Source of the DNA: Candidatus Poriferisocius sp.
Lineage (GTDB): Bacteria; Actinomycetota; Acidimicrobiia; Acidimicrobiales; Bin134
Direction: 5' to 3'
NCBI GenBank assembly: GCA_965221865.1
Contig: OZ244918.1
Coordinates: 1,702,816 to 1,766,815 of the forward strand
Length of the DNA stretch: 64,000 nt
The position numbers and the translations under genes are program-made. The notes beneath the pieces are model-generated. The model did no database searches, was not told the DNA's origin, and saw only the letters and a program-made list of their open reading frames with translations. Shown here in pieces: positions 1 to 64,000 of this stretch. Within the stretch, counting starts at the first letter, position 1. Every line of letters begins with the position of its first letter.

Positions 1-127
1 GCGGACACTTGCCTAGACTACTTGCAGCCCGTGTCAGCTTTAGATCAAAGCACAAACGAACTCCTCATGTTTTAGCGTTATTTTGCTGAGGATGCCTGCT
101 CTGCTAGAGGTATGTTTGATGGTATGT

Positions 128-1073
128 CTAAATCAAGGTGAACTCCGTCGGTGGTTGCGACGGGTCGGCTATTATAATTGGTTTGATGTTTCTGCGGCCT
201 ATCGGTGGAGGGTTTTGTTGTGGCATAGTGTTTGGGTGTGTGGAGGCGCGCATGTTTTGAGGTGTTGTTACAGCAGGGGTTTATGTAACGCTGAGGTTGT
301 TTTGTGTTTGGGCAGGTGAAAGATCGGTTTGGTGAGTGTTTATTGCTTCACGCTATTGCAGCGGAGTTACGTTGTTTGGGTTACCGGATTTGTGTTGAGA
401 CGATTTGCTGGGCTTGTTATGATTTTTCTAACCGTAGCGGTTTACTATCAAAATGTTGGAAACTGCTGCCTCGTGCTTGGCGGCGTAAACCACCTAGCCG
501 CAGTTCGCAGGGTAGGTGCAGTGTTTTAGGTGATTGGTGTCGTATATGTGAGCGTCCCAGCGAAGCTGATAGCTGGGTTGAGCCTGGTCATTAGCAAGAC
601 GATCTGATTATCACTCAAAAACCATCGCTCAGCTATAGCTACTTTAGCAGAACGCAAAAGCCGTCAAACCTTCAGTGTCAGCTTAGGTGACAGCTACGAT
701 GCTGTTAACACTGCTAACACCTGTCACCCAAGCACTAGCCCAGCAACTTGCACATATGGTGAAAACCCTTCATCTGAGACCACCGCAGAGAAATGACACG
801 GTTAGCTGACATAGAAAAAACCGTCGGTATCAAAGTCTACTTCTGTGAACCCCACTCACCCTCACAACAACCCAACCAACAAACAAACCAACACCTATCC
901 TACGCCGCCCGCTACCCAAACACACCAACCCCAACACCACCAAACCCCTACCAGCAACCATCAAAGACCATATCAAGGTAAACTCCATCAGTGGTTGCAA
1001 CAGGTTAACTGTTAGGACTGGTTTGAATTATCAGCAACCGACCGATGGAATTTACCAATTTGTTGATGGGTGA
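128..1073 (+). mobile_element. Degenerate IS30-family element, copy 1 (transposase pseudogene)
   Basis: IS30-type transposase landmarks appear in order but are spread over several frames with stops. They are ETICWACY, ICERPSEADSWVEPGH*QDDLI (GHWEGDLI box with TGG->TAG), AIATLAERKSR, VYFCEPHSPSQQ (SPWQRG.NEN box) and the LNYQQPTDGIYQF C-terminus. About 97% identical to 2956-3612. Confidence 0.7.
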
Positions 1074-1098
1074 GCCTTGACAGTTTAAGCTTTTTGTT

Positions 1099-1794
1099 AT
1101 GACATACAGTAAGCATTTTTCGCGGCTTCGCATTGTTGCAGCAACCCTTATGGCAGTTGTCCTAGTATCTTTTGTTTTCACAGGGGTGGTTTCAGCTGAT
1201 CCAAAAGCAGATGGCTCGCAGGAGGAGCCTACAAAAGAGACTCCCACAAGCGAAGAGCGCCCCGACGATAACGGTGAGACCAACTCACGACACGAAAATA
1301 AAGAGCCTCAAGATGAAAAATCAGAAGATACCAAAAACAATCATAATCCTCAGGGTGACGAGCAGCCTCAAGATATTCAATTTGATGCAATATGTATATT
1401 GGGGGTTGGCTTTTGTGGCAGTAATGATCCCAAACCTCAGACAGATACCGGTTATAAAAATTGTGGAGGGTTTTTGCTTTCCCAAGTAGGTCTAACTTAT
1501 AGAGCGAATGGCACGAGCTATACTGCTATTCATGCTGTACCAACCAGGTTCGGTAGACTACTGTCAGGATCGTCATATTTAACCATGTACAATGATATAA
1601 GAGGTTGTTTAAATAAGTATAGACTGCTAGAAAGTGTAAAAGTGAGAAGTTGGACATCAATTAGGCAACAGTTAAGCTGCCATCTTCTTGGACAATATTT
1701 TGGTGGAGGAGGTTCAACATGGGATCTAGAAGGATATCGTGATGCTAATTATATTTGGTTAGCTAATGTGGGTGATCATATGTGTAATTGGTAG
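1099..1794 (+). CDS. Secreted protein, DUF2599-like C-terminal domain
   Basis: N-terminal signal peptide (RLRIVAATLMAVVLVSFVFTGVVSA), an acidic low-complexity linker, and a C-terminal region with Q..SCH...WDLEG.R...CNW resembling DUF2599. AT-rich relative to the rest of the window. Confidence 0.5.
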   Translation: MTYSKHFSRLRIVAATLMAVVLVSFVFTGVVSADPKADGSQEEPTKETPTSEERPDDNGETNSRHENKEPQDEKSEDTKNNHNPQGDEQPQDIQFDAICILGVGFCGSNDPKPQTDTGYKNCGGFLLSQVGLTYRANGTSYTAIHAVPTRFGRLLSGSSYLTMYNDIRGCLNKYRLLESVKVRSWTSIRQQLSCHLLGQYFGGGGSTWDLEGYRDANYIWLANVGDHMCNW

Positions 1795-1830
1795 TTTCAA
1801 AAAACTCTAAGCTAGTGTGAAACAGTATTA

Positions 1831-2406
1831 ATGCAACACTATATTGTAAGTAGTCGGTATTACTGGATATTTCACATTAAGCGCCGGCTGTTTGGTTGGT
1901 TATACCATGAGGATAGTCTTGACAAAATCCTGATTCCATGGATTATAGTTTCTCTAGCAATATCATTAGTTCCATTTCATTTATGGCATGTTATTGCAGT
2001 TTTTTTATTATTATTTTATGGGTTTTTCTATCTTAAGATTTCAACTGAGAAAGATTGCAGTGACCTTATCAGGCCATATTGGATGGAACAGCTGCGTACT
2101 CCAGCATTAGTACGTCTTTGGATTCTTGTAACATATTCAGCATGGAGAACAGGTGTATCATTTATTACTGGCTCTGCTCCTAGCTATGAACGTTTGGTTG
2201 ATTTAGAGAAAGGAATTGTTATTCCTTCAACTATGTTTTATATTTGGAAAATAGGTGCTTGGGGTATAGTGATAATTTCAATACTATTTTCAATACAATT
2301 TGCATGGTGGGTGCGCTGGAAACCAATTCTTATCGTAGCTATAATGCTTGTACCAGTTCAATTATGGGTTTGGACTAATCGGATATCGCATGGCCTCATA
2401 TTTTGA
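1831..2406 (+). CDS. Integral membrane protein, unknown function
   Basis: 191-aa ORF with about five hydrophobic helices. AT-rich and co-oriented with 1099-1794. Confidence 0.5.
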   Translation: MQHYIVSSRYYWIFHIKRRLFGWLYHEDSLDKILIPWIIVSLAISLVPFHLWHVIAVFLLLFYGFFYLKISTEKDCSDLIRPYWMEQLRTPALVRLWILVTYSAWRTGVSFITGSAPSYERLVDLEKGIVIPSTMFYIWKIGAWGIVIISILFSIQFAWWVRWKPILIVAIMLVPVQLWVWTNRISHGLIF

Positions 2407-2460
2407 GCCTCAGCGATTTTGTAGGGTGAAGGTTGTTTAGAGATCGGCTATTGCAGTGCA

Positions 2461-2487
2461 GAGCTAACAACCTCTATGGACACTACA
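2461..2487. repeat. 27-bp perfect direct repeat, copy a (gagctaacaacctctatggacactaca)
   Basis: The identical 27-mer occurs again at 4030-4056. The pair brackets IS30-like copy 2 and a 330-bp remnant. Confidence 0.9.
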
Positions 2488-2549
2488 CCTAGCAGGGCAG
2501 GCTCTTCAGCAAAATAATGCTAAAAAATGAGGAGTTCATTTGTGCTTTG

Positions 2550-3698
2550 GCAAGCTCTAGTGGTGGTCGCGACATAGTTGATTGTATATGGTTTGGGCTG
2601 TGTTCGGGTGGTGGAGTTTTCTGGGCATGTTGTTTGGTGAACTCCGTCGGTGGTCGCGACGGGTCGGCTATTATGGTCGGTTTGATGTTTCTGCGGCCTA
2701 TCGTTGGAGGGTTTTGTTGTGGCATAGTGTTTGGGTGTGTGGGGGCGCGCATGTTTTGAGGTGTTGTTACAGCAGGGTTTGAGTGATGCTGGGTTTGGGA
2801 AGTGTTTGGGTAGGAGTCGGGTAACGGTGTGGTGGGAACAGAAGCGTTTCGTTCAGGGCGCGTATCATGCTGAAACCGCTCAAAATGGGGCTGATGGGAA
2901 AGCGTTACGACCGAGGCTGTGTGAACTGGTTGTAGATGGTGAACTTGTTTAGCTGGTGAAAGATCGGTTTGGTGAGTGTTTATCGCTTCACGCTATTGCA
3001 GCGGAGTTACGTTGTTTGGGTTACCGGATTTGTGCCGAGATGATTTGCTGGGCTTGTTATGATTTTTCTAACCGTAGCGGTTTACTATCAAAATGTTGGA
3101 AACTGCTGCCTCGTGCTTGGCGGCGTAAACCACCTAGCCGCAGTTCGCAGGGTAGGTGCAGTGTTTTAGGTGATTGGTGTCGTATATGTGAGCGTCCCAG
3201 CGAAGCTGATAGCTGAGTTGAGCCTGGTCATTAGCAAGGCGATCTGATTATCACCCAAAAACCATCGCTCAGCTATAGCTACTTTAGCAGAACGCAAAAG
3301 CCGTCAAACCTTCAGTGTCAGCTTAGGTGACAGCTACGATGCTGTTAACACTGCTAACACCTGTCACCCAAGCACTAGCCCGGCAACTTGCACATATGGT
3401 GAAAACCCTCATCTGAGACCACCGCAGAGAAATGACACGGTTAGCTGACATAGAAAAAACCGTCGGTATCAAAGTTTACTTCTGTGAACCCCACTCACCA
3501 TGGCAACAACCCAACCAACAAACAAACCAACACCTATCTTACGACGCCCGCTACTCAAACACACCAACCTCAACACCACCAAACCCCTACCAGCAACCAT
3601 CAAAGACCATATCAACAACACACCCAAAAAACCCCACCACCCGAACACAACCCAAACCACACACAACCAACCATGTCACAACCACCACTAGAACTTGC
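2550..3698 (+). mobile_element. Degenerate IS30-family element, copy 2 (transposase pseudogene) with 85-bp terminal inverted repeat
   Basis: Contains N-terminal HTH-like LGRSRVTVWWEQKRF..AYHAETAQ, then the same landmarks as copy 1 (EPGH*QGDLI, VYFCEPHSPWQQ), with stops and frameshifts. 2550-2634 is the reverse complement of 3614-3698 (73/85 identical). Confidence 0.7.
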
Positions 3699-4029
3699 CT
3701 TATTTAGCAGTAATTTTTTGTCCCAGTTGCCAAACCCAATCAGGCGCATTTATAGCGTCATGGTCGCATAAAGCGTTAACTGCCATAGCGATCCGTGTCA
3801 GATCGTGGCGGCGCGGCGTGTGAAACGATGCCACCACCGATGTCGCTGCGGTGGTATTTTCATACTTATTACTCTATGAGCGTGATCTGTGTGCGATCAT
3901 TGCTTGCACAGTTCGCGAAGGTCAACCACACGACCACGCATATCGTTATTACGCATCAGCTCAGGAGTATCAGCAGCTGTGATAGTAGGAACAAACACCA
4001 CACTGACACAGGAGGCTCACCCAAACACG

Positions 4030-4056
4030 GAGCTAACAACCTCTATGGACACTACA
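4030..4056. repeat. 27-bp perfect direct repeat, copy b
   Basis: Identical to 2461-2487. Confidence 0.9.
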
Positions 4057-4164
4057 TGTAGCCGCACATAGGTAGACATATATTTAGTTTAGTACTCTCC
4101 TAGATTGAAGCTATTGCAAAGTGATGTAGATATTTTGATTTAGCCCATTAGTGTTAATACTCGT

Positions 4165-5358
4165 ATGCCTGATGATGAGATGGCTGCTCAAACCTCCGCC
4201 GAGTTACCGGTAGCCGAGTTAATTGATATAGAACCAGCCATTGTTGCAGAAGACGCTGCGCCAGCCCCCGCTGTTGCAGAACCTGCACTAACCCTAGCTG
4301 CTGTTACAGACCTCAAACCTGAAGCTCCGCCGGGAGAGCCTGTATCAGCCACGGTGGACGGGCTTGTTAGCGGCACAATTGTTGCTGGTGCGGTTAAAAC
4401 TAAGGCTGTTCACGAAGTGGAATTAGATTTAGGTGGAGATCGGATTGGGGTAATCAGCCAGCGCTACTGGGGTGACGACCCGGCTGCTGATCTAACTCGA
4501 GAATGTGTTTTGGGTGAGGTTGTTAACGCTGCTGTTTTGGTGCGCCAAGACCATAAGGGTCGTATCGTGTTGTCGCGGTTGTGGGCTATGCAGCAGATTG
4601 CTTGGGCAAACATTGCCAGAGCAGCATCAGCCAATGAGGCGATTAGCGGCACTATCACAGCTGTAGTGAAAGGTGGGCTATCTTGTGATGTGGGGGTGCG
4701 GGGTTTTATCCCCTTGTCTTTAGTAGATATTGAGCCGGTAGAGAACCTTCAGTCTTTGGTTGGCCAGGAGGTTCAGTGCAAGGTTGTTGATGCCGATCAG
4801 ATGTCAGGCCGATTGGTGTTATCGCGCAAAGCGGTACTGCGGGCTACCCAGCGCAAGGCGGCAAAAGCGCTGCTGGAATCTATGACCCCAGGCGATGAGC
4901 ACACTGCCAGAGTGGTAGATATTCAAGATTTTGGTGTCTTTGTAGATATCAGCGGGGTGCGGGGGTTGGTGCATATAGCTGATATGGCTTGGAAGCGTGT
5001 GCAACACCCTAGTGAGTTAGTTGCAGTAGGTGATGAGGTGAAGGTGCGGGTGAAGTCGGTGCAGGTTCCTAAGCAGCGTGTGAACCTTACTATGAAGTTA
5101 GATGCCGATCCGCTACAGAGATTAGAAGTAGGTAGTCTGCTGGTGGGCCAAGTTAGCCGTTTAGTAGATTTTGGTGCTTTTGTGATGCTAGAAGGCGATG
5201 TTGAAGGTTTGGTTCACATCACCGAGATGGCCGAGTACCGTGTGTATCATCCCGAAGAAGTGGTGTTGCCTGGTGAACAGGTTTGGGTAAAGGTACTTGC
5301 CGTAGACCGTAAACGCCGCCGTGTGGACTTGTCCATAGCGCAAGCCATCGCTGGCTAA
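4165..5358 (+). CDS. S1 RNA-binding domain protein (RpsA-like, four S1 repeats)
   Basis: Ala/Pro-rich N-terminus followed by repeated S1 motifs (G.V..V..FGVFVDI.GVRGLVHI..M, VDFGAFVMLEG.VEGLVHITE). Confidence 0.7.
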   Translation: MPDDEMAAQTSAELPVAELIDIEPAIVAEDAAPAPAVAEPALTLAAVTDLKPEAPPGEPVSATVDGLVSGTIVAGAVKTKAVHEVELDLGGDRIGVISQRYWGDDPAADLTRECVLGEVVNAAVLVRQDHKGRIVLSRLWAMQQIAWANIARAASANEAISGTITAVVKGGLSCDVGVRGFIPLSLVDIEPVENLQSLVGQEVQCKVVDADQMSGRLVLSRKAVLRATQRKAAKALLESMTPGDEHTARVVDIQDFGVFVDISGVRGLVHIADMAWKRVQHPSELVAVGDEVKVRVKSVQVPKQRVNLTMKLDADPLQRLEVGSLLVGQVSRLVDFGAFVMLEGDVEGLVHITEMAEYRVYHPEEVVLPGEQVWVKVLAVDRKRRRVDLSIAQAIAG

Positions 5359-5868
5359 TTGTAGCGTCCATGGAGTTCACCTAACCATCACAAAAACCAA
5401 AACCTGACGTCCCTGCTTAAACGCGCAGAGCCGGTTTCTAGATACTCAACCTTCGCTTCTTCATATAGGAGACCAGCCATTTTCCTAGAGAGTCCAAAAT
5501 GTAAATTACGATACTTCTAACCGTAGTGGACCGAAACGAAAACAAGTCTTACCGAAACACTAAATCTTGTTTGAAACTAGACATCCATTTTCCCACAACG
5601 CGGCTGAGCTACTTAGAGTAATCTGAATAGTATGTAGTTGCCTAAAGTGTTGGACCCCATCGTGAAGACCTCTAAAAACGGTGCTGCGGTGGATTATCTG
5701 CGGTATATGCAACAGTTCGCTTATTTTCGTTTAGAAGACCTGCCATGCAGTCCGAAAGTCGTTAAAGAAGTGGAACTGTTTGTCATCCACCAGTCTTTGC
5801 CTGATTTTTACATTTTGCTCTAATGCGGTCATTATTGCTAATGCGGTCGTTATTGCTAAGATAGTCGT

Positions 5869-7176
5869 ATGCAGAAACTTGATCCGTGGGAAGAAGGACT
5901 CGCCAAATCTGCAAACAGTCCATTTACACCTGCTTTTGGAACTGCACCTACCACTATGGTTGGCAGGGACGACTTGATTCGATCCATAGCTAGTGGATTT
6001 CAAGACCGGGCAGGTTCCCCTGGGCATTCTCCACTTGTGTTTGGTGCTCGCGGGACTGGTAAAACGTCTTTACTTCACTCAATCTGCGAATCGGCTGCTA
6101 GAAGCGGGTGGCTAACGCTATCTCTGGATGCTGGCAGTCCAGGACTGTTGAAACGTGTTGATGCTGCTATTGAGTGGGCGGTACGCGAGTCTGGGCATCA
6201 ATCCCTTGAAGATATTTCTTCTGATTCTTTGTCTCGGCTAAACCATCTGCAATTTTTAGGTGTAGGAGCTGGGTGGGAGCCAAAAAGACGCGACACGAAC
6301 CCAGTCAACTACACAATCCGTGAGCGCTTAGCAAAACTAACAAAAGCGGTAGCTGCAAATGGTGGACGTGTGCTTATCACAGTAGATGAAATGCATAACA
6401 TTAGGCTCACGGAAGCGCGTCGGTTTTGTAACGATTTGCAACATATAACCAAAGGCGACGAGTTGCCTCTTTTATTTCTCGGAGCGGGTTTCCCAATGAT
6501 GAGAGAAGGGATACTTAAAGATAGTCGGCTCTCATTTTTTAGGCGTTCCGATCTTTACGATATTGCGGCACTTACTATCAATGACGCGCTTGAAGGGATA
6601 GAACAGCCGATATTAGAAGCAGGCGGGACGATCAGTGAAGAAGCATTACAGATCGCAGCAGAGGGTTCTGTTGGTAAATATCCATATATGCTTCAGCTGA
6701 TAGGGGATCACGCGTGGAAAGCGGCCGGAGCGCCTTTAGGTCGTATAGAGGTAAAGCACGCAGAGCGGGCAGTAGAGGCGGCTAGAAAAGAGTTTGACGA
6801 TAAAATATCAGCTCCTTCTTGGTCTGATTTATCTGACGCTGAGCAAGATTTCATGGCAGGTCTAGCTTCGCTGGGGGGAAAAGCCGAATCAGCTCAAGTA
6901 AGAACCGCTTCAGGTTTGATCCCACGCACTGCTAGAAGAATTCAACTGCGACTAACGATCGGTGGGTATATCACAGAAGATAGGGGTTTCTTGGAAATCA
7001 CCGATCTCGTTTCACGAGAATCGGTGTCAGCGTTCTTTTCCCCAGATTTACTTGAAAACAGGCAGAGCACAGCGCATGTTGCGGGGAAGCGCCAGTGTAA
7101 TAAATGGATGCCGCGTGCCCGACAACCTTGCGTGTTGGCATTGAATCATAAAGGACCATGCCGCTCTCATATTTAA
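5869..7176 (+). CDS. AAA/STAND-like NTPase with C-terminal wHTH-like region
   Basis: Walker A GARGTGKTSLL and Walker B LITVDEMH. 435 aa. Confidence 0.55.
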   Translation: MQKLDPWEEGLAKSANSPFTPAFGTAPTTMVGRDDLIRSIASGFQDRAGSPGHSPLVFGARGTGKTSLLHSICESAARSGWLTLSLDAGSPGLLKRVDAAIEWAVRESGHQSLEDISSDSLSRLNHLQFLGVGAGWEPKRRDTNPVNYTIRERLAKLTKAVAANGGRVLITVDEMHNIRLTEARRFCNDLQHITKGDELPLLFLGAGFPMMREGILKDSRLSFFRRSDLYDIAALTINDALEGIEQPILEAGGTISEEALQIAAEGSVGKYPYMLQLIGDHAWKAAGAPLGRIEVKHAERAVEAARKEFDDKISAPSWSDLSDAEQDFMAGLASLGGKAESAQVRTASGLIPRTARRIQLRLTIGGYITEDRGFLEITDLVSRESVSAFFSPDLLENRQSTAHVAGKRQCNKWMPRARQPCVLALNHKGPCRSHI

Positions 7177-7236
7177 TACACACCAGCCCTCAGCACAGCA
7201 TTACCGCCACGGATACACTCTTTGACCTGCATGTGA

Positions 7237-7941
7237 TGGGATCCCCCCCCCTTAGACGACATCAGCCGAACCGATATCACCCAAGTAGAAGACGTGCAAC
7301 GCGACCCTGTCGGCGTCCGTAGACTGCTAACTTCGTTGGGGCGTAACACCGGCGCCAAAGCATCTTTGCGAACACTGTCTCAAGACGCTTCTAAGGATCG
7401 AGATGTGGCTATGCATCCCCGAACTATTAAGGCATACTTACAAGCGCTTGAGCGCTTGTTTGTGGTTGAAGATTTGCTGGCATGGCAACCGCATCTTCGG
7501 TCGCGAATAGCTTTACGCACAACTCCAGTTCGCCATTTCGTATGCCCCTCTCTCGCTGTTGTCGCTTTGCGTACCAACAGCACTCGCCTGCGAGCCGATT
7601 TGAGGTTCTTCGGTTGTCTCTTTGAATCGCTTGTTGTGCGTGATCTTCGCATCTACTCACAGATTGAGGGCTGCCTTCTCTCCCACTATCGAGACGAATA
7701 CGGCTTAGAAGTAGATGTGATTTTAGAAAGAGCCTACGGAGAGTGGGCTGCATTCGAAATCAAACTAGGAAGCCAGGCAGTCATCATGGAAGGAATCGAG
7801 TCGCTTCGCATGCTAAAAGATCGCGTTAACACCAAACGTATAGGGGAACCCAGCAAGCTAGCAGTAATCACTGCAACAGGCATTGGTGGGGAGTTGCCTG
7901 ACAACATAGCAGTCATACCCATCACAGCCCTCGGCCCCTGA
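7237..7941 (+). pseudogene. DUF4143-domain ATPase, 5'-truncated C-terminal fragment
   Basis: The region DI..V.RDP..VRRLL..L..N.G...S...L......HPRTIKAYL.ALE.LF resembles the DUF4143 C-terminal half of AAA_14 proteins. The N-terminal ATPase half is absent. The frame opens just after a stop at 7234-7236 and runs through a C9 tract (7243-7251); the first start codon is GTG 7294. Confidence 0.5.
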
Positions 7942-8216
7942 CGGCTCACATAGCCAAAACAACCAACTCAACAAACTGTCAGTACCTAATAAACCGGCGC
8001 CCCTACTGTAAACACGTTCCATTGCAGCATTCAAAACCTCACACGGCAGCCGCCCAAACAATTCCAGTCTCAAGTTCTCAGTCAATAGCGACTCTTTCTC
8101 GGATTCCGGCAAAAACACCGGAACTAACTATCTCAGACCACACCCTTCACACAGACAATCTGACAGTCTCCCAGCAAGCATTTTCGACATGCTTTAACCT
8201 TTGAATAAATTGGGTA

Positions 8217-8705
8217 TTATTGCCCCAAGACAAACCGCGCTTTTTCTTCCCGCAACATCTCGTAGGGGTTTATAAATGTGACCCCGACTCCACGACAAGC
8301 TTCGGGAATTTTGATCTTTTTCAACGACTCGCTAGATGCCTCATGCGTCACCACAATACAGTCATTAGCATGGGCTTGGGCTACTAGGTAATAGTCGGTA
8401 CTTTGTAAAAATTCGGAGACTCCAGCTGATGTGTATTTTTGGCTGTTTGCCCACCCGCTAACCAAACTTAAGCTGTCACTGATCAAGTCGCTTTCAAGAG
8501 GAAAAAGGTCAGGTCTCCGCCCAGCCCATTCGGCGAGTTCATCCTCCTTAGCTTGAATTCCATCGCCTACTTTTTTGATGCTGAAAACTTTGCCCGCTTC
8601 ATTTTGCTGATCCAGCCAATCCCAGAATGCTGGGCAGAATTCGAATCCGTAATGCAGGTTCTTTGCCTGAATAAAGACGTTGGTATCTAGCAGATAAGTT
8701 GTCAT
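8217..8705 (-). CDS. DUF4411 (PIN-like) family protein
   Basis: N-terminus YLLDTNVFIQAKNLHYGFEFCPAFWDWL is typical of DUF4411. Its start overlaps the stop of the upstream ImmA gene. Confidence 0.7.
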   Translation of the reverse strand: MTTYLLDTNVFIQAKNLHYGFEFCPAFWDWLDQQNEAGKVFSIKKVGDGIQAKEDELAEWAGRRPDLFPLESDLISDSLSLVSGWANSQKYTSAGVSEFLQSTDYYLVAQAHANDCIVVTHEASSESLKKIKIPEACRGVGVTFINPYEMLREEKARFVLGQ

Positions 8706-9847
8706 ATCACTTCAAGCTGCTTGCAGAGTTTGTCGAAGGTGGATTGTTTTTTGAGTCCAAGCATATTGAAGGCATCTGTGTAGAGTGTTTGCCCTTCAAG
8801 GGTGTTAGCGATCACTGAACGTGTGAATTGTTTGGAGACTCTTGTAAGCAGTGTGTTGCAGAAGTTGCCTCCGCTATTTTTTGTGGGTAACAAGTCCATC
8901 ACTCGCGCTAGTTCAGTTTGATATGTGTTTTGGTAGCTATTCCAGTCAAGATATCTCGCTTCATGCACTTGATGTAACACTACAAGAGTGCTTGATTTGA
9001 AATGATGTGCTAGCCGATCTAGCTCATCAATTAAGGGTGCATTGACATCAAAAGCTGTACGTAACTCTTGTAATGGCACTAGAACTTCTGCGGCAACGCT
9101 ATTGCACCACCGTTCTATCTCATTTGTGGTTCGCGCTCTGAGGTTGAAATCTGACAAAGCGCTCTCACCAAGCCAGATATGGGCTAGTTCATGTACAAGA
9201 GTGAATGTTTGTGCTGCCTGCGTGTCCGCTCTGTTGATAAATACCAGCGGTGCCACTGAGTCTACTAGTGCAAAACCCCTGAACTCTTCAGGATTCAACT
9301 TGCGGTGGGTGTTGCTGCCAACAACACCACTCACCATGACTAGCACACCGATTGCCTCAGCTTGATCACGTAGGTAGGTAAATGTACCCGCCCAACCTGC
9401 TTCTCGCTTTTCCGATCCAAAAGAAAGTGCTTCTGTAATCTCTGCACCTGCTGCAACGGGATCAACTTCAGTAGTAAGTGAACCAACTTGAGACACCTCA
9501 TTGAGCCCGATAGTACGAGCGTAATCCCGGTACCAGTCCTGTCGTTGTTGACATTGGTAAATAGTGTCTAGGAGGTCCGGGCTCGGACGAACAGCTGAGC
9601 GGTCGCCGATGGTACGAAAGTCGGGAATGGGTATGTCTTCTTTTGGTGGTACTGCCAAGAAGAGGTAGCCAACCGGCGTGCGTGTTGCCCTTGCAAAGTT
9701 TTCCAGCTGCTTCAAAGTTGGGTTCACCTCACCAGACTCCCACTGATACAACTTAGGAAACTTTTGAATTAGCAAGTCCGCGTCAAGGCCAGAGCGCGCG
9801 CGTGCCCATGCCAGCAAAGCGGGCTCAACTGTAACCTGAACTGTCAC
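8702..9847 (-). CDS. HTH (XRE-like) + ImmA/IrrE zinc metallopeptidase
   Basis: N-terminal HTH-like segment and the HEXXH motif HELAHIWLG. The usual partner gene of DUF4411. Confidence 0.75.
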   Translation of the reverse strand: MTVQVTVEPALLAWARARSGLDADLLIQKFPKLYQWESGEVNPTLKQLENFARATRTPVGYLFLAVPPKEDIPIPDFRTIGDRSAVRPSPDLLDTIYQCQQRQDWYRDYARTIGLNEVSQVGSLTTEVDPVAAGAEITEALSFGSEKREAGWAGTFTYLRDQAEAIGVLVMVSGVVGSNTHRKLNPEEFRGFALVDSVAPLVFINRADTQAAQTFTLVHELAHIWLGESALSDFNLRARTTNEIERWCNSVAAEVLVPLQELRTAFDVNAPLIDELDRLAHHFKSSTLVVLHQVHEARYLDWNSYQNTYQTELARVMDLLPTKNSGGNFCNTLLTRVSKQFTRSVIANTLEGQTLYTDAFNMLGLKKQSTFDKLCKQLEVI

Positions 9848-9867
9848 GCTCGTTTAGCCTGTATTGC
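9787..9867. repeat. 81-bp direct repeat, copy 1 (covers the real 5' end of the ImmA gene)
   Basis: Near-identical to 10611-10691, with a few mismatches clustered in the first 20 nt. Confidence 0.9.
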
Positions 9868-9883
9868 TAATACTCATTTTCTC

Positions 9884-10300
9884 TTAGTTGGGCGAAGTGG
9901 TTTGCTTGGCTCCAGGGGAAACAATTGCTACTCCATGATTGGCCGCTGCGTGTGCCATTCTAGAGTCATAGGTAACAATGCCTTGAAGTTCATGGCCGAA
10001 TTCAAGTGCTGTTGTTAAATGAATTGCGTCTAGGGAACGTAGCGAGGGCGGGTCAAGCAAACCTGCTAGTTTGAATATGCGCTCCCCTAATCGGATAAGT
10101 TGGATTGCGCCAAGTACTTCCTTAGCTAACTTAATGTGTTCAGAGGATTGTCTGTGAGCTGCTCTGAGAAGTTCTGTTTGCACAAGGTCCCCGGCTATCA
10201 AGATTCGTTCTTTTTGCGTGAGCCAAGATTTAAGTGCGTTTGTCTCTGGTTCTGCGGTGATCAGTGTCACAAGGGCAGATGTATCAATGTAAAACGGCAT
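9884..10300 (-). CDS. vapC: Type II toxin VapC (PIN domain)
   Basis: MPFYIDTSAL.., with acidic PIN residues (IDTS, QTEL, SLDAIHL, TYD). ATG at 10300 lies 1 nt after the antitoxin stop. The longer ORF-track start (10360) overlaps the antitoxin. Confidence 0.85.
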   Translation of the reverse strand: MPFYIDTSALVTLITAEPETNALKSWLTQKERILIAGDLVQTELLRAAHRQSSEHIKLAKEVLGAIQLIRLGERIFKLAGLLDPPSLRSLDAIHLTTALEFGHELQGIVTYDSRMAHAAANHGVAIVSPGAKQTTSPN

Positions 10301-10301
10301 C

Positions 10302-10574
10302 TTAGCAGCGTTCATCTTCGCGCATTTCAGCAAGTGTTTTTGACATACTCGGACCTGCAATAGGATCGGATAACTCTGCTATGCTTCTTTGAATAGGTGT
10401 TGTCAAACCGGCATCGATTAGTTCTTGTAAGCGAGACTTTGGGATTGGTGTCAACAGAGCCACTGGATGCCCGCGACTGGTTATTGTGACGATTTCACCT
10501 GCTGCTGCAGTAGCCACCACTGCTGATGCGTTTTGTTTGAGCGACCTAATGCCCACTTCAGTCATGTGCATCAT
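10302..10574 (-). CDS. Type II antitoxin, Phd/YefM family
   Basis: MTEVGIRSLKQNASAVV...GEIVTITSRGHPVALL is typical of Phd/YefM. The start is uncertain (ATG 10574/10571/10565 or TTG 10598). Confidence 0.8.
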   Translation of the reverse strand: MMHMTEVGIRSLKQNASAVVATAAAGEIVTITSRGHPVALLTPIPKSRLQELIDAGLTTPIQRSIAELSDPIAGPSMSKTLAEMREDERC

Positions 10575-10610
10575 TGTAGTACATGGCGCCTGTTGCAAAA
10601 CTAAAAAAAG

Positions 10611-10691
10611 TTAACTAAATGGCCAGAGCGCTCGCTCGCACATGCCAGCAAAGCGGGCTCAACTGTAACCTGAACTGTCACGCTCGTTTAG
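10611..10691. repeat. 81-bp direct repeat, copy 2 (orphan copy of ImmA 5' end)
   Basis: Encodes a pseudo N-terminus MTVQVTVEPALLACASERSG on the minus strand. Lies between vapB and the ABC ATPase stop. Confidence 0.9.
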
Positions 10692-10713
10692 CCTGTATTG
10701 CAAATGGTGTTTA

Positions 10714-11844
10714 TTATTCCAAGACCAAGCCGGTTTTAGGATTAATCCAGCGGATTTGGTCAGGTGGGAATCGTATCCACAAATCTTGTCCGGGCGTAGC
10801 CTCAAAGGTGGGGTGCGTGGAAACTTTAATAGCATGTGTAGATTGAGCAGAATGTGTGGCAACAGATTGCGGGGCAGCACCGGGTAACAGGGACACAGTA
10901 AGCAGGTTTTGGGCTCCAAGTGGCTCAACCACCTGTACCCGCACTCGCAAAGCATCGTCAGTGGCTTTAGACATAGTTTCCATGTTCTCAGCTCTGATGC
11001 CTAAACGGATGTCTGTGTCCACAAAAGCCTTTAGCTTGTTCAGCAACGAGCTGCTGCTAAGCATTTGACCGGCTAAGTCCACCGAAACTTCGCCATTATG
11101 AGCCCTTACCACACCATCTAGAAAGTTCATAGGCGGGTTGCCAATGAAGCCCCCCACAAACTCATTAGACGGGTTGTCGTATATCAGCGAAGGGCGATCC
11201 ACCTGCTGTAAGACGCCGTCGCGCATTACTGCTACACGGTCACCCATGCTAAGCGCTTCAATTTGGTCATGCGTCACATAAATAGTTGTGGCATTAACTT
11301 CAGCAAGCAGACGTTTTAGCTCGGCACGCATCTCTAAGCGCAAAAGGGCATCTAAGTTGCTTAGAGGTTCGTCCATTAACAACACCTCAGCTTTCATCGC
11401 TAAGGCCCGGGCGACAGCCACACGCTGGCGTTGCCCACCGCTCATAGCGTTGGGTTTGCGATCTAATAATTCTTCAATGTGCAAAAGCGCAGCGGCTTCT
11501 TCCACCCGTTCTTGGATGACTGGCTTGGCAACCTTGTTCATTCGCAACCCGAAAGCAATGTTGTCGCGCACCGACATGTGGGGAAAGATGGCATAACTCT
11601 GAAACACCATTGAAATCTTGCGATCCCCAGCGGGCAGGTAGGTGACATCTCTGCCGTCGATGCTGATACGACCCGAATCCACCATACCGAGTCCTGCAAC
11701 AGCCCGCAGCAGCGTAGTTTTGCCACAACCGCTTGGCCCCAGCAGCACTAAGAACTCGCCGTCGCGCACGGTGATGCTCACATCGTCTAAGGCAACTTTT
11801 TCGCCAAAGGATTTTGTTGCTTGTTCAACAACTATTTCAGCCAT
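10714..11844 (-). CDS. Sugar ABC transporter ATP-binding protein (MalK/UgpC type)
   Basis: Walker A GPSGCGKTT, signature LSGGQRQR, Walker B LLMDEPLS, and a TOBE-like C-terminus. ATG 11844 is preceded by GAGG. Confidence 0.9.
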   Translation of the reverse strand: MAEIVVEQATKSFGEKVALDDVSITVRDGEFLVLLGPSGCGKTTLLRAVAGLGMVDSGRISIDGRDVTYLPAGDRKISMVFQSYAIFPHMSVRDNIAFGLRMNKVAKPVIQERVEEAAALLHIEELLDRKPNAMSGGQRQRVAVARALAMKAEVLLMDEPLSNLDALLRLEMRAELKRLLAEVNATTIYVTHDQIEALSMGDRVAVMRDGVLQQVDRPSLIYDNPSNEFVGGFIGNPPMNFLDGVVRAHNGEVSVDLAGQMLSSSSLLNKLKAFVDTDIRLGIRAENMETMSKATDDALRVRVQVVEPLGAQNLLTVSLLPGAAPQSVATHSAQSTHAIKVSTHPTFEATPGQDLWIRFPPDQIRWINPKTGLVLE

Positions 11845-11889
11845 AACACACCTCGCTAACAACAAGGATTAGCCAACAATTCTGATAGC

Positions 11890-12768
11890 TCATTTTGTAA
11901 CCTGACTCCACATGTTGAACAGATAGTTGCGAATTAGGAACATAAACACAATGGACGGTGCCATCAAAAAGAAACCGCCAGCGAACTGGTAGGCATCGCT
12001 GGACTCTGCAAGCTGTGTTAAAAGCAGTGCAGGTAGGGTTCTGTTCTCAAAAGTAAGAACACCCGCAGCGAACACTTCGTTCCAGCTCAACACGAAAGAG
12101 AAAACCGCACTAGCAGCAATACCCGGCAACGCTAAAGGCAGCACGATATACCAAAAAGATTGCAGTGCTGAAGCCCCAAACACTTGTCCGGCTTCTTCTA
12201 GTTCATGGGGGACGCTGGCAAACACGCTAGCGATGATCAATACAGAAGTAGGCATGGCTAGTGCTGTGTGCATCATGGCCAGACTGTAGACGCTGTCAAA
12301 AATGCCAGCTCGCAAGAACAAAACAGCCAATGGAATTGATAAAACAACAATCGGAAAGGCTCTTACTGCCAGTATCCCTAGGCGTACGATGTCTCGTCCC
12401 ACAAAAATGTAGCGAGCAATGGCATAGCCAGCAGGTGCAGCCAAAGCAGTAGACAGCGCTAGGGTGATGCCAGCAACTATCAAACTGTTTAGCAAGCCGT
12501 CTATAACCCCAGGTTGATCTAGAAAAAAGCGCACAGTGTCTGTGGAAAACGGAATAAAGGGGAGCACGTTTTTGGGGTAGGAAAGCACAGTCTCACGGGT
12601 AGTGAAGGCCATGGATGTTAAAAACACCAGCGGTATGAGTATCCACAATGCGATTAGCACAGCTCCTATATATGTCCACACTCGGCCTCGTTTGGAACGC
12701 AGCTTCATGCGCCGGTGAAGTTTACGTACCTCTGGGGAATCTAAGGGTGGCAGGGCTGTTACGGTCAT
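11890..12768 (-). CDS. Carbohydrate ABC transporter permease (MalG-like)
   Basis: Six TM segments with an EAA-like loop. Start and stop overlap the neighbouring genes. Confidence 0.85.
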   Translation of the reverse strand: MTVTALPPLDSPEVRKLHRRMKLRSKRGRVWTYIGAVLIALWILIPLVFLTSMAFTTRETVLSYPKNVLPFIPFSTDTVRFFLDQPGVIDGLLNSLIVAGITLALSTALAAPAGYAIARYIFVGRDIVRLGILAVRAFPIVVLSIPLAVLFLRAGIFDSVYSLAMMHTALAMPTSVLIIASVFASVPHELEEAGQVFGASALQSFWYIVLPLALPGIAASAVFSFVLSWNEVFAAGVLTFENRTLPALLLTQLAESSDAYQFAGGFFLMAPSIVFMFLIRNYLFNMWSQVTK

Positions 12769-14222
12769 CTTTGAATCTCTGGGTCGGTTCGTACTGAGCG
12801 TAAGTAGAAGAAAGCGCTTGCTAGCGACAACCCCATCACGAACACGGCGTAGGCTGCGGCTACGTTGTTGTTGCGGAACTCAAAGTACTGGCGGAAAGCC
12901 TCGTTGGTTAGCACCGTAATCGTGTCACCGCCACCTAGAGCTATAACCACCGCAAAAACTTGCAGTGCCAAAATGGTTCGCAAGATCAGCGCTACTTGGA
13001 TGCTGGGTTTTAGTAATGGCAGCATCACATGGCGTACTCGTTGCCAGTAAGAAGCACCAAACAGTTCTGCGGCTTCTAGGTTTTCATCGGGAATTGCTTG
13101 CAGACCTGACACTAAGATCACCATGACTATCGAGGTGGAGCGCCAAATTTCGGCTACTACAATGGCAAAGATTATCCAGTTGCGGGTTTGTGCGCTTAAA
13201 AACACATGTGGCGAGTCAATTATGCCTAGACCTTCCAGAATGGAGTTTAAAAGACCGTTGCCGGTAAATATGGAAAAGAACAACGTGCCCACAGCTAGAT
13301 CACTCATGCCCATAGGGATGGTGAAGATGTAGAGGAACCAAGAGTTCAACTTGGTGCGGGCGTGGATCACCAGCGACATCAAAAGGGCGAGCACAAACTG
13401 CGCCGGAATAATAAGCACCAGCAGCAACAATGTGGTGCGCAGTGCCGTGCCAAAAAAGCGGTCGTCAAACATTTTGCGAAAGAAGTCGGCTGTGAACTGC
13501 CCTGCAGAGCCTCGGTCGATGCGTCCGTTTACCTCATTGCCAAACACTTGAATAAACCGTGAAGGTGCCCAACCCTCCGCAATGCTGCTTTGGTTTATGT
13601 TGCCAGCAGCGGCTGTGCTATCAGCATCAGCACCGGCAACAGTGTGGCGAACGTTGAACCACACCTCCAAGATAGCTACCTCGGTAACCTCCACTGCTGC
13701 GCGCGGTTCAATTAGAGCGATCTGAGCGGCGGTTTCTCCGGGCTCATCACGCAAAATGGTTAGCGGATTGTCGGGTGCGCCCAATTTAGGGCGAACTGTT
13801 GCTGTTAGCGGTGTGCCGTCTGCGGTTTCTTGGCGGATTCTGATGCGGGACTCTGGAGCCCAGCCTTGCGTAGGGGTGCCATCTTGCTCGCGCAAAGTAA
13901 CTTGATACCAAGTCTCAGTTAGCAGATCGCTGGCTTCTTCGTTTACTAACAGGTTGCCTTGTCTGCCAAGAATCTCTACGCGTTCCCCTTGCGGGAGGCG
14001 CCCCGATTCGGAGGCGCTCAAGCTAGGAGCTTCCCGCAACGCCAGCACAGCATCATCATCCCAGATAGCTAAACGCAACCCTTCATACATTGGGTATGCA
14101 AAGAAGAGGCCGAGGAACACAAGCACCGGTGCGACGAGCAGGTAAGGCTTAACTGCTCGTCGCACGGCATGGAACTTAGGTTTATGTACCGGTGCGTTAG
14201 AGTTACGCACCGGCCATTTCAT
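12765..14222 (-). CDS. Carbohydrate ABC transporter permease (MalF-like) with ~190-aa extracytoplasmic insert
   Basis: Permease core with EAAELFGAS. The first loop carries two SH3b-like segments (..W.QV......GWAP.SRI..). Confidence 0.8.
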   Translation of the reverse strand: MKWPVRNSNAPVHKPKFHAVRRAVKPYLLVAPVLVFLGLFFAYPMYEGLRLAIWDDDAVLALREAPSLSASESGRLPQGERVEILGRQGNLLVNEEASDLLTETWYQVTLREQDGTPTQGWAPESRIRIRQETADGTPLTATVRPKLGAPDNPLTILRDEPGETAAQIALIEPRAAVEVTEVAILEVWFNVRHTVAGADADSTAAAGNINQSSIAEGWAPSRFIQVFGNEVNGRIDRGSAGQFTADFFRKMFDDRFFGTALRTTLLLLVLIIPAQFVLALLMSLVIHARTKLNSWFLYIFTIPMGMSDLAVGTLFFSIFTGNGLLNSILEGLGIIDSPHVFLSAQTRNWIIFAIVVAEIWRSTSIVMVILVSGLQAIPDENLEAAELFGASYWQRVRHVMLPLLKPSIQVALILRTILALQVFAVVIALGGGDTITVLTNEAFRQYFEFRNNNVAAAYAVFVMGLSLASAFFYLRSVRTDPEIQR

Positions 14223-14270
14223 TGGGTTAATTCCTTATGGTGGGAGTAGTCCCTCAGGAGTTTTAATTGC

Positions 14271-15764
14271 TTAGTTAGCGGGTTCCACCACGCACGGGCC
14301 ATCGCTGGCTGGATCAGGATCCCAGCAGGGTGCCCCGGTTTCGTTTAGCAGAGCCTGAAGTGCATTACCTTCGCTGTCTAGCACCGAAGCTATGTTTTCA
14401 CCGCCATCTACTATGCGGTCATACGCGTTGCGGAAGATCTGGTTGATCTCACCGCCACGTTCACCGAGGCCCACAGGCAACAGTGCTGGGATGCCGTCTG
14501 GGGCATTGAGCAGCTTGTTCACGGCTTCGGCTTCTATGGCTACGCCTGCGGGCAGGTTGCTAGTGTCCACACCTTCAACCACTGGGAAGAACCCAAGCTC
14601 TGCTAGAACCTGCTCTTGCACCTCAGGACGGGTGAGGTACTCAATAGCTGCTGCTGCAGCTTCTGGATCAGGAGCATCAGCGGGAATACCAAGCCCAACG
14701 ATAACCGGCATAAAGCCCCGGCCTTGCGGGCCAGCTGGTGTTGGGAAAGCCACGAAGTTGTTGGGTTCTGTGTCAAATGCTGGTAGCAAGCGGGCCACAT
14801 GGTCAAAGGCCACCCAAACCTCACCGCTTAGCAAAGGCTCATTCATGAAGTCATAGGTGAGGCTTTCGGGATGCAAGGTTGGGGCTAGATCATCTCTCAG
14901 GTATTCCATCATCTCTGTAGCGGCAGCACTGCGGAACTGACTAACCATGCCACCGGTGTAAGAAGGCCACATGTAGCCCTCTAAGAAACGGTGGAACAAA
15001 CCTGCCCGGGGGAGCCCGCACAACCGACGTCCTTCACCTTCTTGCAATGCTTGACACCACTCCGCTAGGTGATCCCATGTGAGGCTGTCAATGTCGGCAC
15101 CATCTGGGAGGTAATCCAAAGCTTCTGTATGAGCAGCCATGATGTAGGTGGCTTGTGCCCACGGCACAAAGGCTAGGAAGTCTTCGGTACCTAGCAGTCC
15201 AGCGCTTACCATTGAAGGCGCAAAAGTACGGCTGCCGCTTAGATCGTCGTATACGTCAATGACATTTGTCAGAGTGTTCTCCCGTGCTAGTGGCGGGAAG
15301 GAACCGTGCAACGCCCCAAACACATCAATTTGGCCTGAACCGGCCAAGATTTGATCTGTGAATGCGCCAGCATCGCCAAAAGTCATATCTAAGCCGCTGG
15401 TACCGGCATCGGCAGTGATAGCCAGAATTTTTTGCTGTTCTTCAGGTGGTGCAAACTGAGTAGAGGCCACCGCCGCATCGGAAGCATCAGCCATATCAGA
15501 CATGTCGTCTGTAGACATATCGTCTGTAGACATATCATCAGCCATTGCAGGTTCAGGAGTTGCGGGTTCAGCCATTTCAGTTGCCATTGGTGTGGCTGCT
15601 TCAGTTGCCATTGGTGTGGCTGCTTCAGTTGCCATTGGTGTGGCTGCTGTATCACCTGAATCAGCGGGTATGGCATCATCGTCGTTGCCGCAGGCTGCTG
15701 CTAATAGAGCGACAGCCATCATTATTGCTGCTAGCTTAGCTAGCAGGCTTCTTTGGTTTTTCAT
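14271..15764 (-). CDS. ABC transporter solute-binding lipoprotein
   Basis: Lipobox LLAAAC, a low-complexity linker (3x ATPMATEA, DDMST repeats), then an SBP fold. Confidence 0.8.
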   Translation of the reverse strand: MKNQRSLLAKLAAIMMAVALLAAACGNDDDAIPADSGDTAATPMATEAATPMATEAATPMATEMAEPATPEPAMADDMSTDDMSTDDMSDMADASDAAVASTQFAPPEEQQKILAITADAGTSGLDMTFGDAGAFTDQILAGSGQIDVFGALHGSFPPLARENTLTNVIDVYDDLSGSRTFAPSMVSAGLLGTEDFLAFVPWAQATYIMAAHTEALDYLPDGADIDSLTWDHLAEWCQALQEGEGRRLCGLPRAGLFHRFLEGYMWPSYTGGMVSQFRSAAATEMMEYLRDDLAPTLHPESLTYDFMNEPLLSGEVWVAFDHVARLLPAFDTEPNNFVAFPTPAGPQGRGFMPVIVGLGIPADAPDPEAAAAAIEYLTRPEVQEQVLAELGFFPVVEGVDTSNLPAGVAIEAEAVNKLLNAPDGIPALLPVGLGERGGEINQIFRNAYDRIVDGGENIASVLDSEGNALQALLNETGAPCWDPDPASDGPCVVEPAN

Positions 15765-15827
15765 TTTTTTATGCCCTCCTAATCCATCGGTTTCGATGGA
15801 TTTTTGAAAGTTTAGCGGGAGGACAGG

Positions 15828-18563
15828 CTAGCGGTCAAATGCTTGAAACTTTAGCAGATCGTCAACATAGTCGTAGATGCGCCGCTGAATCCGTAGATCG
15901 TTGAGTTGTCTACCGATTTGTTCAATAGCTGGCAAGGGTTTGTCGGGCAGGCTTACTTCGGCATCAGGCGCATCTAAGCGTAGCTGGTTGAGAGCTAGTG
16001 ACAGCTTTAGTTCTTGGAGTTCTCGTTCGTAAACAAGGGCTCTATGAACCCCAAGGTGGTAGGCATCCCCCTGAAGAGACTGTAACGAAGAGCGCTCTGT
16101 TTGTGCTTTTGCTGCTAGCGCATCAGCTTGTTCCCGCAAGTGTTGCAATATGTGCTCTTTGGGTAGTGAAGTTGAGCGACCTGCACGGTCTTTTGGCAGC
16201 CCATGGACATTTACCGTAGGTTTTGTTGTGTCAGCAGAAGGAACTGTTTGCATAATGGGGAGTTCAACGATTTTTTTGGGTGCAATGCTGTGGGTTTGTG
16301 TGGTTATGGTTATGTGTGTGGGGTTGTAAAAGCGTGCTAGCAGGACATTTTTGTTTGGTTGTAGCGCGCTCATTGGCAGGCTGGCAGCAAAAGCTTTCCA
16401 GTGTTTGTGTGTGCCTTGGCTGTTTTTAACCTCTACTAGTGTTGGGGGGTTGCGGAAGGCTTCACAAGCGGCTAACAGCTGTTTGTCGTCGGGCGATGCA
16501 GGGATTACCGACATTCCTAGCTGGTGTTGGATCTTGCGTTCACAGCGAGCGCCAGGAACGTATATTGCAGGCCCAGCATCGCCCGTTCGGTGAGTCAGCC
16601 CAGATTTAGCCAACCACTCTACGCTGCGGCGCAGCGGTAATATGATTTTTCCATCTGGAGTGCAGCGGTAGGCGCGGATACCGCGGGCGTGTACCACAAA
16701 GCAACGTTCACCATCGAAGGTTGTAACGAAATCATGGAACGGGAAGGTAGAAACTTCATGTACCTCGCGTTGCCCCATTAGAACTCTAGCTAGGTCTGGG
16801 TGTATCTCATGGCCGAAAAGGTCGTTGTCGGCAGAGTTTCTTGGCACCATGTCAAACGGCATTCCCGCTAGGATTTTGATTTGTTTTTGGCCCTTAGGAG
16901 GTGTTGGAGGACTAAAACAAAGCTCAGCTACAAAGGCTGTTCCGCGGCTGTCCAAACTGAGGTCAAGTTCTACTGTTTGGTTTTGGCTAAAGCGAAACCG
17001 CAGTTCGGCTGTTAGCTCACCGTCTTCCCAGCAGGCTTGCATCGCAACAGCCAGAACACCATCTATAGCACTTACCGATTCTGCTGTTACTTGGGTTATG
17101 TGGGCAATAGTTAGGAGGTCTTTAGGTTCGCTGGAATAGCTGTCACCCTCGTCGTGACGTACCTCTAAGGGGCCAACAACTACATTGCCGATATTTATGG
17201 TGTGGTCGTTGTTGATTTTTAGCGGGCCAAAGGGTGTGGGCAGCTCCTCTACTGACAAATTGTGCGTCTTAATTGGATGCGAAGTTGCGGCAAAAAGCCC
17301 AAAACCATCTGAGTTGAACTCATAAACCAACCCTTTAGCTTGTACACTCGCCAAGCGAGGTATCGCTGAAGTCGATAGGACGTACTGCCCATCTTGTAGG
17401 CCGCAGCATATGTGGGCAAGAGAGTTTTCGGCATCTTCATGCATTGCGTTGAGCAGGCTACGGTAGGAACGTTCCATGCGTTCGTGTACTGCATCGATGC
17501 TGACCCCGCAAATGCAGTCGTGTACTGCGTTTTGTAGTAACTGTCGGTTCCAGTTTTCGTAGCGGCTGGGATTATAGGTGTTGCCAAGCGCGGCTAGAGG
17601 CTCACAAATACGGTGCAGTAAGTGTTCGGTGTCGGCGTGTAAAAGTTTTAGGTATGTTCTTGTTGAAAGGCTTCCTGGGAAGGTTGCCCCGTACTTGCCA
17701 GATAGCAATTCGCCTTCAATGGTGGGGGCTGAAGCTAGATGTGCTGTGAGCGCTTGTACATACTGTTCTGATGAAGATGCCAGCACCTGCGGGCAGTTGG
17801 CCTCAGCATTAGCCTCAGCAGTAGGAGTGTTTTGTGCTTGAAGGATGGCTACGGGATCTTCTGGTTCGGTTTCGAGGTCATAGCCGTCAAACAGCGGTGT
17901 GGGCAGAGCACCGTAGAAAGGGGCTAGTTTTTCGTATTCTCCTGCTAAGCGTCGCATAGCAAGGTTTGGTGTTTTGGAAATCCCGTATAGGTTGCGGTAG
18001 CCGCCAAAGAGGTTAATAGCGGTGAGCTTGCTGCCATCTGAGGCTGCCCAGTGAAACAAGGGTTCTAGTTGCGGTACTCCACGCCACAGGTACACAGCTT
18101 CTATGGCAAATAAAGAAAGCATTTGTGGGGCTTGTGAGATGTGGCCGAAGGTGTCTACTAACCAAGCTGTTTTTGTTTGGCCACCATAGTGCGCCACATC
18201 AGCGATGCCTGTGCTGATGTTTCTAAGCAACAATTCTCCGCTGGCGATTCGCCAGTCTGGTTGGCTGTAGAGGGGGCCGATTTCAAGGATTCTTCTACTA
18301 ACCAAGTCTGTGAGTAGCGGCGAATATTGGGGTTGTGTGCGAATCAGATCTTCGCAAATTAAGGTTTGGCCATCTAACAGGTAGCGGTAGTGGGGATTGG
18401 CTTCTCTAATCTTATCGATGGCATCAATCAGCTGCGGTATCCACTCTGTGGTGTACTCCTCAGTTAAAAACCATTCTCTGTCCCAGTGGGTGTGGTTGAT
18501 AATGTGTACCGGTGGTTTTGTCGCTGAACTAGGGTGTGTAAGGTTGGGGCTAGCGGTTTGCAT
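15828..18563 (-). CDS. Glycoside hydrolase family 38 alpha-mannosidase-like
   Basis: N-terminal HIINHTHWDREW motif and WLVDTFGH. 911 aa. Confidence 0.8.
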   Translation of the reverse strand: MQTASPNLTHPSSATKPPVHIINHTHWDREWFLTEEYTTEWIPQLIDAIDKIREANPHYRYLLDGQTLICEDLIRTQPQYSPLLTDLVSRRILEIGPLYSQPDWRIASGELLLRNISTGIADVAHYGGQTKTAWLVDTFGHISQAPQMLSLFAIEAVYLWRGVPQLEPLFHWAASDGSKLTAINLFGGYRNLYGISKTPNLAMRRLAGEYEKLAPFYGALPTPLFDGYDLETEPEDPVAILQAQNTPTAEANAEANCPQVLASSSEQYVQALTAHLASAPTIEGELLSGKYGATFPGSLSTRTYLKLLHADTEHLLHRICEPLAALGNTYNPSRYENWNRQLLQNAVHDCICGVSIDAVHERMERSYRSLLNAMHEDAENSLAHICCGLQDGQYVLSTSAIPRLASVQAKGLVYEFNSDGFGLFAATSHPIKTHNLSVEELPTPFGPLKINNDHTINIGNVVVGPLEVRHDEGDSYSSEPKDLLTIAHITQVTAESVSAIDGVLAVAMQACWEDGELTAELRFRFSQNQTVELDLSLDSRGTAFVAELCFSPPTPPKGQKQIKILAGMPFDMVPRNSADNDLFGHEIHPDLARVLMGQREVHEVSTFPFHDFVTTFDGERCFVVHARGIRAYRCTPDGKIILPLRRSVEWLAKSGLTHRTGDAGPAIYVPGARCERKIQHQLGMSVIPASPDDKQLLAACEAFRNPPTLVEVKNSQGTHKHWKAFAASLPMSALQPNKNVLLARFYNPTHITITTQTHSIAPKKIVELPIMQTVPSADTTKPTVNVHGLPKDRAGRSTSLPKEHILQHLREQADALAAKAQTERSSLQSLQGDAYHLGVHRALVYERELQELKLSLALNQLRLDAPDAEVSLPDKPLPAIEQIGRQLNDLRIQRRIYDYVDDLLKFQAFDR

Positions 18564-18593
18564 ATTAATTGAATATGTATTTCGGGTAGCTAG

Positions 18594-18668
18594 CGCGCTT
18601 GGAGGGACTCGAACCCCCGGCCTTCTGATCCGTAGTCAGACGCTCTATTCCAACTGAGCTACAAGCGC
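18594..18668 (-). tRNA. tRNA-Arg (anticodon ACG)
   Basis: Hand-folded cloverleaf: acceptor gcgcttg/caagcgc, anticodon arm tctga-ctACGga-tcaga, T-loop ttcgagt. Confidence 0.9.
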
Positions 18669-18828
18669 AAGGCTCTTTATTCTAACCACTGTGATGTGTG
18701 TTGTTGCGAAAGAAAATGTTTATTGCCTATTAGCAAGGTTTCTGAACTCAAAACCGGTGTCAAGAATTAGGTGAAGTTGCAATGAATGGGAGGCCAGCAG
18801 GATTGGCCGCTAGGCTTGGGGACTCTTT

Positions 18829-18911
18829 GGGTCGGTGCCCGAGTGGCCAAAGGGAACGGGCTGTAAACCCGTCGGCATTAGCCTTCGGAGGTTCAAATCC
18901 TCCCCGGCCCA
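18829..18911 (+). tRNA. tRNA-Tyr (anticodon GTA)
   Basis: Acceptor gggtcgg/ccggccc, anticodon arm acggg-ctGTAaa-cccgt, a long variable arm, T-loop ttcaaat. Confidence 0.9.
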
Positions 18912-18927
18912 CTGTGTGAAGTAGAGA

Positions 18928-19455
18928 TCAACCGCTAGAGGTCAACCTGCGGTGAAAGCTTTGCAGCATTATTTGCATGACAATTACGTCTAGCCAGCGC
19001 CCAAATTTGCGACCAACCTCTCGTTCGGTTCCTACAACCTCGAAACCTAAAGAACGGTGCATTTCCACCGAAACTTCGTTGCCACCTGAGATGCGCGCAA
19101 TCATCGTGTGAAAGCCGTGGCTTATGGCTAGCTGAAGGATTTCTTGCAGCAGTGCTTTACCGATTCCCCGCCCGCGGTGGTCTTGATGCACATACACCGA
19201 ATTTTCTACGGTGCTGTTGTAGGCGGGACGGGCGTGAAAAGGCGAGAGCGAAGCAAACCCCAGCACTTTGTCATCGTCACCGTTAGCCGTAGCCACTATC
19301 ACCGCATGTACGCCGCTGCGGTTTTGCAGCCATGTTTGTTGGTCGGCCAATGTTCGGGGTTCCAACTCGAAGATGCTAGTACCATTCAAGATTTCATAGT
19401 TCATAATCTCACAGATACCCGCAGCATCTGTGAGTCGCGCTGTTCTAATTAACAC
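18928..19455 (-). CDS. GNAT N-acetyltransferase (phosphinothricin/MSO acetyltransferase-like)
   Basis: IRTA...D...I..I.N..I...T..FE..P......W motif and the acetyl-CoA site HRGRGIGKALL. Confidence 0.75.
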   Translation of the reverse strand: MLIRTARLTDAAGICEIMNYEILNGTSIFELEPRTLADQQTWLQNRSGVHAVIVATANGDDDKVLGFASLSPFHARPAYNSTVENSVYVHQDHRGRGIGKALLQEILQLAISHGFHTMIARISGGNEVSVEMHRSLGFEVVGTEREVGRKFGRWLDVIVMQIMLQSFHRRLTSSG

Positions 19456-19524
19456 GCTGGCAGGCTAGCGTTATAAAAACTAAGTAGCATGGTTACACTC
19501 TAAAGCAGGTAAAGTTTGAGTCTT

Positions 19525-19597
19525 GCCTCCTTAGCTCAGTCGGCAGAGCGTTTCCATGGTAAGGAAAAGGTCGAGAGTTCGATTCTCTCAGGAGGCT
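19525..19597 (+). tRNA. tRNA-Thr (anticodon GGT)
   Basis: Acceptor gcctcct/aggaggc, anticodon arm tttcc-atGGTaa-ggaaa, T-loop ttcgatt. Confidence 0.9.
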
Positions 19598-19643
19598 CAC
19601 AGGTTCTTTTTAGCAACTTCTAGGCTGCTAAAAAGAACTCTAA

Positions 19644-19717
19644 GGCGGCGTAGCTCAGTCGGTAAGAGCGCTCGACTCATAATCGAGAGGTCGCCAGTTC
19701 AAGTCTGGCCGCCGCTA
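19644..19717 (+). tRNA. tRNA-Met (anticodon CAT; elongator type, Ile2 not excluded)
   Basis: Acceptor ggcggcg/cgccgct, anticodon arm ctcga-ctCATaa-tcgag, T-loop ttcaagt. Confidence 0.85.
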
Positions 19718-19876
19718 CTGCTTACGCTATTGCTTAAAAGCTTACTGTTTAACTAACTGCTGCTAACCGCTATAATTTGTACTATCCAACCTGCACGTTC
19801 CAAGCGACAATCAGATCAACACGCCGAATTAATAGAAGCTGCCCGGCGTGGTGATAGAGATGCTTTTAATGAGTTA

Positions 19877-20365
19877 GTGCGGGCTACCTATCGTGATGCT
19901 TATGCGTTAGCGTATCGACTTACTCGCAACGCTGCCGATGCTAGCGATGTGGTGCAAGATGCCTATGTACGTGCATACCGAGCTATTCGCCGGTTTAGGG
20001 GTGAATCTAGCTTTTCTACATGGATGTATCGGATTGTTAGCAACTGCGCGTCTACGCATTTAAGCCGGCGTTCGCGTTATCGTACCGATGAACTTAAAGA
20101 TGATGCTGCGGTCTTCGACATCAGCCCCGAGCAAGACCCAACTCTGCGTGCCGAGGCAGTGTTGTTGCATCAGCATTTAGACCATGCCATTCGGACTCTT
20201 CCTGAGCGGCTACGACAAGTAGTTGTATTACGACATTTGCATGATTTCAGCCACCGGGAGATTGCATCTCAGCTCGGTATTACGACAACGGCAGCAAAGG
20301 TGCGACTGCACCGGGCTCGGCAACGACTCCAAGAGCTGCTGCATCTAGCAACCGAGGTTGAATGA
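19877..20365 (+). CDS. ECF-type RNA polymerase sigma-70 factor (start probably further upstream)
   Basis: Region 2 (DVVQDAYVRAY..FRGES.FSTWMYRIV.N) and region 4 (L..RQVVVLRH....S..EIA..LGIT..A.KVRLHRAR). Confidence 0.85.
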   Translation: MRATYRDAYALAYRLTRNAADASDVVQDAYVRAYRAIRRFRGESSFSTWMYRIVSNCASTHLSRRSRYRTDELKDDAAVFDISPEQDPTLRAEAVLLHQHLDHAIRTLPERLRQVVVLRHLHDFSHREIASQLGITTTAAKVRLHRARQRLQELLHLATEVE

Positions 20366-20550
20366 GTTCTGAGGTGAATCGCATGGGTGCCCAACGTCGC
20401 CCAGAGGTGGCACACCCAACTTTAGTGTGGGAGGTCATGGGCCGTCTTGATGCATATGAGAGACGGCAACGTTTAACTAAGCGTTGGTTAGCTGGAGCGG
20501 GTTTAGCGGTTGTTACATGGGTAGCTCACAAAAAGTCCGTTTCGCATTAA
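20362..20550 (+). CDS. Putative anti-sigma factor (single TM)
   Basis: ATGA start/stop overlap with the sigma gene and one TM segment (WLAGAGLAVVTWVA). Assigned by position only. Confidence 0.4.
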   Translation: MSSEVNRMGAQRRPEVAHPTLVWEVMGRLDAYERRQRLTKRWLAGAGLAVVTWVAHKKSVSH

Positions 20551-20627
20551 CCGCAATTTTGTGTTTACATTATTTTTGTATTGTGGCTTGGGGGTTAACT
20601 CCTGTAGTCTAAAAGAACCCCTGACTT

Positions 20628-20700
20628 AGGGCAGTGGCTCAATTGGTAGAGCACCGGTCTCCAAAACCGGCGGTTGGGGGTTCGAGTCCCTCCTGCCCTG
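20628..20700 (+). tRNA. tRNA-Trp (anticodon CCA)
   Basis: Acceptor agggcag/ctgccct, anticodon arm ccggt-ctCCAaa-accgg. In the canonical position upstream of secE. Confidence 0.9.
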
Positions 20701-20743
20701 CGTAAGCAGTCCCTTTCCTAAGCGTTAGACGTACTAAAGTAAT

Positions 20744-21049
20744 ATGACAGACCTTAACCGACAACAAAAACGCATGGCCCAAAGACAAGGCTTTGTAGAC
20801 GACGAAGGCGAGCCAGTCCGCGAGCGTCGTCAAAATCGCGATCAGCCCCGTCCGGGCCAATCTCGTGTTGGGCCTGTGCAGTTTCTAAGAGAAGTAAGAG
20901 GGGAGTTACGCAAGGTTTCATGGCCACGTCGTGATGAGGTAGTCAACTATTCAATTGTCGTGCTAGTGGTGTTGGTGCTTTTGACAACAGCTATTGGTCT
21001 TTTGGACTGGGGCTTTAGTGAAGCCATATTGAAGTTGTTCGATCGATGA
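20744..21049 (+). CDS. secE: Preprotein translocase subunit SecE
   Basis: FLREVRGELRKVSWP.R.EV followed by a TM helix. Synteny with nusG. Confidence 0.9.
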   Translation: MTDLNRQQKRMAQRQGFVDDEGEPVRERRQNRDQPRPGQSRVGPVQFLREVRGELRKVSWPRRDEVVNYSIVVLVVLVLLTTAIGLLDWGFSEAILKLFDR

Positions 21050-21918
21050 GTACCGATACTCCAGTCAGCTCCGACCAAACCGTTGCTAGCGATGATGTTA
21101 GTGATATTGCCGAAGCCGAATCGCAACCCAAAGCTGCATCCGATCTTTTACCAACCGGCGACTTAGACCACGCAGATGAAAACGAAGCGCAGCTTGATGA
21201 TGGTTTAGCCGGTGCTTTAGAGCCTGCTGAGTTGCTGCCAACAGGCCCTGGTGTTTCTCAAACTCCAAATGAAACAGCCACCGATGAGTCGTTTGAGGTA
21301 ATCGGTGTAGAAGATTTGGTATATGAAAAACCACAAGAAGATGTTGAACCAACAATTAGCCCTTACGACATGCCCGGCAAGTGGTATGTGGTTCACACCC
21401 AATCTGGCTATGAAAATAAGGTGCAACAAAATATTGAATCGCGTCGCCGGACAATGGGTGCCGAAAACACCATTCACGACACTGTGATTCCTATGGAAGA
21501 TGTGGTTGAGTTCAAAGGTGGTAAGAAGGTCACCGCCAAGAAAAAGATGTTTCCCGGTTACCTATTGGTGCGTGCTGAACTTAACGATTCCTCTTGGGAT
21601 GTTATTCGCAACACGCCTGGTGTGACAGGGTTTGTCGGACAAGGACGTAGGGGAGCTAAACCAGTTCCTCTTAAACGCAAGGATGTGGAGAACTTCTTAC
21701 AAGTTAAAACCGACGGAGAGCAGGTTATCCGCCGCACCAAACCACGTTTACAGTATGAGGTTGGTGAAACCATCAGAGTTAAAGAAGGCCCATTCGCAGA
21801 CTTCTCTGGGGAAGTAGCCGAAATAAACGAAGACCAACTTAAGGTAAAAGTGCTAGTCAACATCTTTGGGAGAGAAACTCCAGTAGAACTTGAGTTCTCC
21901 CAAGTAGCGAAACTGTAG
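21046..21918 (+). CDS. nusG: Transcription termination/antitermination factor NusG
   Basis: KWYVVHT.SGYENKV, a KOW motif, and an acidic N-terminal extension. Confidence 0.95.
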
Positions 21919-21929
21919 AGGGAAGGCTG

Positions 21930-22355
21930 ATGGCTCCAAAAAAAGTTGCTGCAGTAGTAAAGATACAGATACCCGCAGGCCAAGCCACGCCTGCACCGCC
22001 AGTAGGAACTGCTCTTGGCCCGCATGGTGTTGCAATCATGGATTTTTGTAAGGCATACAACGCTAAGACCGAAGACAAACGCGGGCAGGTTGTACCTGTT
22101 GAGATCACAATTTACGAAGACCGCACATTCACATTCGTTACAAAAACTCCGCCTACGTCGTTTTTAATTCGACAAGCAGCTGGGTTAGAGAAAGGTTCTA
22201 CAGAGCCCGGGCGCACGCAGGCCGGCAGCATTACTGCTAGTCAATGCGCTGAGATAGCCCAAGTGAAGCTGCCCGATTTGAACACCGATGATTTAGAGCA
22301 AGCCACCTTGCAGGTTGCTGGAACAGCCCGCAGCATGGGCATTGCGGTGGATTAA
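21930..22355 (+). CDS. rplK: 50S ribosomal protein L11
   Basis: [27 protein letters not shown]. Confidence 0.97.
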
Positions 22356-22368
22356 GGGAGATTAGCTG

Positions 22369-23070
22369 ATGGGCAACAAGGGTAAGCGTTACAGCGATTC
22401 GGTTAAGCGCTACGACAAAGAGCTGTCGCACACCACTAAAGAAGGCGTTGATTTAGTAAAGAGTTTAGGTTCCGCCAAATTTGATGAAACCTTAGAGTTA
22501 GCTGCACGACTAGGGGTAGACCCTCGTAAATCGGATCAAGCGTTGCGGGGTACCGTTAGCTTGCCTTCGGGTACTGGCGCTACTACGCGCATTGCCGTGT
22601 TTGCTCAGGGAGAAGCAGCGCAACAAGCCACTGAAGCTGGTGCTGACATAGTGGGCGCAGACGATCTAGTCGCAAAAGTAGAAGCGGGCGACATGGCCTT
22701 TGACGTGGCAATCGCAACCCCCGACATGATGGGGATGGTTAGCAAGCTAGGCAGGGTGCTAGGCCCGCGGGGTTTGATGCCTAACCCCAAAACAGGCACG
22801 GTTACAGACGATGTGGCTAAGGCAGTGACCGAGTTTAAAGGTGGCAGGGTGGAATACCGCACAGATAGGCAAGGCAATGTACATGTGCCAGTAGGTAAGC
22901 TCAGCTTTACCGCCGATGAACTGGTTGCAAATATTACAGCAGTTGTAGATGAGCTGAACCGGGCAAGACCTGCAGCTGTGAAAGGCCGTTACTTTCGTAA
23001 GCTAACCATTGCTTCCACTATGGGCCCAGGCATCAAGTTAGATTTAGCCGATTTGGGCGCAAACCGCTGA
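22369..23070 (+). CDS. rplA: 50S ribosomal protein L1
   Basis: [23 protein letters not shown], plus synteny. Confidence 0.97.
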
Positions 23071-23182
23071 TCCGCTAAAATAGTGTTTTCAAAAACTGAA
23101 CTCTTGCCGTAGAACTCAGGTGCAGTGTCTTATACTGCTTAATCCTCACAGCCTGATGAGGTGAACTTTTCCAAGAAACCTT

Positions 23183-23213
23183 GGGGCGTTTGCTGTCAGC
23201 GGCGCCCCATTTT
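23183..23213 (+). terminator. Possible attenuator/terminator between rplKA and rplJL
   Basis: GC stem ggggcg...cgcccc followed by atttt. The loop is long, so this is only moderately convincing. Confidence 0.35.
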
Positions 23214-23290
23214 GCATGTTAGCGCCTATTTACGGGCCAAGATGTTGTGAGATGTGGAACGCATGAACGAATAAGGGAAACTAAATCAAA

Positions 23291-23863
23291 ATGGACAACC
23301 CACGCAGCGAGAAGGTAGCCATAGTTCAAGAAGTGCGTGAGCGCATTTCATCTGCTGAAGCTGTGGTAATAACCGACTATCGGGGTTTAGATGTGCCGGC
23401 ACTAGCCGATTTACGTGCCCGCCTGCGCCAAGCAGGTAGCGACTACAAGGTTTACAAGAACACGCTTATTGGTTTTGCGGCACGTGATTTAGACCTTGAC
23501 TTAGATGATGTGTTGGTTGGTCCAACGGCGCTTGCTTTTGTAGGTACCCATGATGATGGCACCCCGTCTGATGCAGTTTCTCTAGCTAAGGCTGTATGTG
23601 AGTTTGCAAACAGTTCTGATTTCTTGTCCATTAAGGGAGGAGTGTTAGACGGCCGCGTACTAACCGGCGCAGAGGTTACTGCTCTTTCCAAGTTAGGCAC
23701 CAGAACAGAGATTCTGGCAGAGTTACTCGGTCTGTTGGATGCTCCACTAGCAGAAATGGCAGGGCTATTAGAAGCACCACTAGTGGAGATGGCAGGTTTG
23801 TTGGATGCCCCGCTCCTAGAGACCGCCGGCCTGATAGAGGCTTTAGCTGCTGTAAAGCAATAA
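23291..23863 (+). CDS. rplJ: 50S ribosomal protein L10
   Basis: L10 N-terminal domain with a repeated C-terminal helix (GLLDAPLAEMA/GLLEAPLVEMA/GLLDAPLLETA). Confidence 0.95.
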   Translation: MDNPRSEKVAIVQEVRERISSAEAVVITDYRGLDVPALADLRARLRQAGSDYKVYKNTLIGFAARDLDLDLDDVLVGPTALAFVGTHDDGTPSDAVSLAKAVCEFANSSDFLSIKGGVLDGRVLTGAEVTALSKLGTRTEILAELLGLLDAPLAEMAGLLEAPLVEMAGLLDAPLLETAGLIEALAAVKQ

Positions 23864-23905
23864 GTAAGAACTAACCAATAACAACCAACCCATGAAGGAA
23901 AAACT

Positions 23906-24301
23906 ATGTCAAAGGTAGATGAAGTACTCGACTCCATCGGGTCTATGACCGTACTTGAGCTTGCGGAACTCAAAGAAGCTTTCAAAGAACGCTTCAATGT
24001 GGAAGCAGCCGCTCCAGTTGCGGCCATGCCACTGACGACTGCGGCTGTTAGCGGCGATAGCGATGCTGCTAGCGATGCTGGTGAAGAGCAATCTGAGTTT
24101 GATGTGATCTTGACTGGCGGCGGTGATAAGAAGATTCAGGTCATCAAAGAGGTGCGTACCCTTACCAACTTAGGTCTAAAAGATGCTAAAGATTTAGTAG
24201 ACAACGCTCCTAAGACGATACTTGAGAAAGCCTCTAAAGCCGATGCCGATAAGGCTAAAGAGCTTATTGAGGCTGCAGGCGGAAGCATAGAACTCAAGTA
24301 A
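23906..24301 (+). CDS. rplL: 50S ribosomal protein L7/L12
   Basis: FDVIL...G.KKI.VIK.VR..T.LGLK.AK.LV. Confidence 0.97.
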   Translation: MSKVDEVLDSIGSMTVLELAELKEAFKERFNVEAAAPVAAMPLTTAAVSGDSDAASDAGEEQSEFDVILTGGGDKKIQVIKEVRTLTNLGLKDAKDLVDNAPKTILEKASKADADKAKELIEAAGGSIELK

Positions 24302-24454
24302 CTCTAGAGAGTTGCGCCTAAATAATTAATTTCGCTGCTAGCGACAGCAAAATCTTGTTGAGTACGACTTTGCAAGTTTGACTACAGACGCGTATAATCA
24401 AAAGATACGCGCTTGCTTTTGTCTTTGGTCATGCCATTTTCTTTTGCACAACCG

Positions 24455-24486
24455 CGTTTGTGAGGTCATCAACCTCACAAACGTTT
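24455..24486 (+). promoter_or_regulatory. Perfect 11-bp hairpin in the rpoB leader
   Basis: cgtttgtgagg-tcatcaa-cctcacaaacg followed by ttt, about 30 nt upstream of the rpoB ATG. A second 7-bp hairpin at 24389-24411 is followed by a T-rich run. Confidence 0.35.
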
Positions 24487-24514
24487 AGGAATGTGCTCAG
24501 CATAGCAGCGTTGG

Positions 24515-27500
24515 ATGTCCACAACCATAATTGCTCAGGAGCGTATCTTGGCCCCCCGCTTGGCGACCCGCGACCGTTACTCTTTCGGAAACTTGGAGGA
24601 GGTATTACCCCTACCCGATCTTCTTGCGGTGCAAAAGGATTCTTTTGAGTGGTTTATACGCCACGGGCTATCCGACGCTTTTGCGGACATCAGCCCCATA
24701 AAAGATTTTTCTGAAAACCTGCAGCTGGAGTTGGAGTTTGATCCTGACGATGAAGACTTAAACCCAGGGCCGCGTTTTGGCACAACGGTGGAGGAATGCA
24801 AAGAGAAGGATATGACCTACTCGGCTCCTATTTTGGTGAGAGCCCGTTTCTCTAACCGCATTACTGGGGAGATCATCGAGCAAATCGTGTTTCTAGGCGA
24901 TTTCCCAGTAATGACCGAAAAAGGCACCTTCATCGTTAATGGAACTGAACGAGTAGTGGTGTCACAGTTAGTGCGTTCACCTGGTGTGATATTTCAGCCG
25001 GGAGAACGTTTTCGTTTGCGCAATTTGAGTAAACACCAGCTTGTCACTGGCACAATCCACCCGTATCGGGGGGAGTGGATTGAGTTTGATGTAGAACACA
25101 AACCGGGACGCAACCCAACGGCAGGAGCTCGGGTGGCCCGTAAACGGCGGATGAGCTTGTTTACCTTGTTGCGGGCATTGGGATATGACGAGCAAGGTGC
25201 TCCAGGCTTTTTAGATCGCTTTGTAGCCCATTTTGATTTTTTAGCTGATCAGTGGGAAACCGATAAGCACCAGCACAGCACCCGCGAGGAATCTTTGCTG
25301 GAAATCTACAAGCGGGCTCGCCCTGGTGAACCGCAGACCTTGGATGCAGCAGATAAGTATTTCACAAATGCTTTCTTTGAGAACCGACGTTACGACCTCT
25401 CACGCGTAGGTCGTTACAAGCTGGATCGCAAGCTGGGGCCAGAGCTGAATCGCATTGAAGAGCTTTTCGGCCTTGAGTTGGAGCGCCCAGAAAAAGATCA
25501 ACCAGTTTTGTCGCGCGCTGAGGTGCTAGCAACTTGCACCTATTTGCTTCATCTTATGAAGTTTGAGGCTGGCTATCGTCTAGACGATCAAGATCATTTT
25601 GCTAATCGCCGTATTCGCTCGGTGGGTGAGTTGATTCAAAACCAGGTGCGTGTGGGCTTATCACGTATGGAGCGAGTAGTGCGTGAGCGCATGACTACCC
25701 AAGATATGGAGGCCATCACCCCCACATCGCTAATTAACAGTCGGCCAGTATCGGCAGCCATCAAAGAGTTCTTTGGCACAAGCCAGCTTTCGCAGTTTAT
25801 GGACCAGGTCAACCCCTTATCGGGGTTAACGCATCGGCGGCGGTTATCGGCGCTTGGCCCTGGTGGTCTCTCCCGCGAGCGGGCTGGTTTTGAAGTGCGA
25901 GATGTACACTTTTCGCATTATGGACGCATGTGCCCTATTGAAACTCCTGAAGGCCCAAATATCGGTCTGATAGGCGCTTTAGCTTCTTATGGCCGCGTCA
26001 ACGAGTTTGGTTTCATAGAGTCGCCCTATCGCAAGGTTGTTGATGGGAAGGTTACTAACCAAATTATTTGGCTAGCCGCCGATGACGAGGAGGAGTATGT
26101 AGTGGCTCAGGCTAATGCTCCTTTAGATGCCGACAACAGGTTCGTAAACGATCGAGTGCTGGTGCGACGTTCCCCGCAGGCTGCAACCATGCAGGGTTTG
26201 CAAGCTCAGCTAGAACAAGAGGTTTTCTTCGGGGCTACTACCGAAATTTCATCGGTTCCTCCAGATGAAGTGCAGCTTATGGATGTGTCGCCAAAGCAGA
26301 TTGTTTCCGTGGCTACTGCGTTGATTCCCTTCTTAGAACATGACGATGCCAACCGTGCTCTTATGGGAGCCAACATGCAGCGCCAAGCGGTGCCGTTAGT
26401 GCGCCCAGAAGCCCCTTATGTGGGTACCGGAATCGAAGCTAAAGCAGCCCGTGATGCTGCAGACATTATCGTCGCTAAAGAAGCAGGCACCGTTACAGAT
26501 GTGGCCGGCGACTCGCTTACGGTGAACTACACAAATATGGGCAAAGTGAACTACAACCTCATGAAGTTTCAGCGCTCTAATCAAGACACCAGCATCAATC
26601 AGAAATCGTTAGTTCAGCCAGGTGATTCTTTTAGCCAAGGAACCATCTTGGCTGATGGGCCTTCCACCGAAAACGGTGAGCTTGCCTTAGGCAAAAACTT
26701 GTTGGTGGCCTTCATGGCATGGGAAGGGTACAACTTTGAAGATGCCATTATTTTGAGTGAAAGGTTGGTGCGCGACGACGTGCTCACCTCTATTCACATT
26801 CACGAACATGAGATTGATGCCCGAGACACCAAGCTAGGTGCCGAAGAGATAACCAGAGATATTCCGAACCTTTCTGAAGAGATCTTGGCTGACCTAGATA
26901 TTGAGGGCATTATTCGCCCAGGCGCAGAGGTTGGGCCTGGTGATGTGTTGGTAGGCAAAGTCACTCCTAAAGGTGAAACCGAACTAACCCCTGAAGAGCG
27001 TTTGCTGCGGGCCATCTTTGGTGAAAAAGCCCGTGAGGTGCGCGACACCAGCCTAAAAGTGCCCCATGGCGAGAGCGGCAAGGTGATTGATGTTAAGAAG
27101 TTCAATCGCTTCTATGGCGACGAGCTACCCCCAGGTGTGAACCAGCTTGTGCGTGTGTATGTAGCTCAAAAACGTAAAATATCTGTGGGCGACAAGCTAG
27201 CAGGACGTCACGGCAATAAAGGGGTGATCTCTAAGATCCTGCCAGTTGAGGATATGCCTCATTTAGCAGATGGCACACCAGTGGATATCATTTTGAATCC
27301 GTTAGGTGTACCTTCGCGCATGAACGTGGGGCAGGTTTTAGAAGCCCACTTGGGCTATGCTGCTCGCTGGGGTTGGGATGTTAATGGTTCGGTGGGGACA
27401 CAACCCGACCGGGGGGAGGGTCGTAAAACACGGCCCACAACACAAGCTTCTACCCTCGTAGCCACACCAGTGTTTGATGGGGCTAACTGGGATGAGACGG

Positions 27501-28132
27501 CTCGTGCTGGCAGTCATCCCACTATCCAACAACTGTTAGAGAACATCAAACCAGAAAGCACTGATGGAGAGCGACTAGTTGGGGCTGATGGCAAGGCTGT
27601 TTTGTATAACGGGCGTACCGGGGAGCGCTATGACAATCGCATCATGGTTGGTTACATGTACATCCTCAAGCTAGCTCACCTTGTGGATGATAAAATACAC
27701 GCTCGGTCTACTGGCCCTTACTCCATGATTACGCAGCAACCGCTAGGTGGTAAGGCTCAGTTTGGTGGGCAGCGTTTCGGAGAGATGGAAGTATGGGCGT
27801 TAGAAGCCTATGGGGCTGCGTATTGTTTGCAAGAGTTGCTCACAGTTAAGTCTGACGATGTAGTGGGCAGAGTTAGGGTGTATGAAGCCATTGTCAAGGG
27901 TGACAACATTCCTGAAGCGGGTATCCCTGAGAGCTTTAAAGTGCTCATAAAAGAGATGCAAGCCTTATGTTTGAACGTGGAAGTGCGTGACACAGCAGGT
28001 GCTCAAGTTGAGATAACCGAGTTAGACGATGATGCTTTCCGAACTTCTGAAGAGTTAGGTATTGATATTTCTCGCCCCGAGAGGGGAACCGATGATGACG
28101 ATGATCGCCGTATGGTGGGAAGGACTTTCTAA
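24515..28132 (+). CDS. rpoB: DNA-directed RNA polymerase subunit beta
   Basis: 1205 aa with full-length RpoB motifs (e.g. [17 protein letters not shown]). Confidence 0.99.
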
Positions 28133-31100
28133 ATGCTAGATGTCAACGCTTTTAATCAGCTTTCCATCGGGCTTGCCACTGCCGATGCCATTAGAACTTG
28201 GTCAAATGGTGAGGTAAAGAAACCTGAGACCATCAACTATCGTACGCTTCGTCCTGAAAAAGACGGCTTGTTTTGCGAGAAGATTTTTGGGCCCACTAAG
28301 GATTGGGAGTGCTACTGCGGCAAGTACAAGCGTATCCGCTTCAAAGGTATCATCTGCGAACGCTGTGGCGTAGAAGTTACCCGCTCCAAAGTACGCCGTG
28401 ACCGTATGGGCCATATTGAGCTAGCCGCTCCAGCAGTACACATCTGGTATTTGCGGGGGACTAGATCGTGGTTGGCGTATCTTTTGATGGGCACAGAGCC
28501 TAAAGAAGAGTTGAAGGCTAAGCAGCTTGAAAAGGTTATCTACTTTGCTGCCTATTTGGTTATAGAAGTAGACGAAGAAGAGCGCCATAAGCATTTGCCA
28601 ACTCTAGAGAAAGAGATGCATGAAGAGGTGCAAGCCATTCGCGATGAGCTTGAGGTGAATAAAAATGAGCGTTTAGCTGAACTAGAAGCGGAGTTAGAAG
28701 AGGTTGAAGCAACCGGTTCTAGAGACATAGATCGTCGTCAAAAAGCTGCTGAAAAAGACATCGCTGTTTTTACTGAAGAAGCCGAAGAAGAAATAGAGAT
28801 GGTAGAGCGCGCTTTTGAGGAGTTCTCCAAACTGCACCGGCGCATGATCGTTGAAGATGAAGAGCTGTGGCGGGAAATGCAAGATCGCTATGGTCAAATG
28901 TTTAGTGGCGGTATGGGGGCATCGGTTATTGCTACTTTGATTGACAGTGTGGATTTAGATGAAGAAGAACGCAAACTACGCGAACTACTCGATCCCTCTG
29001 ATGGCAAAAAAGGGCTTTCGCAGCAACGTGAGCAAAAAGCCATCAAGCGTTTGAAAATTGTTTCAGCCTTCAATCGCCGCGATAAGCATGGGCGGCGCAT
29101 CAACGATCCACGAGCAATGATTTTAGATGCCGTGCCGGTTATACCACCTGAGTTGCGCCCGATGGTGCAGCTAGACGGGGGGCGTTTTGCTACTTCTGAT
29201 CTGAACGACTTGTATCGGCGCGTTATTAACCGCAACAACCGTTTGAAGCGTTTGCTGGACTTAGATGCGCCTGAGATTATCGTTAACAACGAAAAGCGGA
29301 TGCTGCAAGAAGCGGTGGACGCGTTGTTTGATAACGGTCGTAGGGGTCGTCCGGTAACTGGGCCTGGTAATCGGCCTTTGAAGTCGCTATCAGACATGTT
29401 GAAAGGCAAGCAGGGACGCTTTCGCCAGAACTTGTTAGGCAAGCGGGTGGACTACTCGGGTCGGTCGGTAATTGTGGCCGGGCCTACTCTTAAGTTGCAT
29501 CAGTGTGGGTTACCCAAGTTGATGGCGCTGGAGTTGTTCAAGCCTTTTGTGATGAAGAAGCTAGTAAACGAAGACCTAGCTCAAAACATCAAGTCTGCTA
29601 AGCGGATGGTGGAACGGCGACGCCCACAGGTGTGGGATGTATTAGATGAGGTCATTCAAGAGCATCCAGTGCTGTTGAACAGGGCTCCAACTTTGCACCG
29701 TTTAGGTATTCAAGCATTCGAACCAGTGTTGGTAGAAGGCAAAGCCATCCAGATTCACCCCTTAGTTTGTACCGCTTTTAACGCAGACTTTGATGGCGAT
29801 CAGATGGCTGTTCATTTGCCTTTGTCAGCTCACGCCCAAGCCGAGGCTAGGGTGCTTATGTTGTCGGCCAATAATGTGTTGAGCCCCGCACATGGTCGCC
29901 CGTTAGTTACCCCTAGCCAAGATATGATCATTGGCGCATACTATTTGACCGAAGAGGTAGAAGGCGCTCTAGGTGAAGGGCGAGTTTTCCGTCGCCAAGA
30001 TCAAATTGAGCGAGCCTATGAAGCTAAAGAAGTTGACCTGCATGCGCGCATTCAATACCGCATTCCTGAGTTGCTTGCTACCCCTCCAAACGGTAAAGCA
30101 GCCGAGTATCACCCCACCACTGTGGGCAGAGTGCTGCTAAACAGCACGCTTCCCGAAGACTTCCCTTATGTAAATCGGCTGGCCACCAAACGCGATATAA
30201 CCGTCATCGTAGATCAGCTAGCACAGAACTACAGCAAAGAAGTTGTAGCGCGTAGTTTGGACGAGTTGAAGAACCTTACTTTCAAGTTCGCTAGTCTTTC
30301 TGGACTAACCGTTTCTGTAGATGATGTCAAGGTGCCCGGCGATAAACAAGCAATCTTGGATCGCTACGAAAAAGAAGCTCAGAAAGTAGAAAACCAGTTC
30401 CGCAGAGGCATCATCACAGATGGGGAGCGTCGCCAAAAAGAGGTGGAGATTTGGACCGAGGCCACCGAAATGGTGCGCCAGCGCATGGAAGTTGTGCTCA
30501 AATCCGAGCAGTTTAACCCTATTGACATGATGGTGGATTCTGGGGCTAGAGGCAACATGATGCAGGTACGTCAAATCGCTGGGATGCGTGGCTTGGTGGC
30601 TAACCCCCGTGGTGACATGATTCCGCGTCCTATAAAAAGCAACTTCCGTGAGGGACTAGCGATGTTGGAGTACTTCATCGCTACCCCAGGGGCTCGTAAG
30701 GGTTTGGTTGATACTGCTTTGCGAACAGCGGACTCTGGCTATCTCACGAGGCGTTTGGTGGACGTAGCCCAAGAGGTGATCATCAACGACAGAGACCCCT
30801 TTGCAAGCGGTGGCCCAGTGCGAGGCATTTGGATTGAAGATGTAACGCCCGATGAGGCAGGTAAACGCACCTATCTTGAAACCAGATTGTTTAGCCGAAC
30901 CTTGGCCGAGGACGTAACCCTCAGCGACAAAACGGTGCTGGCAAAGGGCAGTGTGGTAGGCGATAACGAGATGGTTATGTTGCGTGACGATCCGCAAATA
31001 AACCGAGTTAGGGTGCTATCACCTCTCACCGATGATTCTGAGGTAGGTATCAGCAGGGCTTCTTACGGCATATCTTTGGCTACTGGTCAAGATATTGAGG

Positions 31101-32059
31101 TAGGCGAGGCTGTGGGCGTGATTGCTGCTCAGTCCATCGGTGAACCTGGCACGCAGTTAACCATGCGCACTTTTCACACTGGTGGTGTGGCAGGCAAAGA
31201 CATTGCTGGTGGTTTACCTCGGGTTGTGGAGTTATTTGAAGCCCGCACGCCTAAAGGCAAAGCCGAGTTAACCCGTATATCTGGTGTGGTACGTATTGAA
31301 GAAGAGGACGGTAAAGCTAGTCGCTTGTTAGTAGTAGGCGATGATGGTTCTGAGTGGTCAGTGCTAGTAGATCCAGCGTGGAGGTTGGCTGTAAGCGAAG
31401 GCCAAGAGGTTTCCGCAGGCGATCCAGTAGCTCAAGCTGACGGCCCGTTAGACCCTAAAGAATTGTTGGAGATTCGCGGTGTACGTGAAACTCAGCAGTA
31501 TCTTGTGGATGAGGTGCAGCGGGTGTATCGCGACCAAGGTGTGTCTATCCACGATAAGCACATTGAGTTGATAGTGCGTCAGATGACTCGTCGTGTTGCC
31601 ATTCAAGAGCCAGGAGATTCCAATTTCTTGCCTGGAGAGCGCGTAGATTCTCAGACTTTTACCAACGTTAATCGGGCCTTAGCTAAAGAAGGTAAACGCC
31701 CTGCAGAGGGACGTCCCGAGTTAATGGGTATAACCAAGGCTTCGTTGGCTACAGATTCGTGGCTGTCGGCAGCATCATTTCAAGAAACAACTCGGGTACT
31801 AACCGAAGCTGCTATTGAGTCGCGCCAAGATGGGCTGATTGGCCTCAAAGAAAACATTATTATCGGTAAGCTCATTCCTGCTGGTACAGGAATGGAGATA
31901 TACCGTGACATTGCTACGCATGCGCCTGATTACACTCCGATGGAGTTCTATACATCAAGCGATGATGATTTGAATCTACCGCAGTATTTTGCCGATATGG
32001 TTTCAGCTTCTAGCACTGAGGGTGCTGATGTGTTGCCGATTGGTTCAATAGCCACGTAG
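28133..32059 (+). CDS. rpoC: DNA-directed RNA polymerase subunit beta'
   Basis: 1308 aa with the NADFDGDQM catalytic motif and a zinc-binding N-terminus. The ATG abuts the rpoB stop. Confidence 0.99.
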
Positions 32060-32134
32060 ACTTACCTACAGGGCATGGCTAATGTCGCGCCCTAATCTTG
32101 TTCTATTTTGTTTTGATCAGCTTTAGGAAGTGCT

Positions 32135-32506
32135 GTGCCCACAATTCAGCAGTTGGTGCGTAAGGGACGCCAGTCAAAGTTCCGTAAGGAAAAGACACCA
32201 GCCCTACAGGGCGCGCCCCAAAGACGAGGGGTGTGTACACGTGTGTACACCACTACCCCTAAAAAACCTAACTCTGCATTACGCCGGGTAGCACGCGTGC
32301 GGCTTACTAGTGGGATGGAGGTTACTGCTTACATCCCTGGTGAAGGTCACAATCTGCAAGAGCACTCCATCGTTTTGGTGCGCGGTGGACGAGTTAGAGA
32401 TTTACCCGGAGTGCGTTACAAGGTAGTACGCGGTACCCTAGATACTTCTGGCGTGTCTGAACGTCGTCAAGCTCGTAGTCGCTACGGCGCAAAGAAAGAA
32501 GACTGA
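32135..32506 (+). CDS. rpsL: 30S ribosomal protein S12
   Basis: [11 protein letters not shown]...PKKPNSALR. Confidence 0.98.
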
Positions 32507-32508
32507 TC

Positions 32509-32979
32509 ATGTCACGGAAAGGTTCTACAGGTCGACGCAACCTGCCTCATGATCCAATTTATGACTCTTTGCTAGTCACGCAGTTTGTCAACAAGATATT
32601 GCAGCGCGGTAAGCGTTCCACTGCAGAGCGGATCGTGTACGGGGCGCTAGACATTGTTGAGCAGCGAACAAGCGCAGAGCCTGTGGGAACTCTGAAGCGG
32701 GCTTTAGATAACGTACGCCCGCAATTAGAGGTGCGCAGTCGTCGTGTTGGGGGGGCCACATATCAGGTACCTGTAGATGTGCGTCCGCGTCGCGCTAACA
32801 CTTTGGCTATTCGCTGGATTGTCAACAATGCTAGAGGCCGGCGGGAGCGCACTATGATGGATCGCCTCGCTAGCGAAATTTTAGATGCATCTAACGGACT
32901 TGGCGCGTCGGTTAAACGGCGCGAGGACATGCACAAGATGGCAGAGGCCAACCGAGCCTTCGCCCATTACCGCTGGTAA
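32509..32979 (+). CDS. rpsG: 30S ribosomal protein S7
   Basis: S7 motifs and synteny. Confidence 0.98.
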
Positions 32980-33003
32980 GCGGTCTGACCTCCATTGAGT
33001 TAC

Positions 33004-35082
33004 ATGTCTCGCCACCCGTTGGAAAAAACCCGCAATATCGGCATCATGGCTCACATTGACGCGGGCAAAACTACTTGCACTGAGCGCATCTTGTACTACA
33101 CCGGCAAGGCTTACAAGCTAGGTGAGGTGCATGACGGTGCTGCCACTATGGACTGGATGGCCCAAGAACAAGAAAGAGGCATAACCATTACCTCCGCAGC
33201 TACAACTGCCGAGTGGGCTGGGCATCGCATCAACATTATTGATACGCCCGGGCACGTGGACTTCACCATGGAGGTGGAGCGCTCGTTGCGAGTCCTAGAC
33301 GGTGCTGTGGCCTTGTTTGATGGGGTAGCTGGGGTGGAGCCTCAGTCTGAAACGGTTTGGCGTCAAGCTAACAAGTACCAAGTGCCGCGGATCTGCTTTA
33401 TCAACAAACTAGACCGTACCGGCGCAAACTTTGAGCATGCCGTACTTACAATTAACGAACGGTTACGGGCCAATACTGCTGTGGTGCAGTTCCCAATCGG
33501 TATTGAAGCCGATTTGTTGGGAGTAGTGGATGTAGTAGAGATGCAAGGTCTGGTTTGGAGGGGTGATGATTTGGGATCTACTTGGGATGTCACGCCGATT
33601 CCAGATGAATTGCAAGAACAAGCTACGCAAGTTCGCCTAGAGCTAATCGACTTGTTGACTCGTTTTGATGAAACTTTGTTGGAGAAATACATCGAAGATG
33701 AGGAATCTATAACCCCCGCAGACTTAAGAGCTTCGCTTCGTGCTTGCACATTATCGTTAGATGTTGTGCCGGTGCTTTGTGGTTCGGCTTTTAAGAACAA
33801 AGGTGTGCAGCCGCTGTTAGATGCTGTGGTGGATTATTTGCCGTCGCCTATGGATATTCCCACCATTAAGGGTAGTTACAAGGGTCAAGAGTTAGAACGG
33901 CCTGCAGAAGACGATGCTCCGTTTAGCGCTTTAGCTTTCAAGATAATGAGCGACCCGCATGTGGGTAAGCTCACATATCTGCGTATTTACAGTGGGCAAC
34001 TAGAAAAGGGCGGTCAAGTGTTAAACCCCCGCACTGGCCGCAAAGAGCGCATAGGACGCATTTTGGAGATGCACGCTAACGACCGTGAAGATTTAGACAT
34101 AGTACGTTCTGGCGACATTGTTGCAGCTATTGGTTTTAAAGATGTGCGCACTGGCGACACTTTGACAGCTGTTGATCAGCCGATTGTTTTAGAGGAAATG
34201 GACTTTCCCGAACCAGTTATTCAAGTAGCAGTGGAGCCGCGCACCAAAGCAGATCAAGACAAGCTAGGCAAGGCCATGGCTGCTTTAGCCGAAGAAGATC
34301 CAACTTTCCAAGTTCGTACCGATGCTGAGACAGCGCAAACTCTTATTGCTGGAATGGGAGAATTGCATCTTGAAGTGCTAATCGACAGGATGTTGCGTGA
34401 GTTTAGCGTGGATGCCTCTGTTGGTAAACCGCAGGTAGCGTATCGTGAAACTCTTTCAGGGTCGGTTACTAAATATACTTACACCCACAAAAAACAAACT
34501 GGTGGTGCGGGGCAGTTTGCCGAGATAGTCTTTGATTTAGAACCTAACGAAGCAGGTAAAGGTTACGAGTTTTCTAGCGCCGTTACTGGTGGGCGTATTC
34601 CTAAAGAGTACATTCCTGCCGTGGATCATGGTATGAAAGATGCTATGACAACTGGGCCTTTGGCAGGATTTCCGATGGTAGACATTAAAGTCAAGTTGAC
34701 CGATGGCAAGCACCATGATGTTGACTCATCCGAAATGGCTTTCAAGGTGGCTGCTACTGCGGCTTTTCGCGAGGCATCCAAGCGAGCGAAGCCAGTTTTG
34801 TTGGAACCTATTATGGCGGTAGACGTAGTAACTCCCGAAGAGTATATGGGAGATGTTATTGGCGACCTGAATAGTCGGCGCGGCAAGATTGACAGCATGG
34901 AACAACGTGGGCGTGAGCAGATTGTTAAGGCTCATGTGCCACTTTCGGAAATGTTCGGGTACGCTACTGATTTACGTTCGCGCACTCAAGGTCGAGCAAC
35001 GTACACAATGCAGTTTGACACTTATCGGCAAGCTCCTGCCAAAGTGCAAGAAGAGATCGTAGCCCGAATTAGGGGCGAATAA
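33004..35082 (+). CDS. fusA: Elongation factor G
   Basis: [25 protein letters not shown] 33004 is preferred over TTG 32995. Confidence 0.97.
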
Positions 35083-35118
35083 TTTAGGTATATATAACCC
35101 ATTTGGGAAGGTTGAAAT

Positions 35119-36309
35119 ATGGCAAAAGAAACATTTGAGCGCAATAAGCCGCACTTGAACGTGGGCACGATGGGTCACATCGACCACGGCAAGACAACCT
35201 TAACAGCGGCTATCACGCGTGTGTTGTCGGAGGCTGATCCAACTAGCACGGAGTTCACCGCGTTTGACAACATTGATAAGGCTCCTGAAGAACGTGAGCG
35301 TGGTATTACTATCAATGTGGCGCATGTTGAGTATGAGACGTCTAACCGTCACTATGCACACGTAGACATGCCCGGCCACGCTGATTATATCAAAAACATG
35401 ATTACTGGTGCCGCTCAGGTTGATGGCGCAATCTTGGTTGTGTCTGCTGCAGACGGCCCGATGCCACAGACACGTGAGCACGTATTGCTAGCTCGTCAAG
35501 TAGGTGTGCCAGCAATTGTTGTCGCTCTTAACAAGGTAGATCAGGTGGATGACGAAGAGTTGCTAGAGCTAGTTGAGCTTGAGGTGCGTGAGCTGCTCAA
35601 CGAGTACGATTTCCCTGGTGACGACATTCCGATCGTCCCTGTGTCTGCGATTAAGGCTTTAGAAGGCGATTCAGGTGCTGCAGATCAGGTGAAAGCTCTT
35701 ATGGAAGCAGTTGACACTTATATTGAAGAGCCAGAGCGAGATGTGGATCGTCCTTTCTTGATGCCCATTGAGGATGTCTTTTCAATTACCGGTAGGGGAA
35801 CCGTTGTAACCGGTCGTGTAGAACAAGGCATTGTGAACAGTGGTGACAAGGTGGAGATTGTGGGCATCCGTGATACTGCTGAAACAGTTTGTACAGGTGT
35901 GGAGATGTTCCGCAAGCTGCTAGATGAGGGACGCGCCGGTGACAACATTGGTGCGTTGCTAAGAGGTACCGCTAAAGAAGAAGTGCAGCGTGGACAAGTG
36001 TTAGCGGCACCGGGTTCGATAACCCCTCACACTCACTTTGAGGCGCAGGTATACGTGCTTACTAAAGATGAGGGCGGTCGTCATAAGCCATTTTTTAGCA
36101 ACTACCGGCCTCAGTTTTATTTCCGTACAACAGATGTAACTGGTACTGTTGCTTTGCCTGATGGTACAGAAATGTGCATGCCCGGCGATAACACAGAGAT
36201 GACAATAGACTTGATTGCTCCGATTGCTATGGATGAAGGCTTGCGCTTTGCTATCCGTGAGGGTGGGCGTACTGTGGGTGCTGGCACTGTTACTAAGATT
36301 TTGAAGTAG
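35119..36309 (+). CDS. tuf: Elongation factor Tu
   Basis: [22 protein letters not shown]. Confidence 0.99.
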
Positions 36310-36314
36310 CACTC

Positions 36315-36635
36315 ATGCCCGTTGGACCAAAAATTCGCATTCGGTTGAAGGCTTACGATCACGAGATTATTGACCTATCCACCAAAAAGATCGTGGAAAC
36401 AGTTAAGCGCACTCAAGCAGATTTGCGAGGGCCTGTTCCTTTACCAACGGAAAAACATCGTTTCACGGTAATACGGTCTCCGCATAAGGACAAAGACAGT
36501 CGTGAACACTTTGAAATCCGCATACACAAGCGATTGTTGGACATCGTAAATCCTGGCGCAAAAACTGTGGATTCGCTTCAGCGGCTAGACCTGCCTGCAG
36601 GTGTGGATATAGAAATCAAACTGCAACACAGTTAA
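36315..36635 (+). CDS. rpsJ: 30S ribosomal protein S10
   Basis: [12 protein letters not shown], about 105 aa. Confidence 0.97.
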
Positions 36636-36676
36636 GGCATATCTAGGTTGCGGCTAGCTTGCCTTTAGCAGCTGAG

Positions 36677-37855
36677 ATGACAGTATCAGAATCTCAAGTA
36701 ATCCTATTAAGGGTTTCTGGTCCCGATCGCCCGGGCCTGTTTGCAGGGGTTTTAGGGGTGCTTATCGAGGGTAAAGCTCAAATTCAAGACGTTGAGCAAG
36801 TTGTTATTCGCCGTCAGCTCACACTGTGTCTGGTGCTTGAGGTTCCTAGGGGCCAAGATATTCTCAAAGACTTACTTTTGTTTGGCTGGGAAAACGATGT
36901 AGCTGTGGACTTTGAGGTGGTAGATCCCACCCCTTCAGCCAACTTGGGCGCTCACGCTGTGACTGTTTTAGGCCGTGAACTAACACCCGCGATGCTAGCT
37001 GCCACTGCTACTGCTATAGCTAACGGGCAAGGCAACATTAGGCGGATTGTAAGGCTATCGCGTCATCCCATTTACAGTTATGAGCTGTTGGTAGAGGGTG
37101 GTGATGGTGCTGTACTTCGTCAAAACCTTTTAGCGGTGGCGGGCGCTAACCATGAGTTTGATGTAGCCATCCAGCGGGAAGGGTTAGCCCGGCGCGCCAA
37201 GCGGGTAGCGGTGTTAGATGTGGATTCAACCTTGATTCAGGACGAGATGATCGACTTGTTGGCAGCTGAGGCTGGTTGCGTGAAGAAGTGTCAAACGTTG
37301 ACTGCACAAGCAATGCGTGGGGAGATTGATTTTGAGACTGCTCTGCGTGAACGGGTGCGCTTGTTGGCAGGCTTACAAGAAGCCGACTTAGATCGGGCTT
37401 GGGCACAGGTGAGGTTAACCCCAGGGGCACGAACTTTTTTGACCACCTTGAAGCGCTTAGGGTTTGCGGTGGCCATCGTAAGCGGCGGTTTCACACGATT
37501 TTGCAATCGCCTCAAAGAAGAGTTCGAACTCGATCATGCTTATGCCAACGTCTTAGAGATGGTAGACGGACGGCTTACTGGCAACTTAGAGGGGACTATA
37601 GTAGATCGACCCCGCAAAGCCGACTTACTAAAGCAGATTGCAGCTAGTGAAGGTGTTTCGCCTGAGCAGGTTGTTGCAGTGGGAGACGGTGCCAACGATA
37701 TAGATATGCTTACTGTAGCTGGGTTGGGCATAGCATTTAATGCTAAGCCTAAGGTGCGCGAAGCAATAGAAACAGCTGTGAACGTGCCGCATCTAGATGC
37801 TATTTTGTTTTTGCTGGGGGTTAGTCGCCAAGAACTAGAGGCCGAGGGCATCTAA
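36677..37855 (+). CDS. serB: Phosphoserine phosphatase SerB with N-terminal ACT domains
   Basis: HAD motifs VLDVDSTLI and GDGANDIDM, with ACT-like N-terminal repeats. ATG 36677 is preferred over TTG 36659. Confidence 0.85.
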   Translation: MTVSESQVILLRVSGPDRPGLFAGVLGVLIEGKAQIQDVEQVVIRRQLTLCLVLEVPRGQDILKDLLLFGWENDVAVDFEVVDPTPSANLGAHAVTVLGRELTPAMLAATATAIANGQGNIRRIVRLSRHPIYSYELLVEGGDGAVLRQNLLAVAGANHEFDVAIQREGLARRAKRVAVLDVDSTLIQDEMIDLLAAEAGCVKKCQTLTAQAMRGEIDFETALRERVRLLAGLQEADLDRAWAQVRLTPGARTFLTTLKRLGFAVAIVSGGFTRFCNRLKEEFELDHAYANVLEMVDGRLTGNLEGTIVDRPRKADLLKQIAASEGVSPEQVVAVGDGANDIDMLTVAGLGIAFNAKPKVREAIETAVNVPHLDAILFLLGVSRQELEAEGI

Positions 37856-37865
37856 ACCGGCCTGT

Positions 37866-38771
37866 TTAGTCACCTTGTTCGCGTAGGAAATCTTCGATCT
37901 GAGTCACAAGTGTGCTGGGGTCTGCGGTACGCATTTGTTCTAGGTTTTTATTTTCGGCAACGGCCTCGTCGTAGTTTGCTTCAAGCGTTGCTAAGTATTC
38001 GGCAGTGTCATCAGATTGCGGGATTAGGTTGGATACGCGTTTTTCATAGTTTTTGGCTAGTTTCTTAAGTTCTGCTGTGTTAGGTGTTATGTCTAAAATC
38101 CTGCACAAGTTTTCAATAAGGCCGAGAGATGCTTTTGGGGAAGGAACTTCGGAAGCATATCCGGGCACTGCAGCCCATAGCGAAGCTGTTTGCAGACCTG
38201 CTTCTACACAGGCACTGTTGAGGACTCCCACAATGCCGGTAGGTCCTTCGTAGCTAGATCTTGGCAGGCTTAGTTGTTCGGCCAGTTTTGCGTCTGGGCT
38301 GCTGCCGTAGATTACCGAGGGTCGAGTGTGAGGTATGTCGGCCAATAGTGATCCTAGCGTTATTATCAGTGGGCTGTTGATGCGTCGTGCCATTGTGATG
38401 ATCTCTTGAGTGTATGTACGCCACTTGAACTGTGGTTCGGTGCCAACCAATATGGCTAGATCGGTGTAAGACAGGTTGTGCGGCTTGTCAGCTTGAGGTA
38501 TTTTGCAAATCAAGGTGGCGGCTATGAGATTGTTATTAGGCCAGCTTAGGTAGCGGGAGCCGTCTTTATTTAGGTGAATAAGAGGGCGTGTTTCACTGAA
38601 ATCGTAAAATGGTTCTGGATCAAGAGTAGCGAGTAGTTTTGCTTTACACCGTTTGGTTAACCAGTTGAGGGCGCTTGATGCAGCATCTCCAGCATCATTC
38701 CAGCCGGTAAATGCCACTAGAAGGGTTGGTTGAGTTTGGTTCGGGTTTTTTAGCCAAGTGATTTTGCTCAC
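37866..38771 (-). CDS. PAC2 (proteasome assembly chaperone 2-like) family protein
   Basis: LLVAFTGWNDAGDAAS motif, about 300 aa. Confidence 0.8.
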   Translation of the reverse strand: MSKITWLKNPNQTQPTLLVAFTGWNDAGDAASSALNWLTKRCKAKLLATLDPEPFYDFSETRPLIHLNKDGSRYLSWPNNNLIAATLICKIPQADKPHNLSYTDLAILVGTEPQFKWRTYTQEIITMARRINSPLIITLGSLLADIPHTRPSVIYGSSPDAKLAEQLSLPRSSYEGPTGIVGVLNSACVEAGLQTASLWAAVPGYASEVPSPKASLGLIENLCRILDITPNTAELKKLAKNYEKRVSNLIPQSDDTAEYLATLEANYDEAVAENKNLEQMRTADPSTLVTQIEDFLREQGD

Positions 38772-38848
38772 CGTTTCAACCTACCGTTTTTTCTAAGATT
38801 AACTGTTGTCGCACCGCTAGTCTTTGTTTATTCGGTTAGTCTCATCAT

Positions 38849-39280
38849 GTGCAAGTTACGATTGTTGAGGTTACAGAGGTAAGTGCAGAACTGTTGAGCG
38901 CGTTTGAGCGGCTCACACCTCAACTGTCGTCATCGAATCCACCGCCTGATGTGAGGGCATTGCAAGAAATTGTTGAGTCTGGGTGTACTCGTTTACTGCT
39001 AGCCCATTTAGATGGTGTCATTGTTGGCAGTCTGACCTTAGTGCTGGTGCGTATTCCCACTGGTCTGCGAGCCATCATTGAGGACGTTGTGGTAGACGAG
39101 CATTACCGTAGCCAAGGTATAGGTGGTGCCCTTAGCAAGCATGCTTTAGAGTTAGCACGTTCTGTGGGTGCAGTAACCGTAGACCTCACCTCGCGGCCTT
39201 CGCGCGAAGCCGCCAATCGCCTTTACCGCAGCCTCGGTTTCAAAGCACGCGACACCAATGTTTACCGCTACGAGCTTTAG
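38849..39280 (+). CDS. GNAT family N-acetyltransferase
   Basis: Acetyl-CoA motif YRSQGIGGAL and ..A..LY..LGF. Confidence 0.8.
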   Translation: MQVTIVEVTEVSAELLSAFERLTPQLSSSNPPPDVRALQEIVESGCTRLLLAHLDGVIVGSLTLVLVRIPTGLRAIIEDVVVDEHYRSQGIGGALSKHALELARSVGAVTVDLTSRPSREAANRLYRSLGFKARDTNVYRYEL

Positions 39281-39308
39281 TTGGGGGCTGTCACTTAGTG
39301 CGTGATTT

Positions 39309-40262
39309 TTATTGTGCAGGTACCGCTAGCGGGCTTACACGTCTAATGAATGCTTTACCAAGGTGGTTTTCAACAATCTTCACTGTTCCTGTGTGATTCA
39401 TCAAGTGGTTTATGGCATGATGTACGCTGAGAATCAGATCTTGAAGTCGGTCGTCTTCTTCAAGATCAACAACCTTTAGTCCCAAGTTTTTGAGCTGTGC
39501 CTTGCCGAGGCGCCGATTATGACTCATGTATTGATCATAGTTTGAAAGGGCTTTTGCAACCTCTTTCGCTTTGGCTGTGGCATTATCTGATGATGAAAAC
39601 ATGTATTTTGCAAGCCAATCAGCCACCATTGATACGGCTAGGCGTTCGGCATTGTCACAAATCTGTAGTAGCGCCGGTGATAATCCCCGGATGATGGGAA
39701 GCCACGCTGCCATGTGGTTAGGATTTTTTCGCAGGTCCTCGATTGCATCTTGAAACTGTTTTCGTATTGCGGCTGCTGGTGCTGTTCTCGGACCCTCTGG
39801 TGTTGCTATAGTAAGTTGGGGGTCAATCGGACCTAACTGAGAGTGATCCCCTAGCATTATTTCATCGGCGGCCATCGCCATCATAGTCGCAGCTGACATA
39901 GCAGCAATGGGTACAATTACTTGGAGTCCTGGAAATCTCCCACGCAGATACTCAACTATTGACTCGGCCGCTTCTGCGGTGCCTCCCGGTGAGTGAAGAA
40001 TCAGGTCTAATGGCTTTTTGGGGTCGAGTCCGTGTACAACTTCCATGAATGCGCCAACATCTGGATCGAGGGATATTTGGATGCTGTCGGGAGTTGCTCC
40101 TAGTGGAGGAGCAAAACCTGCAGTTTCGTAGAGAATTATCGATCTACCGGTATATGCGAATAGTTCTCGCAAGTATCGACGACGTACTCCATCAAAATCT
40201 ACAGGTCCGTCCTCTGTACGGCTAGCGAGTAATTCTCTTTCGACTTCACCCCAGGTTGCCAC
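39309..40262 (-). CDS. SDH-family Clp-fold serine protease (SppA/ClpP-like)
   Basis: LILHSPGGTAEAAE....L......V.VP..AMSAATMMA.AADEI.....S.LGPIDPQ. Confidence 0.7.
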   Translation of the reverse strand: MATWGEVERELLASRTEDGPVDFDGVRRRYLRELFAYTGRSIILYETAGFAPPLGATPDSIQISLDPDVGAFMEVVHGLDPKKPLDLILHSPGGTAEAAESIVEYLRGRFPGLQVIVPIAAMSAATMMAMAADEIMLGDHSQLGPIDPQLTIATPEGPRTAPAAAIRKQFQDAIEDLRKNPNHMAAWLPIIRGLSPALLQICDNAERLAVSMVADWLAKYMFSSSDNATAKAKEVAKALSNYDQYMSHNRRLGKAQLKNLGLKVVDLEEDDRLQDLILSVHHAINHLMNHTGTVKIVENHLGKAFIRRVSPLAVPAQ

Positions 40263-40271
40263 CAGATAATT

Positions 40272-40481
40272 CTATGTGGCGGGCATGTATTTTCCAGCTG
40301 ATGATGTAGAGGAGATAGTTATTGTAGAACTTATCTGACTTTGTGCAGCAGAATAGGCAGCCATAGCTGCTTCGTATAGCTGCAAGACCTCAATTACTCC
40401 GGGTGAAGTCTCGAGGTCTTTAAATGATACTTCAGCAATGTCTCTGCTGATTGCATCTTTCTTGTCGGTGTAACTAGGCAT
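40272..40481 (-). CDS. Small hypothetical protein (69 aa) upstream of the Clp-fold protease
   Basis: ATG 40481 is preceded by AGGAGA. The longer ORF-track start would overlap the oppF-like gene. Confidence 0.45.
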   Translation of the reverse strand: MPSYTDKKDAISRDIAEVSFKDLETSPGVIEVLQLYEAAMAAYSAAQSQISSTITISSTSSAGKYMPAT

Positions 40482-40587
40482 TGTTTCTCTCCTATAAGAC
40501 AGACTGTAGCGCTTGTTGTATTCACCGCTGGGCTCACGTACTTGGCTCATCTTGTCGAAAGAGGTATGGGTAGGGTTATGGACATTG

Positions 40588-41589
40588 CTATACATTCACG
40601 GGGACTTCGTTGGGAAAGTGGCAGGCAACAAAGTGGTCGGGGGCGACTTCTCGAAGTTCGGGCTCGTCGGTTGCACAAACATCTTGCACCTTTTCGCAGC
40701 GAGTGCGGAAACGACATCCCGAAGGTGGGCTTATGGGTGACGGTAACTCTCCAGTGATTTGGCGGTCTGGTATTGGTTGTTCAGGATCAGGCTCAGGTAT
40801 GGATGCCAGCAGTACTTCGGTGTAGGGATGAGATTGATATCCGTAGAGGCTGTCGGGATTGGCTACCTCACATATTTTTCCGAGGTACATCACAACTACT
40901 CTGTCGGACACGTTTTTGACAACAGCTAAGTCGTGGGCGATAAACACCAAAGTGAGCTTGTAGCGTTCTTTCATGTCCTCTAAAAGATTCAATATCTGTG
41001 CTTGCACCGATACATCTAACGCTGATACAGGCTCATCGCAGATAATCATTTTGGGGTCTAGTACGAGAGCTCGAGCAATGCAGATACGCTGACATTGTCC
41101 CCCAGAAAACTGATGCGGTTTGCGGTCTGCAACAGCTCTAGGGTCTAGCCCAACAGCTGCGAGCATCTCTTGTACTTTTTGCTCTGCGGTGTCTCCAGAA
41201 TCGTTATGCCAGATAGACAGCCCTTCAGCCACAATGTCATGTACGTTGCGACGAGGATTGAGTGAGGAAATTGGATCTTGGAATATCATCTGCATACGGG
41301 TACGACTATGGCGCAACTCTTGTTTGGAAAGCTTGGTCATTTCTGTGCCGTCAAACATCACCGAACCTGACGTGGGGGGAGGCAGTTGCATGATGGCTCG
41401 TCCAGTGGTGGATTTACCACAGCCAGATTCCCCTACTACTCCCAGAGTTTCACCTTCAAACACATCAAAGCTGATGTTAGAAACAGCGTGTACTATTTTT
41501 TTACGACCAGCAGGAAATTCCACGGTGAGGTTTTTTACTGACAACAGCGCATCGCTGCCTCTCAGGTGAACTGTTCCAGTACCAGCCAT
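40588..41589 (-). CDS. Oligopeptide/dipeptide ABC transporter ATP-binding protein (OppF/DppF-like)
   Basis: Walker A GESGCGKST, LSGGQCQR, and a C-terminal Cys-rich oligo_HPY tail. ATG 41589 is preferred over TTG 41631. Confidence 0.85.
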   Translation of the reverse strand: MAGTGTVHLRGSDALLSVKNLTVEFPAGRKKIVHAVSNISFDVFEGETLGVVGESGCGKSTTGRAIMQLPPPTSGSVMFDGTEMTKLSKQELRHSRTRMQMIFQDPISSLNPRRNVHDIVAEGLSIWHNDSGDTAEQKVQEMLAAVGLDPRAVADRKPHQFSGGQCQRICIARALVLDPKMIICDEPVSALDVSVQAQILNLLEDMKERYKLTLVFIAHDLAVVKNVSDRVVVMYLGKICEVANPDSLYGYQSHPYTEVLLASIPEPDPEQPIPDRQITGELPSPISPPSGCRFRTRCEKVQDVCATDEPELREVAPDHFVACHFPNEVPVNV

Positions 41590-41614
41590 TGCTTTGTGAT
41601 CCTTTGGCTTATTT

Positions 41615-42694
41615 TTAGCTAGATTTTGCAACCGCTGCTGCGGTCAGATCTAGCCCAGCAGCGGTTACTCCTGCTGTTTGGTTATGGATGTCGGCCTGTT
41701 GGTTTTCAGGTGACCCTACAGGGAACAAGCAGGCTTGGTGGTGCCCAACTCTGCTGGTTTCAAATAAGACAGGCTCATCGGTTAAGCACTGGGTTTGAGC
41801 ATAGCGACAGCGTGGGGCAAAGCGGCATCCCACAAACTTTCGGGTCATATCGGGTGGTCGCCCGCTGATAGCCGAGAGCCTTGTGTGGCTTTGGTCTTCC
41901 ATGCGGGGTATAGATTTGAAAAGCGCCTGTGTGTAAGGATGGTTCATGTTGGCGAACAAAGTGTGGGTGTCGGCAGTTTCAACCATCCTGCCCGCGTACA
42001 TAACACCAATGCGTTGCGCTCGGCCAGCAACCACACCTAAATCATGGGTAATCAAGATCATGGCCATATCTAATTCTTGCTGAATAGACGACAGCAAGTC
42101 TAGAATTTGTTTTTGAACGGTCACATCAAGCGCAGTTGTAGGCTCATCTGCGATCAGCAGCTTGGGGTTGCAGGCCAGAGCAATGGCGATGGTAACCCGT
42201 TGGCGCATACCTCCTGAAAGCTGATGCGGATATTCTCCTAATCTTTTGCGAGGTTCGGGAATACCTACTTGCACCATAAGTTCTAAAGCTCGTTGTGTGG
42301 CTTTTTGCTTAGACATTTTTAAGTGAAAGCGTAAGGATTCGGTAATTTGAACTCCGATTTTTTTCACCGGGTTTAGTGAAGTCATTGGGTCTTGAAAGAC
42401 CATTGCCATCTGCGTACCCCAAAAGTGTTTGGCTTCTGCACGGTTTAGCTGCGAGATGTCCTGACCATCAAAATACACTTTAGAAGATTCGGGTACTATG
42501 GCGTTAGTTGTCAAAATGTTCATGATAGACCGCACCAGAACGGACTTGCCAGAACCTGATTCACCTACGATCCCAATCGTTTCACCTTTGTTCAAAGAGA
42601 AACTCACTCCATCTACGGCCTTGAGTATGCCGCGAGGCGTGTTAAAGTAGGTTTTAAGGTTATTAATCTCTAATAGAGGTTGGTCGCCTGGCAT
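41615..42694 (-). CDS. Oligopeptide/dipeptide ABC transporter ATP-binding protein (OppD/DppD-like)
   Basis: [29 protein letters not shown]. Confidence 0.88.
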
Positions 42695-42737
42695 TTATGT
42701 CTCCATTTTCGCAGCAACACAACTGCCCAACCCGTGT

Positions 42738-43349
42738 TTAGCTAAGTCGTGATTGTTTGCGTGCTGCTGGCGCTGGATCCTCATCATCGGACTCCTCTTT
42801 GTCGCGATCATAAACGATTACCGTAGTACCAGCTAGCCAATCTGACAATGTGCGGCGACGTTTATCAAACGGTGATGTCAGGTAGTTGGCTGCATTTATC
42901 AGCAAACCGCCTAGCACAACTGGGGGTACAATCCAGCTAGCACCGCCCAACAACCAGTGCAAACCACAGCGTCCTAAGCTCATATGGCTGCCATCTGCTG
43001 TGCGAACTGCCCGCAGTTTCATGAAGTCCATAGCTGGAGTTTGGCCTTCGTTCCAGCGAAGAAACACCACCGTATATATCAAGTGCAAAAAAATATAGAC
43101 CAAAATGGCAGCACTGTAGCGTCCCCAGGGTTCTGGTTGCCACCGGGTAGAAACGCTGTCCATAAATCCCAGCACCTGAACAATCGTTAACATCCACTGT
43201 AAAAAAAACACTGTAAAAGCATCAATGAGGCGCGCTAGGGCTTTACGCCAGACTGGGGCAACAGGATAGGAAATCCCCTGTGGGCCGCTGACCAATAGCA
43301 CGCTTTCAGATATTTGAGGTGCTTGAGAAGATGTGCTGGTAATAGTCAC
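42738..43349 (-). CDS. RDD family membrane protein
   Basis: R..A.LID motif plus TM helices. Confidence 0.6.
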   Translation of the reverse strand: MTITSTSSQAPQISESVLLVSGPQGISYPVAPVWRKALARLIDAFTVFFLQWMLTIVQVLGFMDSVSTRWQPEPWGRYSAAILVYIFLHLIYTVVFLRWNEGQTPAMDFMKLRAVRTADGSHMSLGRCGLHWLLGGASWIVPPVVLGGLLINAANYLTSPFDKRRRTLSDWLAGTTVIVYDRDKEESDDEDPAPAARKQSRLS

Positions 43350-43696
43350 AGCAACTGCAGAACCTCCCTGTATGGACGGGCTATGATTGCTTTGTTACCT
43401 CGTACTGCTACCGGTCGTTGCATCAGCTTAGGATGTTCTAGTAGTAGTTGCACTACTGCTGCTGCACTTTGGTAATCGTTAATATTGAGGCCAAGTTTTT
43501 TAAAGTGGCTGTCTTGGCGTACCAACTCCGCTGGTTCTGTAGGAAGCAAGTTTACCAAGCGTTCTAGTTCTTGTTGGTTGAGTGGGGTTTTCATGTAGTA
43601 CACAACATCGAACTCGATGCTTTGCTCCTCGAGAACCTCGAGTGCGTTTTTGGAACTGGTTCAACCAGGATTGTGATAGATGGTTATTTTGGTCAT
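43346..43696 (-). CDS. ArsC/YffB-family thiol reductase with in-frame TGA at the catalytic Cys position (selenoprotein candidate or pseudogene)
   Basis: The minus strand reads MTKITIYHNPG-TGA-TSSKNALEVLEEQSIEFDVVYYMKTPL.., colinear with E. coli ArsC ITIYHNPAC(12)GTSRNTL. TGA is at 43661-43663. Total length is 116 codons, typical of the family. Confidence 0.6.
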
Positions 43697-43860
43697 GCCC
43701 TAAAGACTACACCCAATTGACAGACTTGCTAAAGAGCAGTGTATTTACAAATAGGGGGGGGGCAGCTCACTGTTGAGTTTTTTCTTATGATTATGGTGGT
43801 GTTGTTGGTTGGGGGTGGGGTTGTGGTATGCTTTTTGGATGCGTTTTTTCGGGTTTTTAG

Positions 43861-46800
43861 TTGGTGGTGTTGTGTGTGGGTTTGCGCGTCTTGTTGCTGT
43901 TGTGGGGGGGGGGGGGGGCAGGTTTGGTGAGGTGTCTGAGGTTGGGTGGTTGGTTGCGTAAGGTTTTGCGCGTGCGGGGGTTTGTTGCTGCGGCACTGGC
44001 CGCGGTGTTGTTTGGGGTGTTGTTTGGGGTGTTGGCGCCTGGTTCTGTTGGGGCGCAAACTTCGTCTGTGGTGTCTTCTACTGGTGATAGTGCGGTGGAG
44101 GTAGGCGAGGGTTCCGTGGCTGTTGTTGGGTTTAGTGTGTCGCCTCCGGTGGATTCGGAGGTGTGGCTTCGGTTTTGTTTTGAGAGTTCTTTAGCTGATT
44201 CTAATTTTTCTAATCTGCAGACTCAAATTGGTAATATGAACGTGTCTTTGGATAATAATGGTTGTTTTGATGGCCAGACGGTAACTGTTACCGTGGCCGG
44301 GGCGACGACTCAGTCAGCTACTATTAGGTTTCAGCCTTTGACTAATACGGTGGATGATCTTGATGAGGTTGTTACTGTTACGGTGAGTGAGGATCCTGAT
44401 AATCCGTTGCCTGATGGTGTAAGTATCGATGCTGAGGCTGATTCGGTGTCGAGGAAGATTGTGGATGAAGATCCGACGGTGGTGTCGTTGGCTCGTTCGG
44501 GTTCGGGGGCGATCACCGAAGGCGGGTCAGCGGAGTTAACGGTGAGTTTGGGTCGTGAGCTTGTTGCGGGTGAGATGGTGGGTGTGCCGTTGGCTATTAG
44601 CGGTACGAATGTGACGACCGCGGACTATGATTTGGTGTTGAAGGAAGGACAGGGGCTCAACACTGGCGTTGAGTTGTCGGGTGTGTCAACAACCGAACCG
44701 CATTTGAGTTTTTCTGGTGCTGGCGCGCAGACAGCAACTTTGCTGCTGACAGCGTTGCTAAATAATGATACGGGTGCTGAAACAGTAACAGTCGCGTTGG
44801 GGCCTGATGATGCGACTGCTAACGGTTTTGATCGCCCAGCGTTAGAGACGAACGTAAGTGGCGGTGTTAACCGGTCAAGCACGCAGAATAGTGTGAATGT
44901 GACAGTGAACGATCCTGCTGCGCCTGCTGCGCCTAGGTTATCGTTGGCTCAAGCTGGTGATGGGCAGGTGTATTTGTCGTGGGCTAATCCGGTTAATAGT
45001 TTGATTACTGGTTATGAGTTTCAACGCCGCCCAAGCGGCGGTGAGTGGGGTTCAGCGAAAGGGATTGTTGGTAGTAACGCTAATACCATTACTTATGTGG
45101 TAACCGGTCTCACTAATGACACGGCTTACACTTTCCGGGTGCGCGCTGTGTCTGGTAATACGGATGGGGCGTGGTCGGATGCGTCTGCTGCTGTGACACC
45201 AACGTCTGCTTCTACTGCTAGACCGGCTGTTCCAACGAATTTGGCGGCTGTTGCCGGTGACTCACAAGTAGTGTTAACGTGGGATAACCCGGGTAACACG
45301 GCGATTACTAGTTATGAGGTTCGTCAAAGAACTGGGTCCGCTGATTGGGGTACGTGGGCTGCTATTGCTTCTAGCAGCGCTACTACTGTTACCCATACTG
45401 TTACCGGGTTAACTAACGGTGTGACATATCAGTTTCAAGTACGTGCCGCTACTGGAAACCAAGACGCGTTGAAAAGTTTAACGCCAACAGATTTTTTCGC
45501 TGAAGCTACCCCCAGACCGGCACCACCAACGTTGCTGGTGTCGTCAAGGTCTGCGTTGCGGGTGCCTGAGGGGACGACAACTTTAGGGTATAATATTGTG
45601 TTGTCCCGGGCGTTGACGGCTGATGATCCTGCTGTGTTGGAGTTTGAGATAGCTGTTTCTGGCACTGCTACGCGTGGTACGGATTACTCGTTTTCGTCTG
45701 ATTCTAATTTGAGTGGCACAGGTGTGAGTGTGGTTAACACTGCGGGTAAGGGTAACCCTGTGATTCGTATTGACCGGGCCGCGTTCGGTCTCACTCGAAG
45801 AGGTAGCACTGCTGGGTTGATTATCAACGTGAATCCTGATAGTGATACGGAATCGACTGATGAGACGATTGTACTAACAACACCAGGCACCACCCTCACC
45901 CACATGATTTATGATGCGCCTGCGTCTGTTGAAGCTAAGTTCGCTTTAGCTTCTTCTACTTACGCTGAAGGTTTCGGTCCTTTAACGGTTGTTGTTCAAT
46001 TGAGCGCGTTAACAGGCCGGGATTTGGTGTTCCCCATATTATACCCGTCGGCTACTACAACAGCGGTAGCGAATGTTGATTACACACCGGTTAACAGTTT
46101 CACGGTGAAAGCTAATGGGCAGTTAACTCATTCTTTGGTTATTCCTTATGTTGATAATGATGTTGATGAGCCTAATAAAACGTTGTCTGTGATGTTGGGT
46201 GCTGCGCCTTCGGGTGCTACTAAGGCCACAACAGACACTATGACGGTGACTATTGCTGATAATGATGCAACAACAGTCGCTTTAGCGGTGGCAGATACTA
46301 CGTTGCGTGAAGACACTGACACTCGTTTGACTGTCACTTTGAGTCGTGATTTAGTGGCTGGTGAAATAGTGCGGGTGCCTTTGACTGTAAGCGGAACTGG
46401 TGTGACAGCTGATGATTACACGTTGGAGTTGGCTTCGGATGCGGGGTTGAACACGGGTGTTAGGTTGAACATTGCCTCTCCTTTTAGTGCTGCTTCACCG
46501 CAGGTAGTGTTCACAGGTAGTAGCGGCACCGAACAGGTCGCTACTTTGGTGTTGAGCGCTTCCTATGATGCTACCTCTGAGGGTGCGGAGACGTTGCAGG
46601 TTGGTTTCGGTGCGGTTACAAGCAATTTAGCTCACCCGGATCGGTCTACGTTTACTGCTGCTGGTACTACTGCGGGTGCCCCGGTTGATGTGACAGTGAA
46701 TAATTTGGATGCCCCAGCAGCGCCTACAGGACTCGCCGCGACTGCGGGGGACACGCAAGTGTCGCTGGTTTGGGATGATCCGGGTAATAATTTGATTACT

Positions 46801-49800
46801 GGGTACCAGTTTCGTAGAGGTTCAGGTGACCCGTTTAGTTGGGGTACGCATAAAGGTGTTGCTAATAGTGATGCGTCTACTACGTCTTATGTGGTGACGT
46901 CTTTGACTAATAGCACGGAGTACAGTTTTCAGGTACGCGCTTTAATTAACAGTGTGGAAGGTGCTTGGTCTAGCACAGTTAAAGCTACTCCTACGTCTAG
47001 TTCTACTGCTCCTCCGGCTGCTCCTTCAAACGTCACCGCCACAGCTGGTGACACACAAGTAGTATTAACGTGGGCTAACCCAGGTAACGCGGCTATTACC
47101 GGCTATGAGGTGCGCCAGCGTGCCGGGTCTTCTGGTAGTTGGGGTTCGTGGGCTGCTATTGCTTCAAGCAGCGCTACTACTGTTACCCACACTGCAACCG
47201 GGTTAACTAACGGCATTGAGTATAGTTTTGAGGTGCGCGCGGTTGCGGGCACAACACAAGGCGCAGCGTCGGTGACAGTAACCGCGACGCCGATGATTGA
47301 ACCGCCTATTTTGAATCTTTTTCGGCGTCCCCCAGCTAGGTTGCCTGAAGGTACAATAACCGATACCAATTTTGATTTCAGGTTGTCCCGGGCGTTGACT
47401 TCAGATGATCCTGCTTTAGTGGATTTGGAAGTAGCAGTTTCGGGTACTGCTACGCGTAACGTTGATTATCAGTTTTTTAGTAGTGGAACGGTTGCGGGTG
47501 TGTCTGTGTTGAACACAGCCGGTACAGGTAATCTTGTGCTTCGCATTAATCGGGCGACGTTCGGTACTACCAGTCAGGCCGTGTCGGTGAAGTTGGGTAT
47601 AAGAGTTCTGCCAGACAACACGGTGGAGTCGTCTGATGAGACGATTATTCTCACACCAGCGGGTGGTAGCGCGCGTACTTTTAGTGTTTATGATGCGCCA
47701 GCGTCGGTGGAAGTCAATGTTGAACAAAGCAGGCTTCGTGCTTCAACTCTTGAGAACCGTTCTTTGCATTTAACCCTTGTTTTAGACGCTGCTACTGGTA
47801 AGGATTTAGTGTTTCCTGTTTCGTATTCTGGTACAGCAACATCAGGGTCAGATTACACACCGGTTGATAGTTTCACGGTGAAAGCTAACGGGCGGTTAAC
47901 TCATTCTTTGGTTATTCCTTATGTTGATGATGATGTTGATGAGACTAACGAAACGGTGACAGTAATGTTAGGCGACGCCCCGTCTGGTGCTACTAAAGGT
48001 AGTACAGACACTGCGACTTTCACGATTGTTGATAACGATGCGACAACAGTGACAATGAAGCTTGCGGGTAGGGCGGGTATTGAAGAAAACACTTCCACTC
48101 AGCTGACAGTGTCATTAAGCCGCGATTTGGTAACAGGTGAGGAGGTTTGGGTGCCGTTGACGGTGTCGGGTACTGGTGTCACGGCAGATGATTACACGTT
48201 TAGTTTAGCTTCAGGTACAGGGTTGAACACTGGTGTCACGTTGAACACTACCGCTCCGTACAGCGCTGCGTTACCGCAGGTTTTGATTACTGGTGGTTCC
48301 GCTGTTGAGCGGTTTGCTACTTTGACTCTCAGCGCAGCTGATGATAGTACAGCAGAGAACACAGAAACATTGTCAATTGGTTACGGTAGTGTGGAAAGTA
48401 ATCTTGACCGGTTGGATGCATCTATTTTTTCTACAGGTGGTACTACTACTGCTGGTGCCCCGGTCACAGTTCAGATCAGCGATGAAGCTACTGGACCAAC
48501 GTTGCTGTTCACCAGGACAGGAACAGGGACACGGCTTCCTGAGGGCACAACTCTTGTGGAACACAATTTTGTGTTGTCTCGTCGTTTAAATGGCACTGAT
48601 CCTCAAGTACTTGAATACGAAATCGGGTTGGGTGGCACCGCTACTCGGGGTGCTGATTACACGTTAAGGTTTGTTTCGCAAGCACGCCACTCTGATGGTG
48701 TCACCGTCATTAACACTGCTGGTAGCAGTAATCCTGTTTTGCGTATCAACAGAACAGTGTTTGGCAGCAGGTTAACCAGGGGTACTGTTGGTTTAGTTTT
48801 GAGTGTAACAGCCGATAACACTGTTGAATCAGCTGCTGAAACAATTACTTTAACAACATCAGGCGGCAGCCTGGCTTACACGATTTATGATGCGCCTGCG
48901 TCTGTTGAAGCCAAGTTCACACGAGCCGCTTACGGGTATCAAGAAGGCAATAGAGTCTTTACAGTTGTGATTCAATTAAACGAACCAACAGGCAAAGATT
49001 TAGTGTTCCCCTTATCGTACCCGCAGCCTACAACAGCGGTATCAGGGGTTGATTACACACCGGTTGATAGTTACACTGTGAAAGCTAACGGGGAGTTAAA
49101 TCACGCAATCTCATTCCTATACAATGATAATAACCTTGATGAACTAACTAAAACATTGACTGTGATGTTAGGCGCAGCACCTGATGGTGTTACTAAAGGC
49201 ACCCCAGACACCGCAACAGTGACTATCTATGATAATACTCCCACAGCAGTTACTTTAGCCGTAAACGGTTCGTCTTCAATTGAAGAAGACACTAGTACTC
49301 AGCTCACTGTGACTTTGGGTCGTGATCTAGTGGCCGGTGAGATAGTGCGGGTGCCTTTGACTGTGAGCGGTACGGGTGTGACAGCCGATGATTACACGTT
49401 GGAGTTGGCTTCGGATGCGGGTGTGAATACTGGTGTAACTTTGAACACTGCTAACCCGTATAGTGCTGCTGAACCCCAAATAGTGTTCACTGGGGGCAGT
49501 AGTGTTGAGCGGGTAGCTACTTTAGTGTTAAAAGCGGTTGCTGATAATGATGATACTGAAACTTCTGAAACTATGACTATTAGTTTCGGTTCGGTTACAA
49601 GCAACTTAGATCAAATAAACCCGTCTGTTTTCGATGGGAGTGGTACTGCTGCTGGTGAGCCGGTGGAAATACTATTAGGCGCAGCTGTTTTGACTTTGTC
49701 TGTTGATAGTGGCACTGCTAATCCCACGGAGGTGGTTGAAGGCGAGTTGTTGATGATTACTGTTACGCGTAGCCAAGCTAACCGGACTGGTGCTGATATT

Positions 49801-51861
49801 AATGTTCCGTTCCGTTTGTTGATCGATGATGTAGGTTTAGTGGGTTTAGCTGATTTCACTATTCACAATGGTGATACTACTAGTTCAGCTAGTTTGAAAG
49901 CTCCTAACGACCGGTATGATGAACCAACTAAACAAGCATGGACAGCGGAATTGAACACTGCGTTGCTACCCGAAAATCATGTTGCTGATACATCTCGGGT
50001 GGCATTTACTGTTACAGATAATGATCCGACCACGGTTACTCTCAACGGGCTTGCAGGTGATATCGCTGAGGACACGGTGAAACGATTTACAATCACCCTT
50101 AACCGCGGGTTAGTAGCCGGTGAAACCTTGCCTGTACCTTTGGTTTTTGGTGGTACTGCTACCCGCAACGCGGATTACACTACTGCTTGCCCTGATCCTT
50201 TGCCGGTGGGAATACAATGCAATAATCTTGATACCGCTGAGACGCCGACTGTAACATTCACTGGCCCTCAACAAGGTGTAACAGCCCGTTCGGTTACTTT
50301 AACAGTCACCGCCCAAGCAGACCTATACACTGAAAACGACGAAACTCTGCGCATCGCTTTAGCACCCCTAAACGCTGATTCTGGTGACGGTTTAGGCGGC
50401 GGCGCGGTTGCTGTCAACGATTTTGATGCGTTCAACATCACAGACACCACCGACCCAGCAACCGCAATACAACCACCCCCAGAAGACCCTGAAGAACCTG
50501 TTGATCCTGAACCTGAAACAGTACCAACAACGCCCATATATCAAGTACCCACCAGCCTCATAGCTGATGTGCGCGGTTACGCTGCTGAAACTCACAATGG
50601 TGCCGCGCATGTGCGCCGTTGGCAACAAGTCTTGTTAGCGTTCGGTGACACCGTTAATGGGTTCACCGGCGCTCCGATCACTCTCACCGAAGCGCGAACC
50701 TATGCGCAACAGTTCTGGAGTGTTCGCTGGGATCCGGTAGTTGAAGCACTACAACAACTCGCCAACAACCCCCAACCCCAACCCACCGCAACACCTCAAC
50801 CCACTCCAACATCCACACCAACACCATCTGTTTACACCGTGCCAGCCAGCCTCATAGCTGATGTGCGCGGTTACGCTGCTGAAACTCACAATGGTGCCGC
50901 GCACGTGCGCCGTTGGCAAAGAGTCTTGCTCGCGTTCGGTGAAGACGTGCCAGGCTTCACTGGCACCCCGATCACCCTCACTCAAGCGCGAACCTATGCG
51001 CAACAGTTCTGGGGCAGCCGCTGGGATCCTGTAGTTGAAGCATTGCAACAACTCGCCAACAACCCGCCACCCCAACCTAACGACCCGTCGCCTAACAATC
51101 CGCCGCCTAACAATCCTTCAGTTGACCCACAGCCAAAACCTGTGCTGCCCAGAATCGGTGTTACAGCACCCACCGATATCACCGAAGGCCAAACCGCCGA
51201 TTTCACATTCACCGCTGTGTCCGCCCCCGCAACCCCGCTCACTGTCACTGTCAACATAATCACAACAGGTGATTATGGCATCACCGCTGGCAGCCGCACC
51301 GTGACCATAGACACCAACGGCACCGCCACACTGTCACTAGCTACCATTGGTGACAGCGTTGACGAACCAAACGGCACTATCACCGTCACACTTACCACCA
51401 GTAACACCTATAATGTTGACTCTGCTGCTGCGACTGCGACGGTTACTATCGCAGACGACGACGCACCAGTACAAACCACAAGCACACCTATTATTTCTAT
51501 AGCCGACCAAACCATCACCGAAGGCACCTCCTGTCGTACCCCCGCCCCCTGGTCCTGCCTCAACTTATACCCTGTCACTGTCACTTTGAACCAACCCCAC
51601 CACCAAAGCGTGTGGGTCTCATTCACCATCACCCAACTCGGACAAGGAACAGGCTATGCCACCGCGAACCAAGACTTCGCCGCACGCGACCGAAGAAGCT
51701 TCATCATCGCCGCAGGCCAAACCACCAAAAACATATACGTCAACATCAAAGACGACAACACCAAAGAACCCGACGAAACCTTCCAAATCACCCTACACAA
51801 CCCCCTCCGCGGACAAATCGGCGACGGACAAGCCACCATCACCATCAAAGACAACGACTAA
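43861..51861 (+). CDS. Giant secreted Calx-beta-like/FN3 repeat protein (2666 aa as listed; likely start GTG 43972)
   Basis: Signal-peptide-like RGFVAAALAAVLFGVLFGVLAPGSVGA-QT. Contains two FN3 pairs, many Calx-beta-like modules (..DNDATTV.., VD.DVDEPN.TL.V.L), three super-repeats and two 98-aa C-terminal modules. An AAGG lies 8 nt before 43972. Confidence 0.85.
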   Translation: MVVLCVGLRVLLLLWGGGGAGLVRCLRLGGWLRKVLRVRGFVAAALAAVLFGVLFGVLAPGSVGAQTSSVVSSTGDSAVEVGEGSVAVVGFSVSPPVDSEVWLRFCFESSLADSNFSNLQTQIGNMNVSLDNNGCFDGQTVTVTVAGATTQSATIRFQPLTNTVDDLDEVVTVTVSEDPDNPLPDGVSIDAEADSVSRKIVDEDPTVVSLARSGSGAITEGGSAELTVSLGRELVAGEMVGVPLAISGTNVTTADYDLVLKEGQGLNTGVELSGVSTTEPHLSFSGAGAQTATLLLTALLNNDTGAETVTVALGPDDATANGFDRPALETNVSGGVNRSSTQNSVNVTVNDPAAPAAPRLSLAQAGDGQVYLSWANPVNSLITGYEFQRRPSGGEWGSAKGIVGSNANTITYVVTGLTNDTAYTFRVRAVSGNTDGAWSDASAAVTPTSASTARPAVPTNLAAVAGDSQVVLTWDNPGNTAITSYEVRQRTGSADWGTWAAIASSSATTVTHTVTGLTNGVTYQFQVRAATGNQDALKSLTPTDFFAEATPRPAPPTLLVSSRSALRVPEGTTTLGYNIVLSRALTADDPAVLEFEIAVSGTATRGTDYSFSSDSNLSGTGVSVVNTAGKGNPVIRIDRAAFGLTRRGSTAGLIINVNPDSDTESTDETIVLTTPGTTLTHMIYDAPASVEAKFALASSTYAEGFGPLTVVVQLSALTGRDLVFPILYPSATTTAVANVDYTPVNSFTVKANGQLTHSLVIPYVDNDVDEPNKTLSVMLGAAPSGATKATTDTMTVTIADNDATTVALAVADTTLREDTDTRLTVTLSRDLVAGEIVRVPLTVSGTGVTADDYTLELASDAGLNTGVRLNIASPFSAASPQVVFTGSSGTEQVATLVLSASYDATSEGAETLQVGFGAVTSNLAHPDRSTFTAAGTTAGAPVDVTVNNLDAPAAPTGLAATAGDTQVSLVWDDPGNNLITGYQFRRGSGDPFSWGTHKGVANSDASTTSYVVTSLTNSTEYSFQVRALINSVEGAWSSTVKATPTSSSTAPPAAPSNVTATAGDTQVVLTWANPGNAAITGYEVRQRAGSSGSWGSWAAIASSSATTVTHTATGLTNGIEYSFEVRAVAGTTQGAASVTVTATPMIEPPILNLFRRPPARLPEGTITDTNFDFRLSRALTSDDPALVDLEVAVSGTATRNVDYQFFSSGTVAGVSVLNTAGTGNLVLRINRATFGTTSQAVSVKLGIRVLPDNTVESSDETIILTPAGGSARTFSVYDAPASVEVNVEQSRLRASTLENRSLHLTLVLDAATGKDLVFPVSYSGTATSGSDYTPVDSFTVKANGRLTHSLVIPYVDDDVDETNETVTVMLGDAPSGATKGSTDTATFTIVDNDATTVTMKLAGRAGIEENTSTQLTVSLSRDLVTGEEVWVPLTVSGTGVTADDYTFSLASGTGLNTGVTLNTTAPYSAALPQVLITGGSAVERFATLTLSAADDSTAENTETLSIGYGSVESNLDRLDASIFSTGGTTTAGAPVTVQISDEATGPTLLFTRTGTGTRLPEGTTLVEHNFVLSRRLNGTDPQVLEYEIGLGGTATRGADYTLRFVSQARHSDGVTVINTAGSSNPVLRINRTVFGSRLTRGTVGLVLSVTADNTVESAAETITLTTSGGSLAYTIYDAPASVEAKFTRAAYGYQEGNRVFTVVIQLNEPTGKDLVFPLSYPQPTTAVSGVDYTPVDSYTVKANGELNHAISFLYNDNNLDELTKTLTVMLGAAPDGVTKGTPDTATVTIYDNTPTAVTLAVNGSSSIEEDTSTQLTVTLGRDLVAGEIVRVPLTVSGTGVTADDYTLELASDAGVNTGVTLNTANPYSAAEPQIVFTGGSSVERVATLVLKAVADNDDTETSETMTISFGSVTSNLDQINPSVFDGSGTAAGEPVEILLGAAVLTLSVDSGTANPTEVVEGELLMITVTRSQANRTGADINVPFRLLIDDVGLVGLADFTIHNGDTTSSASLKAPNDRYDEPTKQAWTAELNTALLPENHVADTSRVAFTVTDNDPTTVTLNGLAGDIAEDTVKRFTITLNRGLVAGETLPVPLVFGGTATRNADYTTACPDPLPVGIQCNNLDTAETPTVTFTGPQQGVTARSVTLTVTAQADLYTENDETLRIALAPLNADSGDGLGGGAVAVNDFDAFNITDTTDPATAIQPPPEDPEEPVDPEPETVPTTPIYQVPTSLIADVRGYAAETHNGAAHVRRWQQVLLAFGDTVNGFTGAPITLTEARTYAQQFWSVRWDPVVEALQQLANNPQPQPTATPQPTPTSTPTPSVYTVPASLIADVRGYAAETHNGAAHVRRWQRVLLAFGEDVPGFTGTPITLTQARTYAQQFWGSRWDPVVEALQQLANNPPPQPNDPSPNNPPPNNPSVDPQPKPVLPRIGVTAPTDITEGQTADFTFTAVSAPATPLTVTVNIITTGDYGITAGSRTVTIDTNGTATLSLATIGDSVDEPNGTITVTLTTSNTYNVDSAAATATVTIADDDAPVQTTSTPIISIADQTITEGTSCRTPAPWSCLNLYPVTVTLNQPHHQSVWVSFTITQLGQGTGYATANQDFAARDRRSFIIAAGQTTKNIYVNIKDDNTKEPDETFQITLHNPLRGQIGDGQATITIKDND
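43904..43918 (+). repeat. Homopolymeric G15 tract in the giant gene 1 leader / extreme 5' end
   Basis: Counted directly. Lies 54 nt upstream of GTG 43972, where a signal-peptide-like sequence starts. A G9 run is at 43754-43762. Confidence 0.95.
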
Positions 51862-51882
51862 CCCCGTTGGGGGTTAGTCGTT
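51853..51882. terminator. 13-bp perfect palindromic hairpin between convergent genes (bidirectional terminator candidate)
   Basis: aacgactaacccc-gttg-ggggttagtcgtt. Both stop codons (51859-61 and 51874-76) lie inside the stem. There is no U-tract. Confidence 0.5.
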
Positions 51883-52278
51883 GGGGCGTGGTAGTCCGGC
51901 GGCGGTTTCGAGGCGAGCTAGGCGGTCGGTGTGGTCGAGGAGTATCGCGTTGATTTCAGCAAATCCTGCCTGCATTTCTGTGCGTACGCTGCTGATTTCG
52001 GTGCGTAGTTCGGTGCTTAGTTCTGTGCGTACGTTGTTGATTTCGGTGCGTAGTTGAGTGTCGAGGTTGTCTATGCGGTTGCCGAGTGAGTTGATTTGTG
52101 AGATGATTATGCTTAACAGCACAGATACTAGGGTAACTAGTAGTGTGCCGACCACCGAGCTGAGGGATGGGAGCCATTTACGTGTTGTGCTTTGTGTGTC
52201 ACCGGTTTGAGATTGCGCGGTGTCGCTCATCTCGACAGTGGTTGTTTCGGTTGGCACGTTTTGTATTATAGCAGCCAT
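51874..52278 (-). CDS. Membrane-anchored coiled-coil protein, unknown function
   Basis: AGGAGG SD, one TM (VVGTLLVTLVSVLLSIIIS), and a repeated RTEINNVRTELSTELRTEISSVRTEM. Confidence 0.65.
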   Translation of the reverse strand: MAAIIQNVPTETTTVEMSDTAQSQTGDTQSTTRKWLPSLSSVVGTLLVTLVSVLLSIIISQINSLGNRIDNLDTQLRTEINNVRTELSTELRTEISSVRTEMQAGFAEINAILLDHTDRLARLETAAGLPRPND

Positions 52279-52613
52279 CGAACCTCCTAATGCATCGATA
52301 ATTAGAATATATATGTATTATACTTGAAATAGTTTACAAAACTTGAAAACATTTGATTTTTACTTGTTTTGATGAAACATATTCTATAAGCTGCTATCAC
52401 CCTCTAAAACAATGACTGCTTAAACTCTTGCTGTGGGAAATGGGCTGGGCAACTTCTCTCCTCATCCCCTCCCCAAACGTATCCTTCACAAAAAAGGGCG
52501 GTTGACTGTGTTTGCGCAACGCAGCCCACAGCTTGTTGGTGCTAATATGGTAGGGCACATGTCATCTAGCGTTGATGTTGTTATGAAGTGTTTTAAGCAT
52601 TTGGAGGAACTTT

Positions 52614-53456
52614 ATGTCTAATGTAGTGAGAGCCGCAGTTGTGCAGACTGCGTGGACAGGTGATCAAGAGTCCATGATGGAACTGCACGAAAAGTATTTG
52701 GCCGAGGCTGCGGCTGCGGGAACTCAGGTGATGTGCTTTCAAGAGTTGTTCAACGGCCCGTATTTCTGTCAAGTGCAAGAGGCGGACTATTACAGTTATG
52801 CAGAAGCTATTCCCGACGGTCCCACCACTAAGCGTTTTCAAGAACTAGCAGCTAAGCACAACATGGTTCTGGTTTTACCCATGTATGAACAAGAACAGCC
52901 TGGAGTGCTTTACAACACTGCTGCAGTAATCGACGCTGACGGTTCTTATCTGGGAAAATATCGTAAGGTACATATTCCCCATGTGAAAGGCTTTTTTGAG
53001 AAGTTCTATTTTCGCCCGGGCAACCTGGGGTTTCCAGTGTTTGACACCGCAATAGGTAAGGTTGGGGTGTACATCTGTTACGACCGTCATTTTCCTGAAG
53101 GATGGCGAGCTTTAGGTTTAGCCGGTGCACAGGTGGTGTTTAATCCGTCGGCAACTAGCAGAGGGTTGTCCTCATATTTGTGGAAATTGGAGCAGACATC
53201 TTCTGCGGCGGCCAATATGTACTTCGTGGGTGCCATTAACAGGGTGGGTATAGAAGAACTAGGAGACAACGATTTTTACGGCACTTCTTATTTCGCTAAC
53301 CCTCGTGGTGAGTTTGTGGATGATCCAGCGTCGGATCAACATGAGGAGTTGGTGATCCGCGACTTAGATTTTGCGTTGATTACACAGATACGTAATCAGT
53401 GGGCTTTTTATCGAGATCGCCGTCCCGATATGTACGGGCCGCTTGCTCACGCTTAG
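52614..53456 (+). CDS. Carbon-nitrogen hydrolase, beta-ureidopropionase-like
   Basis: Nitrilase-superfamily E-K-C triad context (FQELF, YRKVHIP, ICYDRHFPE). Assignment supported by its neighbours in the pyrimidine pathway. Confidence 0.75.
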   Translation: MSNVVRAAVVQTAWTGDQESMMELHEKYLAEAAAAGTQVMCFQELFNGPYFCQVQEADYYSYAEAIPDGPTTKRFQELAAKHNMVLVLPMYEQEQPGVLYNTAAVIDADGSYLGKYRKVHIPHVKGFFEKFYFRPGNLGFPVFDTAIGKVGVYICYDRHFPEGWRALGLAGAQVVFNPSATSRGLSSYLWKLEQTSSAAANMYFVGAINRVGIEELGDNDFYGTSYFANPRGEFVDDPASDQHEELVIRDLDFALITQIRNQWAFYRDRRPDMYGPLAHA

Positions 53457-53516
53457 AGCACAAAACATGCCCAGGGGGGAAGCTAAACAAGGTCAAATGT
53501 TCACAGGGCAGAGCAA

Positions 53517-54824
53517 ATGACCACAAACGCAGAACTGTATAAGCGTTATCGAGCCGTGTTGCCTTCTTATGTGAAACCGCTTTACACCGAACCTATTAGC
53601 ATCCACCGTGGCCAGGGCAGCTATGTGTGGGATGTGGAAGGTAACCGCTATTTAGATTTTTTTGGTGGCGTGCTTACCACAATGGTGGGCCACAACAACC
53701 CAGCAGTTACAGCTGCCATACAGAATCAAGCATCCAAGGTGCTTCACACCTCCACGTTGTATTTGTGTGAACCCATGATCCAGCTAGCCGAAGAGATAGC
53801 AGCAGTTAGCGGCATAGATGATGCGCGAGTGTTTTTTACTACCTCAGGTAGCGAAGCCAACGATACCGCTATTTTGTTAGCTACTAGCTACAGAAAATCA
53901 AATGAAGTGTTGGCTATGCGTAACAGTTATCACGGCCGCTCCTTTACGACTCAGGCCATTACAGCGCACTCTTCTTGGACGTCTACTGCACTGTCTGGGC
54001 TGTCGGTGCATTTTGTGCATGGTGCCTATCGGTTGCGTAGTCCGTTTCGCGATTTAGATGACGAAGAGCTAACCGCAGCTTGTACTGAGGATCTGCGTCA
54101 AGTTCTAGACATGATGACCACAGGATCGCCAGCTTGTTTTATTGCTGAACCCATTCAAGGTGTTGGTGGGTTTACTACCCCACCTGATGGTTTTTTTACG
54201 CCTATGCATAAGCTTTTGTCCAAACACGAGACATTGTTTGTAACAGATGAGGTGCAAACTGGTTGGGGGCGAACTGGCGAGCATTTTTGGGGCTACCAAG
54301 CCCACAACATAATTCCCGACATGTTGACTTTTGCCAAAGGCGTGGGTAATGGCATTACTCTGGCAGGGATCGTAGCTAGAGCCGAGATAATGGATACGAT
54401 CAAGGCGCTGAGCTTCTCCACCTTTGGCGGCAATCCACTGTCGGCAGCAGCTGGTTTAGCTACTTTGCGGTATGTGCAGGAAAATAATTTGCAACAAAAT
54501 GCTTCTACGATGGGCCGCCGCATGGTCGATGCTCTGAGGCCAGCTGCACAAAGAGCGCCATGGATTGCAGAGTTGCGGGGTAAGGGTCTTATGTGGGCTT
54601 TAGAGATCGTAGTGCCAGATACGATTGAGCCTGATGCAGTTCGCGCCGGTGACCTTTTGGAAGGTTGTAAGCGGCGTGGACTCTTGGTGGGTAAGGGTGG
54701 GTTGTATGGCAATGTTTTGCGTATCACGCCCATGCTGGATGTAACTGCAGCAGAAATTGATGAGGGTGTGGCAGCCATTTGCGAGACCATCGAAGAGATA
54801 GAAGAGATAGATAGGAAGGTGTAG
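53517..54824 (+). CDS. Class-III PLP aminotransferase (beta-alanine/omega-amino acid type)
   Basis: GSEANDTA, DEVQTGWGRTG, TFAKGVGNG. Confidence 0.8.
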   Translation: MTTNAELYKRYRAVLPSYVKPLYTEPISIHRGQGSYVWDVEGNRYLDFFGGVLTTMVGHNNPAVTAAIQNQASKVLHTSTLYLCEPMIQLAEEIAAVSGIDDARVFFTTSGSEANDTAILLATSYRKSNEVLAMRNSYHGRSFTTQAITAHSSWTSTALSGLSVHFVHGAYRLRSPFRDLDDEELTAACTEDLRQVLDMMTTGSPACFIAEPIQGVGGFTTPPDGFFTPMHKLLSKHETLFVTDEVQTGWGRTGEHFWGYQAHNIIPDMLTFAKGVGNGITLAGIVARAEIMDTIKALSFSTFGGNPLSAAAGLATLRYVQENNLQQNASTMGRRMVDALRPAAQRAPWIAELRGKGLMWALEIVVPDTIEPDAVRAGDLLEGCKRRGLLVGKGGLYGNVLRITPMLDVTAAEIDEGVAAICETIEEIEEIDRKV

Positions 54825-54828
54825 CGCT

Positions 54829-56238
54829 GTGACTAAGTTTATTAAAGGTGGAACTGTCGTAAGCCCCACTGGAGCCGATCCTGTGGAGGTGCTGATTGAC
54901 GGCGAGACTATCGCCGCTGTGTTGCAACCAGGTTCAGATGTAGCTTTAGCAGCCGAAAACGGGGCTGATCAGATACTAGACGCTACAGGAAAGCTGGTTG
55001 TGCCCGGTGGCGTAGATGTGCATACTCATATGGAGTTGCCGTTTGGTGGCACTGTTGCGTCAGACGATTTTGAATCAGGAACTCGCGCTGCTGCTTGGGG
55101 TGGCACTACCACTATTGTAGATTTTGCTACGCAAAGCTACGGCTTAGACGTGCGCGAGTGTTTTGAGGCTCGTATGGCTCAAGCCGAAGGGCGCTGTGCC
55201 ATTGATTATGGCTTCCATATGATTATTGGTGATGTTACCGATGTTGCTCTTGGTGAGATGGACCTTTTAGTTAATGAAGGCGTGAGCAGCTTCAAACTGT
55301 TTATGGCGTATCCAGGCGTGTTTTACAGTGATGACGGCCAGATTTTGCGGGCTATGCAGCAGTGCGCCAGCAATGGTGGTTTGATGATGATGCATGCTGA
55401 AAATGGTATAGCCATTGATGTGCTAGCCGAACAAGCTTTTGAACGAGGTGAGACCGACCCTGTTAACCATGGGTATGTGCGTCGAGCCGAGTTTGAGTCG
55501 GAGGCAACCCATCGTGCTATTCAGCTAGCTAAGGTGGGTGCAGCCCCGCTGTACATCGTTCACCTGTCTGCTAAGCAAGCCTTAGAGCAGGTAGCCATTG
55601 CTCGCAATAACGGTGCCAATGTTTTTGCAGAGACCTGCCCACAATACTTGTATTTCAGTTTGGAGGAACACCTAGATCAAGGTTGGGATGGTGCCGCCTA
55701 CGTTTGTTCCACGCCTATCCGTTCTCATCACCATCACCATCAAGATGAGTTGTGGAAGGGTTTGCGAACTAACGATTTGGCGGTTGTGTCAACCGACCAT
55801 TGCCCGTTTTGCATGAAGGAGCAAAAAGAGTTGGGTGTTGGCGATTTTCGGGCTATTCCTAATGGTATAGGTGGCGTAGAGCATCGCATGGATTTGATTT
55901 ATCAAGGTGTAGCTACAGGCGAGATTAGTGTTCCCCGTTGGGTGGAGTTGTGTTCAACAACGCCAGCTCGCATGATGGGTCTTTATCCTCGCAAGGGTAT
56001 TATCCAACCGGGATCAGATGCTGATTTGGTTATCTACGATCCACAAGCCTCTTGGACTATTAGCGTGGATAATCATCACATGAACATCGACCATTCCGCT
56101 TATGAGGGTATAGAGGTAAGTGGACATGTAGACACGGTGTTGTCTAGAGGGCGTGTGATAGTTGATAAGAATCAGTATTTTGGCCACATGAGTCACGGCC
56201 AGTATCAGCGCCGTGGTTTGAGCAGCTACTTGATCTAA
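54829..56238 (+). CDS. Dihydropyrimidinase / D-hydantoinase
   Basis: GGVDVHTHMELPFGG, FKLFMAY (carboxylated Lys), STDHCPF. Confidence 0.88.
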   Translation: MTKFIKGGTVVSPTGADPVEVLIDGETIAAVLQPGSDVALAAENGADQILDATGKLVVPGGVDVHTHMELPFGGTVASDDFESGTRAAAWGGTTTIVDFATQSYGLDVRECFEARMAQAEGRCAIDYGFHMIIGDVTDVALGEMDLLVNEGVSSFKLFMAYPGVFYSDDGQILRAMQQCASNGGLMMMHAENGIAIDVLAEQAFERGETDPVNHGYVRRAEFESEATHRAIQLAKVGAAPLYIVHLSAKQALEQVAIARNNGANVFAETCPQYLYFSLEEHLDQGWDGAAYVCSTPIRSHHHHHQDELWKGLRTNDLAVVSTDHCPFCMKEQKELGVGDFRAIPNGIGGVEHRMDLIYQGVATGEISVPRWVELCSTTPARMMGLYPRKGIIQPGSDADLVIYDPQASWTISVDNHHMNIDHSAYEGIEVSGHVDTVLSRGRVIVDKNQYFGHMSHGQYQRRGLSSYLI

Positions 56239-56277
56239 CGGCTGAGATATGTATTTCACACCCATGAGGAGTTAATA

Positions 56278-57765
56278 GTGCAGGAGATACACCATTTAAT
56301 TAACGCAAAGCAGGTTGCAGGCACATCAGGGCGTACATCTGCGGTTTTTAATCCTGCTACTGGCACACAAACCGGTGTTTTGTCGCTGGCAGCTAAAGAC
56401 GAGGTAGATTATGCGGTAGCAGCAGCACAGGCTGCTTTTACCGAGTGGCGTAAGGTGTCGGTGGCGCGCCGCATCACCTTAATGTTTAGTTTTCGTAATT
56501 TGGTGGTAGAACATACCGACAAGATAGCGGGCTTGCTTACTGCTGAGCATGGCAAGGTTAACGTAGATGCTTTGGGTGAGGTAGCTCGCGCTATTGAGAA
56601 CGTTGAGTATGCGTGTGGGGTAGCTGAGCATCTTAAAGGTAGCCACAATGAGACGGCATCTACTGGTGTAGATGTCTATACGGTGCGTCGCCCTTTGGGT
56701 GTTGTGGCTGGAATAACACCGTTTAATTTTCCGGCCATGGTGCCTTTATGGATGATTCCTAACGCTGTTGCTTGCGGTAATACTTTTGTGCTCAAACCTT
56801 CAGAGCGCGACCCGTCTGCTCCTATGTTCATAGCTGAGTTGTTTCAACAAGCTGGTTTCCCGCCTGGGGTATTGAATGTAGTTAACGGCGATAAGGTAGC
56901 CGTGGATCGGCTGTTAGAGCATGCAGATATCAAGGCGGTGAGCTTTGTTGGTTCTACCCCTATTGCTCGTTATGTGTACGAAACTGGCACTTCGCATGGA
57001 AAGCGGGTTCAAGCTCTAGGCGGCGCTAAAAATCATATGGTGGTGTTACCCGATGCTGATATTGATTTAGCTGCTGACTCAGCGGTTTCAGCTGCCTACG
57101 GATCAGCTGGGGAACGCTGCATGGCTATTTCTGTGGTGGCCGCAGTTGGGGATGTTGCCGATCCATTGGTTGATGCTATTAAAGTACGTATGGAGAAGCT
57201 GGTTATTGGCAGTGGCGTTGATCCCGCTTCGGATATGGGGCCGCTAATCACCCGGGAACATCGCGACAAGGTAGCGGGGTACATTGATTCTGCTGTGGTA
57301 CAAGGGGCAAATGTTGTGGTAGACGGTAGGCAAAGTCATTTTGAAGGAGACGGCTTCTTTCTTGGAGTGTCGTTGTTAGACAACGTAACTGCTGATATGG
57401 ATGCCTACCGCGATGAGATATTTGGCCCGGTGCTTTGTGTTGTGCGATGCGATACTTACGCTGAAGCTGTTGGGCTCATAGCAGACAATTCTTATGGTAA
57501 TGGTGCAGCTATCTTTACTCGAGATGGTGGAGCAGCTCGACGGTTTCAAGAAGATGCCGATGCTGGCATGGTGGGGATAAATGTACCTTTGCCAGTACCA
57601 GTGGGGTACCACTCTTTTGGTGGTTGGAAAGACTCCCTTTTTGGCGACACTACTATGTATGGACCTGAAGGAATTTCTTTCTACACCCGCCCTAAGGTGA
57701 TGACCACCCGTTGGCCCGACCCTGCTGAAAGTTCAGTAAACCTTGGTTTTCCCACTAATGCTTGA
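56278..57765 (+). CDS. mmsA: CoA-acylating methylmalonate/malonate-semialdehyde dehydrogenase
   Basis: FNFPAMVPLWM, VLKPSERDP, GERCMA. Confidence 0.88.
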   Translation: MQEIHHLINAKQVAGTSGRTSAVFNPATGTQTGVLSLAAKDEVDYAVAAAQAAFTEWRKVSVARRITLMFSFRNLVVEHTDKIAGLLTAEHGKVNVDALGEVARAIENVEYACGVAEHLKGSHNETASTGVDVYTVRRPLGVVAGITPFNFPAMVPLWMIPNAVACGNTFVLKPSERDPSAPMFIAELFQQAGFPPGVLNVVNGDKVAVDRLLEHADIKAVSFVGSTPIARYVYETGTSHGKRVQALGGAKNHMVVLPDADIDLAADSAVSAAYGSAGERCMAISVVAAVGDVADPLVDAIKVRMEKLVIGSGVDPASDMGPLITREHRDKVAGYIDSAVVQGANVVVDGRQSHFEGDGFFLGVSLLDNVTADMDAYRDEIFGPVLCVVRCDTYAEAVGLIADNSYGNGAAIFTRDGGAARRFQEDADAGMVGINVPLPVPVGYHSFGGWKDSLFGDTTMYGPEGISFYTRPKVMTTRWPDPAESSVNLGFPTNA

Positions 57766-57868
57766 CGGGACACACCTGTTCCCCGATATTTTGAGAGCAG
57801 ATTGTTTGGGTAATATAGTAAACGTTACGTCAAGCTACTATTGTTGGTGATTGTTGAAAGGATGAGGA

Positions 57869-58741
57869 ATGGCAAAAACTGAGACTATTCGTGCTCGAGT
57901 TGAGCCAGAGCTTAAACAAAAGGCCGACAAGGCACTAGCTGAACTTGGTGTTACAGCTACCGATGCCATTACACGAATGTATGAAGAGGTTGTGTCCACA
58001 GGGGCGTTACCGTTTGCCGATGATGCAACAACCACAGCTAATCCGAATAAACAAATCGCAAACCCTAAAGAACCGGTAGAAGGGCAAACTGTTGTAGCTA
58101 CATCTCAACGCCCACCTACAGAGGCGAGTCGTTCCGAAGGTTATCACGATAAGGTTTCAGGGGAACAGCAGCGTCAAGGCACACCTAAAAACGATATACC
58201 TAAAGAAGAACTACCTACTTCTAGTTCACGGGAGGGAACGGTTTCGCTAGGCGGTTTTTCGCCTGACGCGAGGATAAAGCCTGCAACTATTTTTATTATT
58301 TTGGGGTCTTTGGCTTTTGCAGCCTTGTTTGCGGTCTTTTTGTATCTTCTTGTCGCAGAGCGTTCTCACACTCATGATGAGTACGCCGAACACACCCATG
58401 CGCATGATGAGTATGCCAGTCACACGCATGCGCATGATGAGTACGCTGAGCACACTCATGATGAGTACGCCGAACATACCCATACCCACGATGAATATGC
58501 TGAACATACCCATGTGGTGAGCCCTTATGGTTATGGCCTAAACAGCCAGCCTCAGTACCCGGTGCCTCCTGTTTATGGGACTATTCCTGCACCTGCTCCA
58601 TTTTGGCCTGCTCCAGAGCTTTATTCACAACCCAATTCTGGAGCAGAAATGTATTACTGTCCTAATGGAGAGCATTATTCATTTCAAGCATCTCCAGACT
58701 GCGTTTATAGGGGAACATATTACAATAGACCTTTTGGATAA
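57869..58741 (+). CDS. DinJ/RelB-like RHH domain fused to a TM helix and a His-rich repeat region
   Basis: N-terminus TIRARVEPELKQKADKALAELGVTATDAITRMY..V...GALPF resembles DinJ. TM is ATIFIILGSLAFAALFAVFLYLLVA. Five HTH(A)HDEYAE repeats lie at 58367-58513. Confidence 0.6.
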   Translation: MAKTETIRARVEPELKQKADKALAELGVTATDAITRMYEEVVSTGALPFADDATTTANPNKQIANPKEPVEGQTVVATSQRPPTEASRSEGYHDKVSGEQQRQGTPKNDIPKEELPTSSSREGTVSLGGFSPDARIKPATIFIILGSLAFAALFAVFLYLLVAERSHTHDEYAEHTHAHDEYASHTHAHDEYAEHTHDEYAEHTHTHDEYAEHTHVVSPYGYGLNSQPQYPVPPVYGTIPAPAPFWPAPELYSQPNSGAEMYYCPNGEHYSFQASPDCVYRGTYYNRPFG

Positions 58742-58756
58742 AGGCTAGAAAATCAG

Positions 58757-60900
58757 CGGTGGTTGGGTGGGGTTAGAGTTTTATGTAGGTGTCGGGGTTT
58801 TGGGTGTGTTTTTGCTTTGGGGAACAGATTTTTCGTGTTGTTGATAATTGGGGAACAGATTTTGTTTGTTTGTTTTTATCTGGGTTTTTAGCTTGTTTGT
58901 AAGGGTTTTCTAGTTTTTGTTGTTCCTCGTGGTTTGTTTTCCGTTATCTGTGTGTGTTGGTTGTTTGTTTTTGTAGTTTGTGGGGGTTTGGTGTTTGTTG
59001 GAGGGTAGCTGCTGGGGGTGGTGGGGTTTTGGTGGGGGTGTGGTTGGTTTTTTATTGTTTGTTGATTTTTGTATAGTATATGAATTATGAGTGGTTTGTT
59101 GTTTTGTTTGTTGAGGGGGGGTTTGTGTTTTGATTCTTTGGTGTGCGGGGGGGGGGGCTGGGTTTGTTGTTTGGGGTTGTGTGTGTGGGTTGAGGTGGGG
59201 TTGTGATGTTGGTGGGGGGTTTTTGTTTTAGGGTTGTTTGTGGTTTGGTGGTTGTGTTGGGTTTGTTTGTTTCGGGTTTGGGTGTTGGTGGTGGTGTGGT
59301 TGCGGAGGGGGGTGGTTTTGTGGGGGTGGGTGTGGGGGGTTCTGGTGTTGTTGTGGGGGTGGGTGATGTTGGTGTTGGTGGGGTTTTGGGTGTTGGGGGT
59401 GGGTCTGATTTGTTTTGGGGTTTGGATGGTTTGGAGGGTTTGGAGGGTGTTGGGGGTGGTGTTGGTGTGGTTGGGGGTCGTGTGGGTGGTGGGTTGTTGT
59501 TTGGTGGGGATGGTTTTTTGGATTTGGGTGTGGGTGTGGGTGGGGGTGGGGGTTTTGGTTTTGAGGGGTGTGGGTCTGGGGAATCTGGTGTGGTTGAGGG
59601 TGTTGTTGAGGAGCTTATGTCAGATACTGTTGTGGCGGATAGTGGGTGTGGGTGGTCTGTTGGTTTGTGGGTGAAGCGGGTTGGTGGGGTTGTTGGTGGG
59701 TCTGTGTTGTTGGGGTCTTTGGAGGGTGGGGATTCTTTGTTGTTGGAGGGTGTTGGGGGTCGTGTGGGTGTGGGGCGGTTGGGTGGTGTGGTTCGTAGTT
59801 TTGGGTTTGGTACGCCGTTGGGTGAGTGGGTTTATTTGGTGTTTGTGGGGTCGTCGGGTGGTGTGGGTTTGTTTGTGGATGGGGTGTTGGTGGGTTGGGT
59901 TGGTGGGGGTGTTGGGTTGTCTTTGGGTGTTTTGGGTGGTGGTGTTGGTGGTGTTGGGGGTGTGAGGGCTGTTTTGGATGATTTGCGGGTGTGGGGTCGT
60001 GTGTTGTCTGCGGGTGAGGTGGCGGGGGTGTTTGGGGGGTTTGAGCCGTTGTTGGTGCCTGGTGTTGTTGAGGGTTTGGTTGGGGCTGATGTTGGTGTTG
60101 GGAGTGTTGGGTTGGGGTGGTTAGCGCCTGTTGGTGGTGGTGGGGTTGAGGGGTTTGAGGTGCGTTGGCGTGAGGAGGGTTCGGGTGTGTGGTTGGGTGA
60201 GGGTGTGGTTGAGGTGTCGGCTCAGGGGAAGGGGGAAGAGGGGTATGGTTTTGTGGCCGATGGGTTGGGTGTTGGGGTGGCATATGAGTTTTGGGTGCGT
60301 GCTGTTAATGGTGTGGGTGGTGGTGGTTGGGTTTCTGTTCGGTTTGTTGCGGGTGTTTCGGGGGTGGCTGATGTTGTGAGCGGGTTGAGGGTGTCTTCTG
60401 AGCCGGGTGGGTTTAGGGTTTCGTGGGGTAGGCCTGTTGATGCGGGTGGTTTTGATGTGTCGGGGTTTGAGGTGCGTTACCGGCGTGGTGGTGGTGGTGG
60501 TTGGGTGTCTGAGTTTGTGGGTGACACAGAGCGGGGGTTGGTGGTGGATGGTTTGGTTGTTGGTGGTGCCTATGAGGTGCAGGTGCGGGTTTTGACTGGG
60601 TTTGGTGCGGGTTTGTGGGTGTCTGGGAGGGTTGTTGTGGGTCGTGAAGGTGTTCCGGGTGTTCCGGGTGGGTTGTTGGTTGATGTTGGGGCAGATGGGG
60701 TGGTGTTGTTGTGGGATGCGCCTGTTAGTGATGGTGGTGTTGGGGTTGATGGTTATGAGGTTCGGTATAGGCGGGGCGGGTTTTGGTCTGAGCCTGTTGG
60801 TTTAGAGTCTTGGGTGCGGGGTTATGAGTTTTCGGGTTTGGTGCGTGGTGTGGATCATGTGTTGTTGGTGCGGGCTATAAATGAGCGTGGGCCGGGTTCT
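58757..60900 (+). other. G+T-saturated (A/C-depleted) tract
   Basis: For example, 59281-59400 has 4 A/C in 120 nt. The tract covers 450 nt of non-coding DNA and the first 1.7 kb of giant gene 2. Confidence 0.9.
59147..59157 (+). repeat. Homopolymeric G11 tract 49 nt upstream of the giant gene 2 ATG (plus G7 at 59115-59121)
   Basis: Counted directly. Confidence 0.95.
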
Positions 60901-63900
60901 TGGGCTGGTTTAGAGGTAGGTTTTGGTGTTTCATCTAAACAAGCGTTCACGGTGCCTAGGTTGGTTGGTTGGTTGCCTGGTGATGGGGTGTTCACAGTTG
61001 TTAGGGGTTCACGTGTTGTGATTACGGGTGGTGATACAGCTAGGAGTTGGTCTGAGGATTTCATGTCCACAGTATTAGAAAACGAAGAGGTGGTAGCCGA
61101 TGTTGACAGTGTTTTAGGTGTGAATGTGTTGCAAGCACATTCACAGGTTGTGGGTGTTGCTACTGCTGCGCGTAGGGTTTTACGGGAGGTAGCAGAAAAG
61201 ATAGCTGCCGATTTGGAAGCTGTCACAGGTTTTGATGTGCCTGTGGTGGTGGTTGATGATATTCAAAGTGCGCGTGCTGGTGACATTGTGTTGGATGTAG
61301 CTGATAGTTCGGTTGAAGGGTTGGGGGTGGAAGGTTACACATTGTTTGTGGGTGATGTGGTAAGGATTGTTGGGAATACTTCTACTGGCGTGTTTTGGGG
61401 GTCGAGGTCTTTGCTGCAATTGTTAGCAGCATCTGAAACCGGTTTGGTGGTACCAGCAGGTTCGGTGCGTGATATTCCTTCAGCGGTTAGCGCTGTGAGA
61501 TCTTTGCATTTAGATAAAGCAGCCAGGTTTTACAGTCCAACACATTTACAACAGTTGATCGGGTTGTTGTCTTGGCACAAACTAAACGTGTTACACCTTG
61601 ATTTCACTTTCGCTAATGGTAGATACGATCAAGCGGTTTGGCTTTCGGATTTAGAAAACTTCGCTCGCGACCATCATGTGGCAGTAATCGTTAGCGAACC
61701 GCTTGCCGACACTACACCACCCGCAGAACAAGCAGACAGGCTAGTTGCTGAAAGTTTTGTTAGCAGCGGTGTGGTTGGGAGTGTTGTTGGTGACGGTGAT
61801 GCAGGGTTAGTTGAGAGCACAGTCACACAAGACCGTCAACAATTAGCTAACACTGTGTCTGGTGTGAGCGCGGATCGTTGGGTGAGGGGACACCGTTTTG
61901 TTTTAGGACGTCAACTTGTGTTACCTGATTTAGCGGCTATTCACAGTCTGGCTAGCAAACTGAATGGGCCCGGTGAGGTGGGTGCTGGACTGTTCGTGGG
62001 CGGCCCGTTAGCTTTAGCAGCCACCGACGGGTTCATCAACTATCATTTAGGTTCGTCTTTAGCAGTGCTCGGTGACCGGTTATGGAACGAGCAGGCATCT
62101 AACTGGACAGTCGACGAGTTCCTAACAGCTAAAAACATTATCGGTTCACCGCTCACAACAAAAACCGTTCACAACTCTGAACAACATCGCGGGCTCATAC
62201 ACCACTGGAGTTTCAACAATGTGAAATATTATCAAACCTCTGAAAACACAGCAGATAAGACAAGCTATTTACTAATACCCGATCATACGGGCAGAGCTGA
62301 CGGATATGCGATCGGTGACCCACAAAAATTTCCTCGGCTAAACGCTGACAGCCGTCTTTTAGGTCAAAGCATAGAATTCGGGCACAGCGAACAAGTCCTA
62401 AACCAAGACGGCATAGAACTAGGCGCCACAGACTTACCAGTACCATGGACCCTGTCAGCGTGGGTGAAACGAACCGGCAACCATCCCGGAGCGACACTAC
62501 TAAACTCAATTAACGGGGCGATACGCCTACAACAACACAACAAACCCGTAATAGGCCTCCTAGACCGCACAAACACACCATACACATACCACAACTTTGA
62601 CTACACCCTGCCACTAAACAAATGGGTACACCTAACACTCATCGCCACCCAACAAGGCACAGTACTATACGCTGATAGCCGTCTTGTCGGCTCAGTGCCC
62701 AAGTCGATTTCGTTGCCGCTACAACAAATCGGGTTTGAAAACCTCATCGGCCTAAAAGCCAAAATAGATGATATCAAAATATGGGGGCAACCACTTGTTT
62801 CTGCTGTCAACCAAGTTATATCCACCCCAACAACACCCATTGATCAACCCATAGTGCCCGAGCTGGTTGCTACACCACCATTAGAACCCGGTTTAGTAGC
62901 AGTGTCGCTGGATGTGAACAACTCGGGCACAGTCACAGAGGGTGGCACGTTGACGGTCACTGCGACATTAGCGGCAGCGGCCGCAGCGAACGTTACGATT
63001 CCAGTGCGCGTTGCCTCCGGTGGCACAGCAGGAGCTGGTGATTACACACTTTCTGCTTCGGGGAACATTACTATTAGCAGCGGTTCCACATCAGGCACTT
63101 TGACGTTTAATGCTACCGATGACAGTATTGATGAAAACAATGAGACGCTAACATTAGAGTTCGGTACGCTACCTGCCGGTTATCGTGCTGGCAGCCCGTC
63201 AAGTGTGAACATCACCATAACAGACAACGACACAGCGGGTGTGACCATCACCGAGACCGGTGACAGCACATCGGTAGCAGAAAACGCTGGTACTGACACT
63301 TACACCGTCGTGTTAGACACCCAGCCAACCCATGATGTGTCGGTGGCGGTCACATCAACAGGGCCTGTGGCGTTTGATGGACCAGATGATGCGACCGCGT
63401 ACACCACAAGTGAAACATTAACGTTCACACCAACTAACTGGGCGACAGCGCAGACGATCACAGTGCAAGGCCAAAACGATGATGTGGACAACACTGGCGG
63501 GTCGCGTAGCGCGACACTCTCTCATGATGTGTCGTCCAGCGACACGGCTTATAACGCTATAGCTGACCAAGATGTCACCGTAACGGTGACCGATGATGAT
63601 GCGACGCCTGAGATTGATTTAAGTGTGAACCCGGCAACGGTGGCAGAAGATGCTGGCGCGACCACGGTGACAGTTACCGCCACGGTTGATGACGCGACCA
63701 TCAGATTTGACGCGGCGAAAACGGTAGCAGTGTCGGTTACAGGGTCGGGTGAGGCTAACCGGGTCGGGTTCACAGCGGTCAACAACTTCAACATTACTAT
63801 CGCTGCTGGCCAACCGTCGGGGAGTAACACGTTCACGCTCACACCAGATGATGACAGCACTGATGAGACCGACGAGACAATCACCATATCGGGCACTTCA

Positions 63901-64000
63901 ACTGGGCTAACCATCAACCCGGCGACGTTGACCCTCACCGACGATGATGCTCTTGCACTTGTTAGCATGCCTGTCACGTTGGGGGTCAACAACTCGGGCA
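59206..64000 (+). CDS. Giant surface protein 2 (partial, continues past the window)
   Basis: Domain order is TM/signal, LamG, 3x FN3, GH20-like, LamG, Calx-beta-like repeats. Frame 1 is open from the stop at 59191-59193 to the window end, checked by hand translation of several segments. It is absent from the ORF track because no stop is reached. Recognisable landmarks include W.VGLWVKR...LFVDG...DDLRVWGR.LSAGEV (LamG_3), FRVSWGRPVDAGGFDVSGFEVRYR (FN3), EGYTLFV...GVFWGSRSLLQLL...D.P....R.LHLD.AR.FYS...L..LI.LLS.HKLNVLHLDF (GH20-like), and ..TITDNDTAGV.. (Calx-beta-like). Confidence 0.85.
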   Translation, partial: MLVGGFCFRVVCGLVVVLGLFVSGLGVGGGVVAEGGGFVGVGVGGSGVVVGVGDVGVGGVLGVGGGSDLFWGLDGLEGLEGVGGGVGVVGGRVGGGLLFGGDGFLDLGVGVGGGGGFGFEGCGSGESGVVEGVVEELMSDTVVADSGCGWSVGLWVKRVGGVVGGSVLLGSLEGGDSLLLEGVGGRVGVGRLGGVVRSFGFGTPLGEWVYLVFVGSSGGVGLFVDGVLVGWVGGGVGLSLGVLGGGVGGVGGVRAVLDDLRVWGRVLSAGEVAGVFGGFEPLLVPGVVEGLVGADVGVGSVGLGWLAPVGGGGVEGFEVRWREEGSGVWLGEGVVEVSAQGKGEEGYGFVADGLGVGVAYEFWVRAVNGVGGGGWVSVRFVAGVSGVADVVSGLRVSSEPGGFRVSWGRPVDAGGFDVSGFEVRYRRGGGGGWVSEFVGDTERGLVVDGLVVGGAYEVQVRVLTGFGAGLWVSGRVVVGREGVPGVPGGLLVDVGADGVVLLWDAPVSDGGVGVDGYEVRYRRGGFWSEPVGLESWVRGYEFSGLVRGVDHVLLVRAINERGPGSWAGLEVGFGVSSKQAFTVPRLVGWLPGDGVFTVVRGSRVVITGGDTARSWSEDFMSTVLENEEVVADVDSVLGVNVLQAHSQVVGVATAARRVLREVAEKIAADLEAVTGFDVPVVVVDDIQSARAGDIVLDVADSSVEGLGVEGYTLFVGDVVRIVGNTSTGVFWGSRSLLQLLAASETGLVVPAGSVRDIPSAVSAVRSLHLDKAARFYSPTHLQQLIGLLSWHKLNVLHLDFTFANGRYDQAVWLSDLENFARDHHVAVIVSEPLADTTPPAEQADRLVAESFVSSGVVGSVVGDGDAGLVESTVTQDRQQLANTVSGVSADRWVRGHRFVLGRQLVLPDLAAIHSLASKLNGPGEVGAGLFVGGPLALAATDGFINYHLGSSLAVLGDRLWNEQASNWTVDEFLTAKNIIGSPLTTKTVHNSEQHRGLIHHWSFNNVKYYQTSENTADKTSYLLIPDHTGRADGYAIGDPQKFPRLNADSRLLGQSIEFGHSEQVLNQDGIELGATDLPVPWTLSAWVKRTGNHPGATLLNSINGAIRLQQHNKPVIGLLDRTNTPYTYHNFDYTLPLNKWVHLTLIATQQGTVLYADSRLVGSVPKSISLPLQQIGFENLIGLKAKIDDIKIWGQPLVSAVNQVISTPTTPIDQPIVPELVATPPLEPGLVAVSLDVNNSGTVTEGGTLTVTATLAAAAAANVTIPVRVASGGTAGAGDYTLSASGNITISSGSTSGTLTFNATDDSIDENNETLTLEFGTLPAGYRAGSPSSVNITITDNDTAGVTITETGDSTSVAENAGTDTYTVVLDTQPTHDVSVAVTSTGPVAFDGPDDATAYTTSETLTFTPTNWATAQTITVQGQNDDVDNTGGSRSATLSHDVSSSDTAYNAIADQDVTVTVTDDDATPEIDLSVNPATVAEDAGATTVTVTATVDDATIRFDAAKTVAVSVTGSGEANRVGFTAVNNFNITIAAGQPSGSNTFTLTPDDDSTDETDETITISGTSTGLTINPATLTLTDDDALALVSMPVTLGVNNSG

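What the first reader, a model, noticed from the sequence alone, without database searches (positions are those of the whole stretch)
83..62880. Skewed tracts form a mosaic restricted to accessory DNA and absent from the core operon
The + strand is G+T-rich at about 140-560, 2550-3200, 43780-44200, 58757-60900, and mildly at 51883-52270. The + strand is C+A-rich at about 830-975, 3480-3698, 50440-51861 (strongest 51480-51861) and 62100-62880. All of these lie in IS remnants, the two giant surface-protein genes or the small convergent gene. By eye, the 16-kb ribosomal/RNAP block, the ABC/GH38 operon and the pyrimidine cluster are unskewed. Borders are sharp (tens of nt) and ignore coding/non-coding boundaries. 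This suggests a targeted or episodic process, or DNA that spent time in a different replicative state such as a linear or ssDNA intermediate, rather than ordinary replication or transcription skew.
Basis: partly seen in the sequence, partly recalled or inferred. Interest (0 to 1): 0.75.

Follow-up and report, generated by a model that had tools for sequence, protein, structure and literature searches.

The report
Inward-facing G+T hypermutation tracts
In this sponge-associated actinobacterium, mobile elements and large surface-protein genes (but not housekeeping genes) have had almost every A and C on one DNA strand replaced by G and T, running inward from the edges of each gene, while the affected surface-protein genes keep an open reading frame and recognisable domains; I found no bacterial precedent for a local strand bias this strong.

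Summary
An HMM finds 10 tracts (4.8 kb) with G+T skew of +0.5 to +0.93 or -0.35 to -0.81. None lie in the 40-kb core block, and essentially none occur in 1.4 Mb of control loci. G+C content stays normal. Close copies differ almost only by A>G and C>T on one strand. The tracts are not artefacts. They recur in two other strains, in Illumina assemblies of the orthologous gene from other species, and in other accessory genes of three further related genomes. They are not dead DNA: giant gene 2 keeps its frame and its LamG, FN3 and GH20b domains while third codon positions are 95-100% G/T. The G+T-rich strand always points inward from a sharp outer edge (a stop codon, an IS30 terminus, or a hairpin loop) and decays gradually. 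Conservation across species excludes a one-off event. My best guess, at modest confidence, is single-strand base damage (C>U, A>hypoxanthine) on the strand displaced by untranslated sense and antisense transcription (R-loops), seeded by G runs. Recombination-linked biased repair, a dedicated deaminase, and selection on RNA remain open. The affected surface genes also carry poly-G or poly-C tracts at their 5' ends. Novel and interesting.

The parts
132..990 (+). IS30-family transposase pseudogene, copy A (lacks the long terminal repeats). G+T tract at 178-427 and C+A tract at 848-990.
   Evidence: It is 97% identical to copy B over 305-976.
972..1062 (+). Partial third copy of the IS30 5' region, in a largely unconverted state.
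   Evidence: Matches 132-210 only in purine/pyrimidine space (92%). Differences from copy A: 13 A>G against 2 G>A.
2549..3699 (+). IS30-family transposase pseudogene, copy B, with 86-nt inverted ends (2549-2634 and 3614-3699). G+T tract at 2577-2836 and C+A tract at 3487-3694.
   Evidence: NCBIfam NF033563 scores 82.9 bits against a cut-off of 80. The inverted ends are 86% identical in ACGT and 100% in purine/pyrimidine space. All 12 differences are C>T or A>G. Eleven of the 12 are derived in the right end.
43754..43918 (+). G9 (43754-43762) and G15 (43904-43918) homopolymer runs in the leader of giant gene 1.
   Evidence: Such runs are about 10 times rarer per nucleotide in the control loci.
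43771..44192 (+). G+T tract over the leader, signal peptide and first ~80 codons of giant gene 1 (skew +0.65).
   Evidence: change point 43771.
43957..51861 (+). Giant surface-protein gene 1 (FN3 and Calx-beta domains). K3 falls 5' to 3' in steps rather than smoothly: 0.90, 0.86, about 0.72, dipping to 0.48-0.57, recovering to 0.63-0.72, then 0.31-0.46, then 0.15.
50433..51865 (+). C+A tracts at the 3' end of giant gene 1 (50433-50560, 50744-50826, 51046-51865).
51852..51883 (.). Perfect 14-bp hairpin whose left arm is C+A-rich and right arm G+T-rich. The skew flips in its loop.
   Evidence: change point 51866, support 51864-51868.
51866..52278 (+). G+T tract on the + strand covering the small convergent gene (51874-52278 on the - strand; a 134-aa protein that looks from its sequence like a membrane-anchored coiled coil). 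K3 on the + strand is 0.87.
58758..61033 (+). The strongest G+T tract (skew +0.73, peaking at +0.93). It covers the intergenic leader, a G11 run at 59147-59157, and the first ~600 codons of giant gene 2 (a Laminin_G_3 domain and three FN3 domains).
59203..64000 (+). Giant surface-protein gene 2, 5' part (11004 aa in strain L001). The frame is intact. K3 runs 1.00, 0.98, 1.00, 0.95, 0.94, 0.89, 0.71, 0.66, 0.54, 0.46, 0.32, 0.26, then 0.46-0.54.
   Evidence: Strain indels of 9, 12 and 18 nt keep the frame.
62100..62880 (+). C+A tract over the second Laminin_G_3 domain and the linker of giant gene 2 (HMM core 62467-62661).

Best explanation
SHOWN. The tracts record a persistent, strand-specific substitution pressure that replaces A with G and C with T on one strand. 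It acts inward from both outer edges of particular accessory units: IS30 copies, the two giant surface-protein genes, and the small convergent gene. The strand read 5' to 3' away from the sharp edge is the G+T-rich one. The effect decays over 0.2-4 kb. It saturates synonymous sites while selection keeps the proteins foldable.

INFERRED MECHANISM. That strand spends unusually long periods single-stranded, where cytosine deaminates to uracil (read as T) and adenine to hypoxanthine (read as G). The likeliest cause of the exposure is transcription that is not followed by ribosomes, which allows R-loops to form. Candidate sources are read-through past an upstream stop codon, long leaders, phase-OFF or pseudogenised reading frames, and antisense transcripts entering from the 3' side. 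The displaced non-template strand is then damaged. G runs and the growing G-richness of that strand would stabilise R-loops and G-quadruplexes and so reinforce the process. This positive feedback would explain the extreme amplitude and the restriction to a few loci. Tightly translated core genes escape.
For: 1. Spectrum.
- G+C content is unchanged, and both purine and pyrimidine skews rise.
- Copies match in purine/pyrimidine space only.
- All 12 differences between the IS30 inverted ends are C>T or A>G, and 11 are polarised as derived.
- The partial copy differs from copy A by 13 A>G against 2 G>A.
- At synonymous sites against the L083 ortholog, changes toward G/T outnumber the reverse 35 to 4 in the G+T tract. 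The ratio is 11 to 33 in the C+A tract.

2. Real and heritable.
- Present in strains L001 and L002.
- Present in MEGAHIT-type and scaffold-type assemblies of the ortholog (L083-85) and in L086.
- Present in other accessory genes in L087, L088 and L089.

3. A mutational pressure opposed by selection, not decay.
- K3 is 0.95-1.00, against 0.85-0.96 at first positions and 0.70-0.84 at second positions.
- The true frame has 0 stops, against 6 and 31 in the other frames.
- fn3, Laminin_G_3 and GH20b are still detected.
- Strain indels are multiples of 3.
- The IS30 pseudogenes show the same tracts, so selection on protein or mRNA is not needed to maintain them.

4. Link to untranslated transcription.
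- The change point at 58758 lies 17 nt after the upstream stop codon, with no terminator-like site in 58300-59700.
- In L087 the tract starts at the stop of the upstream co-directional gene, and in L083 70 nt after it.
- At the convergent pair the skew flips between the two stop codons, so each tract has the polarity expected from read-through of the opposite gene.
- G3+ runs are 6.3 per 100 nt against 1.2 in core DNA, with no C3+ runs.
- G/C homopolymers of 9-25 nt lie at the 5' ends of all affected surface genes.

5. Literature.
- Untranslated nascent transcripts are R-loop-prone in bacteria, and antisense RNA is a major source (PMC3977913, PMC5909445).
- Cytosine deamination is raised on the non-template strand in E. 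coli (PMC2927911).
Against: - Other untranslated but transcribed spacers are unskewed. These include the L10 and rpoB leaders (23071-23290 and 24302-24514) and spacers of 353-510 nt. Untranslated transcription alone is therefore not sufficient.
- The C+A tracts at 62100-62880, in L088 and in the Peripla_BP_4 gene need antisense promoters. I found no evidence for any: 0 promoter-like sites in 62300-63300, and the downstream genes are co-directional.
- The tract at 58758 starts about 300 nt upstream of the only A-rich, promoter-like island in that leader.
- The pattern of two inward-facing tracts is symmetric under reverse complement. It therefore does not prove any dependence on gene orientation.
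- Spontaneous adenine deamination is much slower than cytosine deamination (my own knowledge), yet the purine and pyrimidine skews are equal (0.74 and 0.73).
- There are no expression or R-loop data.
Confidence: 0.35

Rival explanations
1. Recombination- or break-linked bias. The sharp edges are recurrent break or recombination-initiation sites: IS termini cut by transposase, a palindrome, homopolymer tracts, and the boundary between conserved flank and variable gene. Heteroduplex or repair synthesis extends inward from them. Strand-asymmetric handling of G:T versus A:C mismatches then drives one strand toward G+T. In Actinobacteria the candidate is the NucS/EndoMS pathway, which recognises G:T but not A:C (my own knowledge). 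Error-prone resynthesis of the resected 5' strand is an alternative.
For: - The edges coincide with IS30 ends, the centre of a perfect palindrome, and flank/variable-gene boundaries.
- The polarity (G+T strand reading away from the edge) fits resynthesis of the 5' strand.
- The affected DNA is exactly the multi-copy or highly variable class: IS30, IS481, HNH/DUF222 and repeat-rich surface genes.
- A 37-difference patch at 51385-51751 between two 99.5%-identical strains shows that gene conversion occurs inside a tract.
- Absence from conserved flanks is expected if the bias needs pre-existing mismatches.
- The symmetry of the inward-facing pattern is natural under this model.
Against: - The sign of the NucS-type bias cannot be predicted. 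My simplest version gives the opposite polarity.
- Repair-synthesis errors should also mark synonymous sites of the flanking core genes, but their K3 is 0.54-0.67 right up to the edge.
- There is no independent evidence for breaks at 58758 or 43771.
- Driving K3 to 1.00 by conversion bias needs very frequent exchange.
Confidence: 0.2
2. A dedicated enzyme, such as a nucleic-acid deaminase or similar activity acting on both A and C, is targeted to these loci and edits one strand. Targeting could be by transcription, by DNA ends or by foreign-DNA recognition. The function could be diversification of surface proteins or crippling of mobile elements. This would be a bacterial counterpart of somatic hypermutation or repeat-induced point mutation.
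For: - The amplitude is extreme: 90-100% conversion at free sites, with equal A>G and C>T conversion. That is easier to reach by catalysis than by spontaneous damage.
- The targets are surface adhesin-like genes with phase-variation tracts, plus transposase and HNH genes.
- The IS copies are dead.
- Eleven directional changes accumulated in 86 nt of one IS end since it split from the L089 copy.
Against: - No deaminase or other candidate gene was identified.
- No sequence-context preference is evident among the residual C and A. This was checked by eye only.
- The proteins appear conserved rather than diversified: 40-68% identity to the ortholog both inside and outside the tracts.
Confidence: 0.15
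3. Selection on nucleic-acid composition. G+U-only leaders and 5' coding regions, and C+A-only 3' regions, are favoured because such RNA cannot form Watson-Crick structure. C-poor RNA would also evade Rho, and C-rich, G-poor RNA would recruit it. Alternatively, a G+T-only strand avoids palindromic sites.
For: - Predicted folding energy falls to -0.02 to -0.19 kcal/mol per nt in 58758-60200, against -0.30 in core genes.
- The C/G ratio is 0.13 in the 5' tract and 2.3 in the 3' tract.
- The position is conserved across species.
Against: - The same tracts occur in IS30 pseudogenes and in about 450 nt of non-coding DNA upstream of any plausible start codon.
- Directional changes continue in a dead element.
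- Hundreds to thousands of nucleotides at K3 = 1.00 is far more than any known requirement for translation initiation or Rho loading.
- The small convergent gene has a C+A-rich coding strand throughout, so there is no consistent 5'/3' rule.
Confidence: 0.1
4. Replication-linked exposure. G-rich strands form quadruplexes that stall synthesis and leave long-lived single-stranded gaps on that strand. These gaps are deaminated and the strand becomes still more G-rich. This is a self-reinforcing process independent of transcription.
For: Very high G-run density, and the homopolymer seeds. The spectrum is that of single-strand damage.
Against: - It does not explain why the edges sit at stop codons and IS termini.
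- It does not explain why tracts come in inward-facing pairs.
- Both polarities occur within a few kb on one replichore.
Confidence: 0.07
5. Sequencing or assembly artefact, or a single scar from acquisition of foreign DNA.
For: The window and its close strains come from long-read metagenome assemblies. The tracts lie in accessory DNA.
Against: - The tracts are present in three strains from different samples and in short-read-type assemblies of the ortholog.
- Codon-position structure and an intact frame.
- Conserved in orthologs at 45-55% protein identity, so a single old scar would have decayed by now.
Confidence: 0.02

Closest known systems
Vertebrate mitochondrial strand asymmetry (deamination of the strand left single-stranded during replication). 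From my own knowledge.
   Same: Both C>T and A>G accumulate on one strand. G+C is roughly kept. There is a positional gradient. The effect is strongest at synonymous sites.
   Different: Here the effect is local (0.2-4 kb) and occurs in many units with both polarities on one chromosome. It is more extreme (K3 up to 1.00) and is not tied to a replication origin.
Transcription-associated mutational strand asymmetry (raised deamination of the non-template strand in E. coli; G+T excess on the coding strand of mammalian genes). PMC2927911; bioRxiv 10.64898/2026.05.22.727198.
   Same: The 5' tracts have the right polarity (non-template strand G+T-rich) and the same two transitions.
   Different: The amplitude here is much larger. 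Highly expressed core genes are unaffected. The 3' tracts have the opposite polarity. The borders are sharp.
R-loop-prone G-rich regions such as immunoglobulin class-switch regions. PMC4245955; bacterial R-loops from untranslated or antisense RNA in PMC3977913 and PMC5909445.
   Same: [quoted passage not shown] Kilobase length. A displaced strand as the target for deamination.
   Different: Switch regions are non-coding repeats acted on by a known enzyme, AID. Here the sequence is a complex coding sequence in a bacterium, with A>G as well as C>T, and no enzyme is known.
Strand-coordinated mutation clusters (kataegis) at resected breaks. From my own knowledge.
   Same: Runs of same-strand transitions whose strand switches across a point.
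   Different: Those are C>T only and arise in single events. If the sharp edges here are the breaks, the polarity is the reverse of the 3'-tail model. The tracts here are fixed and conserved between species.
Repeat-induced point mutation in fungi. From my own knowledge.
   Same: Transition hypermutation that hits transposable elements and leaves them dead.
   Different: RIP gives C>T only, lowers G+C and targets the duplicated segment itself. Here G+C is unchanged, A>G is equally common, and unique gene ends are hit harder than the internal repeats.
Diversity-generating retroelements. From my own knowledge.
   Same: Localised hypermutation in surface or ligand-binding protein genes.
   Different: DGRs mutate adenines to any base in a short variable repeat copied from a template repeat by a reverse transcriptase. 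Here the changes are A>G plus C>T over kilobases, with no template/variable repeat pair in the window.

Membership tests
Replication-associated (leading/lagging) strand skew | The sign is constant over a replichore and switches only at the origin and terminus. The amplitude is small. | tested here: not met
   Ten tracts with nine sign changes in 64 kb. Amplitude up to 0.93 against a window mean of 0.08.
Transcription-associated mutational asymmetry | The non-template strand is enriched in the products of C>T and A>G. | tested here: inconclusive
   Met for the 5' tracts of both giant genes, the IS30 5' ends and L083/L086/L087. The opposite holds at 3' ends and in the small convergent gene unless antisense transcription is assumed.
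Transcription-associated mutational asymmetry | The strength scales with transcription of the unit. | tested here: not met
   Genes that are normally among the most highly expressed (rpoB, rpoC, tuf, fusA, ribosomal proteins) have K3 of 0.49-0.62, and their leaders have skew of 0.02-0.05. Expression itself was not measurable here.
R-loop-forming G-rich region | [quoted passage not shown] | tested here: met
   6.3 G3+ runs per 100 nt against 1.2 in core DNA, and no C3+ runs. G9, G15 and G11 runs at the 5' ends.
R-loop-forming G-rich region | An RNA:DNA hybrid with a displaced strand is demonstrated. | not testable with these tools
   Needs DRIP-seq or single-strand footprinting.
Single-strand deamination gradient (mitochondrial type) | Both C>T and A>G on the same strand, with a positional gradient at synonymous sites. 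| tested here: met
   Purine skew 0.74 and pyrimidine skew 0.73. K3 falls monotonically from 1.00 to 0.26 in giant gene 2, and overall from 0.90 to 0.15 in giant gene 1 with a dip and recovery in mid-gene.
Diversity-generating retroelement | Adenine-specific changes to any base between a template repeat and a variable repeat. | tested here: not met
   The spectrum is A>G plus C>T. No repeat partner for the giant-gene tracts was found in ACGT or purine/pyrimidine space. The presence of a reverse transcriptase was not tested.
Repeat-induced point mutation | C>T (G>A) only, with loss of G+C, confined to duplicated segments. | tested here: not met
   G+C in the tracts is 0.46-0.59, against 0.50 for the window as a whole, and A>G is as frequent as C>T. 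The internal repeats of giant gene 1 are only mildly skewed.
IS30 family insertion sequence (the 'IS remnants') | Transposase matches the IS30 model above its curated cut-off; terminal inverted repeats are present. | tested here: met
   NF033563 scores 82.9 bits against a cut-off of 80 on a stitched pseudo-protein. Pfam rve scores 25.5 bits, below its cut-off. 86-nt inverted ends. The gene is broken by stops and frameshifts.
Phase-variable contingency locus | A long homopolymer tract in the promoter or 5' coding region, with length varying between strains. | tested here: met
   G9, G15 and G11 in the window; G15 in L083; C16 in L087; C13 in L088; C9 and C25 in L089. Controls have 6 such runs in 1.46 Mb. 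G11 against G10 between strains. ON/OFF switching itself is not testable here.
Sequencing or assembly artefact | Not reproducible across samples or platforms, and with no biological structure. | tested here: not met

The most novel reading that the evidence does not exclude
These sponge-associated Acidimicrobiia possess a targeted, strand-specific DNA-editing process that acts on both adenine and cytosine. It is directed at the ends of accessory genes. It continuously recodes phase-variable surface-protein genes and inactivates mobile elements. This would be a prokaryotic analogue of somatic hypermutation or repeat-induced point mutation, with a new enzymology or a new targeting rule.
Probability: 0.13. 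Interest if true: 0.95.

Novelty: new variant of a known kind. Interest (0 to 1): 0.8.

Why it matters
If the tracts are mutational, they are a natural, kilobase-scale record of which DNA strand is exposed in vivo, and where, in an uncultured symbiont. The amplitude is far above the window-wide replication-type skew, and I found no bacterial report of comparable local tracts.

They show that a protein can keep a recognisable FN3 or LamG fold while being encoded almost entirely with G and T. That amounts to a natural experiment in reduced-alphabet coding.

They link phase-variable surface genes and mobile elements to a local mutational regime. This bears on how contingency loci evolve and how genomes tame transposons.

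Practically, such tracts will mislead gene callers because they contain no stop codons. They will also mislead composition-based binning, detection of horizontal transfer, and codon-usage analyses.

If an enzyme is responsible, it would be a candidate dual A-and-C DNA editor.

Tried and rejected
1. Exact-pattern search for the IS30 core in one genome per species found nothing. A degenerate search for the IS end and a protein-based search in JGI metagenomes also found nothing. The lineage is not in those collections.

2. Look-ups of three left-end window proteins, and of P0014 and P0015, returned no record. I could therefore not extend the window leftward or sample the 2.93-Mb relative.

3. Rfam and tRNA scans found nothing in the tracts.

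4. I tried to align the 58742-59260 leader to the L083 leader while tolerating transitions. The score of 134 was no better than shuffles (126 +/- 11). I therefore dropped the claim that the A-rich island at about 59068-59097 is a conserved promoter.

5. Simple promoter scans gave no support for an antisense promoter at the right edge of the 62100-62880 tract.

6. 'Exported proteins only' is rejected. The solute-binding protein gene at 14271-15764 and the secreted protein gene at 1099-1794 are unskewed. IS30, IS481 and HNH/DUF222 genes are skewed.

7. 'The pattern follows gene orientation' is rejected as untestable. The pattern of two inward-facing tracts is its own reverse complement.

8. The central-break (kataegis) model is rejected. 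The skew is strongest at the outer edges, not next to the centre.

9. A single acquisition scar is rejected by conservation in orthologs.

10. Amino-acid composition of database homologs proved too insensitive as a proxy for tracts.

11. Literature searches found no description of comparable tracts in bacteria.

Full report
OBSERVATION.

All nine are skewed in the stated direction. The extreme case is 58757-60900, with 1034 G, 841 T, 143 A and 126 C (skew +0.75). Its 200-nt windows reach +0.93.

A three-state HMM gives:
- G+T tracts at 178-427, 2577-2836, 43771-44192 and 58758-61033.
- C+A tracts at 848-990, 3487-3694, 50433-50560, 50744-50826, 51046-51865 and 62467-62661.
- No tract in the 40 kb from 3695 to 43770, which holds the GH38/ABC genes, tRNAs, ribosomal proteins, rpoB/rpoC and fusA/tuf (Pfam checks).
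- No tract in 51866-58757.

In 80 loci from other species fetched as a by-product (1.46 Mb), windows with |skew| >= 0.5 are essentially absent.

NATURE OF THE CHANGE.

G+C content inside the tracts is normal (0.46-0.59). The purine skew (G against A) and the pyrimidine skew (T against C) rise together. One strand has therefore lost A to G and C to T.

I re-ran a self-comparison after collapsing the sequence to purines and pyrimidines.
- The two 86-nt ends of the element at 2549-3699 are 86% identical in ACGT but 100% identical in purine/pyrimidine space.
- Their 12 differences are six C>T and six A>G, with nothing else.
- A copy of the same element in a related genome (L089) polarises 11 of the 12 as derived changes in the window's right end.
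- A short, unconverted third copy (972-1062) differs from copy A by 13 A>G against 2 G>A.

The 'IS remnants' are IS30-family transposase pseudogenes: NF033563 scores 82.9 bits against a cut-off of 80, and the frames are broken. Compared with intact relatives, the 5' part shows R>C, A>V, T>V/M, P>L, Y>C and R>W. The 3' part shows R>H/Q. These are the replacements expected from C>T and A>G on one strand at the 5' end and on the other strand at the 3' end.

NOT AN ARTEFACT, NOT DEAD DNA.

- The locus occurs in two other metagenome assemblies at 98.7% and 99.5% identity, with the tracts intact.
- The orthologous giant gene in a species with 54% G+C has the same layout: a 5' G+T tract and a downstream C+A tract. 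That species was assembled three times, with MEGAHIT-style and scaffold-style contig names, and is 55% identical in protein.
- A 64% G+C species (45% identity) also has the 5' G+T tract. There, third positions change from C 0.43/T 0.10 in neighbouring genes to C 0.11/T 0.40 in the tract.
- In the window, giant gene 2 has 0 in-frame stops across 60013-60900, against 6 and 31 in the other two frames.
- Its third positions are 95-100% G/T, first positions 85-96% and second positions 70-84%.
- Pfam still finds three fn3 domains, two Laminin_G_3 domains and GH20b.
- The indels between strains are 9, 12 and 18 nt.

This is the signature of a very strong nucleotide-level pressure opposed by purifying selection on the protein.

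ANATOMY.

G+T at third codon positions on the + strand (K3) removes most protein-level constraint.
- Every gene outside the two giant genes and the small convergent gene: 0.44-0.66.
- Giant gene 1, in 100-codon blocks: 0.90, 0.86, about 0.72, dipping to 0.48-0.57, recovering to 0.63-0.72, then 0.31-0.46, then 0.15.
- Small convergent gene: 0.87.
- Giant gene 2: 1.00, 0.98, 1.00, 0.95, 0.94, 0.89, 0.71, 0.66, 0.54, 0.46, 0.32, 0.26, then back to about 0.5.
- The gene immediately upstream of the strongest tract: 0.54-0.67.

Maximum-likelihood change points place the sharp edges as follows:
- 58758 (support 58756-58761), which is 17 nt after the upstream stop codon.
- 51866 (support 51864-51868), the loop of a perfect 14-bp hairpin lying between the two convergent stop codons.
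- 3689 and 971, at the IS30 right ends.
- 43771, just after a G9 run.

The inner limits are gradients. The general rule is that the strand read 5' to 3' away from a sharp outer edge is the G+T-rich one. Each unit therefore shows two tracts facing inward. This pattern is its own reverse complement, so it carries no information about gene orientation. A minus-strand HNH/DUF222 gene in L089 shows the same layout (+ strand K3 of 0.94, 0.83, 0.66, 0.24).

GENERALITY.

Three further genomes from the same kind of samples show the same thing.
- L087 (62% G+C): a 729-aa Calx-beta gene sits between housekeeping genes, with K3 of 0.95, 0.89, 0.73, 0.60, 0.56, 0.47, 0.45. Its neighbours are about 0.5.
- L088 (57% G+C): a homolog runs 0.65 down to 0.21, and a Peripla_BP_4 gene ends at 0.19.
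- L089 (49.5% G+C): IS30, IS481, HNH/DUF222 and RCC1/FN3 genes are affected.

The nearest named relatives are Ca. Poriferisocius (85% identity on the aldehyde dehydrogenase, 65% G+C). They have no giant gene at the syntenic site and no tract there.

Differences between strains are concentrated in the tracts and are partly directional. At 60912-61143, eight of the differences are cases where L001 has G or T and the window has A or C. At 62387-62769, L001 has A or C where the window has G or T.

The process is therefore old, position-bound and apparently still running. That excludes a single episodic event or an acquisition scar.

MECHANISM.

What is shown is a persistent, strand-specific pressure from A/C toward G/T that acts inward from the edges of accessory units. 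The spectrum is that of damage to single-stranded DNA.

My preferred cause is exposure of the non-template strand in R-loops made by transcription that is not followed by ribosomes. The supporting evidence is:
- Tracts begin right after upstream stop codons, with no terminator-like site between.
- At the convergent pair, each tract has the polarity expected from read-through of the opposite gene.
- G-run density is five times that of core DNA.
- Every affected surface gene carries a long G or C homopolymer at its 5' end. The length varies between strains, and such runs are about ten times rarer per nucleotide in the controls. Such genes would often be out of frame and untranslated.
- Bacterial R-loops are known to arise from untranslated and antisense transcripts (PMC3977913, PMC5909445).
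- Deamination of the non-template strand is documented in E. coli (PMC2927911).
- Increasing G-richness should stabilise the structure, which gives a runaway process.

The weaknesses are real:
- Other untranslated spacers, including the L10 and rpoB leaders, are unskewed.
- Several C+A tracts need antisense promoters for which I found no evidence.
- Equal A>G and C>T conversion is not what spontaneous rates predict.

I put this explanation at about 0.35. The rivals are recombination- or break-linked biased repair at about 0.2, a dedicated targeted editing activity at about 0.15, selection on RNA or DNA composition at about 0.1, replication-gap feedback at about 0.07, and artefact or scar at about 0.02.

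COMPARISON WITH KNOWN SYSTEMS.

The phenomenon works most like the single-strand deamination gradient of vertebrate mitochondrial DNA and like transcription-associated strand asymmetry. It has features of R-loop-prone switch regions. It is not a member of any of the following:
- Replication skew, because of the sign changes and amplitude.
- Classical transcription-associated asymmetry, because core genes that are normally highly expressed are unaffected and the 3' polarity is opposite.
- DGRs, because the spectrum is wrong and there is no repeat pair.
- RIP, because G+C is unchanged and A>G is as common as C>T.
- Kataegis, because it is fixed, conserved and strongest at the outer edges.

My literature searches found no bacterial precedent.

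VERDICT.

The 'episodic or other replicative state' reading is not supported, because the tracts are conserved and bounded by gene features. I rate it a new variant of a known kind (local, extreme, inward-facing strand asymmetry). Interest is 0.8.

Noticed in passing
window 43754-43762 (G9), 43904-43918 (G15), 59147-59157 (G11); L083 9925 (G15); L087 9957 (C16); L088 10028 (C13); L089 11496 (C9) and 11972 (C25): Long G or C homopolymers sit at the 5' end of every affected surface-protein gene. The length differs between strains (G11 in the window and L001, G10 in L002). This looks like slipped-strand phase variation. Such runs number 6 in 1.46 Mb of control loci.
   Followed up: partly
window 991-2576: A low-G+C island (0.40) encodes a small protein with a signal-peptide-like N-terminus (1099-1794) and a hydrophobic, membrane-protein-like product (1831-2406). 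It lies between the two IS30 pseudogene copies. It is accessory-looking but not skewed.
   Followed up: no
window 51385-51751 versus L002: 37 of the 40 substitutions between the window and the 99.5%-identical strain L002 fall in this 370-nt patch (10% divergence). It is probably a gene-conversion tract from a paralogous Calx-beta repeat.
   Followed up: no
L083 13748-13750 (also L084 and L085): An in-frame stop interrupts the orthologous giant gene inside the second Laminin_G_3 domain, in three independent assemblies. The next called gene starts at the following base.
   Followed up: no
window 2461-2487 = 4030-4056 (27 nt, 100%); 46-107 is the reverse complement of 2489-2549 (90%): Short exact and inverted repeats flank the IS30 copies. 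They suggest a larger composite or rearranged element.
   Followed up: no
window 9787-9871 versus 10621-10705: An 85-nt direct repeat (94% identical) lies in two intergenic regions of the minus-strand ABC/GH38 gene cluster.
   Followed up: no
window 7177-7293 and 7942-8216; C9 run at 7243: Two short spacers around the gene at 7294-7941 have mild C+A skew (-0.30 and -0.29), and one holds a C9 run. These may be weak versions of the same phenomenon inside the 'core' region.
   Followed up: no
L088 17125-18396: A periplasmic-binding-protein gene (Peripla_BP_4) has a strongly C+A-biased 3' end (K3 of 0.53, 0.60, 0.34, 0.19), although the next gene is co-directional.
   Followed up: no
L089 7476-8358 and 8741-9946: An IS481-type remnant and an HNH/DUF222 gene in a related 2.75-Mb genome carry the same inward-facing tracts. 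The same hypermutated IS30 pseudogene family is present at 10013-10504.
   Followed up: partly
window 59428-59630 versus L001: All three indels between the strains in the most skewed stretch are multiples of three (9, 12 and 18 nt). The 18-nt one carries the only A/C-rich island of that stretch.
   Followed up: partly
protein database searches: The 11004-aa and 2639-aa giant proteins of strain L001 were not returned as hits to their own near-identical window sequences, and no listed hit exceeded about 1360 aa. Very long proteins may be missing from that search.
   Followed up: no

What the first reader, a model, noticed from the sequence alone, without database searches (positions are those of the whole stretch)
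128..1073. IS30-like copy 1 carries both a G+T-converted and a near-normal version of the same transposase 3' end
Segment 132-186 (G+T-rich, upstream of the transposase N-terminus) aligns without gaps to 972-1026, the compositionally normal extreme 3' end of the same pseudogene. There are 12 mismatches in 55 nt, and 7 are A (normal copy) -> G (skewed copy). The 3' coding part at 851-960 shows the opposite bias, with only 11 G/T in 110 nt. This turns the conserved SPWQRG.NEN.NG box into SPSQQPNQQTNQ. The GHWEGDLI box reads GH*QDDLI, where the TGG->TAG and GGC->GAC changes are G->A. The element is therefore inactivated by the same transition process seen elsewhere in the window, acting on opposite strands in different segments. 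The arrangement also implies tandem or head-to-tail IS30 junctions, consistent with known (IS30)2 dimer biology.
Basis: partly seen in the sequence, partly recalled or inferred. Interest (0 to 1): 0.6.

Follow-up and report, generated by a model that had tools for sequence, protein, structure and literature searches.

The report
Decayed IS30 copies with two-ended strand skew
Two dead copies and two fragments of one IS30-family jumping gene carry a mutation bias that makes the start of each DNA strand G+T-rich; milder forms of the same bias occur in intact relatives, so the bias probably records how such elements are copied or repaired.

Summary
The alignment is real. 132-186 matches 972-1026 at 43/55 positions; shuffled queries reach at most 32 anywhere in the window.

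972-1026 is not the transposase 3' end. It is 5 nt of target-like sequence (ATCAA) plus the left inverted repeat and leader of a truncated third copy ("stub", 977-~1060). The real 3' end sits at 3614-3699, with an inverted duplicate at 2549-2635.

Two intact relatives (L031, L001) polarise the seven G/A mismatches. Four are G>A in the "normal" stub, two are A>G in the skewed copies, and one is ambiguous.

Across the whole element the bipolar bias holds. C>T, A>G and G>T dominate on the top strand at the 5' side, and their complements dominate at the 3' side. These changes caused four of five stops and removed the catalytic Glu.

The gradient already exists at synonymous sites of intact relatives:
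- L031: 0.57 to 0.05.
- L001: 0.68 to 0.10.
- 78 IS30-family ORFs: 0.585 to 0.373.
- E. coli IS30: no gradient.

The copy 1 + stub junction fits a transposase-type inversion, not an (IS30)2 dimer. The mechanism is inferred: recurrent single-strandedness of the 5'-ended strand at each terminus.

The parts
1..136 (.). Native chromosomal flank, upstream of a UvrD-like helicase gene on the minus strand. It ends in the target-like sequence AAATCAA (130-136).
   Evidence: 99% identical to sister-strain locus L046 9432-9566, which carries no IS and continues with unrelated sequence.
137..976 (+). IS30-family copy 1: left inverted repeat (IRL, from 137), leader and transposase pseudogene. It lacks 142 nt (copy 2 coordinates 2813-2954) and the last ~84 nt including the right inverted repeat (IRR). 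G+T is 0.68-0.80 at 137-400 and 0.14-0.20 at 837-976.
   Evidence: 90-97% identical to copy 2. Composition profile.
977..1060 (+). Stub: IRL plus 5' leader of another copy of the same IS. It is truncated near the transposase start codon and has 51% G+T.
   Evidence: Aligns to copy 1 137-220, copy 2 2636-2719 and the left ends of intact relatives L031 and L001. Composition.
1099..2406 (+). Two low-GC (about 40%) ORFs (1099-1794 and 1831-2406) lying between the IS copies. They are absent from the sister strain.
2489..2548 (-). Inverted duplicate of native flank positions 47-107.
   Evidence: (I2).
2549..2635 (-). 'Left arm': an inverted copy of the last ~86 nt of the IS (transposase C-terminus plus IRR). 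This is the piece missing from copy 1, and it is less converted than the in-place right end of copy 2.
   Evidence: 86% complementary to 3614-3699 (I1). All 12 differences are transitions. About 9 are derived in the right arm when polarised by L001. Junction anatomy.
2636..3699 (+). IS30-family copy 2, full length at 1064 bp. IRL is about 2636-2662 and IRR about 3673-3699. The transposase pseudogene is about 2719-3688 with 5 in-frame stops, several 1-nt insertions and the catalytic Glu lost. G+T falls from 0.7-0.84 to 0.10-0.18 along the element.
   Evidence: The length matches the intact relative in L031 (1067 bp, 27-bp IRs, 3-bp target duplication).

Best explanation
**What it is (shown).** Window 137-4078 is a strain-specific insertion. 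It is built from one IS30-family insertion sequence present as two decayed copies (137-976 and 2636-3699) and two fragments. The fragments are a left-end stub (977-~1060) and an inverted right-end piece (2549-2635).

**How the arrangement arose (inferred).** Copy 1 ends, and the inverted right-end piece begins, at the same internal position with a 2-3-nt overlap. Both new junctions sit exactly at IRL termini. Inverting 977-2635 restores a complete copy 1 and creates a head-to-head IRL|IRL junction. The simplest history is therefore a transposase-type intramolecular insertion of an abutted IRL-IRL junction into copy 1, which produced an inversion.

**The skew (shown).** On this IS lineage the top strand gained C>T, A>G and G>T at the 5' side. 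The bottom strand gained the same three changes at the 3' side. C>T reaches about 600 nt inward, whereas A>G and T>C are confined to the terminal 150-300 nt. These changes produced the stop codons and destroyed the catalytic Glu. Intact relatives already show the same polarity at synonymous sites. The bias is therefore long-acting and attached to the element, and it is exaggerated here where selection has gone.

**Mechanism (inferred).** At each terminus the strand whose 5' end lies there is repeatedly single-stranded or re-synthesised. One route is displacement, when synthesis is primed from the flank after the transposase nicks the 3' ends (copy-out replication or gap enlargement). The exposed strand then collects cytosine deamination, adenine deamination and guanine oxidation. 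A host factor amplifies the effect, for example weak repair of uracil and hypoxanthine in this lineage, whose GC content has fallen.
For: **Anatomy**
- The sister strain has an empty site up to position 136.
- Copy 1 against copy 2 alignment.
- Alignments of IRL, IRR, the stub and the left arm.
- Junctions and the inversion test.
- The intact relative in L031 is 1067 bp with a 3-bp target duplication.

**Family membership**
- P0001-P0004 are 320-aa HTH_38 + rve proteins, 41-47% identical to the pseudogene translation.

**Polarised spectrum** (sites where L031 and L001 agree, 7 bins from 5' to 3')
- C>T: 8, 10, 20, 12, 11, 5, 2
- G>A: 2, 10, 4, 3, 6, 6, 10
- A>G: 5, 2, 1, 1, 0, 0, 0
- T>C: 0, 0, 0, 0, 2, 0, 11
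- G>T: 7, 3, 7, 3, 0, 1, 1
- C>A: 2, 3, 2, 1, 5, 4, 10

**Recent changes**
- The right arm differs from the left arm at 12 sites, all transitions.
- About 9 of the 12 are derived in the in-place 3' end.

**Tract edges**
- Edges at 976/977 and 3699/3700 are abrupt and coincide with IS sequence boundaries. The adjacent stub is unskewed.

**Intact relatives show the gradient**
- L001 third-position G+T (GT3) falls from 0.68 to 0.10, against 0.36-0.51 in neighbouring genes.
- The L031 IS30 relative and the L026 IS1380-family transposase are the two most extreme of 875 ORFs.
- In 78 IS30-family ORFs, G+T at 4-fold-degenerate sites falls from 0.585 to 0.373, and 67 slopes are negative. Against control ORFs p = 1e-11.

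**Other**
- There is no TC or CpA context preference.
- Origins of the stop codons.
Against: - No transposition intermediate, strand exposure or repair defect was observed. The mechanism rests on geometry alone.
- E. coli IS30, the archetype of circle and dimer transposition, shows no gradient.
- The gradient increases with GC content. It therefore cannot be intrinsic to the transposition chemistry alone.
- Non-mobile giant genes in the same window show the same polarity. For 43861-51861, GT3 is 0.90 in the first 300 nt and 0.08 in the last. A transposition-linked model does not explain this.
- Copies 1 and 2 share their inactivating mutations. Their duplication needed a transposase supplied in trans or a non-transpositional route.
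- About 45% of the polarised changes are transversions, and many are ordinary divergence or AT drift.
- The outgroups are only 58-60% identical to the window IS, so some polarisations are uncertain.
Confidence: 0.5

Rival explanations
1. A chromosomal process tied to transcription acts in place. This would be deamination of the non-template strand in transcription bubbles or R-loops. It acts on poorly translated or very long transcription units, both IS copies and giant genes. Sense transcription converts the 5' part, and antisense transcription from the 3' end converts the other strand.
For: - Giant genes on the same strand have the same polarity.
- In 43861-51861, C is depleted at 4-fold sites over about 6 kb of the sense strand, as expected for non-template-strand deamination.
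- Tract margins differ between strains that are 98.7% identical. L042 has eight extra A>G changes at 60282-61419.
- Clustered T>C and G>A changes occur at 51385-51751 in L043.
- Copy 2's right end kept changing after duplication.
Against: - The sign reverses, and the skew is strongest at 3' ends. This would require strong antisense promoters at every 3' end.
- At the convergent junction 51861/51874, each gene is converted on its own template strand. Simple non-template exposure cannot produce that on both sides.
- The stub next to copy 1's A+C tract is unskewed, and the tract edges coincide with IS boundaries.
- The 34 ordinary ORFs of the window, including rpoB, rpoC and tuf, show no such gradient.
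- The promoter scan found nothing.
Confidence: 0.25
2. An enzymatic nucleic-acid deaminase edits mobile or repeated DNA and thereby inactivates the IS. It could be a genome-defence system like fungal RIP or APOBEC, a toxin-type deaminase, or a host sponge deaminase.
For: - Changes are dense and strand-coordinated, with C>T and A>G on one strand.
- Nonsense codons were produced.
- IS copies are repeated sequences.
- The tracts are extreme, with up to 99-100% G+T at 4-fold sites in the giant gene.
Against: - C>T changes show no 5'-TC or CpA context preference (p = 0.09 and 0.45).
- A G>T / C>A component shares the polarity.
- The gradient also occurs at synonymous sites of intact transposase genes that appear once in each fetched locus (genome-wide copy number not checked), so it does not simply kill the element.
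- It depends on position, not on repeat status. The stub and the central part of the copies are also repeated but are not converted.
- No deaminase gene was identified. None was searched for systematically.
Confidence: 0.1
3. Copy 1 carries a converted and a normal version of its own 3' end because of a tandem (IS30)2 head-to-tail dimer. The differences between the two versions are A>G conversions in the skewed version.
For: - The alignment is significant.
- Copy 1 is directly followed by an IS left end in the same orientation.
- IS30 dimers are established biology (from my own knowledge of Olasz and Kiss; not read here).
Against: - The repeated segment is IRL plus leader, not the 3' end.
- Copy 1 lacks IRR, so there is no IRR-spacer-IRL junction.
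- 4 of the 7 G/A differences polarise as G>A in the 'normal' version.
- The missing 3' piece lies inverted at 2549-2635, with a 2-3-nt overlap at the breakpoint.
Confidence: 0.03
4. A sequencing or assembly artefact, such as strand-specific damage or base-calling failure, produced the G+T and A+C tracts.
For: None directly. The related assemblies appear to be long-read metagenome assemblies, judging by contig naming.
Against: - The same tracts occur in independently assembled contigs from other samples, with only a few differences (L042, L043).
- Two IS copies share the converted state at 90-97% identity.
- The codon-position pattern (0.94 / 0.84 / 0.99 G+T) shows selection acting on the tract.
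- Graded versions occur in unrelated public genomes.
Confidence: 0.02

Closest known systems
IS30 family insertion sequences (DDE transposase with N-terminal HTH_38 and rve core)
   Same: - The pseudogene translation aligns along its whole length with 320-aa IS30-family transposases.
- Element length is 1064 bp.
- Terminal inverted repeats are imperfect and about 27 bp long.
- An intact relative has a 3-bp target duplication.
- Rearrangement junctions lie exactly at IR termini, as expected for IS30-type IR-junction reactions.
   Different: - Both copies are dead. They carry 5 stops, frameshifts and a catalytic Glu codon changed to AAA.
- The composition is strongly bipolar.
- E. coli IS30 itself has no such gradient.
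(IS30)2 tandem dimer with abutted IRR-2 bp-IRL junction
   Same: An IS body is directly followed by an IS left end in the same orientation. The reconstructed precursor contains abutted IR termini.
   Different: - The present junction is a 3'-truncated body joined to IRL, with no IRR.
- The reconstructed reactive junction is IRL|IRL head to head with no spacer, not IRR-2bp-IRL.
Strand-asymmetric mutation gradients of vertebrate mitochondrial DNA (deamination of the strand left single-stranded during replication)
   Same: - C>T and A>G accumulate on the same strand, with a positional gradient.
- The C>T component is broad and the A>G component is restricted to the most exposed part.
- There is no sequence-context preference.

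The mitochondrial pattern itself is recalled from my own knowledge and was not read here.
   Different: - Here the unit is a 1-kb bacterial mobile element.
- The gradient is two-ended with a sign change in the middle.
- The exposure mechanism is unknown.
Transcription-associated mutagenesis and immunoglobulin somatic hypermutation
   Same: Changes are strand-biased and strongest near the 5' end of a transcription unit, decaying downstream.
   Different: - The 3' part is converted on the opposite strand, and more strongly.
- Ordinary genes of the window are unaffected, including highly expressed ones.
Repeat-induced point mutation (RIP) and APOBEC/DddA-type editing
   Same: Dense transitions inactivate a repeated mobile element.
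   Different: - A>G/T>C and G>T/C>A changes also occur.
- There is no CpA or TpC context.
- The pattern depends on position rather than on repeat status.
- A graded version occurs in intact elements under selection.

Membership tests
IS30 family | Transposase with an N-terminal helix-turn-helix (HTH_38) and an rve/DDE core | tested here: met
   The conceptual protein hits rve only weakly (E = 5e-5, below the cut-off). It aligns end to end with P0001-P0004, which carry PF13936 + PF00665.
IS30 family | Catalytic D, D, E with 33 residues between the second D and E | tested here: inconclusive
   Intact relatives have the 33-residue spacing (counted on P0003). In the window both D codons are present. 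The E codon is AAA in the homologous frame, and a 1-nt insertion disturbs the spacing. The motif is recognisable but destroyed.
IS30 family | Terminal inverted repeats of about 20-30 bp and an element length of about 1.0-1.25 kb | tested here: met
   Copy 2 is 1064 bp. IRL and RC(IRR) share the core GGTGGT(C/T)G(C/T)GAC. L031 is 1067 bp with 27-bp IRs.
IS30 family | Target-site duplication of 2-3 bp | tested here: inconclusive
   The outer flanks are rearranged, so no duplication can be read there. The internal breakpoint shows a 2-3-nt overlap, CAA against AAA. The intact relative L031 has CAC|...|CAC.
(IS30)2 dimer junction | IRR and IRL of two copies abutted with a 2-bp spacer | tested here: not met
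   Copy 1 ends about 84 nt before IRR, and that internal point is joined directly to the stub's IRL.
RIP-like or APOBEC/DddA-like deaminase editing | C>T only, in a preferred dinucleotide context (CpA for RIP, 5'-TC for APOBEC3 and DddA) | tested here: not met
   - Changed against unchanged C's give p = 0.09 for the 5' neighbour, with T under-represented.
- The 3' neighbour gives p = 0.45.
- A>G/T>C and G>T/C>A share the polarity.
Diversity-generating retroelement | A template/variable repeat pair differing only at template adenines, with an adjacent reverse transcriptase | tested here: not met
   Stub against copies differs at A, C, G and T, and both copies carry derived changes. A reverse transcriptase was not searched for.
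Single-strand-exposure mutation gradient (mitochondrial type) | C>T and A>G on the same strand, with intensity graded by position and no context preference | tested here: met
Single-strand-exposure mutation gradient (mitochondrial type) | Demonstrated single-stranded state of the mutated strand | not testable with these tools
   This needs experimental mapping of intermediates or of DNA damage.

The most novel reading that the evidence does not exclude
Sponge-symbiont Acidimicrobiia have an undescribed, end-anchored, strand-specific hypermutation process. It drives the 5' portion of each strand of certain units, namely insertion sequences and giant surface-protein genes, towards a two-letter G+T alphabet. 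G+T reaches 99-100% at 4-fold-degenerate sites over more than 1 kb. Reading frames stay open, because G+T-only and A+C-only sequence cannot encode stop codons, and selection still acts on second codon positions. The IS30 copies would be collateral or deliberate targets of this process. The milder gradients in intact IS elements of high-GC bacteria would be its general, previously unnoticed footprint.
Probability: 0.25. Interest if true: 0.85.

Novelty: new variant of a known kind. Interest (0 to 1): 0.55.

Why it matters
Taken alone, the locus is a decayed, rearranged IS30-family element, which is ordinary. The two-ended strand asymmetry is not ordinary. It survives polarisation with two intact outgroups. 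It is visible at synonymous sites of intact transposase genes from two IS families in related symbionts. It is also statistically detectable across 78 IS30-family genes.

If the asymmetry reflects single-strand exposure of the 5'-ended strand at each terminus, then IS sequences carry a readable record of their transposition or repair intermediates. The strength of that record would report on the host's repair of deaminated bases. The idea can be tested by comparing IS families with different mechanisms and hosts with different repair genes.

The asymmetry also ties this locus to the much more extreme G+T tracts in the giant genes of the same window. Those tracts remain unexplained.

Tried and rejected
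- **Scan of species-representative genomes with the pseudogene protein.** No relatives were found, so no other copies from the source genome could be recovered.
- **Exact-protein look-ups near the IS.** The S1, 435-aa, 231-aa and 162-aa ORFs all failed. The region was reached only through the sister strain's S1 protein.
- **Literature searches.** I looked for a described bacterial A>G plus C>T strand-specific hypermutation, G+T skew, or anything on Ca. Poriferisocius mutation. Nothing relevant turned up. One search call failed on syntax.
- **Promoter and terminator scans at the giant-gene tract starts.** Nothing was found.
- **Tandem duplication through ATCAA microhomology.** I rejected this in favour of the inversion model, because the missing 3' piece lies inverted 1.6 kb away with a matching breakpoint.
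- **The stub as the pristine ancestor.** Rejected, because the stub carries about 10 derived changes of its own, 5 of them G>A.
- **A double-strand break with 5'-3' resection and deamination of the 3' tails.** Rejected on geometry, since it predicts the opposite strand polarity.
- **The gradient as a universal IS30-family property.** Rejected, because E. coli IS30 lacks it and the gradient scales with GC content.
- **Codon-level polarisation against protein consensus.** It gave the same direction at the 3' end but was too noisy at the 5' end.
Full report
**1. Checking the observation**

The ungapped alignment of 132-186 with 972-1026 exists as described. It has 12 mismatches in 55 nt, and 7 of them are G in the upstream copy against A in the downstream copy.

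The match is not a chance one. At 43/55 it compares with a maximum of 32/55 anywhere in the 64-kb window on either strand for 200 shuffled queries, and with 28/55 at that offset in 100,000 shuffles. Only copy 2 matches the query better (46/55 at 2631).

The homology is longer than reported, running 132-209 against 972-1049. The other counts are also correct. 851-960 contains 11 G/T in 110 nt, and GH*QDDLI is encoded by GGT CAT TAG CAA GAC GAT CTG ATT.

**2. What the pieces are**

*Organism.* The window comes from an Acidimicrobiia sponge symbiont close to Candidatus Poriferisocius. Its S1 protein is 68-86% identical to those genomes. The window is about 50% GC, whereas most of the related loci are 62-69% GC (range 52-69% among the Acidimicrobiia).

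*The insertion is strain-specific.* Contigs of the same or a sister species exist in public long-read assemblies. One of them (L046, 97% identical in flanking genes) has no IS at this site. It matches window 1-136 at 99%, then carries 350 nt of its own, and resumes at window 4079. So 137-4078 is a strain-specific insertion. The IS left end starts exactly at 137, and ATCAA (132-136) is native flank.

*Copy 2.* Copy 2 (2636-3699, 1064 bp) is full length. Its conceptual translation aligns end to end with 320-aa IS30-family transposases (P0001-P0004, 41-47% identity, HTH_38 + rve). An intact relative of the same subfamily lies in a Ca. Poriferisocius chromosome (L031 2984-4050). It is 1067 bp long, has 27-bp inverted repeats, and is flanked by the 3-bp direct repeat CAC.

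*Copy 1.* Copy 1 (137-976) is 90-97% identical to copy 2. It lacks 142 internal nucleotides and the last ~84 nt.

*The stub.* The segment after copy 1 (977-~1060) aligns with the left inverted repeat and leader of copy 1, of copy 2 and of the intact relatives. It stops near the transposase start codon. It is therefore the left end of a further, truncated copy, not the 3' end of the pseudogene.

*The real 3' end.* It is at 3614-3699, where ...INNTPKKP... corresponds to ...LNTMPRR... in the intact proteins. An inverted copy of it sits at 2549-2635 (I1).

**3. How the arrangement probably arose (inference)**

Copy 1 stops at ...ATATCAA. The inverted right-end piece begins, in reverse complement, AAACAACATG..., where copy 2 reads ATATCAA|CAACACAC.... 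The two pieces therefore meet at one internal position with a 2-3-nt overlap.

Both novel junctions (976/977 and 2635/2636) lie exactly at IRL termini. Inverting 977-2635 in silico restores a complete copy 1. It also creates a perfect head-to-head junction...GGAGTTTACC|GGTGAACTCC....

This is what an intramolecular insertion of an abutted IR-IR junction into a target inside copy 1 would give, including a short target duplication. The present head-to-tail appearance is thus a product of IS30-type chemistry. It is not an (IS30)2 IRR-2bp-IRL dimer, because copy 1 has no IRR.

The two target sequences next to IRL termini (AAATCAA and ATATCAA) resemble each other. That may reflect target preference. 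An inverted duplicate of flank 47-107 at 2489-2548 shows that further rearrangements occurred, and I did not resolve them.

**4. The skew, polarised**

*Composition profile.* Along copy 2 the G+T fraction falls as follows:
- 0.68-0.84 at 2549-2850
- 0.56-0.72 in the next stretch
- 0.32-0.50 after that
- 0.10-0.18 at 3500-3699
- back to 0.48 immediately outside IRR

The stub is 51% G+T, although it abuts copy 1's A+C tract.

*Polarised counts.* I used sites where the two intact relatives agree (744 sites, 238 changes on the window lineage). Counts in seven bins from 5' to 3':

| Change | Bin 1 | Bin 2 | Bin 3 | Bin 4 | Bin 5 | Bin 6 | Bin 7 |
|---|---|---|---|---|---|---|---|
| C>T | 8 | 10 | 20 | 12 | 11 | 5 | 2 |
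| G>A | 2 | 10 | 4 | 3 | 6 | 6 | 10 |
| A>G | 5 | 2 | 1 | 1 | 0 | 0 | 0 |
| T>C | 0 | 0 | 0 | 0 | 2 | 0 | 11 |
| G>T | 7 | 3 | 7 | 3 | 0 | 1 | 1 |
| C>A | 2 | 3 | 2 | 1 | 5 | 4 | 10 |

*Rates per available base.*
- First four bins: C>T 50/123 against G>A 19/166, and A>G 9/57 against T>C 0/49.
- Last two bins: G>A 16/46 against C>T 7/98, and T>C 11/34 against A>G 0/67.

The top strand therefore collects C>T, A>G and G>T at the left side, and the bottom strand collects the same three changes at the right side. The cytosine component reaches about 600 nt inward. The adenine component is confined to the terminal 150-300 nt.

*Most recent changes.* The cleanest comparison is the in-place right end against its inverted duplicate. 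They differ at 12 sites. All 12 are transitions, with C or A in the duplicate and T or G in the reverse complement of the right end. L001 shows that about 9 of them are derived in the in-place 3' end, as top-strand G>A x5 and T>C x4.

*Context.* C>T changes have no 5'-TC or CpA preference.

*Effect on the gene.* Four of the five in-frame stops fit the polarity:
- CAG>TAG and CGA>TGA in the 5' half.
- TGG>TAG and TGG>TGA in the 3' half.

The catalytic Glu codon became AAA. At the DNA level the box differs from intact relatives mainly by G>A. Those relatives read SPWQQPANE(H/Q)TNG.

**5.

Polarised with both outgroups, the seven G/A mismatches resolve as follows:
- 140, 150, 167 and 168 are G>A in the stub.
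- 147 and 162 are A>G in the copies.
- 159 is ambiguous.

Over the whole 85 nt the stub has about 10 derived changes, 5 of them G>A. The copies have 7-11 derived changes: A>G x3-4, C>T x2, A>T x1-3 and T>G x1-2.

The 'normal' copy is thus itself decayed, either by this genome's AT drift or by the 3'-type bias. The claim of A>G conversion holds for the 5' region as a whole but not for this segment.

Homoplasy cannot be excluded, because about 60% of ancestral A's in this region have changed in the copies.

**6. The gradient is older and wider than this locus**

The outgroup-agreed ancestral composition is already graded. The first bin has G45 C22 T19 A15, and the last has C55 A31 G21 T17.

Several intact elements show the gradient at synonymous sites:
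- In the intact L001 gene, third-position G+T (GT3) falls monotonically from 0.68 to 0.10 in 120-nt bins. Neighbouring genes sit at 0.36-0.51.
- Among 875 ORFs of at least 250 aa in 45 fetched loci, the two largest 5'-to-3' drops are both intact transposases. One is the IS1380-family gene in L026 (0.74 / 0.41 / 0.12). The other is the IS30-family gene in L031 (0.57 / 0.45 / 0.05).
- In 78 IS30-family ORFs from metagenomes, G+T at 4-fold-degenerate sites falls from 0.585 to 0.373. Of these, 67/78 slopes are negative. In 603 control ORFs the fall is from 0.477 to 0.417 (p = 1e-11).

The effect grows with GC content (Spearman 0.33, p = 0.003). It is absent from E. coli IS30. So both the element and the host lineage matter.

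**7. Mechanism**

*What is shown.* The anatomy follows one rule. At each end of the unit, the strand whose 5' end lies at that end carries C>T, A>G and G>T. These are the classical products of cytosine deamination, adenine deamination and guanine oxidation in single-stranded DNA. The pattern recalls the mitochondrial strand-asymmetry gradient, which I cite from my own knowledge.

*What is inferred.* For an IS, this geometry arises if synthesis primed from the flank runs into the element after the transposase nicks the 3' ends. It would displace or expose the 5'-ended strand, either in copy-out replication or through gap enlargement at aborted nicks. This accounts for the abrupt edges at IS sequence boundaries, for the unskewed stub, and for the presence of the gradient in intact elements. 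A host factor must amplify it, for example poor repair of uracil and hypoxanthine in a lineage that has lost about 15 points of GC.

*What this does not explain.* Non-mobile giant genes in the window show the same polarity.
- 43861-51861: GT3 is 0.90 in the first 300 nt and 0.08 in the last.
- The roughly 11,000-aa gene starting near 59.1-59.2 kb: G+T is 0.94 / 0.84 / 0.99 by codon position, and 0.98-1.00 at 4-fold sites over 59206-60411 (0.95 in the next bin).

The other 34 ORFs of the window lie at 0.32-0.68. Tract margins differ between strains, so the process there is recent or ongoing.

A transcription-linked process acting in place remains the main rival. It struggles with the sign reversal, and with the convergent junction at 51861/51874, where each gene is converted on its own template strand.

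**8. Comparison and verdict**

The locus belongs to the IS30 family as a decayed member. It fails the defining test for an (IS30)2 junction. The mutation pattern fails the tests for RIP-type or APOBEC/DddA-type editing (context and spectrum) and for a diversity-generating retroelement. It resembles single-strand-exposure gradients. My literature searches found no description of such a two-ended gradient in bacterial insertion sequences, but those searches were limited.

The identity of the duplicated segment, the direction of most changes within it, the 'transitions only' description and the dimer inference are wrong. Interest is moderate for the IS itself and higher for the general phenomenon it points to.

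Noticed in passing
window 43861-51861: This 2666-aa surface-protein ORF (fn3 and Calx-beta repeats) has third-position G+T of 0.90 in its first 300 nt and 0.08 in its last 300 nt. C is depleted at 4-fold sites across about 6 kb. The other 34 ORFs of the window lie at 0.32-0.68.
   Followed up: partly
window ~58757-61500 (gene continues beyond 64000): The 5' 2.5 kb of a giant gene (called as 11,004 aa in strain L042) is 80-93% G+T. G+T is 0.98-1.00 at 4-fold sites over 59206-60411 (0.95 in the next bin). By codon position it is 0.94 / 0.84 / 0.99, so selection still acts. The G+T tract starts right after the upstream stop codon, several hundred nt before the called start.
   Followed up: partly
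window 60282-61419 against L042: At the 3' margin of the G+T tract, the 98.7%-identical strain L042 has G where the window has A at eight sites, and no difference in the reverse direction across 60200-61300 (one G>A lies at 61398). The tract edge is polymorphic between strains.
   Followed up: partly
window 51385-51751 against L043: About 40 clustered differences are private to strain L043 inside the A+C-rich 3' part of the 2666-aa gene. Strain-wide, L043's private substitutions include T>C x10 and G>A x6, most of them in this cluster. Identity is 99.5% over the whole alignment. The cause could be hypermutation or an imported allele.
   Followed up: no
window 51849-51884: This is the convergent junction of the giant gene and a 141-aa minus-strand coiled-coil gene. 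A 10-bp perfect inverted repeat, GACTAACCCC/GGGGTTAGTC, contains both stop codons. The top-strand composition flips from A+C-rich to G+T-rich exactly here.
   Followed up: partly
window 43754-43762, 43904-43918, 59115-59121, 59147-59157: Long G homopolymers (9, 15, 7 and 11 G) lie at the 5' ends of both giant genes. Strains differ by indels next to the run at 59147. They are candidate slipped-strand phase switches, or by-products of the G+T drive.
   Followed up: no
L026 8060-9638 (minus strand): An intact IS1380-family transposase in a 64% GC Ca. Poriferisocius chromosome has 4-fold G+T falling from 0.74 to 0.12 along the gene. Its non-coding 3' end is 80-88% A+C. This is the strongest gradient among the 875 ORFs examined.
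   Followed up: partly
L047-L126 (78 IS30-family ORFs) and L127 15604-16755: There is a family-wide decline of G+T at 4-fold sites along IS30-family transposase genes. It is stronger at higher GC content and absent in E. coli IS30, IS5 and IS1.
   Followed up: yes
L006 9181-9775: In the closest low-GC species representative, a 595-nt masked run of N lies between the UvrD-like gene and rpsA. This is the same intergenic position where the window carries the IS insertion.
   Followed up: no
window 1099-2406: Two ORFs of about 40% GC lie between the IS copies. One is a secreted-looking 231-aa protein with a weak DUF7502 hit, and the other is a 191-aa membrane protein. Both are absent from the sister strain. 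They may be cargo of a composite-transposon-like unit.
   Followed up: partly
window 2461-2493 and 4030-4062: A 33-nt direct repeat (94% identical, GAGCTAACAACCTCTATGGACACTACA...) lies on either side of copy 2. It is unexplained.
   Followed up: no
window 9787-9871 and 10621-10705: An 85-nt direct repeat (94% identical) flanks a small gene pair. It is also present in sister strain L046, next to PIN and PhdYeFM toxin-antitoxin genes.
   Followed up: no
whole window against L002-L039: The window and its sister strains are about 50% GC, while most related Poriferisocius-like loci are 62-69% GC (two Acidimicrobiia representatives, L006 and L020, are 52-54%). This is a large, lineage-specific shift towards AT that may share a cause with the skewed tracts.
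   Followed up: no

Follow-up and report, generated by a model that had tools for sequence, protein, structure and literature searches.

Mirrored G+T and C+A gradients on dead IS30-family copies: a local case of a wider mutation pattern in Acidimicrobiia

Why should a dead insertion sequence be rich in G and T at one end, rich in C and A at the other and ordinary in between? The question arises in a 64,000-nucleotide stretch of the genome of Candidatus Poriferisocius sp. (contig OZ244918.1; the whole stretch is called the window below). There an initial annotation, made from the letters alone, described such a remnant and offered three origins for its polarity: the displaced strand of end-initiated strand-displacement replication, single-stranded 5' overhangs, or the non-template strand of inward transcription. 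Here, we ask whether a mutational process is at work, how far it reaches and what might drive it.

The IS30-family copies and their composition

The left part of the window holds two dead IS30-family copies, at 137 to 976 and 2636 to 3699, with two short end fragments. The features are as follows.

137 to 976, plus strand: copy 1, a pseudogene with a 142-bp internal deletion that lacks the last ~85 bp of the element; G+T-rich at the left, C+A-rich at the right
977 to 1056, plus strand: solo 80-bp left-end fragment, with the left terminal repeat and an internal inverted copy of that repeat
2550 to 2634, minus strand: inverted 85-bp right-end fragment (the "left arm"), with C-terminal coding sequence and the right terminal repeat; it abuts the true left end at 2636
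2636 to 3699, plus strand: copy 2, full length and dead, with stop codons and frameshifts
3614 to 3698, plus strand: right arm, the natural right end of copy 2, with 11 to 12 extra C>T or A>G changes on the minus strand and a plus-strand G+T of 0.13 to 0.15

Elements of the IS30 family carry one ORF of ~320 to 380 amino acids that encodes a DDE (rve-type) transposase with N-terminal helix-turn-helix domains, are bounded by imperfect terminal inverted repeats of roughly 20 to 40 bp and generate a short (2 to 3 bp) target-site duplication. The pseudo-translation of copy 2 matches IS30 family transposases at 49 to 52% identity (PF00665 and PF13936), and its rve score of 34.5 bits lies above the Pfam gathering threshold of 32.6, while a reconstruction of a third copy (copy 3) reached 60.7 bits. 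The remnant is thus indeed IS30-like, as first annotated, with a DDE transposase of the rve type. Relatives in the searched genome contigs are 63 to 66% identical across residues 1 to 323. The two ends of copy 3 (L005, from 9884 onward, against the reverse complement of the sequence ending at 10951) agree at ~33 of 38 positions, as terminal inverted repeats of this family do, and living copies in Poriferisodalis-type MAGs terminate in GGTGGTTGCAA / TTGCAACCACC; the 85-bp repeat is distinct from these terminal repeats. No clear target-site duplication was seen at the edges of copy 3 or of the 137 to 4078 island, where the copies are old and rearranged. A hairpin lies just upstream of the start codon at the IS left end.

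None of the copies can be considered intact. Stop codons and frameshifts interrupt all three, which have in common a TGG>TAG change in the GHW motif, and for this genome the protein database holds no full-length copy, only ORF fragments of 105 to 216 amino acids. Copy 1 aligns to copy 2 at 95 to 98% and is missing from strain C.

Along copy 2, G+T in successive 100-bp windows reads 0.75, 0.81, 0.62, 0.65, 0.67, 0.59, 0.44, 0.43, 0.38, 0.15 and 0.13, compared with 0.51 just outside the copy and a mean of 0.54 (sd 0.096) for the whole window. This profile reproduces the mirror gradient, the ordinary centre near 3200 to 3430 and the sharp outer edges that had been described. Copy 1 runs from 0.66 to 0.77 at its left down to 0.23 to 0.27. 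The mirror gradient recurs in L092, which was assembled independently from a different sample, and is therefore no artefact of a single assembly; a sequencing artefact is ruled out by the occurrence of the tracts in four independent assemblies from different samples.

Direction of change in the arms and in the dead copies

The most direct indication of a process comes from the inverted repeat. Position by position, 2550 to 2634 and the reverse complement of 3614 to 3698 differ at 12 of 85 sites. Going from the left arm to the right arm, the latter read on its own strand, six of these are C>T and six A>G, without a single transversion or reverse transition (two-sided binomial p = 0.0005 for the direction), exactly as first counted. 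A repeat search returns the same pair as an 86-nt inverted repeat, 2549 to 2634 and 3614 to 3699. An outgroup alignment had been proposed as a check; copy 3 sides with the left arm at 11 of the 12 sites, so that the right arm is derived at 11. The annotation had also taken the two arms for the terminal inverted repeats of the element, and this does not stand: the left arm is an inverted fragment almost identical to the right end of the less mutated copy 3, from whose reverse complement it differs at 5 of 85 sites. Because 2550 to 2634 is an inverted right-end fragment and the real left end is at 2636, the comparison is one between two lineages of right ends, rather than between two arms that diverged in place. 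The data nevertheless support the view that the arm differences are the product of a directional, strand-specific transition process.

Could the skew have been inherited in its entirety, as amino-acid or codon composition, with the 12 differences reflecting ordinary divergence or gene conversion? The intact relatives already carry a strong gradient (G+T 0.55 to 0.63 in the first fifth and 0.24 to 0.35 in the last), the left arm derives from another, less mutated lineage, and gene conversion between copies is frequent. The initial claim that the pattern is "not inherited composition" is to that extent too strong. In intact IS30-type ORFs, however, the gradient is located at 4-fold synonymous sites, where G+T along the gene reads 0.65, 0.63, 0.51, 0.34, 0.26 and 0.21, which makes it mutational even in these copies and not a matter of amino-acid composition. 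Moreover, the dead copies exceed every intact relative, with a last-fifth G+T of 0.12 versus 0.24 to 0.35; invariant G and T residues have been lost specifically in the right arm; and a run of 12 out of 12 unidirectional transitions is unlike ordinary divergence. A purely inherited origin is scarcely tenable and already largely refuted.

The direction in the dead copies was polarised against columns that are invariant among 17 intact relatives. These replaced parsimony among the three IS copies, which proved misleading because strongly directional mutation yields parallel changes. In the last quarter of copy 2, 8 of 20 invariant G sites have become A and 8 of 23 T sites have become C, whereas only 2 of 49 C sites have become T and none of 28 A sites has become G; in the first half the bias is reversed. 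Hence, the remnant owes a large part of its skew to inheritance and drifted on when the protein was no longer under selection. The shared stop codon, the lack of a recorded full-length copy and the loss of conserved residues in the expected direction support the view that the mutation process ran on after the element had died.

The short fragments behave differently from the long copies. The solo 80-bp end has a G+T of 0.51, whereas the three long copies have 0.71 to 0.73 over these 80 bp; it carries A or C at sites where they have G or T, and its composition lies near the unmutated state. Likewise, the 85-bp fragment shows 0 to 1 derived changes, versus 11 to 12 in the full copy. Taken together, the mirror composition results from C>T and A>G changes on the strand that begins, read 5' to 3', at the edge of a repeated unit; they are strongest at that edge and fade inward.

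Reach across insertion sequences, host lineages and giant genes

In many Acidimicrobiia genomes, intact relatives of the element show the gradient at synonymous sites. The ten ORFs in the flanks with the steepest gradient are transposases of IS1182/IS5, IS630, IS1380, ISAzo13 and IS4-like types, in which 4-fold G+T declines nearly linearly from 0.76 down to 0.17 to 0.24. The IS30, IS5, IS1 and IS3 elements of E. coli are flat, without a gradient, and the IS30 copies of Streptomyces, Rhodococcus, Gordonia and Mycobacterium lack a comparable monotonic fall. Multi-copy ORFs show 4-fold G+T by thirds of 0.605, 0.438 and 0.265, versus 0.523, 0.479 and 0.442 for single-copy ORFs (Mann-Whitney p = 2e-9); single-copy genes in the Acidimicrobiia loci lean weakly in the same direction (median +0.06, p = 6e-9). 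The housekeeping genes of the window are flat, as are rpoB, rpoC, fusA, tuf and an ordinary five-gene operon in 4-fold G+T, and in ordinary genes G+T does not generally step up past start or stop codons. As to sequence context, no effect of the preceding base on mutated C and A was found at the 4-fold sites of 28 transposase ORFs. Within the 5' third, T/(T+C) at these sites is 0.34 after C, 0.30 after G and 0.32 after T; a dip before A is the sole signal. Among living copies, two families have rare variants with the expected bias, and only in the left half; the living family OZ246894 is a recent burst in which variants are almost absent. The bias is thus a property of the host lineage rather than of this element, and the remnant is a local example of a broader pattern of mutation in Acidimicrobiia that has apparently not been described. 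No description of a mirrored G+T / C+A pattern was found in the literature searched.

This reach bears on the origins first proposed, none of which is specifically supported, as the signature occurs in at least five other IS families and in non-mobile giant genes. Explanations tied to the IS30 ends or to end-initiated replication are disfavoured because the other families, with their different transposition chemistry, and the giant genes share the signature. One-strand C>T and A>G changes, graded by single-stranded exposure, generate a similar G+T / C+A asymmetry on the heavy strand of vertebrate mitochondrial DNA. The spectrum and its grading are the same here. The mitochondrial gradient, however, arises because an entire small genome is replicated from one origin by strand displacement, whereas the present units are chromosomal repeats of 1 to 4 kb with two mirrored arms. 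The sequence shows no sign of end-initiated replication, and the giant-gene units are chromosomal and without IS-like ends.

A broader variant would add mutations in each, possibly abortive, transposition cycle, either through strand-displacement or gap-repair synthesis from the flank 3'-OH by an error-prone polymerase that forms G.T mispairs, or through a transposase nick followed by an exonuclease that exposes the strand with its 5' end at the terminus. Its polarity fits, as that strand would be newly made or exposed, and so do the sharp edges at the termini. DDE transposases all share 3'-end nicking and repair of target gaps, and this common chemistry would explain why many IS families are affected. 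Yet the onsets of the giant-gene tracts do not resemble IS ends, not even when compared in purine/pyrimidine space; dead copies kept gaining directional changes with no intact cognate transposase from this genome on record; the gradient is missing from E. coli IS elements and from most other actinobacterial IS30 copies; and it is nearly linear across the whole element instead of forming short end patches. Such end processing seems to us quite unlikely.

The giant surface-protein genes of the window carry the following tracts.

43770 to 44700, plus strand: G+T tract (up to 0.90) over the leader and 5' end of the 2,666-aa fn3 / Calx-beta gene; begins right after a poly-G run
50400 to 51860, plus strand: C+A tract (G+T 0.22 to 0.46) over the 3'-terminal part of the 2,666-aa gene, with an abrupt right limit at the stop codon and terminator hairpin
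58757 to 61500, plus strand: extreme G+T tract over the leader and first ~2.3 kb of the 11,004-aa gene; peak of 0.965 at 59201 to 59400
62100 to 62800, plus strand: C+A zone (G+T 0.27 to 0.44) inside the 11,004-aa gene, just inside ~63000, the right limit of the segment that is nearly identical to a paralogous giant gene

LamG, fn3 and GH20-like motifs remain readable within the extreme tract, which is also present in strains B, C and D and thus conserved in four assemblies. An equivalent of the C+A zone occurs in L005 (19400 to 20000) and L085 (14400 to 15000). Two giant genes are only ~0.4% apart within a genome over 59147 to 63000, while orthologues from different strains differ more, and this homogenised segment has its G+T arm at the left and its C+A zone at the right. 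The tract of the 11,004-aa gene, however, sets in at 58757, ~390 bp upstream of the paralogue homology limit at 59147, and no repeat partner was detected for these ~390 bp, in purine/pyrimidine space or otherwise. For the 3' C+A arm of the 2,666-aa gene, paralogues in the genome reach only 44 to 50% amino-acid identity, and the internal repeats of that gene, 67 to 87% identical, are a poor substrate for homologous recombination. The ~250 bp that follow this gene (51861 to 52100) are G+T-rich. Strain-specific changes in the giant gene, in small counts from three strains, do not point clearly one way; G<->T changes prevail there simply because hardly any other bases are left than G and T. The upstream parts of the giant genes are unrelated to one another. 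By eye, 58742 and 43762 resembled the IS terminal repeat and suggested IS remnants, but alignment was no better than with shuffles. Local alignment of the tracts against both IS copies in purine/pyrimidine space gave z values of -1.7 to 0.3, and a lone z of 3.6 for a 150-bp piece merely equalled the best shuffle. Separately, a C+A patch lies at 7900 to 8200 between convergent genes.

These tracts bring transcription back into consideration. Inward, poorly translated transcription, in the sense direction from the 5' edge and as antisense or read-through entering from the 3' edge, might leave the non-template strand single-stranded, possibly in R-loops that a G-rich strand would stabilise by itself, and open to deamination, with Rho-type termination producing the inward fade. 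In transcription asymmetry, AID hypermutation and switch R-loops, a G+T excess of the non-template strand near the start fades over 1 to 2 kb, and G-richness stabilises R-loops; the 5' tracts of the giant genes have the same appearance, as they fade over 1 to 2.5 kb much like somatic hypermutation. They begin in leaders, that of the 11,004-aa gene 16 nt past the upstream stop codon and that at 43770 just after a plausible promoter region, and transcription would account for the 390 bp upstream of the homology limit. The composition flips exactly at the stop codons and terminator of a convergent pair near 51860, and convergent genes also border the 7900 to 8200 patch. The hairpin at the IS left end is presumably of the type that keeps read-in transcripts untranslated, and the weak gradient of single-copy Acidimicrobiia genes would fit as well. 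On the other hand, the highly expressed rpoB, rpoC, fusA and tuf and the five-gene operon are flat, so that intensity does not scale with transcription, and no general G+T jump follows start or stop codons. Promoter and terminator scans at the tract edges, including consensus promoter-like sites, gave nothing above chance. The model would have to assume an unexplained antisense start within the giant gene, near 62900, and, for every IS family, a right end with a promoter pointing inward or with read-in; neither the contrast of multi-copy with single-copy ORFs nor the sparing of short fragments is predicted. AID, furthermore, acts on C only and in WRC context, whereas here both A and C are converted without context preference, highly expressed genes are spared and each unit has the opposite skew at its far end. 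A transcriptional origin, the main rival of the reading that we prefer, is possible but, in our view, doubtful.

Recombining repeats, proposed strand exposure and possible dedicated mutators

As our tentative preference, the repeats recombine with one another and the single-stranded DNA of the resulting D-loops, bounded by the limits of homology, is deaminated at C and A. In frequently recombining repeats, a broken copy would invade an intact copy, with D-loop extension limited to the reach of the homology. For a break at a random position x, the plus strand of the donor would be single-stranded from the left border to x and the minus strand from x to the right border. Deamination would convert exposed C to U and A to hypoxanthine, read as T and G, and the sum over many events would be a mirror gradient, nearly linear and cut off sharply at the repeat borders. 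Such geometry would affect multi-copy DNA only and leave very short fragments mostly untouched. The high deamination load would stem from a lineage-specific factor: weak uracil or hypoxanthine repair, a single-strand DNA deaminase or nitrosative chemistry. Such a factor is required because E. coli IS elements, which are also multi-copy and recombining, show no gradient.

Recombination between IS copies does take place. Of the 57 differences that separate strains W and D over 5 kb, 55 fall in the two IS copies, and 37 of 52 substitutions convert one copy to the sequence of another, in tracts. We infer the link between recombination and mutation from geometry and co-occurrence; no single event was observed. 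The D-loop model is supported by the direction and strand of the changes, their continuation in the dead copies, the position of the two arms on the homogenised giant-gene segment, the dependence on repetition, the flat housekeeping genes, the sparing of short fragments and the lineage-wide reach beyond IS30. Against it stand the 390-bp tract outside the homology, the divergent paralogues and repeats of the 2,666-aa gene, the lack of direction among strain changes in the giant gene and the restriction of the bias among living-copy variants to the left half. In yeast break-induced replication, single-stranded DNA of the D-loop donor strand is a deaminase substrate (PMC9262586), and for kataegis at resected breaks and during such replication, including the D-loop template strand, donor DNA is a demonstrated target (PMC9262586). 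Kataegis resembles the present pattern in the deamination of recombination-derived single strands and in the switch of the mutated strand across a point. It differs in comprising single events in yeast or tumours, with APOBEC acting at TC. In the present case, we see a steady state in bacterial repeats that also involves A and ends at homology borders, and neither an APOBEC-type TC context nor another fixed dinucleotide context is found.

One may also think of a dedicated hypermutation system, analogous to RIP or somatic hypermutation, in which an enzyme acting on A and C is directed at repeats and giant genes as a defence or as a generator of diversity. The targets, IS elements of many families and variable giant surface genes, would suit it, as would the near saturation (96% G+T) and stability of the tracts across strains, the restriction to a lineage and the survival of coding motifs within tracts, as expected of genes in use. 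However, no deaminase or other candidate gene was present among the window ORFs scanned, the context preference typical of most deaminases is absent and the giant-gene tracts show no excess of directional change between strains. Active targeting, as opposed to passive exposure of single strands, is not indicated by any result, and we regard a dedicated system as very unlikely.

RIP in Neurospora and other fungi introduces transitions into repeated or mobile DNA, with fairly sharp limits and some leakage into flanks, and kills transposons. Transition hypermutation of such DNA, limits at the repeat and transposon death are shared with the present case. RIP, however, is a premeiotic process that causes C>T only, prefers CpA and has no mirror polarity, whereas here A>G is as frequent as C>T, on opposite strands in the two arms and without a C>T/CpA signature. 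As regards confinement to duplicates, multi-copy ORFs are strongly and single-copy ORFs weakly affected, and the giant-gene tract extends 390 bp beyond known homology in the accessible loci. Diversity-generating retroelements likewise cause targeted hypermutation of large bacterial surface-protein genes. They work with a reverse transcriptase and a template repeat, by which adenine is replaced with any base in short C-terminal variable regions, whereas the changes observed here are transitions only, span kilobases and hit A as well as C; the scan of window ORFs revealed no reverse-transcriptase domain.

If the pattern is genome-wide, it would represent a strong, position-dependent and seemingly undescribed bacterial mutation bias that shapes and kills many transposon families across a whole class of Actinomycetota and leaves kilobases of functional giant genes above 90% G+T while their domain motifs survive. 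Composition would then record strand exposure, making ectopic recombination or R-loops in uncultured symbionts readable from sequence. The tracts will mislead composition-based gene finders, skew-based origin predictions and binning tools. For base editing, the bias is of interest as a possible pointer to a natural enzyme or repair deficit acting on both of the bases A and C in DNA. Finally, and unlikely as we consider it, Acidimicrobiia, including this low-GC, probably sponge-type symbiont, may have an active system for converting A and C wherever repeats, mobile DNA or giant surface-protein genes expose a single strand; a DNA deaminase of dual specificity or a mutator polymerase dedicated to the task would be its agent. 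Such a system would be a bacterial counterpart of both fungal RIP and vertebrate somatic hypermutation, in which transposons are inactivated and the 5' parts of adhesin-like giant genes are driven into a coding space of only Gly, Val, Trp and Leu.

Structure and polarity of the IS30-family copies

The two dead IS30-family elements in the window, copy 1 and copy 2, were aligned with copy 3, a less mutated copy in the close relative strain B (locus L005, 9884-10951). The region has the following anatomy.

137-976: copy 1, truncated exactly where the 85-bp piece starts
977-1056: solo left end, 80 bp, directly after copy 1, of normal composition
1099-1794 and 1831-2406: AT-rich ORFs without Pfam hits
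2550-2634: inverted IS right-end fragment (last transposase codons and right terminal repeat), the 85 bp left of 2636
2636-3699: copy 2, with its true left end at 2636 (ggtgaactcc...)
46-110: junction repeat, inverted at 2485-2549
2461-2493: junction repeat, direct at 4030-4062

Translated, copy 2 is an IS30-type transposase full of stops and frameshifts; its homologues are IS30 family transposases and its rve domain scores above the Pfam threshold, in agreement with the family originally proposed. The mirror gradient described in the initial annotation is reproduced: G+T falls from 0.75-0.81 to 0.13-0.15 along copy 2, with an ordinary centre and a value of 0.51 directly outside the element. 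Copy 1 has a gradient of the same form. Likewise, the gap-free alignment of 2550-2634 with reverse-complemented 3614-3698 has 12 mismatched positions, six of them C>T and the other six A>G. These arms had been taken for one element's own repeat pair, but alignment with copy 3 identifies them as the right ends of two lineages. The inverted fragment differs from the right end of copy 3 at only 5 of 85 positions. In the natural right end of copy 2 there are another 11 changes, each of them C>T or A>G read on that end's own strand; the remaining, 12th arm mismatch is best explained as a parallel C>T. The direction of change deduced from the arms was therefore correct. The solo left end has a G+T of 0.51, compared with 0.71-0.73 for the equivalent segment of the long copies.

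In this left end (977-1056, and the first 80 bp of the long copies), the left terminal repeat is followed ~55 bp on by its inverted copy, shortly before the start codon of the transposase, so that a hairpin can form. In other IS elements, hairpins of this type prevent read-in transcripts from being translated.

Changes in copy 2 were polarised on 368 alignment columns that are (nearly) invariant across 17 intact relatives.

Polarised changes in copy 2 (changed positions of all positions with the ancestral base)
First half: G>A, 5 of 66 G; T>C, 0 of 23 T; C>T, 6 of 30 C; A>G, 4 of 16 A
Last quarter: G>A, 8 of 20 G; T>C, 8 of 23 T; C>T, 2 of 49 C; A>G, 0 of 28 A

Against this outgroup both the G+T-rich and the C+A-rich states are derived, and since they destroy conserved residues they arose in non-functional copies. 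The protein database contains no full-length copy from the source genome, although proteins of the contig are deposited there (all those looked up map to a single contig of 2,929,842 bp, present in NCBI and ENA), and a TGG>TAG stop is common to all three copies; hence, the process went on without a cognate transposase. The arm spectrum, copy 3, and the invariant columns together bear out the original inference of a strand-specific, unidirectional process.

Block 137-4078 (copy 1, the AT-rich ORFs, copy 2, and a further 380 bp) is missing from strain C, a relative represented by a 2.75-Mb contig of about 96-99% identity, where ~350 bp of other sequence takes its place (L093, 9567-9914). It looks like a composite-transposon-like island. 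Strain B is known from a 111-kb contig (99.7% identity) and strain D from contigs of 5-9 kb; the relatives' contig names are metaMDBG-style, so these are presumably long-read assemblies. The source organism is probably a low-GC (49%) member of the Acidimicrobiia, given that the closest intact relatives of the transposase all come from MAGs of this class (Candidatus Poriferisodalis, Ca. Aldehydirespirator, and others). The window also holds rpoB, rpoC, fusA, and tuf-sized ORFs, and the called genes at tuf loci agree with this neighbourhood. A defence or toxin-antitoxin-type cluster at 5869-10360 encodes an AAA_16 ATPase, DUF4143, DUF4411 with an ImmA/IrrE-type M78 peptidase, and a PIN domain protein; the DUF4143 and DUF4411 genes are convergent, and G+T is 0.29-0.37 at 7900-8200, a C+A-rich patch between them. 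ORF 57869-58741 encodes a RelB-domain protein with C-terminal His/Asp/Glu-rich repeats (58360-58510; HDEYAEHTH and variants, ~7 copies), an unusual, metal-binding-looking tail for an antitoxin-like protein.

Gene conversion and distribution of the gradient

Recombination between dead paralogous IS copies is directly visible. Between strain W, the window's own genome, and strain D (L092, a separate assembly from another sample), 55 of the 57 differences in 5 kb lie inside the two IS copies and 2 in the intervening 1.5 kb. The strains are nearly identical elsewhere; divergence is 2.9% for the IS copies versus 0.13% for the unique DNA between them. Of the 52 substitutions, 37 give one copy the sequence of another copy, and these 37 are arranged in tracts.

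337-478: patchy conversion tract, towards the copy-3 type
2781-3255: patchy conversion tract, towards copy 1

The gradient itself is largely inherited and lineage-wide. Among 18 intact ORFs of the IS30 subfamily from many genomes, G+T drops from 0.55-0.63 over the first fifth to 0.24-0.35 over the last. Along the gene, 4-fold degenerate third positions have G+T values of 0.65, 0.63, 0.51, 0.34, 0.26, 0.21; T/(T+C) declines there from 0.36 to 0.08, and G/(G+A) declines from 0.89 to 0.43. The cause is therefore mutational and does not lie in amino-acid composition. The statement that the bias is not inherited is thus half right: the inherited share is large, as the graded intact relatives indicate, whereas the invariant columns show that the dead copies are derived further.

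The steepest ORFs flanking the IS30 loci are transposases of other families (IS1182/IS5-type, IS630, IS1380, ISAzo13, and IS4-like), with 4-fold G+T values per 150-nt step of 0.76, 0.71, 0.60, 0.43, 0.44, 0.29, 0.17, 0.24, and 0.20. Multi-copy ORFs are graded far more strongly (4-fold G+T by thirds 0.605 / 0.438 / 0.265) than single-copy ORFs (0.523 / 0.479 / 0.442; p = 2e-9). In single-copy ORFs from the flanks of the Acidimicrobiia loci L006-L084, 4-fold G+T also declines slightly, yet significantly, from 5' to 3' (median first-minus-last third 0.06; Wilcoxon p = 6e-9), which may reflect a general gene-level effect or unrecognised mobile genes. Ordinary genes, including highly expressed ones, are flat, as are IS30, IS5, IS1, and IS3 of E. 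coli K-12, and no comparable monotonic gradient was found in IS30-family copies on Streptomyces, Rhodococcus, Gordonia, and Mycobacterium plasmids. The sole graded copy among the non-Acidimicrobiia IS30-family copies tested (L089; Leifsonia sp. ZF2019 plasmid NZ_CP065038.1, 91992-92966) has 4-fold G+T thirds of 0.66 / 0.43 / 0.32, and the phenomenon may thus extend beyond a single class.

Giant genes and other non-mobile tracts

Tracts with this signature also occur in genes that are not mobile.

58757-61500: G+T tract, 2.7 kb, maximum 96.5%, leader and start of the 11,004-aa gene
Start of the 2,666-aa fn3 / Calx-beta gene: G+T tract, 0.9 kb
End of the 2,666-aa gene: C+A tract, 1.5 kb, with an exact switch to G+T where the stop codon and terminator lie

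They recur in strains B, C, and D and are therefore real and old. Within the 11,004-aa gene tract, LamG-like, fn3-like, and GH20-like motifs are still recognisable by eye, and the remaining A and C sit in Asp, Glu, Arg, Ser, and Tyr codons, a placement that suggests that the gene is still under selection. Its first ~3.9 kb, from a poly-G run on, are common to the 9,948-aa paralogue. Within strain B the giant paralogues differ by ~0.4% over 59147-63000 and by ~8.5% beyond; over the same segment between-strain orthologues diverge more than paralogues do, so that it must have been homogenised by gene conversion. On its left side the homogenised segment has a G+T arm; just within its right limit lies a C+A zone (62100-62800).

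Giant ORFs of 11,004, 9,948, and 12,573 aa (window 59200-64000 and beyond; L003, L005, L085) are present in a genome of <3 Mb. The first combines LamG-like, fn3-like, GH20-like, and Calx-beta-like parts, and the window giant gene is 9-17% divergent between strains, compared with only 1.4% for adjoining housekeeping genes. Poly-G runs mark G+T tract onsets: 43754-43763 (10), 43905-43919 (15), and 59147-59157 (11) in the window, the last being the exact start of giant-gene homology, and 27 bases in the strain B paralogous giant gene (L005, 16399-16425). Run length is not constant across paralogues or across strains, a hint of slippage or phase variation. The near-pure G+T leader upstream of the giant gene has two copies of the motif ggggaacagatttt (58822-58835 and 58852-58865), spaced 30 bp apart; because both retain A and C, the motif is a candidate site for protein or RNA binding.

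Possible origin and significance

Recombination, inward transcription, and end processing all give the correct polarity. Inward untranslated transcription with R-loops would account for the leader tracts and for the composition flips at stop codons, but it leaves the sparing of highly expressed genes, the internal C+A zone, and the copy-number dependence unexplained, and we consider it rather unlikely. Transposition-linked end processing fits the IS elements, and only these; it is hard to square with dead copies, non-mobile targets, and the E. coli controls, and seems to us very improbable.

Our tentative preference, which we hold to be possible rather than probable, is for D-loops formed in ectopic recombination. 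Here, if one copy breaks at position x, its 3' tail would invade another copy, with the homology border as the limit that the D-loop cannot cross. Over all x, the donor plus strand would be single-stranded mainly at the left and the minus strand mainly at the right, and deamination of C and A on the exposed strands, presumably rather than G.T misincorporation, would yield the observed pattern. In yeast, donor DNA in the D-loop gets deaminated (PMC9262586). Such D-loop geometry could explain the near-linear gradient in elements of 1-1.7 kb and its sharp edges. Likewise, recombination could explain why only multi-copy DNA is affected, irrespective of transposase family, why the process went on in dead copies, why fragments of 80-85 bp are spared, and why the pattern coincides with the homogenised giant-gene segment. 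Against D-loops speak the 390 bp by which the G+T tract extends upstream of the point where paralogue homology begins and the 2,666-aa gene ends, which lack close repeats; an additional lineage factor would also be required.

The spectrum matches those of the single-strand deamination gradients of mitochondrial DNA and transcribed mammalian genes, the target set is reminiscent of RIP, and the strand switch of kataegis; the full defining feature set of none of these is found here. Full-text literature searches turned up no account of G+T / C+A gradients of mirror polarity in IS elements or giant genes of bacteria. We rate the pattern as a known kind of process, strand-asymmetric transition mutagenesis of exposed single strands, in a new form, and a dedicated system behind it is a real possibility. 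The phenomenon is far wider than the initial annotation implied, extending to other IS families, other genomes, and giant genes.
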